Positions 1 to 53,909 of a DNA stretch of 53,909 nt are shown here, piece by piece. Under the pieces are notes generated by a model. That model worked only from the letters and a program-made list of their open reading frames with translations, ran no database searches and was not told the origin of the DNA. Positions within the stretch are counted from its first letter, which is position 1. Every line of letters starts with the position of its first letter. The position numbers were made by a program, and so were the translations under genes. Source of the stretch: Raillietiella orientalis (Eukaryota); the NCBI GenBank assembly GCA_036172245.1, contig JAYWIR010000161.1:1-53909 (forward strand), written 5' to 3'.

Positions 1-435
1 CTGTTCCGGGCTGATTGAGACGTTTGCCACCGGTCCCTGGCGCTCAGCCTAAATTTTAGCATTTCAGTTGGCATCCGCATTCACTATTGTGATGGAACGC
101 CAGTTGTTCATGCTCATCAGATCTCCTCCCTGAGGGAGGAGCCGCACCTTTGCCGGGCGAAACGACTTGGGAACGTCGCCTGTTTCGCGTATGAGCAAGG
201 TGAGTTGTACCAGGGGGGTAAGCTCAGCTGCGAAAGTTTGATGAAACTCCGCGGACAGGCCGTCCTTCCCTGGAGCCTTGTGCCTCTCGAGCTTGCCGAT
301 GGCCAAGATAATCTCGCTTATCGCAAAAGGCTCGCCGAGGCACTTTTCGTCCTCCTCCTTGATCGCTTGAGAGCCTTCCGGAACCAGGAGTCGTGAGACA
401 TCCCGCTCAGGAGGCGTTTTTGCGTACTGGGAGGC
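1..435 (-). pseudogene. LINE ORF2 fragment (linker and RT N-terminus), runs off the window edge
   Basis: ORF 64..471: KAPGKDGLSAEF, LLPQGGDL..NNWRSITIVNADA. Confidence 0.9.
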
Positions 436-1440
436 GTGCGGACGTGTTTTTTCTGCGCTCCTGCCGCACAAGTTTGCGAAAGTTTTTCTTTATTCTGTTT
501 GTGATTAATGCATCGTCGGTGTCCCATGGCAGGAATGCCTTAGGACACCGCGATGTAGATTGAAAGGGGAGAGGCTTGTTCCTCTCCCTAGCCCACGCAG
601 GTGGAAGCAACCGCATCAAAGGAGGAGAGAGCAACCGCAACCTTGAAAAAGGGGGAAAGGCCCTCCTGGAAAAAGTTGCAACCGTTCCCCTGAAAAAGAG
701 AACAATTGCGTCATTGGATCCGTCTGCTGCGACCACAAAGACCTGGAGCGCAGTGGCTGCAGCGCCATCTCCTGGGCCATAGCAGAACAGCGCGCCTACC
801 TGGAACAAGGATACAAGCCGTCCTTGATTTACAAGGTAGGAAATCTGTTTGTAGGTAATACCGCCCGCAATTTCGAGAGGGAATTGCAGCGGCTAGATGT
901 TAAAGAGGAGAACCTGGAAGGTCTTTCAGTGCTCAGTGGGGGCCAGCGGGTGAAGCTTACTTGCAGAGATGCAAGCCTGGTTCAACGCCTGTTGAATATT
1001 CCCCTCATGCTGGAAGGCCGAAAGGTCTTTCCGGCAACCGAGGATCGCTCTGTAGTATCGCACCTCACAAGAGTAACCTTGCGAATGTCAAAAACCGGCG
1101 TGAGGCAAGAATTAAACAAATATGGTACGGTACACGCGGTCTGGACCAAGCCTAACGTCTTCCAAAGTTAAGGAAGATTGTTCAGTGGCATGGCAGCAGC
1201 GCGTGTGACTGTGCATGAAAATGGTATGTTATTTCACAAACTGGACGTCATCAACGAAAAGGTCGACGTCTGGTACTATGGAAACTGTGATGCAACAGGG
1301 AACCTGAAAAACAGTGCTCCTACATCCAGTGTTTCTACTGCGGGGAGAAGGGCCACCTCTGGAAAGTGTGCCCAAAGCATGAAGCTCCAGCGCCCTTTGC
1401 CTTAAAAAAAGGTAAGGGAAAACGCGTGGAGAAAACAAGC
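436..1440 (+). pseudogene. LINE 5' end and decayed ORF1 (RRM-like region, CCHC knuckles)
   Basis: 5' motif GGACGTGTTTTTTCTGCGCTCC at 440; TWSAVAAAP, IYKVGNLF, YGTVHAVWTK, CGEKGHLWKVC, all homologous to ORF1 at 7614..8759. Confidence 0.85.
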
Positions 1441-1680
1441 AAGCTTCCAGGGCTTTCTTCTGAGCTGTACCCTCTGCCAGCCTTCGCCGTCGCCAGCGTC
1501 GTCGGGAGTGCTCTCAACCGACGTTTGCTGGGATGACTTAGGGACTGGCTTCTGGCTCCTAACAGCCTGCTTCATGGTATTCGTCTCTCTTGCCCGTTTC
1601 CCCTTTGCCATTTTGGCAGCGGGAGGAACCGGGATTTCTTGTCTTGGGCACACCTTGCGGATATGGCCCTTGTTTCCACA
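1441..1680 (-). pseudogene. LINE ORF1 C-terminal fragment, tail-to-tail with the preceding ORF1
   Basis: CGNKGHIRKVCPR...EGWQRVQ, matching the knuckle and EGWQKV of ORF 19096..19578. Confidence 0.8.
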
Positions 1681-2437
1681 TAAGCATAATCAACAAGGAG
1701 GTGGGTGAGAATTTCTCGCTCCCCACACCTGATGCAGGCAGGATCTACTCGACCTATCGTCCAGTGGTGTCGGCGTGCGTTGCAGGGTAGACCCCAGTGC
1801 AACAGGAGCAACGCCGACTCTTGCCACTTAAGGGGCACGATTCTGGATTCCGTCATTACTGGGGGCCACTTCAGCTCATCCCTAGGGTTGGCGAGCAGCT
1901 CGACTCATCTCAAGATTCAACGCGGCTACACGCTTGGGGTCTTGGCGTCCGCCAGATAAACCATGGTCCAGGCGCTCATCTTCTTCTCTTGTCCCTCGAT
2001 GCAGCAGGAGACTTGCTACTTTGGCGTCCGGCTTCTCTGAAGCTCCCTCCTCAGGGAGGGCATCGCTGTTGCAAGGCAGGTTGTCTTGGCCCACGTGCTT
2101 GTAGCACGACTCTCCAAGAGATCCCGCAGCGTATAGGGGGCGTAGTGGCCGCATAGGAGACGATTCCACGTTTCGTGGCTTCTCCGGTTTACCACAGCCC
2201 AGGTTCCGATGTCCTCCTCCAACCAGGCGGAGGAGTTGGCAAGGCTGCAAACCATCCAGCGGTTCCCCATAGCCAAGGTTGCCATGCACCCGAGCAGTAG
2301 GCCGCATCTTCTGATCTTCCGGCCAAGGCACAGAAGAAAGGACACGAGTCCCTCGAACCGGGACACACGGCTGGCAAGGAAGCGGGGCGGAATGCATCAA
2401 GGGGTGCTCCCTAGCTTCGCTGCGATCACGACGGTGC
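1681..2437 (-). pseudogene. LINE ORF2 C-terminal fragment (CCHC region)
   Basis: PLKWQESALLLLHWGLPCNARR..DPACIRCGEREILTHLLVD. Confidence 0.85.
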
Positions 2438-4798
2438 GAAATCACAGCGAATTAGAATCCGTAATGAGCCCGCAGCAGAATTATACTGTTCCCGGGCGAA
2501 GTATGGATGCCAACCTCTTCTTGGCAAGCACTTGGGTGAACCTGCAGAGAACACAGAAGAGAGGGGAAGGAAAAATCGGAAACCCCACAATGGGGACGCC
2601 AGCTGGGCAGGGAAGGGAACCCCGGGTGGGGAAGGGAGCCCTTGCGATTGCAGTCGATCTCCATAAGGCGTTCGACTGTGTAGATCAGGAACTCCTCTTG
2701 TAGCTCCAGGGTCGCATGAGCTTCCCACACTCCTTGATCACCTACCCGCGCTCTTGCTGGCGGAACGCGATGATCTCGATCTCTTTCAGTGGTCAAAAGG
2801 TGTACGCCTTGCCGGTGCGGCGGGGTATAGGGCAGGGCGATAGCCTTAGTCCCCTGCTTTTTAGCACCTTCTTTGAGTTCGTGATGACAGCATACAGGGT
2901 GAATTTGGCCCCCTTGTCGAGCTCGTGCCCCGGCACGCCCGCCGTAGTAGCATGTGCCGACGATCTCCTGCTCTTGTTGCCAATGTGCACCCCGACAAAG
3001 GCGGTCGGAGAATTCTTCGATCTGCTCTGCCGCGGGGTCGGACTGTAGGTTAACAGGGCGAAGTCGTCGGTGATGCCAGGAGGTGCGGCGTGAGCAGGGC
3101 AGAAAGATTAGTTCCGTCTTTGGATCCCCACGGCAAGGTGCTACAAGTACATTGGAGTGCCATTGGGGAACTACTCCCCTGCGGAAGCGTGGTCCAACTG
3201 CCTTCAAAAACTCGAGACGGCGATCGGCCCGTTCCTGGAAGGCAAGTTCCATTTGCCGGAACGGGCTGCGGCTTAGAACGCCTTTGCGGCCTTCATCCTT
3301 CGCCCCTTGCTTTTCGTTTGCCACCCCACTGTTGAATCGAAAAAGACGACAAGGGACCTCCGCATCGCCCTTCGAGGCAAGGGAAGGTGCCGAGCCCCTT
3401 TGAGAGACTTATGCGCGCCGCGTCGGGACGGCGGTCTTAGCCTCCTGTCGCTGAAGCGCGTGGAGATATAGCTGCGATGGCAAACCGTCGACATCGCAGC
3501 GAATCTATGGAGCACCCTTTGGTGAATTGCGGCTCGCATCCTGGCCAGCCGTGTGTCCCTGTGCAATGGACTTGCGTCTTTTCTTCTTAGCATTTTTGCA
3601 TCTTTGAGCCTCGGCTAAGAAGAAAAGACGCAAGTCCAAGATGCAAAAATGGGGCCTACTGCTAGGTCGCATGGCAACCCTGGCCATAGAGAACAGCTGG
3701 ATGGTTTGCTGCCCCGTCAACTCCCCCGCCTGGTTGGAGGAGAACATTGGAACCTGGGTAGTCGTAAACCAGCAGAGCCACGAGACGTGGAATCGTCTCC
3801 GATGCAGCCCCTAAACCCGCTGCACGCTGCGGAATCTCCTGGAGAGTCCAGCAAGATACAAGGGGGCAGAGACGACCTGCCTAGCTACGGCGCTGCCCTT
3901 TCTGAGGAGGGCACTTCACAGCAGCCGGACGCCAAGGTGGCAAGTCTCCTGCTGCATCGAGGGACGCGAGAAGTTGATCAGCGGCTGGACAACAGGAGAA
4001 CTGGCAGACGCCACGACAACGAGCATCCAGCAGCGAGGATTATTAAGATGGGGCGAGCTGCTCTCCATCATAACGGATGTGCTGAAGTGGACCCCGATAA
4101 TCAAGGACTCCAAGATCCTGCCCCTTAAGTGGCAAGAGTCGGCGTTTCTACTGCTGCACTGGGGTCTACCCTGCAACGCGCGCCGCTTCCATTGGACGAG
4201 GGGAGCTGTGGATCCTGCGTGTTCCAGGTGCAGAGGGCGGAAATCTCTCCCTCTCCTTATTATGGTTTGTGCTGCCCTCCGACTTCTCTAGGAACGGTTC
4301 GGTACGACCCTCGGTTTTCCTACGGGCAGTGCACCCAGAGACGTTTTCCGCCTCCTGTTCGTGCGGGATGCCTTGCAGCCAGCAGCGCTCCATGCAGCCC
4401 TGTGTAGCGTCCGATGTATCGTGGCAGCTTGGAGCGATGCCAGCAGCGAAGATAAAGATTGGAACGAGAAGGAGGTAATCCAGCATGCAGTACGCTTTTT
4501 GCAGAGAGGTGCCCGATGGCTTCATCTGAGAAGTATGCGGACAGACCTCGATAGCTTCCTTCGATGGATGGGCCTTTCTCATAGCGTTTAGTGATTTCTT
4601 CCCTGCCCTCCAAACTTTTTTGGTTTGTTTATTTCTTGTTTTTTTTTGGCTTTTTCCCATCCCGTTTCACTGTCGGAAAGTGCCACGCCGGGCGGCGACC
4701 CAGTGTCACATAAAGTCCCGTGTCTAAGGCCGCTGTGGGGCCTTATGCCACGTATGTTCAGTTTTTTAATAAACGCCCCTGGCGTTCCCCGTTGGCAA
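2438..4798 (+). mobile_element. 5'-truncated LINE (RT to 3' terminus)
   Basis: PGRSMDAN, VDLHKAFDCVDQ, RRGIGQGDSLSPLLF, ACADD, CSRC, T-rich 3' UTR, AATAAA and terminal motif at 4768-4798. Confidence 0.9.
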
Positions 4799-5220
4799 CG
4801 CCAAATCCGGGAGGCAGGTGATCCAGGGGGAACTGCTCGCAGAAGTCTCGGACCGAGTCCTTGAATTTGTCCTAGTCCTGGAGAGTCTGAAGTGTCACGC
4901 CTCTCAGAAATTTGCGAAGATGTTCCTTCGCACCTTAGAGTCGCGTCCAGTCTACCGGCAGAAGCCACGCCCTGGATGAAGAGCGCTTGTCGCGAGGCCG
5001 CATCTCGAAAAAAATCCGGGAATGGTCCGACAGCATCGACGCGATCTACCCCGTTTGCCGACCAGTGAACACAGGTCAGCGTCGACGAAGGCGTGGTCGA
5101 TGCTGCGGTCCATTCCCCTCTGACCCGCGAACAAGTTGCGTGTACGCATGGCGGCGCACAACTCTTTGATCGCGTTCTATTTTGTTTCAGGCTCACCTGT
5201 TAGCAGGCGGAGCTTGAAAT
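4799..5220 (-). pseudogene. LINE APE endonuclease C-terminal half
   Basis: Reads NFKLRLLTGE..LCAAMRTRNLFAGQRGMDRSIDHAFVD; homologous to 15530-15933 and 32210-32640. Confidence 0.8.
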
Positions 5221-5250
5221 TTGTCACCCGGTGACTCCGGGGCGTTTATT
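5221..5250 (-). terminator. LINE 3' terminus: AATAAA followed by a CCCGG-N5-CCGGG hairpin (representative of 8 copies)
   Basis: Sense sequence AATAAACGCCCCGGAGTCACCGGGTGACAA; related copies start at 4768(+), 8609(-), 11788(-), 15934(-), 19538(-), 24139(+) and 36228(-). Confidence 0.8.
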
Positions 5251-7402
5251 TATAACAATAAACTAATAAGGGACAATGTCCCCAACAGAACGACAGGGAA
5301 CAGAGAGAAATCACCGGCACGTAGGCCTGGTAAACAAACCGCTCGCAACGTGGGAGGAATAGGGGGATGACAAACAAAAATACAAAAACTGGAGGGAAGG
5401 GTAACGAGTTTTCGGTTAGGCTCCGTACTCACGGCGATTCAAGCGGGGAGCACCTGAAATGTTCCGGCGCCTATGGAAACGCGGGCGTAAAAGAAAATAC
5501 AAAATTAGTTCATGGAGGGAAGGCTAATGATCACCGGGTTGGCCGCTGCTGAGCGTGTGTAAACCGGCGGTGTATTTCGGCAAGATTCCTTTTTGACTCC
5601 TCTGTCAAATGAGGCCATCTAGCGGCTGCTTCCACTCAGAAGGATGCTTTGCCGATTACTTCTTCGTGCTGCCCGTAGATTACTAACGCCTGGTGGACTG
5701 AAACTATCGCGCGTATGCAGTCGATGGTTGCAATCCTTGCGCATAGGAACAGCCCACTCGGCATGAAGTATCGTCGCAGCAAGTCTCTTGCGGTGTCCAC
5801 GGGATGCATTAGTGCTGTTGCCAGCCTACGCCACGGTCCTTGTAGAACATCGCAGTCCAGAAGTAGGTGCAGGATCGACTCCGTAGACACGCACCGAACG
5901 CAGTTCGCATTTGCAAGTCCCCTGAAGTCTCGATGCCAACGCTCGTTGCATTGAAAACCCAAGTGAACGAAAAGAAGCACAACTTGTTTCCAAGCAAGAA
6001 GTAGCAGCGAACTGTCAACAAACTGTGGAGGAACTACAAGTTCTTCAAAGATGACAGCAAGTTCTTCTGCCCACCGGAGGAGTCCCTTTGAAGTAGAACG
6101 AGGAGTGGCGGCGTCCGATAAATCACTCGTCTTCCAGGCGCCAAGGAGTTTTGTTTTCCCCGCTATCGTGCAGGAAAAATCCCACCTCGCCGGTTGGCAA
6201 CTGTCGTTTCCAGCCCTGAGGGCAGACAGTCCTGCGGCGAGAGGCGAGGCATCCAGGGTAGAAAACTTCACCTCGTCCTGCAGTACTTCTTTGAAAGATG
6301 GGGAGAAAAGATGGCGCAGGGTGTCAAGATCTCCAGGGCGCATTCCTTTGAACGCTGCCCAGTACTCAACAGACTCCTGCCGGAAAGCTTTGAAGTCCAT
6401 TGGGCGACAGGGAATCACGAATGCGCTTCCAGAAGTGCAGTCAACTACTGCAATGGAAATCCAAAACCTCGCTTGCAGTATTGGGTGCCCGGCAAAAGCG
6501 ACAGCAGTCCTCCGTTATCGGCGCATCTTTGCAGGAGAATAAGTTCAGGCAGACACGGGGGGATCTCCACAGCCGAGCACACAGTGCCAGCAGTCGGAAG
6601 TGCACCTGCAGTCCGATTCGGTGTATTGACAGGATACCCAAATCAGCATCCCGACGTGGAAGAGCCAAGTCTTTAAGGCGGATCCTGGATCTCGTCGGAA
6701 CACAGAGAGCGTTCCTAAGCACATGTTTAGCACGCTGTTCTGCAGCATAATGGGGGTCCGAAACCAAAAAAAGGCGGCAGAGGAGGGGGGACACAAAGGT
6801 GTTCCGAATAGTCGCCCGTTCCTTCAAGGTAAACTTGTTGTTAATAAACGATCTGAGGGGAAACTCGGCTTTCCGAAGGCAGTCCGACCACGCTTTGGCT
6901 GCGCCGACAGCGCACAACGGATAGTTAAGGTACTTAAAGTACCCGACCGTGGGGATCCCCAGGCGGATCAAGTATGACTGCCCCTCCCACGACGCACCAA
7001 ACGGAACGACCACGCTCTTCTCTCTGTTCACGCTCAGGCCCACACCCCGATGGATCAGTTCGAAAAAATCTTCGACACTGGACTCCGGGGTGGACATGGG
7101 GAGCAGAAGAAGCAGGTCGTCTGCATAGGCAGCCACGGAAGGCGTACCCGGGCAGAAGTTTGGCAAGTGAGACAGCGTCAGCCTGTACGTTCTCAGCACC
7201 AACACGTGAGAAGATACTGAAGAGCAACGGGCTTAAGATGTCATCCTGTCTGATGCCCCTGCGCACGTAAATACCGTACACGTGGCAGCCGCTAAAAGAA
7301 ATGCATGTAAGCGCGTGGCGCCAGCAAGCGCGCAAGTACTTCAGGAGATGCGCCGAAGTACCCAGACGTTCAAGAAGCTTAAGAAGAGCCCCTGGTTCAC
7401 GC
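5221..7402 (-). mobile_element. 5'-truncated LINE (RT core to 3' terminus)
   Basis: ORFs 6934..7335, 6441..7205 (AYADD, FKYL) and 5636..6418 (CVRC..HLLLDC); terminal motif at 5221-5250. Confidence 0.9.
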
Positions 7403-8608
7403 AGTCGACCGCCTTGTGCGCTCTAGGGCGGACGTGTTTTCTCGGTGCTCCTTGTGCCAGGAAGTCTCCCCCAGTGCAAGCGTCGTGTGGTTCGGTGGTC
7501 GATCATGCAGCGATGCCTAACGCGACCACCAGGGATGGCCAGGGGGCAGCGGCAACGCCGCCCCTAGAGGCGATGGAGAGCCAGGGGGGGCGGCAACGTC
7601 GCCCCCAGAGGCGATGGAGGTGGGGGCATCCGCCCCCTCAGAATCGGTCCCCGGTGCAGCGCGGGCGTGGAGCGCCGTTGTGTCGGCGCCATCGCCTGCA
7701 GCCGCGGCGGAATTGTCGGCCTATGTAGAGGAGGGGTACAACCCCTCATTGTTCTACAAGGTTGGCAACCTTTATTCTTTAGAGAGCGCGAGCGCCTTTT
7801 CGAAGGGCATGCTCGCTCTCGATGTGAAAGAAGAGGAGCTCAGCGCTATGACCATCCGCAGCGGGGGTCAGTACGTTGTGGTCATCTGCAAACAAGCAGA
7901 GCTAGCCCAACGACTGCTTAAAACCCCCGTTGTGATGGGCACGTGCAGGCTTCTCACCACTATGGCGGACCGCAGCATGGTGGTCCACCTGTTAGGCGTA
8001 ACCGCGCGGATGCGCAAAGAACAGGTTCGCGCCGCTCTGGTACAATTTGGAACGGTCCACGCGCAGTGGACGAAAGTTAGTCCTTTCGAGGACTACACGG
8101 ATCTGCAACACGGCGTCACGGCTGCGCGCGTTCGGGAGGGCTGCACTCTTTTCCACAAACTGGTGGTCGAAGGCGAAACCGTCGACCTCTGGTATGTGGG
8201 GAAGCCGAAATACTGTGGCTTCTGCAATACGTCCGGAAACCTCAAAAAGAGGTGTTCCAATGTGCAGTTCCAAGTATGCAGAACCATGGGACACACGAGG
8301 GAGGTGTGCTCTAAAGCAGCAGTGCGGGTGGTTTCCAAGAGAAACCTTAAAAAACGCGCCCGGCTTCTGCAGAAAAGGCTGGCGGCGAAAGCTGCCGCGA
8401 AGGCTGTGCCACCCGCGCCCAAGGCCCAGGCCGCACCCGTGACTTCGGCGAACCACGCCGAACAAGTCGAGGGAACTAGCCAGGAGCCTAGGTGGGAGGT
8501 GGCTACGGCCAAAAAATCAAAGAAGGAGAGGAGGATGGAGAAAAAGCTCGCGTACCGCAAGAACAAACAGCAGGCAAGCGAGCAAATTAAAGAATGCAGC
8601 GTTGTCGT
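7403..8608 (+). pseudogene. LINE 5' end and largely open ORF1 (RRM-like region, two degenerate CCHC knuckles, Lys-rich tail), 3'-interrupted
   Basis: ORF 7614..8759: CGFCNTSGNLKKRC, VCRTMGHTREVC; 5' motif at 7430; the last ~50 codons read into the neighbouring element's 3' UTR. Confidence 0.9.
7430..7451 (+). promoter_or_regulatory. Conserved LINE 5' motif RGACGTGYTTT-N6-GCTCC, a putative internal promoter (representative of 6 copies)
   Basis: Same 22-nt spacing at 440, 7430, 11064, 18076, 18442 and 24217, always upstream of an ORF1. Confidence 0.65.
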
Positions 8609-11046
8609 TTATTACATGGTTGCGCCGGGACGTTTATTATATTATCAACTGGGAACTGTGTTCCCAGGCAAGGGGAACAGAAAATGGGGAGTAGATTTCC
8701 CGGAACGCAGTCCGGGCACACTGAGAGTTCGGAACGGGAGAGAAGGGCACAATAAATAAATAAATTGGGAGGGAGGGCGGGGACAGGGGTATACAGCCTA
8801 ACCGTTCCTATCCCCAGAACCGGCGGTGAATGCCGCCGATCTACGTCCTCACTTCTGCTCCAAGATGTGGCCACCAGGCAGCCATCTGCAGGTTGCAGGC
8901 TGCGGTGTCGGGGACCGATGTTGGGACTGCTCGCATCTGCAATACGTGGAGGGCGCTTACAATGGAGCGGACACAGCAGATAATTGCGACAACCGCTTCA
9001 AGAGAAAGTCCGCCACGCGTGTAGAAGCGGCGCATCCAATCCAGTGCGGTGTGTAATGGGTGCAGGAGCGCTGAAGACAGGCGCTGCGAGAGCTCCTGGA
9101 GGGAACTGCACTCAAACAGCGAATGCGGAAGCGATTCCACCGCTCCGCATTTGGCACACTTCGGGGACGCAACTCCCCTGAAATTCGGGTGCGCCTGCTG
9201 GTTGCAGTACAGATTCCAATGCACCAACAGAAAAGCGTCCTGCTTCCACCGAGGGGGAAGAGAGTTGCTTCCCAACACGCAGAAGGGACCACAAGTTCAT
9301 CGGTGGGCACCCCGATGAGCTCACTCCACCGGAGAAGCCCCTTTGCACGAAGGCGAGCTGTGGCAGCGTCTGCAACTTCGCAAGTCTGCCAGCCGCCCAG
9401 CAGTCGGGTTTCGCCTGCGATTTCGCAAGTGATCTCCCAGCTCGCCGGCAGGTCACTGTCATCTCGCACCATCAGTGCACACAGTGCTTCGGCGAGTGGC
9501 GTAGCGGCTAGGCGTGTCCACTGGTCCTGGTCTTCCAGCATTTTTCCCACTGGACAGTATGGGGAAAGTTTCACGCAACGGAGTTCCAAACGGGACACAT
9601 CCTGTTGCGCTGCCCAGCACGATAAGGCTTCCTGCCTTAGGCGTTGAAGTTCGTCGGCCGGCAGGAGATCCACTCGTGCTTTCCCAGAAGCGTGGCGAGC
9701 TGCTTGAAAGGGAAGCCGAATCGTCTATGGGCGCGCTCCGTGCGGAGATGCAACGAACGTAGTCCGTCGCCACCCGTGCAGCGCCGCAGCAGCAGCCGCG
9801 CTGGAGCACACCATGGCGTAGTCAAGAGCTGCGCACAAATTGCCAGCATGCCGAACTGCACTAGCAGTCCGATCCGCTCCAGCGTCAGGATACCCAATCC
9901 TGCATCCCGCCGAGGAGCCGCCAAGTCCTTCAGGCGTATCCTGGACCTCGGAGGTCCCCACAAGGCGTTACGCAACAAGCGTTGCGCCCGGCGCTTAGCC
10001 AAGTAAGGAGGGGGACAAACAAAAAAAAGGAAACAGAGGAGGGGGGCATCGAAAATGTTCCTCACGAAAGCCCGTTCCGACAGGAGAAACCTGCAGCCTT
10101 GGAACGAACCCAGAGCAGCCTCAGCCTTGTGAATGCAGTCCGAACACGCTTCTGCTAGACAGAAGGAGCCCAAGGAAACGCCGAGGTACTTCAAGCACCT
10201 GCCCGTGGGGATCCCCAGGCGGATCCAGTCGGACTGCCCCTCCTACGTAGAGCCAACCGGTACAACGGTTGATTTCGTCATGTTGACGCTCAGGCCCGCT
10301 CCTCGACGAATGAGCTCGAAGAAGTCCTCGAGTCTGGACGCCGGGGTGGACATGGGCAGCAGCAGGAGAAGGTCGTCAGCATAGGCGGCCACGGCCGGTG
10401 TTCCCGGGGAGGAGCTCGGCAGGTTGGCCAGCGTCAGCCTGTACGCAATCAGCACCAACTCAAAGAAGATGCTGAAGAGCAGGGGGCTTAAGCTGTCTCC
10501 CGGCCTGATACCCCGCCGTATGGGTATGCCGTACACGTGGCACCCGCTGAAATTGATATAGCATAACGCGTGGCGCCAGCAGGAGCACAAGTAGGCGATG
10601 AGGTGCGTCGGGAGGCCTAGGCGTCCCAGAAGCTCCATAAGGAGGTCCTGGTTTACGCTGTCGAACGCTTTGCAGAGATCGACGGAGACCGCTAAGGCTC
10701 CCGGCGTTCCATCGTGACTTGAACACCGCCGCTTACCTTTGGCAGCGGCAATTTCGGCTACCTGGCTCTGCTGCGCCACGCGCAGCTGCAACTCGAACCA
10801 TGTTTGCGCGAAGAAGAGAATCGCGTCAATGGACCGCCCCGGAACAGCATACGTTTGCTCCGAACTTACCAAGGACTCCGCGATTCTCCGCAGGCGCGCG
10901 ACCCATAGCTTGGAGAACAACTTCACGTCCGAACTCATCATGGTGATCCGACGCCAGTTGCTGAGGTGGCGCAAATCACCGCCTTTCGGCAGGTTCTGCA
11001 CCTTTGCTGAGCGGAAAGAAGCGGAAACATCTCCCGTCTCACGCAT
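8609..11046 (-). mobile_element. 5'-truncated LINE (complete RT to 3' terminus)
   Basis: ORFs 10243..11427 (RT part: DLCKAFDSV, AYADD), 9637..10194, 8957..9673 and 8841..9278 (CAKC..HSLFEC); terminal motif at 8609-8638. Confidence 0.9.
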
Positions 11047-11787
11047 CCGCGACGGTCGCGTACGGACAAGCTTTTGCGTCGCTCCGAGGTAGATTGGCTC
11101 TTGTGTATTTTTGTTCTGCTGTGCTTCTGTGCTGCAATGGGAGCAAAGAAGAACATCAGCCGCAAGAAGGGAACGCCACCTGCTCCTGAGATGGCTGCTT
11201 CGGCTGCTAGCTGGGAGCCTCTGTCCTTGCCGACGGCGAGGACATTCGCCCAGGTCGCTGCCCTCGCGGCTACGATGGGACCTTCGCCCGACATCTCTGA
11301 GCTTCAGACGTATGTAGCAAATGGCTACACGCCTGCACTCTGATATAAGGTGAGCGTCCTTATGCCTGAGCAGCTTGGGCGCGAGTTTGGCCAGGAAGTT
11401 CAAAAGATTGGAGTTCAAAAAGGCCAACTAAGGTCCATCATGCCCATGAGTGGGTGCGGCTACTGAGAGGTGTCAAGTAAGGACGCTTTCCTTACGCAGC
11501 GTTTGCGGCACACGCCTCTGCTCATTCGTAGGCAGGAAATACTCCCTGTCACAACGGACAAGTCGTTCGTTGTCCGGCTCAGTGGAGTGTGTGAGGGCAT
11601 TTCCGACCGCCAGGTCTTAGAGGCCCTTGAAAAATTCGCAATTGTCCACGTGCTATGGAGGCTGCCAAACCCTGCTGAAGGGTTCGAAGACCACCACAGC
11701 GGGCCCGCGTAAGTGCGAGTGACCATGACGGGTCGCCGTGCTATGCCCACGCTACTGCAGGCGGATAGATTGACGGTCGGCCTGTGG
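11047..11787 (+). pseudogene. LINE 5' end and ORF1 N-terminal part (divergent subfamily)
   Basis: 5' motif GGACAAGCTTTTGCGTCGCTCC at 11064; RTFAQVAA..YVANGYTPAL, FVVRLSGV..ALEKFAIVH. Confidence 0.8.
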
Positions 11788-13150
11788 TTTGCCACCCGGA
11801 TATGCGGGGCATTTGTTATTCTAATTTTTTACAAAAGATAGATAATAAAGTCTTTAAAAAGATGTTTTTTGTGGAAAAACGCTGGGTTCTCCTACCTTGC
11901 TCGACATGTCAGTTGCCGGTGCATAGACCGGTTAGGTCCATTACTGAGGCGCATGGGAAGGGAAAACTAGAGCAAAAACAAACATTAAGAGAGATAACGG
12001 GGAGGGAAATAGTAATATGGGGAGAAGGGGGGGCAGGGAAGGGATTACTGGGCGCCTGGGCCGGTCCTCCGCATCCTGTTGAGGATGCAGACAAGTTCGG
12101 TTTTTATTGTGAAAGGTAGACGCCACCTTGTCGCCGTCCCTAAAGAGATCGTCGTTCAGTGGATAACGTCCCTGCATCTTGGGCCTCTTCTTCTGGCGTG
12201 CCACCTTTGCGCTATCCCGCGCACGCAGCAGAGGACTGCTTGAGACGCAGCGGAGCGCAGACCGTCACGCAGAAAGAGGCGACGATAAATGTCCTTATGG
12301 TCGCCTACTGGAAGATGAAGGATTGGGGCGATTCGAATCCAGAGTCCATTCAGGGCGACACACTCGAGGGTGAGATGCGGGAAGGTTTCTCTTTCTCCGC
12401 ACTCGACACAGCGGGCATCCACATTCCCCAGTGTCCATTGAGACAGGCGTGCTCTGCTTGACAGTCCTCAGTGCAGAAATAGCAACGCCGTCTCCTGCCA
12501 ATTCAACGGAAGTGTGCCGCAATCCCAACACGCTAGGGGCCACTTCACCTCCTCCGGAGGTATCGCGAGCAGCACTTCCCAGCGCGCAAGTCCGTGAGGT
12601 GGGACGCTCGGGGTGGCAGCGTCCGTGAGCTCCCGAGTCGTCCACGCCTTTAAAGGTTTTTTCCTGCCTCGGATGAGGCAGGACACTTCCCACGATGCCC
12701 GCTCGTTGCTGCTCCTAGTGTTTTTTAGGGAGGACAGAACGGGGGCAAGGGGGCTGAAAGGAGCCCACAGAAACTTCCGGGGCGTGTTGATAATATCCTG
12801 CAGCGGCTGTCGAGCGTACGGTCTTCGTCGTAGGCAGTTGTATTCCGCCTCGCTCGTTCCGTAGATCTTAGCCCACGCGGAAGCTGACTGCTGAAGCCAG
12901 GCAGTACAGTGCGCGGGGAGGCAGGAGATCCAGGTATTCTCCCTCATCAGGGCGACCATCTGGCGCAAATCGGGGCCACAGTTGGAGAGGCTGCGCTGGT
13001 AGGTCACGAGGATCGAGGACAATCTTTCGCAGCCTGTTGTTCCTCTGGCGAGAAGCCGTGCCGGATCGCACCATGGCCTCATCCATAAGCTAGCCGCAAG
13101 GGCTAACTTTCGAATTGTTGTTTGACGTTGGATGCGCAAATGAGGTTGGA
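11788..13150 (-). mobile_element. LINE ORF2 C-terminus and 3' UTR (divergent subfamily)
   Basis: ORFs 12468..13286 and 12156..12422 (CVECGERETFPHLTLEC); terminal motif at 11788-11820. Confidence 0.85.
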
Positions 13151-15933
13151 GGTCAGGGAAGGGATCACTGTTCGCTGAGAGGAGGTCCCATCCGTTGAAG
13201 GAAGCCCTCGAGGTCCATCCGTATATTCCCCAGTTGGGGCAATCCAGCAGCTCTCCGCAAGAAGTGTTTAACATATGGGATGACATCCCTTACGTGTTGA
13301 CCGACTCCTTCCTTGTTGGTGTCGCTCCATGCCGCCACGATGCTTCGGACGCAGCACAAAACTGCAAGGGCTGCGGCAGGCTGGAGGGCGTCCTTCACGA
13401 AGAGGGGCCGAAGAACGTCTCTAGGGGAACTGCCCGTAGGGAGACCGAGGATCGTCCCAAACCGTTCCCAACGGGGACGAAGGGCAGCACAGTCCACAAT
13501 AAGGTGGGAGAGCGATCCACGCTCTCCGCACCTGACACACGCAGGATCCACAACTCCTCTTGTCCAGTGAGAGCGGCGTGCGTTGCAGGGTAAACCCCAA
13601 TGCAACAAAAGAAACGCCGACTCTTTCCTCTTAAGGGGCCGGAACTTGGATTCCTTGATTATCGGGGTCCACTTCAGCACATCCATAGGGATGGCCAGCA
13701 GCTCGCCCCATCTTCTTAGTCCTCGCGGCTAAGCGCTCGGGGTCCTGGCGTCCGCTAGTTGACCCATGGTCCAGCCGCTGATTCTCTTCTCATGTCACTC
13801 GATGCAGCAGGAGACTTGCCACCTTGGCGTCCGACTGCTGTGAAGCGCCTTCCTCAGGAAGGGCAGCGCCGTAGCCAGGCAGGTTGTCTCTGCCCACGTG
13901 CTTCTAGCTGGATTCTCCAGGAGATTCCTCAGAGTGCATCGGGCGTAGGGGCTGCATCGGAGACGATTTCACGTTTCGTGGCTTTTCTGATTCACCACTG
14001 CCCACGTGTTGATGTTCTCCTCCAGCCAGGCGGGGGAGTTGGCGGGGCAGCAAACCATCCAGCTGTTCTCCTTGGCCAATGTTGCCATGCGCCCGAGCAG
14101 TAGGTTGCATCTTCGCACCTTCCGGCCACGGCTCGGAAGAAAAGAAGCGAGTCCATCGCACCGGGACACACAGCTGGCCAGGAGGCGGGCCGGAATGCAC
14201 CAAGGGGTGCTCCACTCTTCGCTGCGATGGCGAGGGTTCGCCACCGCAGCTGTTTCTACACGCGCTGCAGCGTCAGGAGGCCAATACCGCCGTCCCGACG
14301 AAGAGCGCGAAGGTCCTTCAAAGGGACTCGGGGCATTCCCTTGCCCCAAAGGGCGATGCGGAGGAGGTCTTTCGTCCTCTTCTCAACTACTTTTGGGGCG
14401 AGGCAAACAAAAAGCAAGGGGCGGAGGATGGTGGCCGCAAAGGCGGTCCAATCCGCGGCCCGTTCCGGCAAGGGGAACGGCCGATCGCCGTCTCGAATTT
14501 TTGGAGGCAGCTGGACCACGCTTTTGCAGGGGACAAGTCCCCCAACGCTCACATCAAGGTACTTGAAGCACCTCGCAGTGAGTATCCCCAAACGGACCCA
14601 GTCCTGGTGCCCTGCTCACGCCGCACCAACTGGCACCACCGATGACTTCGCCCTGTTCACCTGCAGTCCGGTCCCGCGGCTGAGCAGATCGAAGAAGTCT
14701 CCGACCACCTTTGCCGGGGTGGACATTGGCAACAAAAGCAGAAGATCGTCGGCGTACGCTGCTACGGCGGGCGTGCCGGGGCACGAGCTCGGCAATGGGG
14801 CCAAAGTCACCCTGTACGCTCTTAGCACCAACTCAAAGTAGGTGCTGAAGAGCAGGGGGCTGAGGCTATCTCCCTGCCTTATGCCCCGCCGCACTAGCAC
14901 GCCATACACCTTTTAACTACTGAAAAGTATCGAAATCATCGCCTTCCGCCAGCAAGAGCGCAGGAAGGAAATCAAGGAGGGTGGGAAGCCCATGCGAACC
15001 AGGAGCTCCAAGCGTAGTTCCTGATCCACACAGTCGAACGCCTTATGGAGATCGATTGCGAGCGCTAGGGCTTTCTTCCCCGCCCCGGGATCACTTTCCA
15101 GCTTCGCTGGCGGCCACAATGTGGGGTTGCCGATTTTTCCTTTCCCTTTCTTCTCTCTCCTCTGCAGGTGCATCCGTGTGCTTGCGAAGAAGAGGTTGGC
15201 GTCCATACTTCGCCCGGGAACAGCATAGGTCTGCTCCGGGCTAATTATCGACTCTGCCACCTGCCCCAAACGCGAATTCCATAGTTCTGCTAGCAACTTG
15301 GAGTTCGTTTTCACGATCGTGATCGTACGCAAGTTGTTCAGTTTCCTGAGGTCTTCCCCTTTCGGGAGGAGCGTCACTCTGGCCGACCGAAACGAGGCGG
15401 GAACATAGCCTCCGTCTCGGATCAGCCTTGTGAACACGAGCACCAGGGGGGCCAGCTCTTCCGCGAAGCTCTGAAAGAACTCCGCGGGCAAGCTGTCCTT
15501 TCCTGGCTCGATGGTTGCGAGGACCCTCGTCAAATCCGGAGAGCAGGCGCTTTAGGGGGAACTGCTCGCAGAACTCGCGGACCGATTTCTTAGAAAGGTC
15601 CCAGTTTTGGAGATTCCCAGGTGTTCGCGAAGGTGTACCTTTGCACCTGAGAGTCGCGTGCAGTCTTCGGGGAGACTTCAGTACCTGCAGGGCGGTGCCT
15701 TGTCGTGAGGCCGCATCTCGAACATTAGCCGGCAATGGTCCGACAGCGTCGAGGCAATCTTCACCGTTTGCCGACCCGTGAACACAGGTCAGCGTCGAGG
15801 AAGACGTGGTCGATGCGGCGGATTATTCCCCTCTCACCCGCGAACAAGTTGCGCGCACGCATGGCGGCGCACAACTTGTTCATCGCGTTCTCTTGTGTTT
15901 TAGGCTCACCTGTTAGCAGGCGGAGATTGAAAT
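13151..15933 (-). mobile_element. LINE ORF2 from mid-endonuclease to stop, with an internal EN-RT linker deletion near 15510
   Basis: RRIDHVFLD; ORFs 14913..15533, 14616..14909 (AYADD) and 13165..13686 (CVRC..HLIVDC). Confidence 0.9.
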
Positions 15934-18048
15934 TTATCAGCCGGTCATGCCGCGGCGTTTATTAATAATAATAAACTGGTCAGGGACAATGTCTCCAACC
16001 AACAGAAGGACAGAGAACATAGAAAAATTACTCACACGCAGGTCTGGTAAAGAAACCGCTTGCAGCGTGGGAGGAATGAGGGGAAACAAACAAAAATGAA
16101 AAACTGGAGGGAAGGGTAACGTTTTTTTGGAAGGCTCCGTACTCACGGTTAATTATACGATGAGCACCTGAACTGTTCCGGAGCCTATGGAAACGCGGGT
16201 GTAAAAAGAAAATACAAAATTAGTTTATAGAGGGTAGGGCGATGATCACCGGGTTGGGCGCTGCTGAGCGTGTGTATAAAGGCGGTGTATTGCGGCGAGA
16301 TTCCTTTTTGCTCCCATGTAGAAGGATGCTTTGTTGATTACCTCTTGGTTCTGTCCGTTGATTACCAACGCCTGGCGGACGGAAACTATCGCGCGTATGC
16401 AACCGATGGTTGCAATCCTTGCGCTTATTGACAGCCCGCTCGGCGTGAAGAATCGTCGCAGCAAGTCTCTTGCGGTGTCCACGCGATGCACTAGTGCTGT
16501 TGCCAGCCTACGTCACAGTCCTTGTAGGAAACCGCAGTCCAGAAGTAGGTGCGGAATCGACTCCGTCGATCCGCACCGAACGCAGTTCGCAGACGCGAGT
16601 CCCCTGGAGTCACGATGCCAACGCTCTTTGCACTGAAAACCCCAGTGAAAAAAAAGCAGCACGTCTTGTTTCCAAGCAAGGAAGAGCAGCGAACTGTCAA
16701 TACACTGTTGAGGGACTACAAGTTCTTCGGGGGTTACAGCGAGTTCTTCTGCCCACCGGAGGAGTCCCTTTGCTGGAGTGGCGGCGTCCGCCAACTCTCT
16801 CGTCTTGCAGGCGCCACGGAGTTTGGTTTTTCCCGCTATCGTGCAGAAAAACTCCCACCACGCCGGTTGGTAACTGTCGTTTCTTGCACTGAGGGCAGAC
16901 AGCGCTGCGGCAAGAGGCGTGGCAGCCAGGGTAGAAAACTTCACCTCGTCCTGCAGTACTTCCTCCAAGCATCGTGGAAAAAATTGGTGCAAGGGGCGAA
17001 GATCTTCAGGGCGTATTCCTTGGAACGCCGCCCAGGATTCAACAGACTCCTGCCGCCAAGCTTCAAAGTTTATTGGGCGGCAGGAGATCCACGACTGAGC
17101 TTCCAGAAGTGCGGTCAACTGCCGCAATGGAAACCCGAATCCCCGCTTCCTGTATTGAGTTCCCGGCAAAAGCGAGAGAAATCCTCCGCTAACGGCGCAG
17201 CTCCGCAGGAGAATGCGAGCTGGCACACACAGGGGAGATATCAATAGCTGAACACACAGTGCCAGCAGTCGGAAGTGCACCTGCAGTCCGATTCGCCCCA
17301 TTGTCAGGATACCCAAACCAGCATCCCGATGCGGAGCTAACAAATCTTTAAGGCGGATCCTGGATCTCGCCGGACCCCAGAGAGCGTTCCTGAGCAGGCG
17401 TTTAGCCCGCTGTTTCGCCGCATAGGGAAGGTTCAAAACAAAAAACAGGGGACGGAGGAGGGGGGCCACAAAGGTGTTCCAAATAGTCGCCCGTTCCTGC
17501 AAGGTAAACTTGCCGTTAAAGAACGGGCTGATGGCCAACTCTGCTTTCTGAGGACAGTCCGCCTACGCTTTAGCTGCGCCGAAAGCGCCCAACTAAACGC
17601 CAAGGTACTTAAAGTACACGCCCGTGGGGATCCCCAGGTGGATCCAGTCGGACTGCCCCTCCCACGACGTACCCACAGGAACGACCACGCTCTTCTCTCT
17701 GTTCACGCTCACGCCCGCTCCCCGACGAATCAGGTCGAAGAAATCCTCGACACTGGACGCCGCGTTGGACCTGGGGAGCAGAAGAAGCAGGTCATCAGCG
17801 TAGGCGGCAGCGTTAGGCGTTCCCGGGCAGGAGCTTGGCAAGTGAGACAGCGTCAGCCTGTATGATCTTAGCACCAACTCAAAGAAGATGCTGAAGAGCA
17901 AGGGGCTTAAGCTGTCGCCCTGTCGGATGCCCCCACGAACGGGAATACCATACACGCGCAGCCGCTGAAAGTGATGCAGGTTCGCGCGTGGCTCCAGCAC
18001 GCGCGCAAATACAGCAGGAGTTGCGCCGGGAACCCAAGGCGTTCCATA
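15934..18048 (-). mobile_element. 5'-truncated LINE; duplicate of 5221-7402
   Basis: ORFs 17593..18288 (RT part) and 16513..17538; same 3' junction into an EN fragment as at 5221. Confidence 0.9.
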
Positions 18049-18410
18049 AGTAGAAAGGTTTACGTCGGCTAGAGCGGACGTGTTTCCTCGGTGCTCCTCC
18101 TGCCGGGAACCGTCCCTAGGTGTAGGCTTCGTTTGTGCTGGTGGTCGGTCAGGCAGCAATGCCTGACGCGACCACCAGTACGTGTCAGGGGGCGGTAGCA
18201 ACGTCGCCTCCTGAAGAAATGGAGTGCCAGGTGGCGGCGGCAACGTCGCCTGTATTGAAGGTGGAGTGCCAGGTGGCGGCGGCAACATCGCCTTCAGTGG
18301 CGAAGGAGGTGGGGCGTCCGCCTACACAAAACCGGTCTCCGCTGCAGCGCGAGCGTGGAGCGCCGTCGTGTCGGCGCCATCGCCTGCAGCCGCGGCGGAA
18401 TTATCTGCCT
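18049..18410 (+). pseudogene. LINE 5' end and ORF1 start; duplicate of 7403-7722
   Basis: 5' motif at 18076; ARAWSAVVSAPSPAAAAELSA identical to the ORF1 at 7614. Confidence 0.85.
18190..18312 (+). repeat. ~42-bp coding minisatellite (about 3 copies) in the ORF1 N-terminus
   Basis: GGCGGCGGCAACGTCGCC..TGGAGTGCCAGGT units; about 2 related units at 7542-7625. Confidence 0.75.
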
Positions 18411-19537
18411 TAGGGACTTGCGACGGCGCTCGTGAGAGGGTGGACGTGCTTTTGTGGTGCTCCGCGTTTTTCTCGAGAGTGTTTTCGGGGTTTTCAGGTT
18501 TGAGGGGTTGTTCCTGGGCACGGATGCCTGAGGACGCCGCAAAGACAACGGAGGGGGGCGAGCGAGCCTCGTCCCCCCAGCCCATGGATGTGGGGGCCAT
18601 CAACCCCACGGAATCGTCCCCCGCCCCAGCGAGGGCTTGGAGCGCGGTGGTGGCGGCGCCTGCGCCGCCCCCTGCAGAGAAACAGAGGGCCTATATGGCC
18701 GACGGCTACAACCCGGCCCTCCTGTACAAGGTAGGTGGCCTGTACTCCCCGCGGTTTTGCGGTCCTTCTCGGCCGAATTTAAGAAATTGAAAGTCCCGGA
18801 GGACGAAGTCCGCGGGCTTTCCGTGCGAAGTGGCGGGCAGCTGGTTGAGCTGAACTGCAAGTCTGCAGGGATGGCTCAGCAGCTGCTCCGCCTACCGATG
18901 ACCGTGAACGGTTGAAGAATCTTCCCGTTCACGGCGGACAACTCCATCGTTGTCCACCTCACCGGTATTACCATGAGAATGGCTAAGACCGCCGTTCGCG
19001 AGAGTTTGGAAAAGTTCGGGACGGTCCACGCGTTGTGAGCAAAACCCAATGTCCTGGGTTACACCAGGGAATTCAGTGATTACGCCGCTGCCCGCGTGAC
19101 CGTCCGAGCCGAGGGTGGGCTACCCCACAGACTGCAGGTCGGGGAGGAGGAGATCGACCTGTGGTATGTGGAGAAACTCGTTTACTGGGGCTTTTGCCAG
19201 CTGTCGGGGCATTTTAAGAAGAAATGCCGTAACATCGTGTGCTTGGGCTGTGGGGAGAAGGGGCACATCCGGCGGATGTGCCCGAACCGAAAAAGGTCCG
19301 TTCCGTCAGGCGCGAGAAAGGATGAGACGCCGAAGGAAAAGGACCGAAGCCAACAACTGGCAGAACCCCGCCCTGCCGACCAACCCGCTGCTCAGCCATC
19401 CTCCAGCGAACAACCAGCTGGAGAAAGCGCCGAGAACGAGGAAGGTTGGCAAAAGGTAGAAAGGAAGAAGCCCCAGAAGAAGGAGGCAAAAAAGATAAAC
19501 AAGTCGGCGCCGAAAAAGCAGAAACCGGTCGTCCGCG
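18411..19537 (+). pseudogene. LINE 5' end and decayed ORF1
   Basis: 5' motif at 18442; RAWSAVVAAP, YNPALLYKVG, CLGCGEKGHIRRMC. Confidence 0.88.
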
Positions 19538-21130
19538 TTTTCACCCGGATATGCCGGGGCATTTATTCAAAAGAATAAAATCACAAGTGATTGTCGCGTG
19601 TTGAACCCAAAGGTCCACCACTTCAAAACAGCTTGGTATTTACCGGCGCTATGCCGGAGAGGTCCATCCGATGCGCGGGGGTTAAGAAAGAAAAAACAAA
19701 AAACAAACAAATAGTGGAAGTATGGGAGGGGACAAATGTTTCGGGAATTGGAGGGCAGGGAGGGAATCACCGTGCGCGTGGATAGGTCCTATAGATCCTA
19801 TTCAGGATCCGTACAAGCTTAGACCTTTCTGCGCCCAAGTGGCGCCACTTGCAGACGTCTCGGACGAATAGGCGAGTGAACCGTAAGGCGTTGCCGGTTG
19901 GCTGAAGTCTTCTTCTGGTGGCGTTCCAAGCCGCCACGTTCCCTCGAATGCAGCAGAGGACTGCTACAGAAGCGGGGGGGACAAGGCGTCACTACGGAAG
20001 AGGAGCCTAAAAACGTCCTTAAGGCCGCATCCGCGCAAGTCCAGGATCGCCAAAAGGCGATCCCATAGAGGGCGGATGGCACTGCACTCGATGAGAAGGT
20101 GGGGAAAGGTCTCTTTTTCCCCGCACCGGTCACAATAAGGATCCACAGCCCCCCGGGTTGTGTGATGAAGGCGTGCTTTGAATGGAAGTCCCCAGAGAAC
20201 CACAAGCAAGGCCACATCCTGCCATTTCAGGGGGAGGGATCCACTGTTCCAGGACGCCGGGGGTCACTTCATCTCCTCCGGAGATAGTCCGAGTAGCTCG
20301 CCCCAGCGTCAAATTCCGTTGGGCGGGACTCTCGGCGTCGCAGCGTCCGCTAGCTGCCGAGATGTCCACGCTATAATCGTTTGTGTCCTGCCTCCAATGG
20401 TGCAGGACACGTTCCATTTCCCAAGCTCCCTACTGTCCCTGGCGTCGATGAGGAAGGGCAGCACTGGGGCAAGGTCGTTATCAAAGCCCACATGCGCTTT
20501 TCGTGGGACTGCACAATCTCCTGCAGTTTCCAGCGGGCGTGCCCTTGCAGGCAAGTGTTTCTTGTGCCCGCCGAAACGTGCATCTTTACCCAGGTGGACA
20601 CTGTCTCGTGCAGCCATGCAGAGTAGTTCCCTGGGCGGCAGGAGATCCAGGCGTTCTCCCGTACCGCAACTTCCATGCGACGCAGGATTAAGCAGCCGTG
20701 TGCTTCTCTGCGCTCGCGTGCCAGCAGAAACGACAAAAGTCCGTCGAATCCGCAGGCTCGTTGGGCCAGGAGGCGTGCTGGAACGCACCAAGGCGTGTCC
20801 CACAATTCCGCCGCAAGGGCGAGAGTCCTGAATCTGAGTTGTAGTTCAATGCGCTCCAGCGTAAGAACGCCAAGTCCTCCGTCCTTACGTGGAGCGCACA
20901 AGTCTTTGAGCCTCACACGGGACCTCCCTTTGCCCCAAAGGACTGTTTTCAGGAGGCCCGCTGCTCGTTTACAGATGAAGTAAGGGGCGGGGCACACAAA
21001 AAGTAGGGGGCGAAGAAGGGGGGCCGCAAACGCGTTCCACACCGCGGCCCGTCCCTGCAAGTAGAGCTTGCTTTCTTGGAACGGACCGCTCGCCAACGCT
21101 GCCTTTTGGAGACGGTCGAACCAGGCTTGT
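19538..21130 (-). mobile_element. 5'-truncated LINE (post-RT region to 3' terminus)
   Basis: ORFs 20371..21096 and 19964..20215 (CDRCGEKETFPHLLIEC); terminal motif at 19538-19567. Confidence 0.88.
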
Positions 21131-21298
21131 GCAACCCGTTGCTAGGGATGCTCAAGGGAACCCCGCGCTTCCCTCTGACCAAGAAGATCATGCAGAGGAT
21201 AGAACGAACTCGGCGGGAGCCTTTGCCGTCGTGGTCGATTTGCAAAAAGCATTCGACTGCGTCGACCAGGATCTCCTTCTGGATCTCCTGGAACGTCG
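21131..21298 (+). pseudogene. Short RT fragment, head-to-head with the preceding element
   Basis: AFAVVVDLQKAFDCVDQDLLLDLLER (ORF 21129..21332). Confidence 0.85.
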
Positions 21299-21765
21299 AG
21301 AATTCCGTCACTCTGTCCGCACCTACCGGTAAGGAGGTGGAGAAGGCAGACGTGGCGAAGGAGACACTGTCCTCCATCCCCGTATCCGAGGCCTTGGAAA
21401 AAATGCGAAGGACGCTGGAAGCCCTCGCGCCCAACCGAGGCAAAGAGGAAGACGGCGAGGATGGCTGGACCTTTGTTGGGGGAAGGAAGAAGGAGCACAA
21501 ACGGCGCGATCCTTCCCACTTTCCGATCAAAAAGGTAGGCGAGGTGAAGAGGCAACCCCGCGCGCCCAGAAAGGCGCAGGGAAAAGCCTCTGCTGCCGCC
21601 GCGCGCGCCGCCGCAAACACCCGCGGCGAGAGGGGAGCCGCCGAAGCCGTGACCCCGAAAAGGGGGATCGGCGACGAAGCCACCCTCTTAGAGTGCTGGA
21701 CCAGCTCCGAATTGCCAGCAAAAAAAGAGGCAGGCGAAACGCCCGCCGCGCACGCGCAATTCGGT
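21299..21765 (+). pseudogene. Probable ORF1 C-terminal low-complexity fragment
   Basis: DGEDGWTFVGGRKK resembles EWKVVERRK and DGFIQVGKRGK in other ORF1 tails; K/R/A-rich. Confidence 0.55.
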
Positions 21766-24168
21766 CTCCGAGGTGGAGTCCGAGGGCCATTTAAGAAAGT
21801 GGCGTCCCATCACCTTGGTGAATGCGGACGTCAAGTTGTTCTCCAGGCTCTGGGACGCGCGCCTAGGCAGGATCGCTAAATCCGTGGTAAGCATGCAGTA
21901 GTCTTACGCTGTTCCCGGGCGGTCCATTGAGGCGAACCTTTTCTTCGCGAGCACGTGGCTCGAGCTGCAACGTCGCGTGGCGCACGACAGCCAGGCAACC
22001 GCATCTGCGGCTGCCAGAAATAGGCGTTGCTGCATTCGGCCTGAGGAAGCGCCGAGTGCCTTGGCGGTCGCGGTCGATCTCCGCAAGGCGTTCGATTGCG
22101 TAAATCAGGATCTCCTGCTAAAGCTCCTGGAACGCCTCGGTCTCCCGGTGCACCTCGTGGCGTATTTGCGCGCTTGCTGGCGCCACGCGCTCATTCCCAT
22201 CTCTTTCAGCGGCTGCCACGTGTACGGCGTGCCGGTGCGGCGGGGCATCAGGCAGGGCGACAGCTTAAGCCCGTTGGTCTCCAGCATCTTCTTTGAGTTG
22301 GTGCTGAAGGCGTACACGCTGACGCTGGCCAACCTGCCGAGCCTTTGTCCAGGAACGCCGTCGGTGGCGACCTATGATGACGACCTGCTTCTCCTCTTAC
22401 CCATGACCACCCCGGCGTCCAGTATCGAGGATTCCTTCTAGCTGATCCGCCGGTGAGCGGGCATGAGCGTAAACAGGATCAAGAGCGTGGTCATACCCAT
22501 TAGTGCGGAGTGAGAGGGGCAGTCCGACTTGATCCTCCTAAGGATCCCGACCGCTTCGTCCACCCATTATCTGGGCGTTCCGCTGGCGAACATCAGCCCA
22601 GTGGAAGTGGATCGGACTGCCTTCGGAAGGCTACGAGTGCGCTGAGCCCGCTCCAGCATGACAGGTTCCTCCTGTCGGAGCGGGCCGCTATATGGAACAC
22701 CTTCGTTGCCCCCCTCTTGCGCCCCCTGTTTTTTGTTTGCCCGCCCCCCTACATGCCGAAGCTCCAGGCGCACAGCCTGTTGAGTAACGCTCTGTGGGGT
22801 CCTGCGAGGTCCAGGATCCGCCTGAAAGACTTGGCGGTTCCGCGTCGGGATGCTGGCTTAGGCATCCTGACGCTGGCGAGAATCGAGCTGCAGGTGCAGC
22901 TTCGAATGTTGGCCCTGAGTGCCAACCTTTGGTCCACTTCGTGGTGCGCTCCTGCGCGCCTCTACCTGCGGCGATGCACTGGCAGCGACGGACTTCTGTC
23001 GCTGCGTCCGCACACGAAGAAGCAAACGACAAGTTTCGGTTTCCCCTTGAAACCCCTTTACCGGCTCCTGGCTGCCCATGAATGGATCTCCTGCCGCCCA
23101 ACGAACATCCAAGCCTGGCGGCTGGAACCGTGGGGGCTGGGCAAAGCACCAGGATGTTTCCCTCCTGGAACTCCGTTGCGTTCACCTCTCCTTGTACTGC
23201 ACGGTTGATGAATTCTGCAGCAGCCAGGAGAAGCCGACCGGCCTGGCCCTCACCCCCCTCGCCGACGGACTGTCAGCCCTCAGGGGAAGAGATGACAGCT
23301 GCTAACCGGCGAGATGGGAGGTCGGCTGCACCATTGCAGGAACCACACGACCTATTGGAGGCTGGAGGACTTGCGAGCTGGCAGACGCCGTCACGCCTCG
23401 CCACATCTCGAAGGGACTGCTTCGGTGGAGTGAACACTTGAGTGTGCGTCCCGAAGAACTTGTGGTCCCTTCCTCCTGTTTGAACACTTCTGTGTTCCCC
23501 CTTTCGTGGAAGCAGGACGTCATCATGCTGGTGCATTGGGGTTTTCACACCTACCAGCGAACGAACTGTGTTTCCAGGGGAGTTGTCTCCCCAAACTGTA
23601 AGCGGTGCGGGGAAGTGGAAACGCTTCCGCACCTGCTTTTGGACTGCGGTGCCCTCCAAGGACTTTGGCGTAATCTGGATTCATCTCTCCTGCAACAGGG
23701 GGACGCCGCGAGGGACTTGATGCGCCCCTTCTTCACGCCAGGCGGCCTGTCTTTGGGTGCTGTCGTTGCAACCGTGTGTTGCACCCGCGCCATCGACAAG
23801 GCCCACCGAGAGTTGGAGAAGCTGGCCATCGTTCGTCAGCTCACCGGATTAGCCAGCGCAAGCATGTCGTCGGCTGCCGAGTGGGCCCATCTTCCACAGG
23901 ACGTAAGGAGAGAGATCGCCGGCATCCATCGCCATGTTTCAAAAGGAAGGAACGGACTCACCAAAGACCCCTGTCTCCTGCCCTCCATGTTTTTATTTTT
24001 ATTTTTTATAGTAGTGTATTTGTGGTCCCCTCTCTCCCGTTCCAGACTTTCAGGAAACCGACCTGCGTGTCCGGGATCCCACCCCCTTCGTATCTTGTTT
24101 TCCCCTTTGTCCTGGAACTCTGCTCCTTGATAGTTTGTAATAAACGCCTTGGAGCACCCGGGTGATAA
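21766..24168 (+). mobile_element. 5'-truncated LINE (RT to 3' terminus)
   Basis: ORFs 21977..22441 (DLRKAFDCV, TYDDD), 22510..23208 and 23438..24130 (CKRC..HLLLDC); terminal motif at 24139-24168. Confidence 0.9.
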
Positions 24169-24212
24169 ATAGCCGCCTTCCGGAGATCCGTTCGATCTCT
24201 TGCGCTTGCAAA

Positions 24213-25280
24213 GTGCAGACGTGTTTTCGCGTCTCTCCGGGTCCTCGATCGAGCATCTTTGTGCGTGAGTTTTCGCTCGCACTTGTAAGTTTCTTTGAAG
24301 TGGACGAAGCAGCGTTGTGCAGCATGGCCACTTGTGGGAATAATGTGGAGGAGACAGTTGTTGAATCCAATTCAATTGGAATCGAAGCGGTCGCATCCTT
24401 CTTGACGGTTTTCTCGCCTTCGGTGAGGAGCTATGCTGCCGTCACCTCCCAGGGAACAGGACCCTGCGATGCAGAGTTGCAGGCTTATGTGGCATCCGGC
24501 TGCATGCTTGCACTCCGTTTTAATGTCAGTGGGCCCCTTAACGGGAGGACCGGGCGTGAGCTCAACGATGAGATCGTCCGGATCGGCGTTCGGAAGGAGG
24601 AGCTCCTTGCCATCATGCCTGCGGGCAGGAGGGAATACACCAAGATACTGTGCAAAAACGCGGCACTTGTGCAGCGTCTTATCCGTACTCCGTTGTTAAC
24701 CGGTGGCAAGGAAGTCCTGCCTTCCGTGATGGACGACTCGTTTGTCGTCCAATTTTGCGACATCGAGCCGGAATCTCCGACCGCGATGTCGTAAGTGTGC
24801 AGGCAAAGTTCGCCACCGTGCATGCTCTGTCCACTTTGGACAAGCCTTTGCGCAGATCACCGTCGCGAAGAGGCGTATTGTGCCAGCGCTGCTGCAGGTT
24901 AACGGCACGTTCGTTCACCTGTGGTTCCTAGGACAGACTAGCGCGTGCGAGCCAGGCGGCAAGGAGGGACACCGAATGAAGGAATGTCCCTCCCCGAAAT
25001 GCCGCTATTGCAAAGAAACCGGGCACACAATAAAAAATTTCCCGGTCCTTGCAAAGAAAGGGCAGCAGCGGAAGTTCGTCGCGTTCAAGAGTCCAACGCA
25101 CGAAAGGCCGCTGCCCCCAGGAAAAAGCAGTGTCCGCGGAATCTTGGCAAAAGAGCGAAGCAATACGCGGAAATACAAAAGGCGTCCCCGCCCGAAACGC
25201 CCCAAATGGGAGAAATAGCGGCGGGGAAGCCAATTGAAAAGGGGCGTTAGGGTTCGACGCGTACCCTGCCCGACCTCGCT
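24213..25280 (+). pseudogene. LINE 5' end and ORF1 (divergent subfamily); probable left half of an element split by the 25.3-31.1 kb insertion
   Basis: 5' motif AGACGTGTTTTCGCGTCTCTCC at 24217; RSYAAVTS, GKEGHRMKEC, CRYCKETGHTIKN. Confidence 0.85.
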
Positions 25281-28200
25281 GCCGTACTGAGAAACACCTT
25301 TCCAATCCACGAACCGGGAAATATCCGAAAAACCTCGGTAGGAAAGGTTGGAGAGTAAGAAGATGGTCACAGGGCGAAGACTTCCAGCTCCAATTAGCTA
25401 TACCCTCCCAAACCGGCAAACTCTCAATCCAACGTAGGGAACACTGCGGCGGCTACGAAAGCCGTAGCAAGTCGACTCGACACGTTTCCCCAAGTGCCAC
25501 AAGGGGTGGGGTAAATTCATTTCTTAAAAATTTCTCTACAAAAACATTCACATTACAGTCTCATTCATACTATTTGCACTGCTTTTATTACTCTGAAGTC
25601 CAGGGGTACACAAGTTCTGCACTCATGGTGGCATTCCTGCTGTTTGGTCCCGGGCGTCCTCTTCTATCCACTTCAGGATGAATCGGTACGTCCAGGCGTG
25701 GATTTTCCCACAGTTCCTAATGCCGATTTCCCTCTTGAATAGCCCTTGTTGGCTCTCCATTTGTGGTGCGGCTCTCCTGGCTTTCCTCATTTTCCACCAC
25801 CGCACAGGTATGGCAATGATGAAGAGGGCAATGGTTGTCCTCACCATGGGATTGTAACAGGGAACGTTGCCACCACCCTGAAACACATCGGCGTGGATCT
25901 CCATTACGGATCTGTTGGTGAGTCCGATGATCCTTTTCAGGATCAGCCAGTCATGCAGAAATGTGGGACACGTCAAGACCTGCAGTCTTGTCTCGCTGTC
26001 TTCACATGCCGTGTAGTCTCCATCATCTTGTCTTCCGGTATAGTACTGCAATCGGGACCCACTCAGGATTCCTCCATGATAAAAAATCAGGAGGTCATCC
26101 TGGGTGCCCGGCGGAAGGTCACTCCTCCAGAGCATCGTTCCGATCGCTAGCAGCTTGATACAGTCACTTCCTTAGTGGTCGGCGGCTTCCTAGAGGGCAC
26201 TGATGTCACGGTCTTCTTCGCGAATTAATCTTCGAAGGCTTGTTTTGAATACCCTGGACCAAGCGAAGTCGTTGTGGTTAAGCCACACCTCGCGGGTCAT
26301 GTGGGTAAACCTTCCTAATATCATCTATATATACCTAAGTATACGAGTCTGATGCAGGCACCCTCCTCGCCTCCACCCCTGGATTCTATGTAGGGTAACT
26401 CTGGACCGTTGGTAGATCCAGCTTCTCGTGTCTGGCGGGACAGGAAGCATCCAAGGGATCACCAGGATGGACTCGTCCTGCCAGAGTTCCCTACTTCTCG
26501 GCACGATATTGATTTTGTGCTACCGCACTAGCCGTTGCTTCCTCGTCCAGGCTGGGTCGATTTTTTTCCATTCGCCTGCTCGGCCTAGCAGCGCAGTCAT
26601 CAGGCCTTTCGAGTTGTTCAACAACAACGCGTAGGCCCTGTGCGCCGCATACGGCCAGTCATCCCAGTGAGTGGCAATGTCCAGGATGTGTCGCTTATCC
26701 ATGATTTCTATGGAGTGTGCAGGCGACTTCATCCCGGAACCGCCTTCTTCCCTGGGACGACACAGGGTTTTTAGTCGGACTCTTGGGCGATAGTGGCCCC
26801 ACAGTGTTTTTCTCTGCAGCTTGTCGAACTCCCTCGTGGTTTCCTTTTTCATCCTCGCGAAGGCCGCCCCAAAGAGCACTTTTGGAAGGAGTACTCCGTT
26901 TCCCATGTTGGCCTTTCGCTTCATCCCAGGGTCCGTTCGGGTGAAGTTGGCTGCTTCCTTGGCCGTTTTCCCAAGGATCCCGGTCCAGAATAGCTTCGAC
27001 GCGGAGTCGTCGCCAATGTAGACATCCAGGTACTTAGCTGTGTCCACCGTTCGGAATTCTCTTTCCACTAGAGCGGAGAGATCGACGATTCCAACATGCA
27101 AGAGCTGGCTTTTCTGGGCGTTGATCTTTAAACCCAGGCCTTGATCCATGAGGTCTACCACATCCAGAAAAGCTCGTTGATTTCTCTCTGCCTCGATGGT
27201 GAAGTGTACATTATCAGAGTATGCCAGATGGGTAAGACGCTGGCCATCGACGTTTATGCCTTGTCGTCGTCCGCTCTTCTCGATAACGGACGACAACGCC
27301 TATATACAGATGACGAACATCTTCGGACTTAGCGAATCGCCCTGCCGGACTTCCCTTCCATTTGGATTGCAGTAGTCTCCTGACCGTTGATTTCGATTCG
27401 GCAGTACTGGTTCTGGAGTACCACCCTCATGAAGTTGCTGAAGTGTTCCGGAAGGCCTAGCTTCTTCTGAACCTTCAGCAGCATCCCATGGTCGATGGAG
27501 TCGAAAGCCTTCTCCATGTCAGTGAACACCAGCGCCAGATTCTCGCCGACGTATCGGCTGAGTCCGACGGTGGCCTGGGCACACTTGACATTGTCCGACA
27601 TGTGACGTCCAGGGACTGCACTCGTTTGGACCGGAGAGATGAGCCTCGACATGACCTTGCCTAAGCGGTTGGACCAGATCTTCGCCAACCACTTGGCATC
27701 GGAGTTCAGGATCGAGATTGGCCTCCATTGAGCGACCTGCGTGAGGTCGCCTCCTTTTGGCAACAATCTCATCCGACTCTCGTAGAAGGACAGTGGAAGT
27801 CTTCCTTCTTCGCGGATGCAGAGGGTCAACTGGTGGAACAAACGCAGGTAAGCATGCAAGTACCGCTGATAGTGAGTGATGGGTACGCTGTCAGGGCCCG
27901 CTGCCACGTCCTTGCGAAGTTGCCCAAACGCAGTCTTCACCTCATCTTCGGAGAATTCCTTTTCCAGTCTGCACCGCTGGAGGTCGTCGGTCCCACTCTC
28001 GAGAAAGCTCATAAAGGCTTGTTGACTAGAGCGACAGAGATGTTTTCGCCCCAAGTGTTTCCTGTAATGCCTGTGAAAGGCTTCCAGGATATCCTCGGAC
28101 GACTGTCGCTCTTGACCGTCGTAATGGATGCAGAAGACATGTTGCCAGATTTCTCTTCTCCAGTACTCCGACATCTTCTTTTATGTTGTTGAAGACGTAC

Positions 28201-31075
28201 CGACTCTCGTACTGATCGAAGTACTTTGAGAGTGAGCGATCTTGGATCTTCAGCTCCCGGGACGCTTCCTGCATCAAGCGCCTATCCACGAATTGCATAT
28301 TTGCAAACAGGAGTATCCTGTGTTTCAAGCTGTCCCAGTCGGCGACTCTTCTGATTTTTGTGGTCTTCAGAATCGTCTCCAGGATCTCCTCATGTCCAGG
28401 ATGTGTCTCGAAACAGGCGGCCATGTTGATGAGCGCCGCCCAGGCGCCTTGCCTCCGCCCAGGATTCTCCGTTCTTAGGGAAAACCGCATCAACGGGTGA
28501 TCGTACAGAGTGCTCAATGTGTCTCGAAAACCCTGAATGCGATTCCCAAGTTCGGTGCTGTGCAGGACGTGATCGATCGGCTTGTGACTTGCTGTTCGCC
28601 ACAGCAGTCCGAACTCGTCGGAAAGCCGCCAATACTCCGTCCATCTTCTGGAGTCTAGGGAATGAGTGATGTCATCCAATATGTTGAGATCGCCAGAAAC
28701 AATCACGAGGTCCTTAGGGGCGACCTTTTCAGAGAATGCTGCATAAAGCGCCTCCGCACAACGATGTTTCAGCCTGTGGGGCCCGTACTCGTTCACCAGG
28801 ATGAGTGGAACAGTAGCGGACCAGGCCTGTCGCACGCCGATGATTCGTCCGGGTTGGGGACAGAACACTTCCAGAATAGTGGTGGCAAAGTGTTTCTTCA
28901 TTAGAACCGCCACACCCTGCGTGTTCCGTTTTACCTCGCGTACAAACATCTGCTCGTTGAATCGCCGTTCCATTCGCTGACAAATTTCGAGACCCATATT
29001 GTGGGTCTCCTGCAGGCCTTCTATGTCTTGTTGTGCCATGTTCTACACAATCATTTTTTTTTCCCCAGTCGACCACAGCGTTTACATTCCAGGAGGCGAT
29101 GTTCAGCCTCCTAGCAGTCGATAGGGAAGAGGCCATAAAAGGGGAAGACCTATTTCTTCGCATTCCTAAGCTTCTTCTGTCTGAGAGAGCATGCTCTTCC
29201 AGACGACGAAGAAGCAGCGGGCTTCTGGCTGCCGGAGTCTCTCTCCGTTCCTGTGAGGTCGATTATTTCCGTTTCCTCCTTCGAGTGTTCGGCATGCGCG
29301 ATCAATTTTCGACATAGCCCACCCATGTCGACCTTGGCGCACAAGATCGCCTTTACGTCGAGAAGCTGTTCCTCTCTCTAGCTTCTTTCGCTCGGTGACC
29401 TCCACAACCTGGTTGACGTTCTCCTTTGCATTGCAGATCTTCTGCAAGATTTTCTCTTGCTGGGGACCGCTCTGCACATCTATAACTTCATTAGCCAGTG
29501 ATGTTGGCTCCTCCGTAGATTGCAGGGCCTCCTGCGACACCGCACTGGCTTCGGCTATTTCTTCTTCCGCGCCTTCCTGCGCTACCTTCATCTTCTCGCC
29601 TTCTTGCTCTTCACCTTTTAGGATAAGAGGGGTTTCTTGCTCCTTGACGTGCACCCTTCTCTTTCCTCTCTTCCCTACCTGTATGAAGCCGTCTTGCGAT
29701 ACCGGGACGGTTTCTTTCACCTTCTTCGGCCTCCCTTCCAACTTCTGAGGCTGTTTGGCCTCCTTGATGTTTCTCTCTCTCACGGGAGAGAGTCCTCTAA
29801 TCCTTCTGCAATTGGCGAAAACAAGACAGCTCCATTTAGCACGTCCGCGTTTCTTGCAGAAGGAGCACACCTCCGGCTGCGGACAGTTTCGGACTTGATG
29901 TCCTACTCAGCCGCAGCGGAAACAACGACACGTTGGGCAAGCGCCGGCCCTGCGGCCAAACTCCTTGCACCCGGTGCAGAATATCGACTGTTGCCGGTAA
30001 CGCACGTTCAAACCCTGGGATCGTTCGTCAAGAAAGGCTAATCCAGGGATAACAGTTCCCTCTTTCTACTTCATTTCGGCGATCATGTCGCCAGAAAATA
30101 TATTTCCAGAGAAGTTCTGGAATTCAAGGTCCAGAACTTCCCCATACTGCTCCAAAAAGTTCCACACCGTTAGTTGCGGTGTGAGGATGGAGATGCCGTT
30201 TAAAAAGACGGTTGTGTATGGCATCTCGCCAATACCACAAACCATCCGTCCTTGTATATTGATCCCCTTCTGGATCAATCGCTCTCTAATCTTTTCACAG
30301 TCTGTGAAGACTGTGAACCCGTTGTTTGCTGGTATGATCGCCTGTATGCTATCAAAATTCATGTCCGTTTTATCGAGGGACAGATACACCTCCCTGATAT
30401 TACTGAACTTGATCAGCCCAGTCTTCAAAATGATGGGCTTCACATTCGGCCCAAACTCCACGATCGGCCGATCCACCTTTTGGACTTTACCGCATAGCGG
30501 CTTCCCGGATTTTCTAGGTGGGTGGACACTCGCTTGTCCAGCCGCCACCGACGCATAGGGAAAGGGCTGCGCCGCCGCAGCTGAAGAAGATGACGTCTCG
30601 CCCTGAACCGCGTGGACGCCCGCGGGTCCTGCCTGGGACGCCGCCGCTCCGAGCGCAACCCTCGACGTCGCCACCGTTGCCACCGCGGGCGGCACCCTCG
30701 GCATCGGCGCCGCAGGCGCGACCTTCCCCGCCGCGGGCACGATCCTCGGCGTCGCCACCGTGGGCACGACCTCCCCCGTCCTCGCCGCGGGCACGACCCT
30801 TGGCATCGCCGCCGCCGGCGCAGCAAATCCAGCCGCGGGCACGATCTTCGTCTTGCCTTCCACCGCCTCGCCATTGCTGCACGTTACCTCCATGGCTTCC
30901 ATGGGGGACGACGTTATCTCCACTCCTCCTCTAGGTGCCTGCATCCTGGCAGCTGGTCTTGCTGCACGGGACCACGGCAGGTCTTTTGCCGCGATCTCCT
31001 CGGCGCTTCTTTTGTAGTTTCGTCTGGAAAACTTCCCCTCTCCGGACACACACGAGCACAATTATGTGATTAAGT
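25281..31075 (-). mobile_element. Near full-length (~5.8 kb) decayed L1/Tx1-type element of a distinct family
   Basis: Colinear ORF1 (30066..31061, then knuckles CSFCKKRGRAKWSC), EN (IASWNVN, LQETH, GDLN, IDH, YDH), RT (QWRPISILNSD, DMEKAFDSIDH, LAYSDN, KYL) and degenerate C-terminal CCHC (25623..26135). Confidence 0.92.
30630..30850 (-). repeat. GC-rich coding tandem repeats in ORF1 (PRxVPAA units)
   Basis: KIVPAAG..MPRVVPAA..TPRIVPAAG..MPRVPPA. Confidence 0.7.
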
Positions 31076-33985
31076 TGTCGAGCGCACAATACTTTGAGCC
31101 GCGAAGCAAGTTCACCGACTTGGCAGGAGATGAGCAATCTCCCGACTGTCAAGAAGGTGACTCCGTTGCCGCCTTTTAAAGGCGTAGCGAAAGCAACGCC
31201 CCTACAGAACGCAGCGAAAATCCCGGAGGTTTCCGCAACTACTGTCGCGGAAGCCTCCGAAAATCGCAAAAGCGAATGGAAGGTTGTGGAGAGGAGGAAA
31301 GAAAAATCTCCAAAAAAAGCTCCGCAACATCCATTCCTGAGCTCTTCCAAAGGAAAAAGCAGTCGTGGGAATACGAAAACACGCGCGGCTTGTGCCTCTT
31401 CCAAGGAAAAAGCCAGCGCCTTCAACGCGTGCAAGTCCGCTTCTGTGACCGCCGAGAAGACCATTCCGATGCAATCGGACGGATGCAAGCGCACGTCGAT
31501 CGTGCGAGCATCAGACTCCGCAAAGGACTCCGATAGCCCAGCTGAACGACGCGTTACTCGCGCGGGAGCGAGCGCCCGCAGGGCTGAAGCCCTGAGGCGT
31601 GACACACTCGTCGCGGAACGGCGAGCGCTTACCCCGGAACGCACAGGTTCTGCACCTGGGGAGGAGCACCCGATTACGTGCAGCACAGTTGAGGCCGGTG
31701 GCGACTGCGCCCTCCAGCCCGTCGTGCTGCTTACTGCCCGCTCGCCGGGTGAGGCGAGCTCCACGGCCTCGCTTTCCCAGCCGTGATGAGGGCAATCGCG
31801 TCTTCTCGTCGTCTTGCCGTAACGTCTTGGAACGTCAACGGGCTCCAACACGAGGAGAAAAGGCGACTAGCGAATTGACGCTCTTGCAGGAGATTCACAG
31901 CATCTCCGGAGAGCAGGCTGCCGAAATCGAACGGCGCGCGGGCGGAACGCTACTTTATAGGTGCGGCGTTGCACTTACGTGCGGCATCGCTTTCCTCGTG
32001 CGATGAGCTTTGGCGGAAGCGGTGCGCAGCGTTCGTTTCGACACAGAAGGCCGAGTGGGACAGCTTGCACTCAAGTGGTCCGACTCGATCGACCTTGTCG
32101 TAACCAACGTGTACGCGCCGAGCGGTGCTGGACGATGGGCCGAAAGTATTCATTTCTTCGGTACCCTTCAAAGCCAGTGGCTCACTCGATCTCACCCTAC
32201 TGTGGCCCATCTCATTGCGGGGAAATTTTACGTCCATCTGCTTTCCGAGAATAGATCCCACAAAAGGGAAAAGTTGCTAGCGGAAGAGATGTGCGCGTCC
32301 GTGCACGCGTGCAACTTGTTCGCTGGCGACCCTGTTATGGCAGCAACGCCGGACCACGTATACCTTGAGGAACACTTGCTCAGTCGAGTGGGTCGGAGAG
32401 GTCCCGTGCCATCCGTGCTTTCAGACCACAACAGGCTCGAGTTCAAGATGCTCCCGCCAGGCAAGGGGCCACCAAACTGTTTTTGGAGGATGCCAGCAGA
32501 CTGGCTAAGTCACCCGGTGGTGGTGGAGCATCTTCGCCAGTACCTCCGCTGCTCCGCCATCTGTTAGCTATCGGATTGGGACCATCTGAAAAAATCGGTC
32601 CGCGAATTCTTCTGCCGGTTACCCTTGCACCAGCTTCCGCGCGGCTTCGGAGAGTCCGTAGCCAACAGCAGAGAATTTATGCAAGCTGGCTCCTTGTTCA
32701 GGCGCGCGGACGTTGGTCGATTACCCGAGTACAAGGCCACTGCCGAGCTCCAGGTCTAATAGTCAGGGGCGACAGTTCTGCTCGACGACCAGGACCGGGA
32801 ATGCTCGGCTCCAGCCGACGTGCGACGGATAGTCAGGCGCTATTACTCTTCTCTGTATGCAGAGGCACCGACGGAACGGAGCCTCTCCCGGCTGCTTCTG
32901 CCGATTGATGCACCTGTTGTGGACGAGGAGGAACGCGCGCGTCTTGATGAGCCCTCCACGGCAGAGGAAATTTCCTCGGCTATATCGGGGATCAAGAGAC
33001 AAAAAGCGCCAGGCGAAGATGGGCTCCGCGCGGAATTCTTTCAGTGTTTTGCGGCGGAACTCATCCCCCTGGTGCTCCAACTCTCGTCGCTGATGCGAGA
33101 CTCGGGCGATGTCCCGCCTCGTTTCGCTCAACGAAGGTGCGTCTACTGCCGAAAGGCGGAGGTTTGCGCCAATTGAACAACTCGCATCCGATCACATTAG
33201 TGAATTCGGACGTAAAGTTGTTCTCGAAACTTTGGGTGGCGCGGATGGGTAGGATCGCGGAATCCTTGGTAAGTCCGGAGCAGACGTACGCTGTTCCTGG
33301 GCGGTCCATGGACGCGAATCTCTTGTTCATCCGCACATGGCTTCAATAGCATCATCGCATGGCGATGGATCGTCGTGCGGAAGCGACGCCTTTGATCTCT
33401 CACCGACGGAGGCGCGAGTCGCAATGGAAAACCCCGGGAGCCTTGGCGGTTGCAGTCGATTTCCACAAAGCTTTCGATTGCGTTAACCAAAAGCTTCTTC
33501 TTGAGCTCTTTGATCGTCTGGGCCTCCTTGCATCTTTATTGGCATACTTGCGCTCCTGCTGGCGCCACCCGATCACATCCATTGTTTTCTGTGGCTCTCG
33601 TGTGTACAGCGTGCCAGTGCGGCGAGGAATTAGGCAGTGCGATAGCTTAAGCCCGCTGCACTTTACCATCTATTTTGAATTGGTGCTGGAGGCTTACAGG
33701 CTGACGCTAGCAACCCTGCCGAGCTCCTCTCCAGGTACGCCGTCCGTGGCAGCCTATGCAGACGACCTGCTTCTTCTGTTGCCCATGTCCACCCCGGCAG
33801 CGTCACTTGAAGATTTCTTTGAGTTGATCCGTCGCGGTGCAGGCGTGAGCGTCAACAGAAGCAAATGCGTGGTTGTTCCGCTGCGAGCGACGTGGGAGGG
33901 GCATTCCAAACAAATCTGTTTCGGGGTCTCCACAGGCAGGTACCTGTGGTACCTCGGCGAGCCGTTGGGAGACTTTTGCACCTCG
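31076..33985 (+). mobile_element. LINE from the ORF1 tail through EN and RT, 3'-truncated
   Basis: ORF 31094..31786; SWNVNGL near 31825; VTNVYAP, PDH, LSDH; KAPGEDG; ORF 33359..34108 (DFHKAFDCV, AYADD, YLG). Confidence 0.9.
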
Positions 33986-36227
33986 AGAAACGGCGTCTGC
34001 AAAATCACTCATTTAGCAGGCAACCCGGAGTTTCGTTCTTCCTGCTATCATGCAGGAATCCTCACAGCGTGCCGGTTGGCAACTGTCTCCCCTTGCCCTG
34101 ATTCCTGAGGGACGTCAGCGGCTATCTGAGAGGCAACTTAACTTTCAACACCTCACCTTTTTTTAACTAAAAAAAAGTAGCAAATGATCTGCATAGGCAG
34201 CCACGGCAGGCGTTCCCAGGCAAGAGCTAGGCAAGTATTCCAGCGTCAGGCTGTACGTTCTCAGCATCAAGTCAAAGATGCTGAAGAGCAACTGGCTTAA
34301 ACTGTCGCCCTGCCTGATGCACCTGCGTACGGGAATACCTTACACGTGGCAGCCGCTGAAAGAAATGCAGGTTGGCGCGTGGCGTCAGCAAGCGCATAAG
34401 TAATTTAAAAGTTGGGCCGGGACACCGAGGCATTCCAAAAGCTCCAAGAGGAGTCTTTGTTTTACGCAATCGAACGCCTTGTGGAGGTCGACTGCGTCCT
34501 CCAAGGCACCCGACGTTCCCTCCTGCCGCTTCTGCCGATACCGTGTGCCTTTGTCAGCGGCCTTAGACATGGATCGTCTTTGCTGCGATACGCTCTCTCG
34601 CAGCTACATCCATGTGCGGGCAAACAGGAGGTTCACGTCCGTGGACCGCACGGAGTAAGTATGCTCGGGACTTATCAAGGACTGCGCGACTCTTACTAGT
34701 CGCGCTACCCGCATCTTGGAGAATAATTTGACGTCCGAGTTCACTAAGGTGATCGGACGCCAGTGGTTCAGATGACGTCGTCTCCACCATTCGGCAGGAG
34801 ACGCACCCTCGCTGAGCGGAAGGAACTGGGGACATCCTCCGAAACCCTCATCAGCGATGAGAGGATAAGCACCAGGGGGACCAGCTCCGCCGCGAAGCAG
34901 TGATAAAATTCCGCAAACAGCCCATCCTCGCCTGGCGCTGTTCGTCTCTTGAGCTTCGCGATTGCAGAGGAAATTTCCTCCGCCGTGAAGGACTCGTCGA
35001 GACGTGAGCGTTCCTCTTCGCTAACAACGGGAACATCCTGGGAAAGTAGTATCTCCGAAAAGATATTTGTCGTAGGCGCTTCCGCGTATAACGAGATGTG
35101 ATAACGCCTTACAATGCGGCGAATACCGGCTGGTGTCGAGCATTCCAGGCTTTGTTCGTCGAGAAAGCAAGATGCTCCAGACTGCCAGACCTGGCGCTTG
35201 CCCATAGCCTTGTATTCCGCAAGCCGGCTGACATTCGTGCGTCTCGAAAAGGTGCGCGCCTGCAGAGAAGTCTTGCTGCTGGTGACACCTTCGCCGACCT
35301 GCCCAGCCAACGAATCGGCCCATCTCCTGCAGCAGGGCCAGGTCGAACGCACGCAGGGTGTTGGCCGTATCCCGCTTGTTGCCGTCGCCGCGCAGCCCGT
35401 TGACATTCCAACAAGCCACGCGGATCCGATGGCGACAGGCGAGCCCAGGTGCTAATCCTGGGAAATCGGCATTGCGGCGTCCGCCACCTGTTGGGGCTCG
35501 ACGCTAGGAGGAGGAGGGAGGTGCTTCGGGCACCTTGTCTTCCTCCTCCATTGGGGCCGGTGTGTCCGGCGACTATGACGAGGGAGGTGTCGCGCCTACC
35601 TGTTCACCCTCCTCCATTGGGGCGGGCTGCTCGGGTTCGGCGTATGCAGGGAAGCCTTCGCTCCATTGCTCACCCTCCTACGTGGAGGTCGTCTGCTTAC
35701 CGGCTTCCGAGCGTGAGAGTTCCCCCTCCGGGTTTCCCACGCTTCCATCGGCTTCCGGCTTCTCTTTCTCGCTCGTAGACGGGAGGCGCCTCCTAGACTT
35801 TGGGGAATTTCGTCCCGCTTTCCGGGATGGTGCCTTCGCGGAGGAAGATAAACTTCCCGCCCCCAGATCGGACTCATCTGCGGGGCCTTCCTCGTTGTAG
35901 CCGGCTTCCGCATGGCCATGCGTGAAGGGTTCTCACGCTCGGCAAGTATTGCCGCGAGCTCCTCCGCCGCCTTCTCGAAAGCGGCGTCCTCGTTTGCGGC
36001 GGTCGCGTCGCGCGGCCCACGGTCTGTTGAAACAGACGGTTCGCCTTCGCGAACCTCAGGCGCGGCGCAAACGGCGAGAGGAGGATCTTCGCTCCGGGTG
36101 GCAGCTTTGGGAATGGCGACGCGCTCCAGTGCTACCGAGCACTCACGGAGGGTTCCGGCACGCGGCTTCTTTTTTTTGAATCGCGACAGGCGCGACTTTT
36201 CTCCTTTTCCCCCCAGGCAGGTCGGCG
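33986..36227 (-). mobile_element. Internally deleted LINE: ORF1 tail, EN start, RT, plus a short C-terminal scrap (33990-34150)
   Basis: ORF 35596..36234 (RECSVAL); MACWNVNGLRG..LALLQE; TAPGEDG; DLHKAFDCV. Confidence 0.85.
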
Positions 36228-38200
36228 ATGCCACCTGGGTGCTCCGGGACGTTTATTGAAAAAACTTTTTATTCGTCATTACAGTACGTGGTACAAGGGC
36301 CCACTAACGGATACTTAATGAAGGACCTGCAGGGACACCGGGATGCAGCCCGGAGTGACTCTCCTCGGCAGTGGAAGGGGATGGGGGGAAAAACAAAAAG
36401 AAAAACAAATCAGTAAAAGAAAAACAGTTTTTGGAGGGAAGAGAGGGGATCACAGTCCACTGGGAAGAGAATCCATCCTTAGTAGGATACCCTCGAGGTC
36501 CTCCTTCAATCTTCCCAGCTGGGGCCATCCAATAGCTCTCCGCAGGAAGCGAACAGCATATGGGATGACGTCTATTACGGTGGAATCTTCATCTACGTCA
36601 TCACTCCAGACCGCCACGATACCACGAATGCAGCAAAGTGCTGCCAGGGCTGCGGTTGGACTGAGGGCGTCCCGCACGAAGAGAAGATTGTACACGCCTC
36701 TGGGGTTGCCACTATCCGGTATCCCAAGGGCTTTTCTAAGACATTCTTAAAAAAATCCGGACGGTAGGGCAATCAACTAAGAGGTGGGGGAGCGATTACC
36801 TCCCCCCACACCTAGCACACGCAAAATTTACACTTCCCCGCGTCCAGTGGAAGCGGCGCGCGTTGCACGGTAGACCCCAATGCAGCCACAGAAGCGCCGA
36901 CTCTTGCCACTTCAGGGGAAGAATCCTGGAACAAATTAAAACCGGGGGCCACTTCAGGTCATCCGACCGGATGCCGAGCAGCTCGCCTTATTTTCTTAAT
37001 CCACGCGGCTGGACACTAGGCGTCGTAGCATCTGTCAGCTCTCCCATGGTCCAGCCGCCCATCGTCTTTCTGCCTGCGATCCGGCAGGAGACTTGTCACC
37101 TCGGCTTCCGGCTGTTGTAAAGCGCCCTACGGAGGAAGGGCATCGCCGTAGCAAGGGGTGTCCCTTCTGCCCACGTGCAACTCGCTGGAAATTCAAGAAT
37201 TTCACGCAGAGTGCTGCGGGCGTAGAAGACGACTCGCAGGCAGTTCCACGTCTCGTGTTTCCTCTCATGTATCTTCGCCGGAGCAGGTCGCATCCTCGCA
37301 TCTTCCGGCCGGAGCACAGAAGATAAGACGCTAGTCCTTGCGTCCTGGAGACACGGCTGGGACAAGTTCCTGGAGAAGGCGAGCCGGTACGCACCAAGGG
37401 GTGCTCCACAACTTCGCTGCGATGGCCAAGGTGCGCCATCGCAGCTGGATTACCAAGAGATCCAGCATCAGGAGAACAAAACCACCGTCCCGACGCGGAG
37501 CGCATAAGTCCTTCAGAGGCACTTTAGGCCTCTTCTTGCCACAGAGGGCTATACGGAGTAGGTCCTTTGTCCTCTTCTTCAACTGGGGGGCAACGGGGCA
37601 AACAAAAAGTAGGGGGCGAAGGATGGGAGCCGCGGATGCGTTTCATACCGCGGCCCGTTCCGGCAAGAGGAACTTGCCCTCCAGCAACGGGCCGACCGCC
37701 GACTCCACTTATTGGAGACGACCTGATTAGGCTTCCGACGTGCAGAAGTCCCCCAACGGCACGCCAAGGTATTTCAGGTACGTGGCCGCGGGGATCCCCA
37801 AGCGGATCCACTCAGGACGTCCAGCCCACGTCGCACCAACCGCCACCACCGACGACTTTGCCTTGTTCACCCTTCTTCCCGTCCCGCGGCTTAGCAGATC
37901 GAAGAAATCCTCGACTGCGGCTGCCAGGGTTGACATGGGTAATAACAGCAGAAGATCGTCAGCGTACGCTGCCACGGCAGGCGAGCCGGGGCACGAGCTC
38001 GGCAAGGGGGCCAAAGTCGCACTATACGCTCTCAGCACCAACTCGAAGTAGATGCTAAAGAGCAGGGGACTGAGGCTGTCGCCCTGCCGTATCCTACGCC
38101 GCACCAACACGCCGAAGGAAACGTTGATGAGCGCGTCGCACCAGCTGGAGCGCAGAAACTGATAATGAGGCCGGGAAGCCCAAGAGTTCCAGGAGTTCCA
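36228..38200 (-). mobile_element. 5'-truncated LINE (RT core to 3' terminus); last element of the array
   Basis: ORF 37727..38110 (IRQGDSLSPLLF, AYADD, KYLG); ORF 36450..36695; terminal motif at 36228-36257. Confidence 0.9.
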
Positions 38201-40249
38201 GAATTTTTTTCAATATTTTTTAGTGCACAACCACCACTGAGATTTTTCTTTATTCGGGTATAGCAAGTTATCGTTTGGGTTCCGCCATTCAAAATTTCGA
38301 GTCGTGTTTCAAATTGGCCCGGCCGGCAGTCTGTTTTGAGGCAAACACTGTTATCGCTTGTGATTCCTTCAGTCTGTGACTGAAGTGTTTCCAACAAGCG
38401 TAGTGGTAATTAGGAAAAAAGACTATGTTTCAGCACTCCAGACAATTGAAACAGGGTTTGTGGAAGAACAGGTTGTAAATTCCATAGAAATGTCGCTCAA
38501 AGTGGACAGTCCATTTTGAGTCCAGCGCAACCATTTTTCGTGAGCAAGTCGTGATGAACCCGTGCAGCGTAAAGGCAACGCGAATGCAAACAGTTGGAGT
38601 GCAGACGACAGCGCAACGTCCCCATTTCAAATGGATGGGATAGACACGAAAGAAAGGGGTGGTGTCCCACGCATGAGGCAAGATTAGAGGTGCCAGGAAT
38701 AGATCCATTTCTTTACAGACGTTTGATTCTTGTGTTGAGCTTGCATTCCAGTTTCACGAACCCTTGAAAGCTTGCGGGAAGAATGTTGGTAAACGCTTGC
38801 CCTAATTTACGACCAAATGCAGATGGATGGGTCACGCCAGTCGGTCTTCATAAAAATGGCTGATTACGGGACGTCTTTGCAGTGGCATCCGCGGGAGCAG
38901 CAAGGTCGAGTTCAGCAACATTCGAATCGAAATCGACAGTTCGAATCATGAGGAGAGCGGTCGTAACACCTCCTCTCCGACGACTTCGGTCTGCAATGGC
39001 TCACCGCTAGACAGAATCCGATTGACCACGTTCTGTATGGCGAAGACGAGCATCCAGAAGTACCAGGACATTCAAGCCCTACTCTCGGATCAGCCTCTCT
39101 TGCAGTTCACCTTGATGATGGAAAACAGCTTCAGGGCTGCGCTGCTCTGCACGCCCGAGCGATTGGTGATCGTTTCGATTTGCCGATACGTTTGTCGGTC
39201 ACCAGAAGCTGATGGAGTTGACATTGCAGGACGCCGACATCCGCAGGGTCGACGAATGGCATCGGTTGAAACGCACGATCCACCTATTTCCGAATGTCTT
39301 TAAACACTCTCTAGCTTGAAATTAGGTATCTGCATAAACCATGCGTCCACCGATACCTCTGTTAATTTTCACCATCTTCCAAGTTTATATCAGCCTTCAG
39401 TTAACTTTGCTTAAGGAGCGAAAAGCAATGGTCTATGCTTTCTGCTGATACTTCAGGTGTCTCCGTTCCCAAATCATCTTCTAACGCCTCTCTTCAGTAT
39501 TTGATTCCCTGTTTGGTCGCTGCTCATTAGCTCGTTCTCCTTGCAAGCATTAAATCCTGAGGGGTCACTCATACTTTCCCCTAGCAGGGTCAGGTAATAT
39601 ATTGTGCACAATATGGGTCAAACGATTTGCACAACAATATTTTGGCTAATCTGAAAGGCTGATTTTCTGCGGTAGGTCGAGATGTTTACTTAAACTTTCC
39701 TTCAACTAATAAAGATGTCTATTAGAATGGATTTGCAATCGTGCCACAGAGCACTAAATAGCACATGTACCTAAAATGTATAGTTTTTATTCTTCCATAC
39801 CCAACTGAAGTTCATAAACCTTGCTAATATTCTTGGAATTGCCAAGTGAATTTTTCTTATTTGCTTTTCTCTTAAGCGTCCGTGCATTGAGTCAAAGTTT
39901 AACATAGAAAATGATTTACTTCATGATAGAAATAGTTTTTAAAGTTGGGAACTATTCTTACCGCAGTTGGAAATTCATGCGACTAAAATCCTTCACATAA
40001 AGTGGCTGTAGAATGCAAATTCTGCAACACCATTTTCCTTGAACTATGCAACTGTAGTAGGTGACCGAAGTGTGGAAAACAAACCTTCACAGATGCCTAA
40101 GAGATTTAGCTTGGTTTGAGAATTGCCACTTTAATCTTTGATAACTTCTGAACAAGCCATTCAGAATATATGTTGCATACATATGAAATCCTGCACATGG
40201 TCAGCAAACTATTATGCATCTGCATGTGCTGCAGCAGTTCCCAAACACA

Positions 40250-40870
40250 AGAGAAAGCATGCATCACCCATTCTTACACCAAGCATTTGGAAGTTGTATC
40301 AATGAAAAACATGTTCCAGCAGAGACTTACAATTCTGCAATCGAATATCCAGGTTTTGGAGTATGTGCAGCCTCCCACAAACCGAGCTTGCAAAACTGGG
40401 CTTTAGGAACTCAGAAGACATGGAATGCTTCTTTGGAAAACACATCACGTCTCAAACACTGAGAGCTTCGTGTACTCCTTTCAATCCATAGAGTGCAACT
40501 TTACCTGAAGGCCACCACATTTAGGTCGTGGCAACGCCAATTGTGAGAAACTGATTAAGGGGGCAGCATGTGATCTCACACTGCTAGACACCAAACGGGT
40601 ACATGTTCCCAGGAAACCGTCAACTCCTGCTTGGAAACACCAAAGATTGCTCGATTATTACAACTGGATCCCTCCTATGCAGCTGAAAATTGCATACAAT
40701 CCCCATTTTCCGATTCCTGGAGGCGGGAAACATCATAATCTGGCAGCACACTAGGCAACCAATCAACGTAGTGCACCCAAGAGCACTTCCCCATTGCAAA
40801 CGTTGCAGCTGCCTGGATTTTGGAAGAGTGAACAGTAAATGCAACTGTTTTGTTTAGGATAGGTCATCAG
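40250..40870 (-). pseudogene. Possible heavily decayed PPR gene remnant
   Basis: Scattered PPR-like peptides in different frames (LQRLQWGSAL, RAIFGV..TVSW, FCKLGLWEAA, NAWCKNG); weak. Confidence 0.3.
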
Positions 40871-41879
40871 CATACTCAGGACAGCAAAGACGTGCTAATT
40901 CTCAGTGGATTCGAAAAACAAAAGAAAAGTGAGTTGGCGTCGGAGAGAAGCATTCTGCCAAAATAGCATTCAAATGGTTAAGCTGAAAGGCAGGAGTGCA
41001 GAAGTGCAGTTTCCTCTGCAGCATTCATCTTAGGTTTTGTTTCTCGATGCCTCGGACTCGAAAATTCTAAGAGATGATGAAACGGAACTTTTCATGAAAA
41101 CAGTTGCTCAATAACGCGGAGCTGCCGTCGCCCTCCGCGGATGTGAGCAGAGTTTTCGGATCCAAAGGAAAATCCTCATTTAGGAATCTCAAGGTGACGA
41201 TTTCAGAAAAATTCACACAAAAGTTAGCTTGAAAAGAAAATCTGTTGGATACATAGGTTCAGATATTCAAGATGACTTTGAAACATGCTCAAAGTAACAA
41301 CACCATTTAATAACAAGATTTTCAAAAATGTACTCACTCTGATGAGCTGCACGAAGCTTCTTCACTCGAGCTGACTTCTTACACTGAACATCATGCAATT
41401 CAAAAATTGAATTCTGAATTCAAAAAAAGAAAAAGCTGTTTGTCGATGATTGTTTCGCGTACGCTTGAGCACGTGCAGCATTTGAATAGTGAAGGGTAGT
41501 TTGGATTCCGAAATTTTTCGTTTGTCTTCGGAAGGACAGCAATGATATCGATAAGAGGTTACCCGTTTACTGGATAGTCACTATATGTAATGCATGTGAT
41601 GATTTCTTGACTTGGCAATCCTGTTTTCTCCTGTAGCCACTTGAAGGCAGGTGAGTCCATTCAAAAGAGCAAGTGATTCTCCAGTGTTCTGAGATGCACT
41701 GCTCCTGAATGGCTTGGGAAGAAACACAATAGGCATGTGGTGCCACAATTTGGGACAGTAATCAGCACATCATAGCTAAAGCACTTTGGAAAGTTGATTT
41801 GCATCTATTATGCAGTGGATGGGTCTACTTTAGTTCATGGATTTCACACTGGTGACACAGCAAGAAAAAAGAGCATTTC

Positions 41880-42330
41880 TTGCATGTGAAAGGTTTGGAA
41901 CCCTCCAACTGCACAGCATTTAGGAAGCAAAATATTCTCAGTGGTGAGAAACCAATAATAACTCGCAAAGTTATCGGTCTGAACAGAATTGCTGCGATGA
42001 AGAGGAGAGGTTGCTACATGAATGCCAGTTTTTGTGACCAGTGTTCTGGATTCCAAGGAAAGAGAAACGGCAGAAGATGGAAGGCATAGCTCCCAGGGGG
42101 TTCTGTGAACTGGAACACTATGATCTTGGCTATGCTGAAGATGCAGGAGCATCAAAGATGGCCAACATACGTTCAGGCAGGAAAAGGGAGAAGTTTTCAG
42201 GCTAAGGATAGGAATGTTGAAATGATTGGCGATTAGCTGATATCTGAGAAACGATTAGGAATGAACAAAAGCATTGGGCTGGAACTGCAAATAATGCTTT
42301 GATTTCCACTGTACATGTAGCATGTGCTTC
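41880..42330 (+). pseudogene. Decayed PLS-class PPR gene remnant
   Basis: KGLEPSN (~41889); VNWNTMI then, after a frameshift, GYAED (42105-42142); ANNALIS (~42288). Confidence 0.5.
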
Positions 42331-45149
42331 AGGGGTAATAGGAAAGATGTGAGTCTCGGTGTCATCAAGCTCACCCTCAAGAAGAAAGCTAGAATTCTTG
42401 TAGCAAGCTGCGAGTCATTTTAGCAATGTGGAAACAGAAGGTGAGCAGTCTTTCAATGTGGGTAGACAAGTATAGGCCTACCAGCAACCTGGAAATGGTA
42501 GGACAGCAGAGTCTGTTAATAAGCTTCATACATGGCTCCAAAATTGGCAGGAGAATAGGCGGCCTGCCCACAGATCTCTCCATGCATGCAAGCAGGTCTT
42601 AAGGTGGTTTTGTTGCAATTCCATTCAAAAGTTTTTAGGTGTAGTTGCAAAATAGTGCTGATGCAGCATACTTCAAAGCAATCACACATCCTAGCCCTCT
42701 ATGCATAGGTTAATCAATCTTTCACCTGGCCAAGTATCATGTCCTGATTAGGGCAAGCACTGCTACACTGACTGAATGTTACAAATGCAAGGTTAAAGCA
42801 TCCTTCGCAAGCAGAGGAAGCACCTATTCTTAGACATCAGATTTTACTGTTGCAGTCCAAAGAAAAAAGTTATTTTGTTATGATCATGGATGAACTGAGT
42901 AAGTTGGAAAAGTAAGTTTCTTTGCTCTTATGGGCCCATTTAGCAGCACAGAGTGCTTGCAGACCGAAATGTTTGCTGGAAAACAATCAGCAGGAAAGAA
43001 GAATCAGGGAAGAAAAAAACTCAAGCATTGAAGGAAACGGCACTCTTTTGTAATCGTTTCCTGGCTTTGTGTTTCTACGTGCTGCAGAAGAGGAAATGCT
43101 TCCTTGTTGCATGGAATCCCTTGTTTCCCAGCATCCCAAGAAAGGGGGTGCCTCTTATGCAGGGAAGAATCGTTCAGGAGAACGGAGGGAGGAGTGCAAA
43201 TCACTGCACAGTTGGGTCCTTAGCATTCCTTGCAGTATGCTGGCGAGGTCCTCTGCATGACATTCCAAGTGGAAGCACCTCGAGCCCACCTGTAAGATCC
43301 CGATGTGGAAATGAGTGACTGCTGCTGTGGAGTCCAAAGCAAGGGGGAAGGTTGCCCGGAGAGGAAGAGAGTGCACTAGAAGGTGCACGAATTATTCGAT
43401 TTTTCAGCATGTGGCGCCGTTTGGTTTGGCACTCTCCTGCATCCTTTATAGCAAGGCTGATGTCCTGGAGGCAACATAGGCAGTTCCAAGGAACAGTCTC
43501 TTTTTGCTAGGATTCCTTCCCTAATTCCTCTACCCGCAGAATGTATGCCCAATTCAATCACGCACGAACTTGTTTCAAACTGATTCCTGGTGTTGAGATA
43601 TTCGTTCCGACGTGCTCGGCTGCTGCTCTCTCTGCACCACTGTTCCATGATTTGAATTTCACATCCATGGAAGCTTCGTGAAATAATCTGCTTGCAGGCC
43701 CTGCCGAGCATGAATTCTTGAAAAGCCAAGCGTGGAATAGGGAGAAGGTTTGGTTTCGTGCTTACGATGGAAAGCAGCCTTTCTGCGTATAAGAGAGCCT
43801 AAAACTCGATTCATTTTCATGTACATGTGCAGTATTTTTTGAAAAAGTACGTCCACTGATAAAACACTTCGCATGATTCCAATTCTTTTTCGTACAATAG
43901 TCGTTACCTAGAAACTAATAGTCATCTATACGCGAACACTTCAATGCTAGACAGTGGATCTTTAGAAGGGAGTGGGCATTGACGAGTCCACTGGGACGCA
44001 CCTTCAGAATCATAAGAAGTGTTCAGAAAACTTTCTGGAAGGTACTCCGTTTCGGATAGCGGAGTATCGAAATGCACCAACGGCCATGATGGAGACATTG
44101 GTTTCAGTCGACGCGACTCCAATGAGCCACGTTTGGGAAATATGATCCATTCCAGGAGTCTGCATGATCCCTAGCCGCGTGGCTGAGCCACACCAAGTAT
44201 GAGAAATGCCAAGTTGTCATTGTGATACTACAAATAAGAAAGATTCCACGATGCCATGGGCATCACTGGAAGAACGACGAATTCGGAAAGACGATTGCTG
44301 AATGTGCAGTGTCGGCTTTGTGGTGGCTTTGAAGATTCTCGTGGGAACAACGGTTGAACAACGCGGCATGCAAGACGAGCCGTTTGTGGCAGGAAAGTGT
44401 GGAAAGCAGAGGCAACAAATCGTAAAACTGACGATAGGAGAACGTGAGAAGCCTCTTGTGCATTCGTAGGAGACCTCAGATTGCACAAGAACACCGACAT
44501 GAGTGGAAGAACCGAGGAATGTCTTCAGTGGAGAAGACGTAGGGAAATCATTGCGAAAGGATCATTGAAGAGTGGTGAAGAGTGGAAAGGTGCAATTTGA
44601 AGGTAAGCTGTTGTTGGCAAAAGACTTGGTGAGATCAAACTCCGCGCTGTCTGTTCCACCTCGAAATGCACATCTTGAAGCGCACGGGAAGAGGCCGAAG
44701 AGCGGGAAGAGCGGTAGAGGGCGGTTGCGCTTTCCGGTGGAAGTGGGCGTAGGGCTGCACGGTTGTGTTTCGGTTTGGAAGAAATGCTGTGGCTCAAAGT
44801 GTGTATGGTGGAATGGTCAGGTGGCAAGGCATGTAGGCATTCGAGGAGCATGTGATCGATGGGAAAAGGAAAATGCTGTTAGCAGTGAGCACTTTACGGT
44901 AAAGGAATTAATTTTTTGCTTTTTTGGAAATTGCTGCAAGAATCGAGAAAAAGAAAAGTGGTGGAACGCTTGTGATTTCTTTTGCAGTGATGGGGAGCAA
45001 AGAAAGGAGTTGAAAGGAGTTCACTTGCAATGCTGCTGTTTTTTTTTTTTCACTCATGAGAAATCGAGAATCGTCAAGAAGCAATGGAAGTTCGACCTAC
45101 TAGAGTTTTGAGAACTGCATTTGTCCCGTTTGTTCCTCCTTGCACGTTT

Positions 45150-46600
45150 ACTGTGACGGCGATTGTTCACAGGAATGCTCATGAATGAGAAAAGGGTGTG
45201 TTGATGTTCTGATTCTTGTGGTGTGATGACTTGGGATGTTATGAGTTTTAGCAGGAAAGGTTTTGGAACTGTTGGACTTGCACTGCTGACAAAGTGTTGA
45301 GGTTTGCAACGTTTCTGTTCATGCCATGCTTTTTGACAGCAGGGCCTGCTGAGAGTAGAGTTGACTTTTTCAAATTGTAGGTGCAATCTAAGTTTGTGAG
45401 CACTCAGCTGTGCAGGTGGTTGACAACGTGTTGTTTTGTGAAGTTACCATGCAAATGTAACCTCATGCAGGTATCTCTCCGATATGAGTTATATCATTGA
45501 CAAGAAGTTGATATGCAAAGATACCCGTATGTGAAAGCATCTCACAATAAGTCGTTCCTGGGGATGTTGTTTTCTCTTGGCGGTAAAGTTAGTTACACTA
45601 ATTTCTGTTTGGCAGTACACCAAGGCATTTTGTGAGTGCCCCAGTCAGGTTTAAGGCCGATTGCAGATTGTTTGGATATCTGGTTATAATCACGAGATCA
45701 TCTGCACATGCTAAGACCTTGGAATTGGCAATGTTTTTCATGACGCCCTGTCATAGTGGTTGCATCCCCAAATGAAAAGATCCCAGATAAGGGGTGGGCA
45801 TGTTCGGGAGTGCCAATCACCTGGGTAAGTCCATCCAAGGTTGGGCTTGCACCCATGGTTCGAAAGTGTGTGTGAATGGTATGGATGACATCGTTCAATG
45901 TATCTATGGCTAACTGGCATGTTTGCACATCTTTCGGTTGTTATTGCAAATCGCGGAATTTTCCCTTGAAACTAGTTTGAAATGGAATCTTGCTGTTGAG
46001 TTCTAGAGGAGGAAATTTTGAGATGAGAATCATCACCTGTACATTGCATTGTGATGTAAGGAGATAATCTGCTTGTGGGAAGAGGAGTAGTTCTTGCAGA
46101 AGTGGGAGTTGGTGCAGTTTGTTGACTCGTAGCAAGTGGCATGCTTGCTCTCTGGCGGATGAGGAATGTGAATTTGTGAGTATGTTCTTGGAGAGATCCC
46201 ATTATTTGAGAGATTTGACGAAGGAACTACAGAATGGTACTCTTGTATGTCTAAAGGGCTAAAGAAGATGTCCTGTTTGAGATTTGGTTGCCAAGGTTCT
46301 TACTTGATTTGGTGCTTTTGATTAGCATCTCTCTCATCTGATCCCATCCACAGTCGACTGTGCTCCCAGGATGGAGTGTTTCAGTCTAGGAGTTTCATGT
46401 TGTGGATTCTGGGAATGCTAACCCTTCTCGGATAAGATGCGAGTAACAGGTAATCCTTTGCTCCGAGCTTGTGCAATAAGTTTATCATGTATCTGAACAT
46501 CATTGTTTTATTATGACATCTGCCTGGAAATACCAAAGCTTATGGGGTTCTGCAAGGTGCTTCAGAGTTTATAGTCCTTCATGAAGGCATAGATAAAGGG
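45150..46600 (+). pseudogene. Possible decayed PPR gene remnant
   Basis: RRLFTGM..VMTWDVMSFSRKGFGTVGLALL (45157-45295); LLRACA and AW..LMGFCK near 46460-46557. Confidence 0.35.
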
Positions 46601-47219
46601 ATTCAAACAATTTGTTGCAGAGTTTTTTTACTTCAGATTCTAGAGTTCATTTCATTTTTTTGGCACATGGCAATTTCTTAACCTTAGTTTTTAAAGGAAT
46701 AACGTGTGACCCCATTAAATTTGAAATATGTATTTGTAAAATCAGGTAGAACGTGGTGACAAAAAATTCATGCAAAGTTCAGTGCAACGCAAAATATTTG
46801 TGTATTTTCATGAGACAGTAGTGAATGGTTAATATTTTGAGGTCAGTAGAATGGTTATTTTCCTGGTTTTCCATTTTATGGTCCCCAAAATGTTTCAGTG
46901 CATTTTCATAAAGTAAAATATGGGAAAGAAATAAAATACCAAGCCAATTTAGATTGAATTCTTCGAAGATTTGGGAAAGTGCGAGATTCTCTTATTGTGG
47001 AGAGTTTGTTCTTTCTGGAATAGGAAGGCCCTGCAAAGTGGAAAGTAGGGTTATGGATAGTATTTAAACAGCAAATACAAATAGATAAGAGGAAAACACA
47101 ATAAGGTTAACACAATGGGAAACTGAATTGCTTATTTGACTCTACAGACTGGGCACTAATGTGTACTGTGATGAAATGTGAAAAAGAGTGGTGATGTTTT
47201 GTGATTTACTTTTGTCATT

Positions 47220-47890
47220 CTAGTATTCATCTTGAGGTAATCTAAAATGCAGCGAGTTTATTATTATGAAAACTGACTGCAATGTTTTGTAGATGTCAAA
47301 GCAAAGAAAGTTCTTGGAAATTCTAATATGGAATTTCTGATATGGAGACTGCCTTTTCAGAGGCTCGGCTGCAGGCTGTATCTCCTCATGCTGCCTCAGT
47401 CTCACGGCCCTTGGAAGCCTACGTTCAAATTTTCTGATAGCCTCGTATAGTTTCGATCTAATGTCCGCTACACGATCTGTTCCTAGTGTTGGGGTTATCA
47501 TTTCAATGGGTTTTAGCGAAAGTTCTTTCGGCACCTTCGAGCAAAAGGCCTCCCACTCGGGTGAGAAGTCCTCTTTCGACTCGATGGCCTGTTGAGACAT
47601 ATAAGGTGAGAGGCATAGTGCTGATTTAGGGTACACGTTGAGCATGAAGGATCCGAGTCGTCCTAGGGTTGAATCGGCTTCGGAATCATTGAAATTTGTA
47701 CGAGCCTGGCCAGTCAAGTATCTGGCTCCTCTGTGGTAAAATTTTGCATTAAGCATAATGCCTGCTTACGCCTCTCCCAAGAAGGCGTTAAATTTTCCTT
47801 GTTGAAATTGATAAGAGTAGTAACGGAGTTTTCCAGACTTGCATCTTTCAGTTTGGGCGTTTCTGCTGTGGTATTCGTTTGGAGTGGAAT
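47220..47890 (-). pseudogene. Probable C-terminal part of the Rep gene (highly derived, possibly SF3-helicase-derived)
   Basis: ORF 47220..47756 (178 aa) extends upstream past one TAA and is in the same frame as the Rep ATG at 48836; only faint similarity to the Rep helicase region. Confidence 0.45.
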
Positions 47891-48065
47891 GTCATGCATT
47901 GAAGTGTACTGTGATATTGTTGCATGAAAAAATTCCAACATGCAACTATTTACTCATTGCTGATAGTTGTTTAAATTATTCTCATGGCAATTATGATGAT
48001 AGAAAGTCTGCAGTTATTCAATGTTTGAAGCTAAATCAAATTCTTTGGATCTTTAACATGATGTG

Positions 48066-48836
48066 TTATGAATCTTGATGTATCATTTCAACTTTTTTGA
48101 GGTTTGTGACAGATATTGCACTGAAAGTTGACTGTGCATAAATTTCCATACAGCAAAGGCAAGATTTTTTCTTTTTGTATTTGCTAATCGGTATGCTTGG
48201 AATCAGAAGTTCCGAAATATGTTGCCTACCCATCTCACTGAACTGCAAATTGTTTTCTTGAAAAGCATTTGTTAGTATCCTGGAGTTAATTTGGGGTGAG
48301 GGCCAAGTCATCATTGTGAATGTGGTGAGGGGGTTGGGGTGTGCTCTGCTTCGTGTAAGGCGGAAGCATTCTTTTACAAAATTTATATTTTTACTATAAA
48401 ATTTGGTGTGGTTGTTGAGTATGAAGAGTTCGTCGGCGCCATCTTTTATGAGTTGGAGTATCTAGCGGATAGATGATTTGCGATTTGGCTTACCACGTCT
48501 TGGTAGGCCAAAAATTGGCTCGTTGGATTCGTGTAGTTTCCCGAATATCCAAGCTTGCTTGTCTTCTTTAGTGAAGTACCGTAAGCTTCTTTGCGGACTG
48601 CCTCTAGCTTTTTCAAGATGACTTTTTTGGAAAGTTTTTCTTTTTAATCCTGGTAGTGTTCGAGGTTCTTTTAGCTGGAAGAATCCTTGAAGGTGAGGTG
48701 TTCCGGTGTTTCCGATCTCTTTGCCTATGCATGCAAAGAAGCAGTCAAGTCGGCACTAGTTGTTGAGTTCTTTTAAGTCGTCTTCGGTGAAGTTGCACAG
48801 GGTAAAGCACCAGTTGAAGAAGAGTGCGTAAGGCAT
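48066..48836 (-). pseudogene. rep: CRESS-DNA virus-like Rep (HUH rolling-circle endonuclease) with two in-frame TAG stops
   Basis: Manual translation from ATG 48836: MPYALFFNWCFTLCNFTEDDLKELNN*CRLDCFFACIGKEIGNTGTPHLQGFFQLKEPRTLPGLKRKTFQKSHLEKARGSPQRSLRYFTKED. Motif I FTLCN, motif II PHLQG, HLEKARG, motif III YFTKE; stops at codons 27 and 125. Confidence 0.93.
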
Positions 48837-48885
48837 TCTGAAATTCACTGTAAGTGCGACTTGTTTGTGGTTGTCTGCGTGTTGG

Positions 48886-48893
48886 TATTTATA
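48886..48893 (-). promoter_or_regulatory. TATA box for rep (TATAAATA)
   Basis: Lies between the origin stem-loop and the rep ATG, about 50 nt upstream of the ATG. Confidence 0.65.
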
Positions 48894-48912
48894 CTGCGTA
48901 ACTGCGCAGAAG

Positions 48913-48947
48913 ATGCAATCTGGTCAATAGTATTACCCAGATTGCAT
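48913..48947 (+). other. Rolling-circle replication origin: stem-loop with the TAGTATTAC nonanucleotide
   Basis: ATGCAATCTGG-TCAATAGTATTAC-CCAGATTGCAT: perfect 11-bp stem, 13-nt loop, nonamer at 48928-48936. Confidence 0.93.
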
Positions 48948-48958
48948 GCAGCTGACAA

Positions 48959-48989
48959 GGCAAAACCTTGGGAAAACCTTGGCAAAACC
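48959..48989 (+). repeat. Iteron-like 11-bp direct repeats beside the origin
   Basis: GGCAAAACCTT GGGAAAACCTT GGCAAAACC. Confidence 0.6.
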
Positions 48990-49908
48990 CGGCTTCTTCA
49001 GCGAGCATCATAACTCCCAAGCAGCCCTTGCTGACCGGACCGTATGGATATTCGGTCGAGGAGGCCTGGGTCAAGGGGAGGATTTCCTCTTTCAGCGCCT
49101 TTCGGATGATTTGGTCGAGCGATTGCCAGAGGGCTTTCCGCTTCGAGCCCATTCGGAGGGCGTGCACAAAGGCTAGGAACACAAACGTCTTTAAGGCGTC
49201 CAGCTTTTGCCATGGCGCAAGGGGACAGTCCATCACTTTGGCCACGCTGCCAGTAATGTCTTCGAGCGCATGGCTGTGCATGGCATCGAAGCCTACGGGC
49301 TTTCCTTCGTAACTATATGTACCGCTATCATTGAGCACGGGGATGGGTTCCCCTGTTATGGTGAATTGCTCACGCCCAAGAGTCTTGGGAGTTCGGGGAT
49401 CGTAGTGCAGGGACGAGCACTTCTTGGCATTGATGGTGAGGCCCAGGCGAATAGCCATGTAGCGTGCCGCATTCAACGCCGCTTGTAGTGTTTGTGCGTC
49501 CTCAGCGAGGATGACGAGGTCATCCGCGTAAGCGAGCACCTTGATTCTGGGCACGTGGTGTTTGATCCCTTGGCACAGTGGCTCGATTGCGATATCAAAA
49601 AGCAGTCCGGATAGCGGGCATCCCGGTTTCACGCCCCTACATATGTGTATTGGAGGTGAGAGACCGGCAGACGTTACGATCTGTGTGATGTTGTCTGTGT
49701 GCATTTCGCACACGAGTTCCACGAAACGATCACCGGCACCCGCACATTGGAGGGAACACAAAAGCTGTGAATGGGGGATGGATGCAAATGCATCCAGCCA
49801 GGCAGCGCACACGGTTCGATGGTGGCGCTTGCTGTATTCGATCAAGTGCGATAGTATGAAATTGTGTTCGAGGACACCATCGAAAGGGAGGAAGCCCTTT
49901 TGGTGTGG
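48990..49908 (-). mobile_element. NeSL/Utopia-like (R2 superfamily) retrotransposon RT core and thumb, 3'-truncated
   Basis: PHQKGFLPFDGVLEHNF, AAWLD-AFASIPH, RGVKPGCPLSGLLF, LAYADD, LAPWQKLDALKTF (ORF 48889..49845). Confidence 0.85.
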
Positions 49909-50034
49909 GCACGGGGATGGGTTCCCCTGTTATGTTGAATTGCTCACACCCAAGAGTCTTGGGAGTTCGGGGATCGTAGTGCAGGGACGAGCACTTCTTG
50001 GCATTGATGGTGAGGCCCAGGCGAATAGCCATGT
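49909..50034 (-). repeat. 126-bp direct duplication of 49335-49460 at the inversion junction
   Basis: Two mismatches in 126 bp by direct reading. Confidence 0.9.
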
Positions 50035-50937
50035 CTTGGGCATGTTCCCCAGACGAGTGCACCCTCCATCCCATTGCCTGATCCCTTGCACAATCAGGAA
50101 TGGCAGATAGTGACAAGTCGTCGAAAACGTGCCCCTAATGCCCAGGGAGCTCTGGTCTGTGGAGCTAGGCATCCGCCCAGACGTATCACCTCCTCTAGTG
50201 AACCTGAATCTCCACGCCTTCCTACCCCTGTCCCTGGCTCACGATTCGCCGCCCTGGAAGAGGAGAACATTCGTGAACTGGCAGTTTCACCCGAAAGCAT
50301 TGCTGTGCCTGCACGTCCCTCAACGTCCCCCATCCGAAGACGCGCTCGTGGCAACCAGCGGGAAACTCGGAGAGAGCGCTTGGATTCCCTTGGAGAGACT
50401 GCAAGGCTTCTTCACGACATTGGGTCTCATCCAACAACAACGGACAATTGGGGCCTTGCGATACGGGCGCTGAACACTTCATACAGTGCAATTCGGAATG
50501 CCCTGGGCTTACGCCCTTTCGCCATTCCCATGAACAGTGTGCGACCACTGAGTCTGTCTCCCCGCTCTCTACAGCGGCTATATAATCGAAACCGTCGACG
50601 AGCAGTACGGCTCATCCTCGACGGTCCTCCGGCTGAATGCCAAGTGGACAGGCGAACTGCCCATGCGTACTTCACAGACCTGTTTACAGCTCGGCCTGGG
50701 TTTCAGCCTTGAAGCTGGGACCCTGGGCTAGCGTCCACTCATGAACCCATGGACCTTTCCCCGTTCGATCCGAGGGAAATCGACAGCTGTTTACGTTTAT
50801 GTGAGGATACTGCGCCGGGGGCAGACGGCATACCGTACTCTGCCTTCCGCCGGCTTGACCCTGAATGCCGTTTCCTCACGGCAATTTTCAATATCTGCCT
50901 TGCCCACCGCCGGGTTCCCCCGGAGTGGAAAGAGTCA
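50035..50937 (+). mobile_element. Inverted N-terminal part of the same NeSL/Utopia-like ORF
   Basis: LQRLYNRNRRRAVRLILDG, TAPGADGIPY, FLTAIFNICL..RRVPPEWKES (ORFs 50074..50712 and 50749..50991). Confidence 0.85.
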
Positions 50938-53505
50938 CATTTTTCCACTCGGCATTTTTCCACTTGTTCAAGAAGCATCCATTCTCCGTGAGAATTGAAG
51001 AACCGTTATGGATCATTGCACAATCCTACAATTTCCTGGTTTCAGAGGATGATTGAGAAGAGTGCGACATTTCATTAGGTTGGCGCACTTTCGCCTTTGT
51101 GGTCTTTTCATGGCAACCAGTGACGGAATTGCAAGGAAAACGTTTTGCTTCTATCACATTTCTCGTGTTCCAAGGTTACATCTTTTAAGGGTTTGTAATC
51201 GATTCGAAATGAGGAGATTTCATCAAAGCATTTTTCCGATTCTTCAAGAAGCATCCATTTGCAGTGAGAAACAAACAACCGTCATGGATCATTGGACAGC
51301 CTTACAATTTCGTCGTTTCCAACGACGATAAAGAAGAGTCCGACCTTTCATCAGGGTTGGGTGCTTTGGACTCTGCGTTGTTTTCATGGCAACCAGTGTC
51401 GCAATTAGAAAGGTAATGTTTTCATTCAATCGGATTTCTTATGTGTTCAAAGGTTATATTTCATGCTGGTTTCTAATGAATCCGAAATGAGGAGATTTTA
51501 CCATTGCACATTTGCTCATCTTTAAGAAGCATCGATTTGCCGTGAGTGGCAAACTACCAACATGGAACACTGCACAAGCTTACAATTTCTGGTTTCAGGG
51601 GATGATTAACAATATTACAACATTTCATCAGGGTGGGGTACTGTGGACTCTTTCTTGTTCTCAATGCAACCAGTGTCGTAATTCGAAACAAAAAGTTTTC
51701 CGTTGAACTGATTTAATCTGTGTTTAAAAGTTACATCTTTTCATGGTATCTGATCGATTTGAAATGAGGAGATTTTAGCAAAGTATTTTTCCGTTTCTTC
51801 AAGAAGCATCCATTCTCCTTGAGAGGTAAACAACCGTTATGCATCATTGCACAAATTTACAATTTCCTGGTTTCCAAGGATAATTAAGAAGAGTTTGAAA
51901 TTTGGTCAGGGCGGATCACTTACAAATCTGCGTTCTCATGGGTACTAGTGCCAGAATTACAGTGAAAAAATTTTTTTTTGGATCTGATTTAGTATATTTC
52001 CCGAATTTACATCTTTTGCTGGTTTCTCATCAACTAAGAAGAGAAGATTTCACCGTTGCACATTTGTTTTTCTATAAGAAGAATCCATTAGCAGCGAGGG
52101 GCAAACTACCGCCATGGATCATTGCACAACCTTACAATTTCATGCATTCAGAGGATGATTCAGAAGAGTGAGAAATTTCATTAGGTCGGCGGACTTTCGC
52201 CTCTGTGTTGTTTTCATGGCAAGCAGTGTCGCAATTAGAAAGGAAATGTTCTCATTCAATCGGATTTCTTATGTGTTCAAAGGTTATGTTTCATACTCGT
52301 TTCTAATCAATCGGAAATGAAGAGATTTCACCATTGAGCTTTTTCTCTTTTTTAAGAAGCATCGATTTTCGTTGAGTGGCAAACTACCAACATGGAACAC
52401 TGCACAAGCTTCCAATTTCTTGGATTCAGGGGATTATTAACAATATTACGACATTTCATCACGGTGGGATACTTCGGACTCTTTGTTGTTCTCAATGCAA
52501 CAAGTATCGTAATTGGAAACAAAACGTTTTCCTTGGAATTGATTTAATCTATGTTTAAAAGTTACGTCTTTTCATGGTTTCTGATCCATTCGAAATGAGG
52601 AGATTTCAGCAAAGTATTTTTCAGCATCTTCAAGAAGCATCCATTCACCGTGAGAGGTAAACAACCGTTATGGATCATTGCACACCCTTACATTTTCCTT
52701 GTTTCCAAGAATAATTAAGAAGAGTCCGACATTTCGTCAGGGCGGATAGCTTACGAATTTGTGTTCTCATGGGTACTAGTGCCAGAATTACAGTGGGAAA
52801 TTTTTCCTTCGATCTGATTTATTACATTTCCTGAATTTACATCTTTTGCTGGTTTCTAATCAACTAAAAAGAGAAGATTTCACCATTGCACATTTGCTTC
52901 TCTACAAGAAGAATCCATTTGCAGCGAGAGGCAAACTACCGCCATGCATCATTGCACAACCTAACAATTTCCTCGTTTCAGAGGATGATTCAGTAGAGTG
53001 CGAAATTTCATTAGGTCGGCGCACTTTCGCCTCTGTGTTGTTTTCATGGCAACTAGTAACGGAATTGGAAGGAAAATGTTTTGCTTCTATCAGATTTCTC
53101 ATGTGTTTTGAAGTAACATTTTTTAAGGGTTTGAAGTCGATTTGCAATGAGGAGATTTCACCAAAGCATTTGTCTGCTTCTTCCAGAAGCATCCATTTGC
53201 AGTGAGAAACAAACAACCCTTATGGATCATTGGACAGCCTTACAGTTTCGTGGTTTCCAACGATGATAAAGAAGAATCCTACACTTAATCAGGGTTGGGT
53301 GCTTTGGACTCTGCGTTGTTTTCATGGCAACCAGTGTCGCAATTAGAAAGGAAATGTTCTCATTCAAACGGATTTCTTATGTGTTCAAAGTTATATTTCA
53401 TGCTGGTTTCTAATTAATCGGAAATGACGAGATTTCACCATTGCACATTTGCTCTTCTTTAAGAAGCATCGATTTGCGTTGAGCTGCAAACTACCAACAT
53501 TGAAC
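50938..53505. repeat. Satellite array, ~277-bp monomer, about 9.3 copies, with higher-order structure
   Basis: Anchor AAGAAGCATC (or a close variant) recurs at 50970, 51246, 51524, 51801, 52076, 52354, 52632, 52906, 53184 and 53461 (spacing 274-278). Confidence 0.95.
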
Positions 53506-53909
53506 TGGTTCCGTATTCAAAAAGCAATATTTGCTATGTCCTTTTGAAGAAATAAGCTTTGGGCTACTAATGGAAGGCTTGTACGAATCGGTGCTAATGA
53601 ATATTGTTAGGGAAGTTTGCTTCATAAATTATCATCCACGAAAAAATGTGTTTTTGAATGTTTGCATCTCGTAGATTCCTTTATTAAAAAGTACTTAATG
53701 CCCCTATCCATAGAAATTCAAAGTTGCACCATAAAAAAGAATAATGTGTTACCTACAATGTATTAAGTGGAATGTATATCAGCAATTTTAAATGGAAAAT
53801 AAATTCTATTGCACAAGTATTAGAGAATGGAAAATTGAACGAAATGAAGTTTGAATACAAATCGCAGGTTGCTTTCTTGTAAAGTTCGATAAGTGATTGA
53901 TGAAATCCG

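What the first reader, a model, noticed from the sequence alone, without database searches (positions are those of the whole stretch)
1..38200. At least 38 kb of pure LINE nest: self-targeting retrotransposons with an antisense bias
Seen: about 25 fragments from several subfamilies with no recognisable host DNA, none of this family after a sharp boundary near 38.2 kb, and no target-site duplications that I could find. Among intact termini (duplicated block counted once), 5 of 6 5' ends (440, 7430, 11064, 24217, 31075; exception 18442) and 6 of 8 3' ends (4798, 8609, 11788, 19538, 24168, 25281; exceptions 5221, 36228) abut a LINE on the opposite strand. Known: Zepp/ZeppL LINEs of green algae insert into each other and form clusters, which are centromeric in Chlamydomonas; Drosophila telomeric LINE arrays are head-to-tail instead. 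Inference: a LINE lineage that homes to its own relatives, usually in antisense, building a candidate centromeric domain or a dsRNA/siRNA-producing locus.
Basis: partly seen in the sequence, partly recalled or inferred. Interest (0 to 1): 0.75.

Follow-up and report, generated by a model that had tools for sequence, protein, structure and literature searches.

The report
LINE-only island of nested retrotransposons
The first 38 kb of this window is a GC-rich block built only from broken copies of related LINE jumping genes stacked into and onto each other; the claimed backwards-insertion bias is not significant here, but front and back halves of the elements sit on opposite strands in a repeating pattern.

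Summary
Positions 1-38203 are a pure nest of L1-type LINE pieces. I assign 24 pieces, covering 99.0% of the bases. They belong to several deep lineages (65-80% nucleotide identity) and include one near-complete 5.8-kb element. The edge at 38203/38204 is sharp: GC falls from 57% to 45%. No target-site duplications exceed chance.

The orientation count does not hold. The 3' end at 24168 and the 5' end at 24217 lie on the same strand.

The non-random features are different:
- All five independent intact 5'/ORF1 pieces are on the plus strand, while ORF2 pieces are 3 plus and 10 minus (p=0.0065).
- Three independent head-to-head joints link a truncated minus-strand ORF2 to an intact plus-strand 5' end.
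- Four of eight 3' termini land in the ORF1 tail.
- One composite block was duplicated at the DNA level.

My best reading is self-nesting at junction hot spots, with 5' inversion or reuse of the same nick, followed by rearrangement. The centromere and dsRNA ideas could not be tested here. This scan has reported similar islands on other pieces of this genome.

The parts
1..444 (-). X_A: ORF2 piece (U1764-2210, runs off the window). Its 5' edge is at the codons 'SQYAKTP' and is joined head-to-head to e440.
   Evidence: tblastn map; translation
440..1450 (+). e440: intact 5' end (GGACGTGTTTT) plus ORF1 with a CCHC knuckle. The far end is unclear; 1450-1683 is unassigned.
1683..2448 (-). A': ORF2 C-terminal piece (U3210-3969). 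It is the copy-1 counterpart of 13486-14240 (80.6% identity).
2454..4798 (+). A(+): 5'-truncated copy (U2187-4455) with an intact 3' terminus. It was inserted antisense into A' and its flanking piece, with about 1.3-1.6 kb of host missing.
4799..5220 (-). Piece 1: the end of APE into the linker (U~1155-1595), ending at 'LPPGFG'. It is the left part of duplicated block copy 1.
5221..7429 (-). X_C: ORF2 from the KAFD codons ('HKAVDC', U~2393) to an intact 3' terminus at 5221.
7430..8609 (+). e7430: intact 5' end and a fully open ORF1 (412-aa frame). It is cut 116 nt after the tail W codon by the 3' end of X_D.
8610..11063 (-). X_D: ORF2 from 'SRMRETGDV' (U2001) to an intact 3' terminus at 8610. 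The RT hit is RVT_1 at 3.8e-19.
11064..11787 (+). e11064: intact 5' end (GGACAAGC variant) and a decayed ORF1. It is cut after 'TVGLW' by the 3' end of E.
11788..13136 (-). E: ORF2 C-terminal part (U3189-4455) with an intact 3' terminus. Its 5' edge meets an internal point (U4265) of A(-).
13137..15520 (-). A(-): ORF2 U~1890-4265, lacking the last ~190 nt of the 3' UTR. It is joined to piece 2 with about 285 nt missing.
15528..18410 (.). Duplicated block copy 2: piece 2 (-) 15528-15933, X_G (-) 15934-18060, and e18075 (+) 18076-18410. It is 82-88% identical to 4799-7722, evenly across its parts.
18442..19537 (+). e18442: intact 5' end inserted, same strand, into e18075. Its ORF1 has a CCHC knuckle and is cut about 90 nt after the tail W codon by the 3' end of X_H.
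19538..21165 (-). X_H: ORF2 U2882-4455 with an intact 3' terminus. It shares a 3' UTR type with E.
21195..21785 (+). An RT scrap around KAFD (21195-21327), followed by an ORF1-tail piece (W codon at 21466).
21786..24168 (+). C': ORF2 U2095-4455 with a 3' terminus at 24168. It is 70% identical to X_D.
24217..25280 (+). e24217: intact 5' end (AGACGTGTTTT) and ORF1 with a CCHC knuckle. It is cut 55-75 nt after the tail W codon.
25281..31075 (-). Div: a near-complete 5.8-kb element of a distant lineage (ORF1 with CCHC knuckles, APE, RT). A minimum of 12 frame disruptions. It is single-copy here, so its exact ends are unverified.
31076..34165 (+). R5: ORF1 tail (W codon at 31277), linker, APE ('VTSWNVNGL' at 31819) and RT up to U3091. 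It ends tail-to-tail against Y.
34169..36227 (-). Y: ORF1 tail to U2708, with about 750 nt of APE deleted. It forms a 1.1-kb inverted repeat (68% identity) with R5.
36228..38203 (-). Z: ORF2 U2425-4455 with an intact 3' terminus joined, same sense, to the 5' edge of Y. Its truncated 5' edge is the edge of the island.

Best explanation
SHOWN.
- Positions 1-38203 are an old island made only of decayed L1-type LINE copies. These have ORF1 with CCHC knuckles, ORF2 with APE, RT and a C-terminal zinc-binding region, a conserved 5' start RGACGTG, and a 3' end with AATAAA plus a hairpin and no poly(A).
- Several deep lineages are present.
- Every element 3' terminus is joined to another LINE piece.
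- No TSDs are detectable.
- At least one composite block was later duplicated as DNA, and several copies carry internal deletions.

INFERRED, and what I commit to.
- The island grew by target-primed reverse transcription into resident copies at a few junction hot spots. Chief among these is the Lys-rich tail of ORF1, with the APE-linker boundary second.
- The apparent antisense excess comes from a repeated module rather than from a general antisense preference.
- In that module, a minus-strand copy starts from its 3' end in the ORF1 of a plus-strand piece and runs back to a variable truncation point in ORF2. There it is joined head-to-head to the intact 5' end of a plus-strand 5'/ORF1 segment.
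- I read the head-to-head joint as a 5' inversion of the incoming element (twin-priming-like, with the region between ORF1 and mid-ORF2 lost), or as stacking of successive insertions at one reusable nick.
- Segmental duplication, deletion and at least one inversion-type join then reshaped the array.

I put about 0.85 on 'self-nesting LINE island plus later rearrangement'. I put about 0.4 on 5' inversion as the origin of the head-to-head joints. The confidence figure given for this explanation (0.5) is for the whole statement, including the module reading.
For: - Domains and termini.
- Best solved-structure match of the RT is human L1 ORF2p at 3e-13.
- Piece map in one coordinate system.
- Strand asymmetry: 5'/ORF1 pieces are 5 plus and 0 minus, while ORF2 pieces are 3 plus and 10 minus, with duplicates collapsed (Fisher p=0.0065).
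- Three independent head-to-head joints, each with 14 nt or less between ORF2 codons and the 5' motif. They are X_A|e440 at SQYAKTP, X_D|e11064 at SRMRETGDV, and X_C|e7430 at HKAVDC.
- U-shaped representation along the element. There are six intact 5' ends and about ten RT-to-3' parts. The APE core is present only in R5 and Div. No minus-strand ORF1 homologous to the five e-element ORF1s exists anywhere (Div carries its own unrelated ORF1).
- Because the right edge of the island lies inside the window, the right-hand remainders that simple nesting requires are truly absent.
- ORF1-tail hot spot: 3' ends fall at W+116 (e7430), W+~90 (e18442) and W+55-75 (e24217), and at W-6 in sense orientation (Y). 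The first two fall in the same alignment columns within about 3 nt, in hosts that are only 37-58% identical.
- DNA-level duplication: identity is uniform at 82-88% across flank, 3' UTR, coding sequence, junction and 5' part.
- A clean post-duplication antisense insertion with host loss: A(+) at 2454-4798.
Against: - No TSD flanks the proposed composite units C or D. Human L1 5' inversions carry 10-20 bp TSDs (PMC4245944, passages read).
- 1.3-2 kb is missing between the inverted and direct parts, whereas in classic twin priming the two parts are nearly adjacent (this point is recalled).
- Frame-disruption counts hint that unit partners differ in age. e7430 ORF1 has 0 in 1.05 kb against 5 in 1.9 kb for X_C. 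e11064 has 3 in 0.64 kb against 3 in 2.2 kb for X_D. Each comparison gives p of about 0.06, the measure saturates, and the two differences point in opposite directions.
- Two of six intact 5' ends (18442, 24217) abut same-strand pieces, so the module is not universal.
- Several joins link two internal points (13136|13137, 34165|34169, 21327|21330). No insertion model explains these.
- Only three independent head-to-head joints exist here.
- Earlier scan notes report joints at the same SLYA and KAFD codons in other windows. That fits sequence-directed insertion better than random truncation. I did not check those notes.
Confidence: 0.5

Rival explanations
1. Russian-doll nesting by target-specific LINE lineages. 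Each lineage nicks its own fixed site inside relatives' coding sequence, mostly on the antisense strand. Under this reading the minus-strand ORF2 pieces are hosts cut by full-length plus-strand guests, which are in turn cut by the next guest.
For: - The left-hand series X_C | e7430 | X_D | e11064 | E alternates exactly as this model predicts.
- Two guests of different lineages (X_D and X_H) end within about 3 nt of the same ORF1-tail position in two different hosts.
- The joint codons found here (SQYAKTP, HKAVDC) and the APE-linker junctions match sites that earlier scan notes report in other windows (those notes are unchecked).
- The Tx1 clade of LINEs is known to target specific sites inside other transposons (PMC4494074, passages read).
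Against: - The mirror-image right-hand remainders are absent, although the island's right edge lies inside the window. There should be minus-strand 5' parts with ORF1 and APE, and plus-strand ORF2 remainders. I estimate about 15 kb in all (my arithmetic from element lengths, not from a call; piece map).
- No 5' junction site here is matched by a 3' junction at the same host position.
- Lineage F (E and X_H) used two different ORF1 sites.
- The tail hot spot is also used in sense orientation (Z into Y).
- No TSDs are present.
Confidence: 0.3
2. An ordinary transposon graveyard in heterochromatin. On this reading the pattern mainly reflects DNA-level segmental duplication, inversion and deletion of a few old composite joins, with no targeting and no special integration route.
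For: - A composite block of at least 2.9 kb, and probably at least 4.9 kb, was duplicated. Divergence is uniform at about 15%, including non-coding junction bases.
- Internal deletions are seen: about 285 nt at 15520/15528 and about 750 nt of APE in Y.
- There is a tail-to-tail join of two internal points at 34165/34169, and an internal-to-internal join at 13136/13137.
- Copies are 20-35% diverged, so there has been ample time for rearrangement.
Against: - After collapsing the duplicate, three head-to-head joints remain, at three different ORF2 positions and with three different ORF1 lineages.
- Four 3' termini cluster in about 2% of the available sequence (my estimate, about 840 nt of 38.2 kb).
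- The termini themselves are intact and conserved, as expected of primary insertion junctions.
Confidence: 0.2
3. A functional overlay that does not exclude the readings above. The island is a centromere core, or a small-RNA (piRNA/siRNA) source locus.
For: - The island is LINE-only, gene-free and GC-rich, with a tandem 278-bp array 12.8 kb beyond its edge.
- Retroelement islands flanked by satellites form Drosophila centromeres (PMC6516634, abstract and passages read).
- Zepp/ZeppL clusters mark green-algal centromeres (PMC8226300, passages read).
- Long imperfect inverted repeats exist: 32662-33775 against 34175-35282 at 68%, and 2454-4622 against 13137-15255 at 79%.
Against: - Nothing here measures CENP-A, transcription or small RNAs.
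- The satellite does not abut the island.
- Earlier scan notes list many such islands on many pieces of this genome. Some are 9-kb patches beside ordinary genes, which argues against one cluster per chromosome (notes unchecked).
- The inverted repeats are only 68-79% identical.
Confidence: 0.12

Closest known systems
Zepp (Chlorella/Coccomyxa) and ZeppL-1_cRei (Chlamydomonas) L1-type LINE clusters
   Same: These are L1-type LINEs that insert into existing copies and build LINE-only clusters with many 5'-truncated copies (PMC8226300, passages read, citing Higashiyama 1997).
   Different: - Zepp arrays are described as tandem arrays made mostly of 3' ends. Here, intact 5'/ORF1 segments are over-represented and lie on the opposite strand to the 3' parts.
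- Several deep lineages take part here.
- The elements have no poly(A) tail.
- The host is probably an animal, and the best named relatives are arachnid, frog and plant proteins at 32% identity or less.
- One cluster per chromosome and CENH3 association were not tested.
5'-inverted L1 insertions made by twin priming (Ostertag and Kazazian 2001, seen only as a citation; PMC4245944, passages read)
   Same: An inverted 5' segment is joined head-to-head to a 5'-truncated direct 3' segment. The inverted segment comes from upstream in the element.
   Different: - Here the inverted segment always reaches the true 5' end.
- 1.3-2 kb between the two segments is lost.
- No TSD flanks the composite.
- The outer end of the inverted part is usually met by the 3' terminus of another copy.
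- In the cell assays of PMC4245944, 5' inversion was seen almost only with human L1 in human cells.
Target-specific Tx1-clade LINEs (Tx1 in the piggyBac element Tx1D; Tx1-Mar in Mariner-N4_AMi; Tx1-8_Crp and Tx1-4_AMi in LTR retrotransposons; Tx1-9_AMi in Harbinger)
   Same: These are APE-type LINEs of the L1 group whose endonuclease selects a defined site inside another transposon family (PMC4494074, passages read).
   Different: - The targets here would be the coding sequences of sibling LINEs. That paper lists no such target.
- Site precision here rests on two or three events.
- Clade membership was not tested.
Drosophila centromere islands rich in the non-LTR element G2/Jockey-3
   Same: These are arthropod islands of 2-140 kb made of complex DNA rich in non-LTR retroelements, next to satellite arrays (PMC6516634, abstract and passages read).
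   Different: - The Drosophila islands mix many transposon types and are directly flanked by simple satellites.
- Here the island is a single LINE group, and the nearest array is 12.8 kb away.
- No CENP-A data are available.

Membership tests
L1-group APE-type LINE (L1/Tx1-like) | ORF2 with an N-terminal APE endonuclease followed by reverse transcriptase | tested here: met
   - Exo_endo_phos at 28.2 bits (cutoff 24.5) in Div.
- RVT_1 at up to 69.7 bits in eight frames.
- The APE start motif 'WNVNGL' is read in R5 and Y.
L1-group APE-type LINE (L1/Tx1-like) | RT closest to L1 ORF2p rather than to other LINE clades | tested here: met
   Among solved structures, human L1 ORF2p scores 3e-13 and R2 scores 7e-12. 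The margin is small. No clade phylogeny was built.
L1-group APE-type LINE (L1/Tx1-like) | ORF1 with CCHC zinc knuckle(s) | tested here: met
   zf-CCHC scores 22.3 and 21.5 bits (cutoff 20.8) in frames 19039-19575 and 24730-25215. CCHC strings are also read in e440, e7430 and Div.
L1-group APE-type LINE (L1/Tx1-like) | C-terminal zinc-binding domain (zf-RVT) | tested here: inconclusive
   Eight frames hit PF13966 at 15-20 bits. All are below the 27.5-bit cutoff.
Tx1 clade, target-specific | Independent copies of one family share one exact 3' target site and one orientation | tested here: inconclusive
   - Two 3' ends, from different lineages, fall within about 3 nt of each other in the ORF1 tail. 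A third lies 20-40 nt away, and a fourth is in sense orientation.
- Lineage F used two different sites.
Tx1 clade, target-specific | Phylogenetic placement inside the Tx1 clade | not tested
Zepp/ZeppL centromeric LINE cluster | New copies insert into existing copies | tested here: met
   8 of 8 independent 3' termini abut LINE sequence. This test is weak, because the whole region is LINE.
Zepp/ZeppL centromeric LINE cluster | Tandem arrays made mostly of 3' ends | tested here: not met
   Only 3 of 8 3' ends are head-to-tail with the next piece. Six intact 5' ends are present, on the opposite strand to most 3' parts.
Zepp/ZeppL centromeric LINE cluster | One cluster per chromosome, absent elsewhere; CENH3-bound | not testable with these tools
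   No genome is held. Unchecked earlier notes list many islands.
Twin-priming 5' inversion | An inverted upstream segment joined head-to-head to a truncated direct 3' segment | tested here: met
   Three independent joints, at 440, 7430 and 11064.
Twin-priming 5' inversion | Both segments copied from one RNA molecule | tested here: inconclusive
   The segments share no overlapping sequence to compare. Decay counts differ at about p=0.06 in two units, in opposite directions.
Twin-priming 5' inversion | A TSD flanks the whole composite | tested here: not met
   No repeat of 5 nt or more flanks units 5221-8609 or 8610-11787. Age could have erased short TSDs.
Drosophila-type centromere island | A retroelement island directly flanked by satellite arrays and enriched in CENP-A | not testable with these tools
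   A 278-bp x 9.2 array lies at 50963-53495, 12.8 kb from the island edge. No chromatin data are available.
piRNA/siRNA source locus | Abundant small RNAs map to the locus | not testable with these tools
   No RNA holder is listed.

The most novel reading that the evidence does not exclude
A guild of related L1/Tx1-like LINE lineages in an animal genome uses its siblings' own genes as landing sites, above all the ORF1 tail and the APE-linker boundary. Integration is completed by a homology-assisted 5' inversion, so each event adds a '3' part on one strand plus intact 5' part on the other' module. GC-rich, LINE-only islands would then assemble themselves. They could serve as safe havens, and possibly as centromere or small-RNA domains.
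Probability: 0.22. Interest if true: 0.8.

Novelty: new variant of a known kind. Interest (0 to 1): 0.45.

Why it matters
If LINE lineages really home to fixed sites in each other's coding sequence, that would add a new class of target to the known target-specific LINEs. It would also explain how gene-free retroelement islands build themselves in an animal genome, much as Zepp clusters do in green algae.

A regular 5' inversion that always reaches the true 5' end would be a new flavour of twin priming outside mammals.

As it stands, this window adds one more example, a corrected orientation count, and a clear case that DNA-level duplication inflates such counts.

Tried and rejected
- Whole genome: none is held, so family distribution, clusters per chromosome and genome-wide orientation could not be tabulated.
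- Sequencing runs: one holder only (X1, share 0.10, contigs), and no RNA holder is listed.
- Laying X1 on 1-20000 at 80% likeness: 463 contigs were laid. Only 16 are 99% alike or more, and 290 are under 90%. Most of the tables are cut (351 loose ends and 493 pieces are not shown). It therefore neither validates the assembly joins nor gives a usable genome-wide breakpoint profile. Loose ends at 15497, 15880 and 16179 coincide with piece edges, but they are too few to use.
- e24217 plus R5 as one element split by Div: rejected. Both carry their own tail W motif. There is no nucleotide similarity above shuffled controls (score 30 against a shuffled maximum of 37). No shared 7-mer is found at the flanks.
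- A tandem duplicate of one ancestral [X|e] unit as the source of all head-to-head joints: rejected. The joints lie at three different ORF2 positions. Only units C and G are true duplicates.
- A short target motif: CGAC lies within 16 nt downstream of 4 of 8 3' ends, against 5.7% at random. The motif was chosen after looking, so it is not significant once that is allowed for.
- Resemblance between the antisense ORF1 tail and the element's 5' motif: visible for e18442 only, and not pursued.
- Rfam and tRNA scans: no hits.
- ESM Atlas: only generic RT clusters.
- Protein database: one close fragment (59% identity, unnamed). Otherwise named hits are at 32% identity or less.
- Decay counts as an age proxy: the measure saturates at 3-5 per kb, so it gives only weak hints.
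- Earlier-notes look-ups by sequence and by neighbourhood returned nothing.

Full report
WHAT IS THERE.

GC is 0.52-0.60 in every 2-kb bin up to 38 kb and 0.39-0.48 after that. Stop-to-stop frames across 1-38.2 kb hit reverse transcriptase (RVT_1, up to 69.7 bits) and one APE endonuclease (28029-29042, minus strand). They also give weak zf-RVT hits, and zf-CCHC hits in plus-strand ORF1-like frames. The RT is closest to human L1 ORF2p among solved structures (3e-13). Named database relatives are 32% identical or less, from an arachnid, a frog and plants. One unnamed fragment is 59% identical. No genome is held for this window, so everything below rests on the window itself.

TERMINI.

Six plus-strand pieces begin with a shared motif, RGACGTGYTTT..GCTCC, followed by an ORF1. 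They start at 440, 7430, 11064 (a variant), 18076, 18442 and 24217. Element 3' ends share AATAAAYGYCCC, a short hairpin and GGTGRYAAA, with no poly(A). The motif scan gave 7 matches against 0.65 expected. The copy at 24168 has two mismatches, and I saw it in the alignment. The 3' ends lie at 4798(+), 5221(-), 8610(-), 11788(-), ~15934(-), 19538(-), 24168(+) and 36228(-). The 3' end of the single-copy element Div lies near 25281(-). I could place that end only by domain arithmetic.

MAP.

I used two window copies as a common ORF2 coordinate (U). I placed 24 pieces, listed under 'parts', and they cover 99.0% of 1-38203. Homology to the family stops at 38203. Beyond that point there is AT-richer DNA. 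It holds an R2-like RT remnant at 48892-49929, a weak APE-like trace near 38.9-39.3 kb and a 278-bp tandem array. No flanking direct repeat exceeded chance for 12 candidate inserts, which confirms 'no TSDs'.

ORIENTATION COUNT.

The downstream neighbours of the 8 independent 3' ends are as follows.
- 4798 meets minus-strand ORF2 at 'LPPGFG': antisense.
- 5221 meets a minus-strand piece at the end of APE: same sense. Its duplicate is at 15934.
- 8610 meets the ORF1 tail of e7430: antisense.
- 11788 meets the ORF1 of e11064 after 'TVGLW': antisense.
- 19538 meets the ORF1 tail of e18442: antisense.
- 24168 is followed by 48 unmatched nt and then the 5' end of e24217: same strand.
- 25281 meets the ORF1 tail of e24217: antisense.
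- 36228 meets the 5' edge of Y: same sense.

The upstream neighbours of the 6 independent intact 5' ends are as follows.
- 440, 7430 and 11064 each meet a truncated minus-strand ORF2: antisense.
- 18442 lies inside e18075: same strand.
- 24217 follows the 3' end of C': same strand.
- The 5' end of Div at 31075 meets R5: antisense.

That gives 9 of 14 (p=0.21), not 11 of 14 (p=0.029). The difference is the pair 24168/24217. Both are plus-strand by domain hits and by motifs.

WHAT IS NON-RANDOM.

(a) Strand by part. Intact 5'/ORF1 pieces are 5 plus and 0 minus, while ORF2 pieces are 3 plus and 10 minus, with duplicates collapsed (Fisher p=0.0065).

(b) Three independent head-to-head joints link minus-strand ORF2 codons to a 5' start motif. 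In each, the ORF2 codons run to within 4-14 nt of the motif. The joints are at 'SQYAKTP' (X_A|e440), 'SRMRETGDV' (X_D|e11064) and 'HKAVDC' (X_C|e7430).

(c) The far ends of four ORF1 pieces are met by antisense 3' termini. Three of these lie 55-116 nt after the tail W codon. Those in e7430 and e18442 fall in the same alignment columns within about 3 nt, although the two ORF1s are only 37-58% identical. A fourth 3' terminus, that of Z, joins the tail of Y at about W-6 in sense orientation.

(d) Representation along the element is U-shaped. There are six intact 5' ends and about ten RT-to-3' parts. The APE core survives only in R5 and Div, because Y has lost about 750 nt of it. No minus-strand ORF1 homologous to the e-type ORF1s exists anywhere; Div carries its own, unrelated ORF1.

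DNA-LEVEL CHANGE.

Blocks 4799-7722 and 15528-18410 are 82-88% identical, evenly across five parts. These parts are the flanking ORF2 scrap, the 3' UTR, the coding sequence, the head-to-head junction and the 5' part. This is a segmental duplication of a composite, not two separate insertions. It extends to 1683-2448 against 13486-14240 (80.6%).

After the duplication, copy 1 received A(+) (2454-4798) antisense, with loss of about 1.3-1.6 kb of host. Copy 2 lost about 285 nt at 15520/15528 and received e18442. The joins 13136|13137 and 34165|34169 connect two internal points, so they are not primary insertion junctions.

MECHANISM.

Simple Russian-doll nesting predicts the alternating left-hand series seen at 5.2-13.1 kb. 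It also requires mirror-image remainders to the right: minus-strand 5' parts with ORF1 and APE, and plus-strand ORF2 parts. These are absent, although the island ends inside the window.

A 5' inversion of the incoming element (twin priming: PMC4245944 passages; the original paper seen only as a citation) explains directly why a truncated 3' part is joined to an exact 5' end on the other strand. It also explains why the middle of the element is missing.

Several observations argue against 5' inversion.
- There is no TSD around the composite units.
- The gap between the two parts is large.
- Decay counts suggest that unit partners may differ in age (weak).
- Earlier scan notes report the same joint codons, SLYA and KAFD, in other windows (unchecked).

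A third possibility is repeated use of one nick whose recognition half-site survives each insertion, so that inserts stack. I therefore commit to 'self-nesting at hot spots plus 5' inversion or stacking, then rearrangement'. I put about 0.4 on inversion, 0.3 on target-specific nesting and 0.2 on rearrangement alone.

COMPARISON WITH KNOWN SYSTEMS.

- Zepp/ZeppL clusters also grow by insertion into existing copies, but they are described as tandem arrays of 3' ends in green algae (PMC8226300, passages read).
- Tx1-clade LINEs target fixed sites in other transposons: piggyBac, Mariner, LTR elements and Harbinger (PMC4494074, passages read). That paper lists no LINE target. I did not search the literature further for LINE-in-LINE site specificity.
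- Drosophila centromeres are retroelement islands flanked by satellites (PMC6516634, abstract and passages read). Here the nearest array is 12.8 kb from the edge, and nothing bears on CENP-A.

CENTROMERE AND dsRNA.

These ideas are untested. No RNA holder is listed. The one DNA run is not the same assembly and cannot check the joins. Earlier scan notes describe many such islands on many pieces of this genome, some of them small and beside genes. If that is true, it argues against one island per chromosome. The scan has thus met this phenomenon before on other DNA of this genome.

VERDICT.

This is a new variant of known kinds (self-nesting LINE clusters, target-preferring LINEs, 5' inversions). 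Interest is moderate.

Noticed in passing
window 50963-53495: A tandem array of a 278-bp unit, 9.2 copies, 69-88% alike, GC 0.385. It lies 12.8 kb beyond the island edge.
   Followed up: partly
window 48892-49929 (-), with 49332-49460 = 49906-50034: An RT remnant whose best solved-structure matches are R2 proteins (1.8e-25), so it is a different LINE clade from the island. It sits beside a 129-bp local duplicate at 97.7% identity.
   Followed up: partly
window 25281-31075 (-): Div is a near-complete 5.8-kb LINE of a distant lineage (RT about 30% identical to the others). Its ORF1 has several CCHC knuckles. I count at least 12 frame disruptions. It is the only piece with a Pfam-level APE hit.
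   Followed up: partly
window 7538-7619 and 18182-18293: 41-42-bp tandem repeats (2.0 and 2.7 copies) inside the 5' region of e7430 and its duplicate e18075. The copy number differs between the two block copies.
   Followed up: no
window 1-38203 versus 38204-50900: CpG observed/expected is 0.94 in the island and 0.68 in the flank. The island is not CpG-depleted, although it is old and decayed.
   Followed up: no
window 19483-19540 (-) versus 5' ends at 7430 and 18076: The antisense strand of the e18442 ORF1 tail just beyond the X_H 3' end (CGCGGACGACCGGTTTCTGC...) resembles the elements' own 5' start (GCGGACGTGTTTTCTCGG...). The resemblance is weak or absent at the other two tail junctions.
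   Followed up: partly
3' junction flanks at 8610, 11788, 19538, 36228: CGAC lies within 16 nt downstream of 4 of 8 3' termini, against 5.7% of random positions. The motif was chosen after looking, so this is only a hint of a target preference.
   Followed up: partly
window 32662-33775 versus 34175-35282: R5 and Y form a 1.1-kb inverted repeat (68% identity) whose arms meet tail-to-tail 4 nt apart at internal ORF2 positions. No insertion mechanism explains this join.
   Followed up: no
window 38854-39300 (+): A weak APE-like similarity to the endonuclease of Div (42-50% over 32-38 residues), just outside the island. It may be a decayed AT-rich LINE scrap.
   Followed up: no

Follow-up and report, generated by a model that had tools for sequence, protein, structure and literature searches.

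A probable endogenous fragment of an ambisense CRESS DNA virus that retains a stem-loop origin beside a truncated rep

Endogenous elements that retain a viral origin are described in plants. The GRD elements of Nicotiana each consist, according to the account given in PMC5014472, of a degenerate, truncated rep and an intergenic fragment with the virion-strand origin, and the yam element EGV1, as presented in the same account, has kept its hairpin as well as a TATA box and has no gene for a coat protein. Both are geminivirus derived and form repeat arrays in plant genomes, according to that account (PMC5014472). Rep-only fossils of CRESS viruses are reported to be common in invertebrates (PMC6069186) and in crustaceans (PMC4231630, PMC4573495), the rep-derived fragments of the crustacean survey averaging ~128 aa. 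The portions of these surveys that deal with the elements describe no retained origin (PMC6069186, PMC4231630, PMC4573495), and the screens were protein based, so that origins may never have been sought. Remnants of Rep reduced to the endonuclease are also reported from avipoxviruses (PMC10193959). A further comparison is provided by Replitrons, whose hosts are given as algae, non-seed plants, and protists (PMC10288648, Craig 2023). As characterized in PMC10288648, they have the signatures SUTU in motif I and GYxxK in motif III, short terminal direct repeats, and multi-copy families of 2-4 kb, and their founding member has no Pfam match.

The locus presented here lies in a stretch of 53,909 nt, which was analysed whole and is called the window in the following. 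Very probably, it is an inert endogenous fragment (~670 nt), made up of an origin and a truncated rep (Table 1), and its source was a CRESS DNA virus with an ambisense layout whose lineage could not be placed. The association of a truncated rep with an origin, and the lack of a coat protein gene, are shared with GRD and EGV1 as described in PMC5014472. In contrast with these, the window has a Rep of the Viral_Rep type, the nonamer TAGTATTAC, probably an animal host, and a single copy of the element. The invertebrate and crustacean elements, as the surveys portray them, resemble it in being rep fragments of unclassified, long-branch lineages in which cap is often undetectable (PMC6069186, PMC4231630, PMC4573495). 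The Replitron protein, according to PMC10288648, is like the window Rep a Y1 HUH (HUQ) Rep that has a helical region next to it and lacks a helicase, whereas the motifs of the window Rep are of the CRESS type, its match to Viral_Rep is strong, and its origin has a viral nonamer. An incomplete search of the literature returned no description of a retained origin in an endogenous element of an animal.

Table 1. Features of the viral piece and of its immediate surroundings (positions in the window)
Feature	Position	Strand	Evidence
CpG-retaining island with most of a 181-codon frame	47330..47880	-	GC 0.46, CpG o/e 0.81
AT-rich, CpG-poor spacer, host-like, left of the Rep breakpoint	47900..48320		GC 0.33, CpG o/e 0.17
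Rep pseudogene, truncated, with endonuclease (HUH, Viral_Rep), oligomerisation region, and linker; no helicase	48324..48836	-	Pfam, profile, alignment
TATA-like box TATAAATA	48886..48893 (48893-48886)	-	Rep ATG (48836) lies 50 nt downstream
Origin stem-loop, nonamer in loop	48913..48947	+	hairpin scan; z -2.45 for 48860-49000
Three 11-nt direct repeats, iteron-like	48959..48989	+	period 11, 2.8 copies; only 3' of hairpin
Internal fragment of R2-like non-LTR retrotransposon RT	48993..49929	-	RVT_1 E 1.6e-17; R2 chains
Rest of rearranged retroelement block	49906..50930		duplication; inverted + strand piece

An earlier note on this DNA, made from the sequence alone, had reported a Rep on the strand opposite the nonamer, with the motifs WCFTLCN / GTPHLQG / HLEKARG / YFTKE and two TAG stops, and all of this is borne out: the frame opens at an ATG at 48836, the motifs are present, and the stops interrupt it at codons 27 and 125 (48758-48756 and 48464-48462). 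When both stops are replaced by X, the frame matches Viral_Rep in Pfam with an E value of 1.2e-14. The protein has motifs I-III of a Y1 HUH Rep endonuclease, and the 12 columns that are invariant across 17 aligned Reps include the catalytic positions of motifs II and III. In an alignment with 16 relatives, the window Rep deviates at two of eight nearly invariant columns, which fits decay. A profile built from 103 full-length relatives matches 48815-48324 only, corresponding to profile positions 23-172 of 293. Homology stops near 48324, a few positions before Walker A, and beyond this point the frame continues into AT-rich, CpG-poor DNA without homology. The viral piece has a GC content of 0.43 and a CpG o/e of 0.79, and beyond 48324 both fall to the values of the spacer (Table 1), as a breakpoint would have it. 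With a profile of the SF3 helicase, for which 74 relatives were used, no score exceeds 0 bits in any of the window's six frames. A helicase hidden by a frameshift or by splicing was considered and rejected, since a tblastn search with 163 proteins has a best off-target match of E 0.004 and the profile is also blank. Viral homology extends over ~48324-48992. The replicon with an intact origin that the note had drawn over 47220-48989 (1770 nt) is not what the window holds, the viral piece being less than half as long and its Rep being truncated and devoid of a helicase.

The origin itself agrees with its first description. A hairpin scan of the window recovers a stem of 11 bp without mismatch and a loop of 13 nt, the last part of the loop being TAGTATTAC (nonamer at 48928-48936), on what is presumed to be the virion strand. 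Only this one, among the four perfect hairpins of the window with a stem of at least 11 bp, contains the nonamer. There are four matches to NANTATTAC in the window, two of them without stems and inside the satellite at 50963-53495. In CRESS viruses, a stem-loop beside rep carries an NANTATTAC nonamer at its tip; the window has this arrangement, and 68 of 79 related viral loci show the form that is seen here. The nonamer core alone has a chance expectation of 0.38 in the window, against ~2e-7 (a rough analytic figure) for a nonamer with a stem within 200 nt of the Rep start. The origin and the Rep sequence are real. The direct repeats said to flank the hairpin also exist, but on one side of it and not on both; by analogy with known CRESS origins, they are presumed to be Rep-binding sites. 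The TATA-like box, which may act as a promoter, is accompanied by a small 6-bp hairpin (48894-48909), and the edge of the main hairpin is 77 nt from the Rep ATG, in agreement with the note on both the box and the distance. Rfam has no match in 38000-53909. A perfect origin next to a Rep with two stops has a P of ~0.06 at the divergence that the stops imply, within a range of ~0 to 0.72. Because two stops permit so wide a range, selection on the origin is not significant, and the perfection of the origin is a weak point against a fossil.

A Rep on the strand opposite the nonamer is a feature of the genus Cyclovirus. The window has this layout, together with TAGTATTAC at the apex of the stem-loop and circovirus-type motifs, and shares all three with cycloviruses and with unclassified ambisense CRESS viruses such as the loci L001, L002, L007, and L043; the tree, which includes almost no named references, shows no supported grouping (see following). 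Of the 79 related loci, 56 carry the nonamer hairpin on the Rep strand and 12 carry it on the other strand, while in 11 no such hairpin was detected. The layout is therefore a common minority form, nothing special, and it is not diagnostic of cycloviruses because 12 of these 79 mostly unclassified loci have it too. The same loci inform on the capsid gene. When the 12 opposite-strand loci are taken together with L001 and L002 (n = 14), an ORF of at least 150 aa on the capsid side starts 86-1153 nt after the hairpin in 13 genomes. These ORFs mostly have an Arg-rich start and are capsid-like by inspection. Viral DNA in the window reaches at most 53 nt past the hairpin, which is below the minimum of 86 nt. 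That no capsid gene is visible, as had been remarked, is correct, since none was found by a six-frame Pfam search or by comparison with the viral loci, but its absence is uninformative because the viral DNA is cut before such a gene would begin.

The relatives of the Rep at E <= 0.001 number 4646 proteins, and the best 150 of them are 30-51% identical to it. Viral_Rep was present in all of the top 30 relatives scanned, and RNA_helicase in 17 of them; a Walker A pattern occurs in 101 of the 121 relatives with at least 250 aa (among 163 proteins). The closest relatives are ordinary environmental CRESS Reps. The best relatives of solved structure are Rep endonucleases (eight sequences, E 6e-12 to 3e-6), which we take, from the families behind the PDB codes, to be of circovirus and nanovirus type. 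The tree of the N-terminal half was built with FastTree from 167 of 245 rows and 152 columns, the 78 other rows having been dropped as duplicates or because no motif I or Walker A could be recognised in them. In this tree, which includes almost no named references, the branch of the window Rep is long (rank 156 of 167), and its sister support is 0.75. Of ten matches looked up, one has an informative name, the Rep of Red mite associated cyclovirus 1, and its identity (45% over ~93 residues) makes it no closer than the unnamed matches. The lineage of the parent virus is unplaced, its Rep being apparently of the circovirus/nanovirus type.

On the capsid side of the origin, where the note had placed a NeSL-like fragment, lies a piece of RT that is R2-like by its best solved relatives (E 1e-20 to 1e-25 for R2 chains, ~1e-5 for L1 chains). 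RT homology runs to ~49000, so that the junction with the viral repeats falls at 48990-49000; the fragment is co-oriented with Rep, and the 3' part of the element is absent at this junction. Further away, a segment of 129 nt (49332-49460) is copied at 49906-50034 with three mismatches. The inverted piece on the + strand, whose identity is weak (no match in one search, E 0.29 to R2 in another), probably codes for the part of the element that precedes the RT core. There is no other copy of the R2-like family of 48993-50930 within the window.

To the left, ~420 nt of host-like DNA separate Rep from the CpG-retaining island and its 181-codon open frame (47223-47765, - strand). The spacer has no family match at E < 0.1 in six frames, and no CRESS homology was found in 47220-48320 with the profile, with a six-frame Pfam search, or with the viral loci. 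The frame extends upstream past one stop (47223-47885) and is co-oriented with Rep and with the RT core. It has no homologue in Pfam, PHROGs, Atlas, viral and metagenome contigs, or the 81 loci, and protein searches found none among 346 candidates and none among 52. Its best sequence match in the PDB, the Rad50 coiled coil (E 0.007), was judged spurious. A fold search of its single-sequence model gave no match at E <= 0.001, which is meaningless because the pLDDT of this model is 36. That it is a piece of an RNA-virus nucleoprotein, as a motif might suggest, is speculative. A role as a capsid or second viral gene was rejected, there being no homologue and nothing that ties the frame to the virus. 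The longer frame may be a second foreign insert, either a captured viral fragment or a transposon fragment.

The viral piece is set among a LINE nest of ~38 kb, host-like AT-rich DNA, and a satellite. The nest (1-38150) is GC rich and consists of L1-like copies in both orientations, mostly 64-81% mutually identical; unlike the adjoining AT-rich DNA, it shows no CpG depletion (o/e 0.95). The satellite (50963-53495) has a unit of 278 bp in 9.2 copies with ~69% matches, and contig depth over it reaches 305 in a public sequencing run. Between the regions on the left and on the right of the viral piece, there is no target-site duplication of at least 11 nt, and the only one of 10 nt is off the boundary. 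Among the matches listed for the one public run, 47409-47808, 47894-48052, and 48153-48324 are matched at 98-100% identity; depth is 2-4, falling to zero in the bins of 48634-50950, and neither junction is bridged. This gap was not accepted as absence of the viral and RT block, given the low depth, the other holes, and the fact that no contig joins across. The stops, the truncation, and the repeat-rich flanks make chromosomal integration likely. The plant host that the earlier note had thought apparent is not supported. In the AT-rich flank, CpG is depleted (o/e 0.61) and CHG is not (1.0), and when the copies in four repeat pairs are compared, C-T differences are similar in CHG (72/1087) and CHH (154/2451) and only slightly more frequent in CG (99/1264). 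This is a weak test, and it gives no plant-type signal in the window; the host is probably an animal.

From the established biology of CRESS viruses, the Rep of the parent virus would bind the 11-nt repeats and nick the + strand in the nonamer loop by its catalytic Tyr, its C-terminal SF3 helicase would unwind the DNA, and the capsid gene would extend from the origin towards the right. The fragment would then correspond to the intergenic origin and the first ~57% of rep. Its left cut would fall immediately in front of the helicase and its right cut ahead of the point where the capsid gene starts; it would have been fused to the rearranged R2-like RT piece and have decayed since. Most likely, a break in a repeat-rich region took up the fragment by non-homologous capture, and a deletion or a rearrangement involving the neighbouring LINE came later. 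Since DNA upstream of the TATA box is included, we infer that viral DNA, or else a read-through transcript, was captured, and not an ordinary rep mRNA. Having no intact Rep, the fragment is inert in cis and cannot replicate itself. The fossil of a circo-like virus, one of the two readings first offered, is thus upheld by the Viral_Rep match, the stops, and the truncation. As such, it is the trace of a past infection, in this host, with a CRESS lineage that could not be placed. The origin, the repeats, the promoter, and the N-terminal Rep region of the parent virus are kept together in it, and its junction with a rearranged R2-like RT makes it a usable case for how pieces of DNA viruses enter genomes.

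This junction admits another route to the same fossil, one that overlaps the preceding explanation and differs from it in the manner of capture only. The R2-like RT would have copied a Rep-sense viral template with the origin in it, switched to truncated RNA of its own, and inserted the resulting mosaic as a whole in a single event, possibly with the island that holds most of the 181-codon frame. The RT piece does adjoin the viral repeats within ~10 nt and in the orientation of Rep, and the lack of its normal 3' part at the junction, along with its own duplication and inversion, suits a jump. The enzyme used in the in-vitro study of template jumping is reportedly R2 derived. Jumps of a non-LTR RT across RNA or DNA templates in vitro are on record in PMC8594491. 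Against this route, no target-site duplication surrounds the composite, a template of Rep sense, not the virion strand, would be required, and a later deletion would yield an identical junction. Moreover, if the 129-nt duplication dates the block, the two stops in Rep have a P of ~0.03, a hint that the viral piece predates the RT block or had been damaged beforehand. Capture by the RT is possible but doubtful.

A more distant reading, and an improbable one, makes the locus a decayed rolling-circle element derived from a CRESS virus, without capsid and helicase, Replitron-like but independent, or else a non-autonomous origin mobilised in trans. The origin, the repeats, and the TATA box are intact, and an endonuclease with an oligomerisation region and no helicase parallels the domain plan of Replitrons as outlined in PMC10288648; transposons derived from ssDNA viruses are also reported (PMC3198968). 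In its strongest form, for which we see little chance, the locus would belong to an undescribed family of animal rolling-circle elements that lost capsid and helicase and kept the viral nonamer origin and repeats, the origin staying intact because it is recognised in trans by the Rep of intact copies or of infecting viruses. If true, this would be a second case, and one in an animal, of a virus giving rise to a transposon in the way of Replitrons. However, the Rep is broken and its helicase half gone, and the frame has no stop at the helicase boundary and runs on into AT-rich, CpG-poor, non-homologous DNA. The Replitron signatures are absent, motif I reading FTL and motif III having no Gly before the Tyr. 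There is no second copy of the viral piece in the 54-kb window, and no terminal repeats were found: the two ends tested share no 7-mer, although both are breakpoints. Nor did a close helicase-less relative stand out among the 163 proteins or the 81 loci. The capsid-less rolling-circle element or Replitron, second of the readings first offered, is accordingly not supported. Least probable of all is an assembly chimera between a contaminating or infecting virus and host repeats. In its favour, the junctions do adjoin repeats, and among the matches listed the sole public run found neither covers nor bridges the viral piece. Against it, a replicating virus would not be expected to carry two stops, to be truncated, or to deviate at conserved positions, and the piece lies inside a long repeat-rich contig whose adjacent flank this run covers at 98-100% identity.

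For the endogenous viral fragment, a source lineage was also sought by likeness of the origin. The circular genomes L001 and L002 have the same stem core (9 bp of stem) and the same layout as the window origin. They were rejected as the source lineage, their Reps scoring 50 and 40 bits, versus 89 for the best loci, with an endonuclease ~32% identical. A longer version of the stem pattern shared with them has no match in metagenome contigs, and the likeness is probably due to chance or to distant kinship. The Reps of these two genomes (L001:1376-2419 and L002:148-1134) have a long insertion after motif III, and in both a frame of ~160 codons overlaps the Rep start. A separate cluster of CRESS-type Reps (P0006) has 29 members, one of which is on a contig of 721 kb and is possibly integrated in a large genome.
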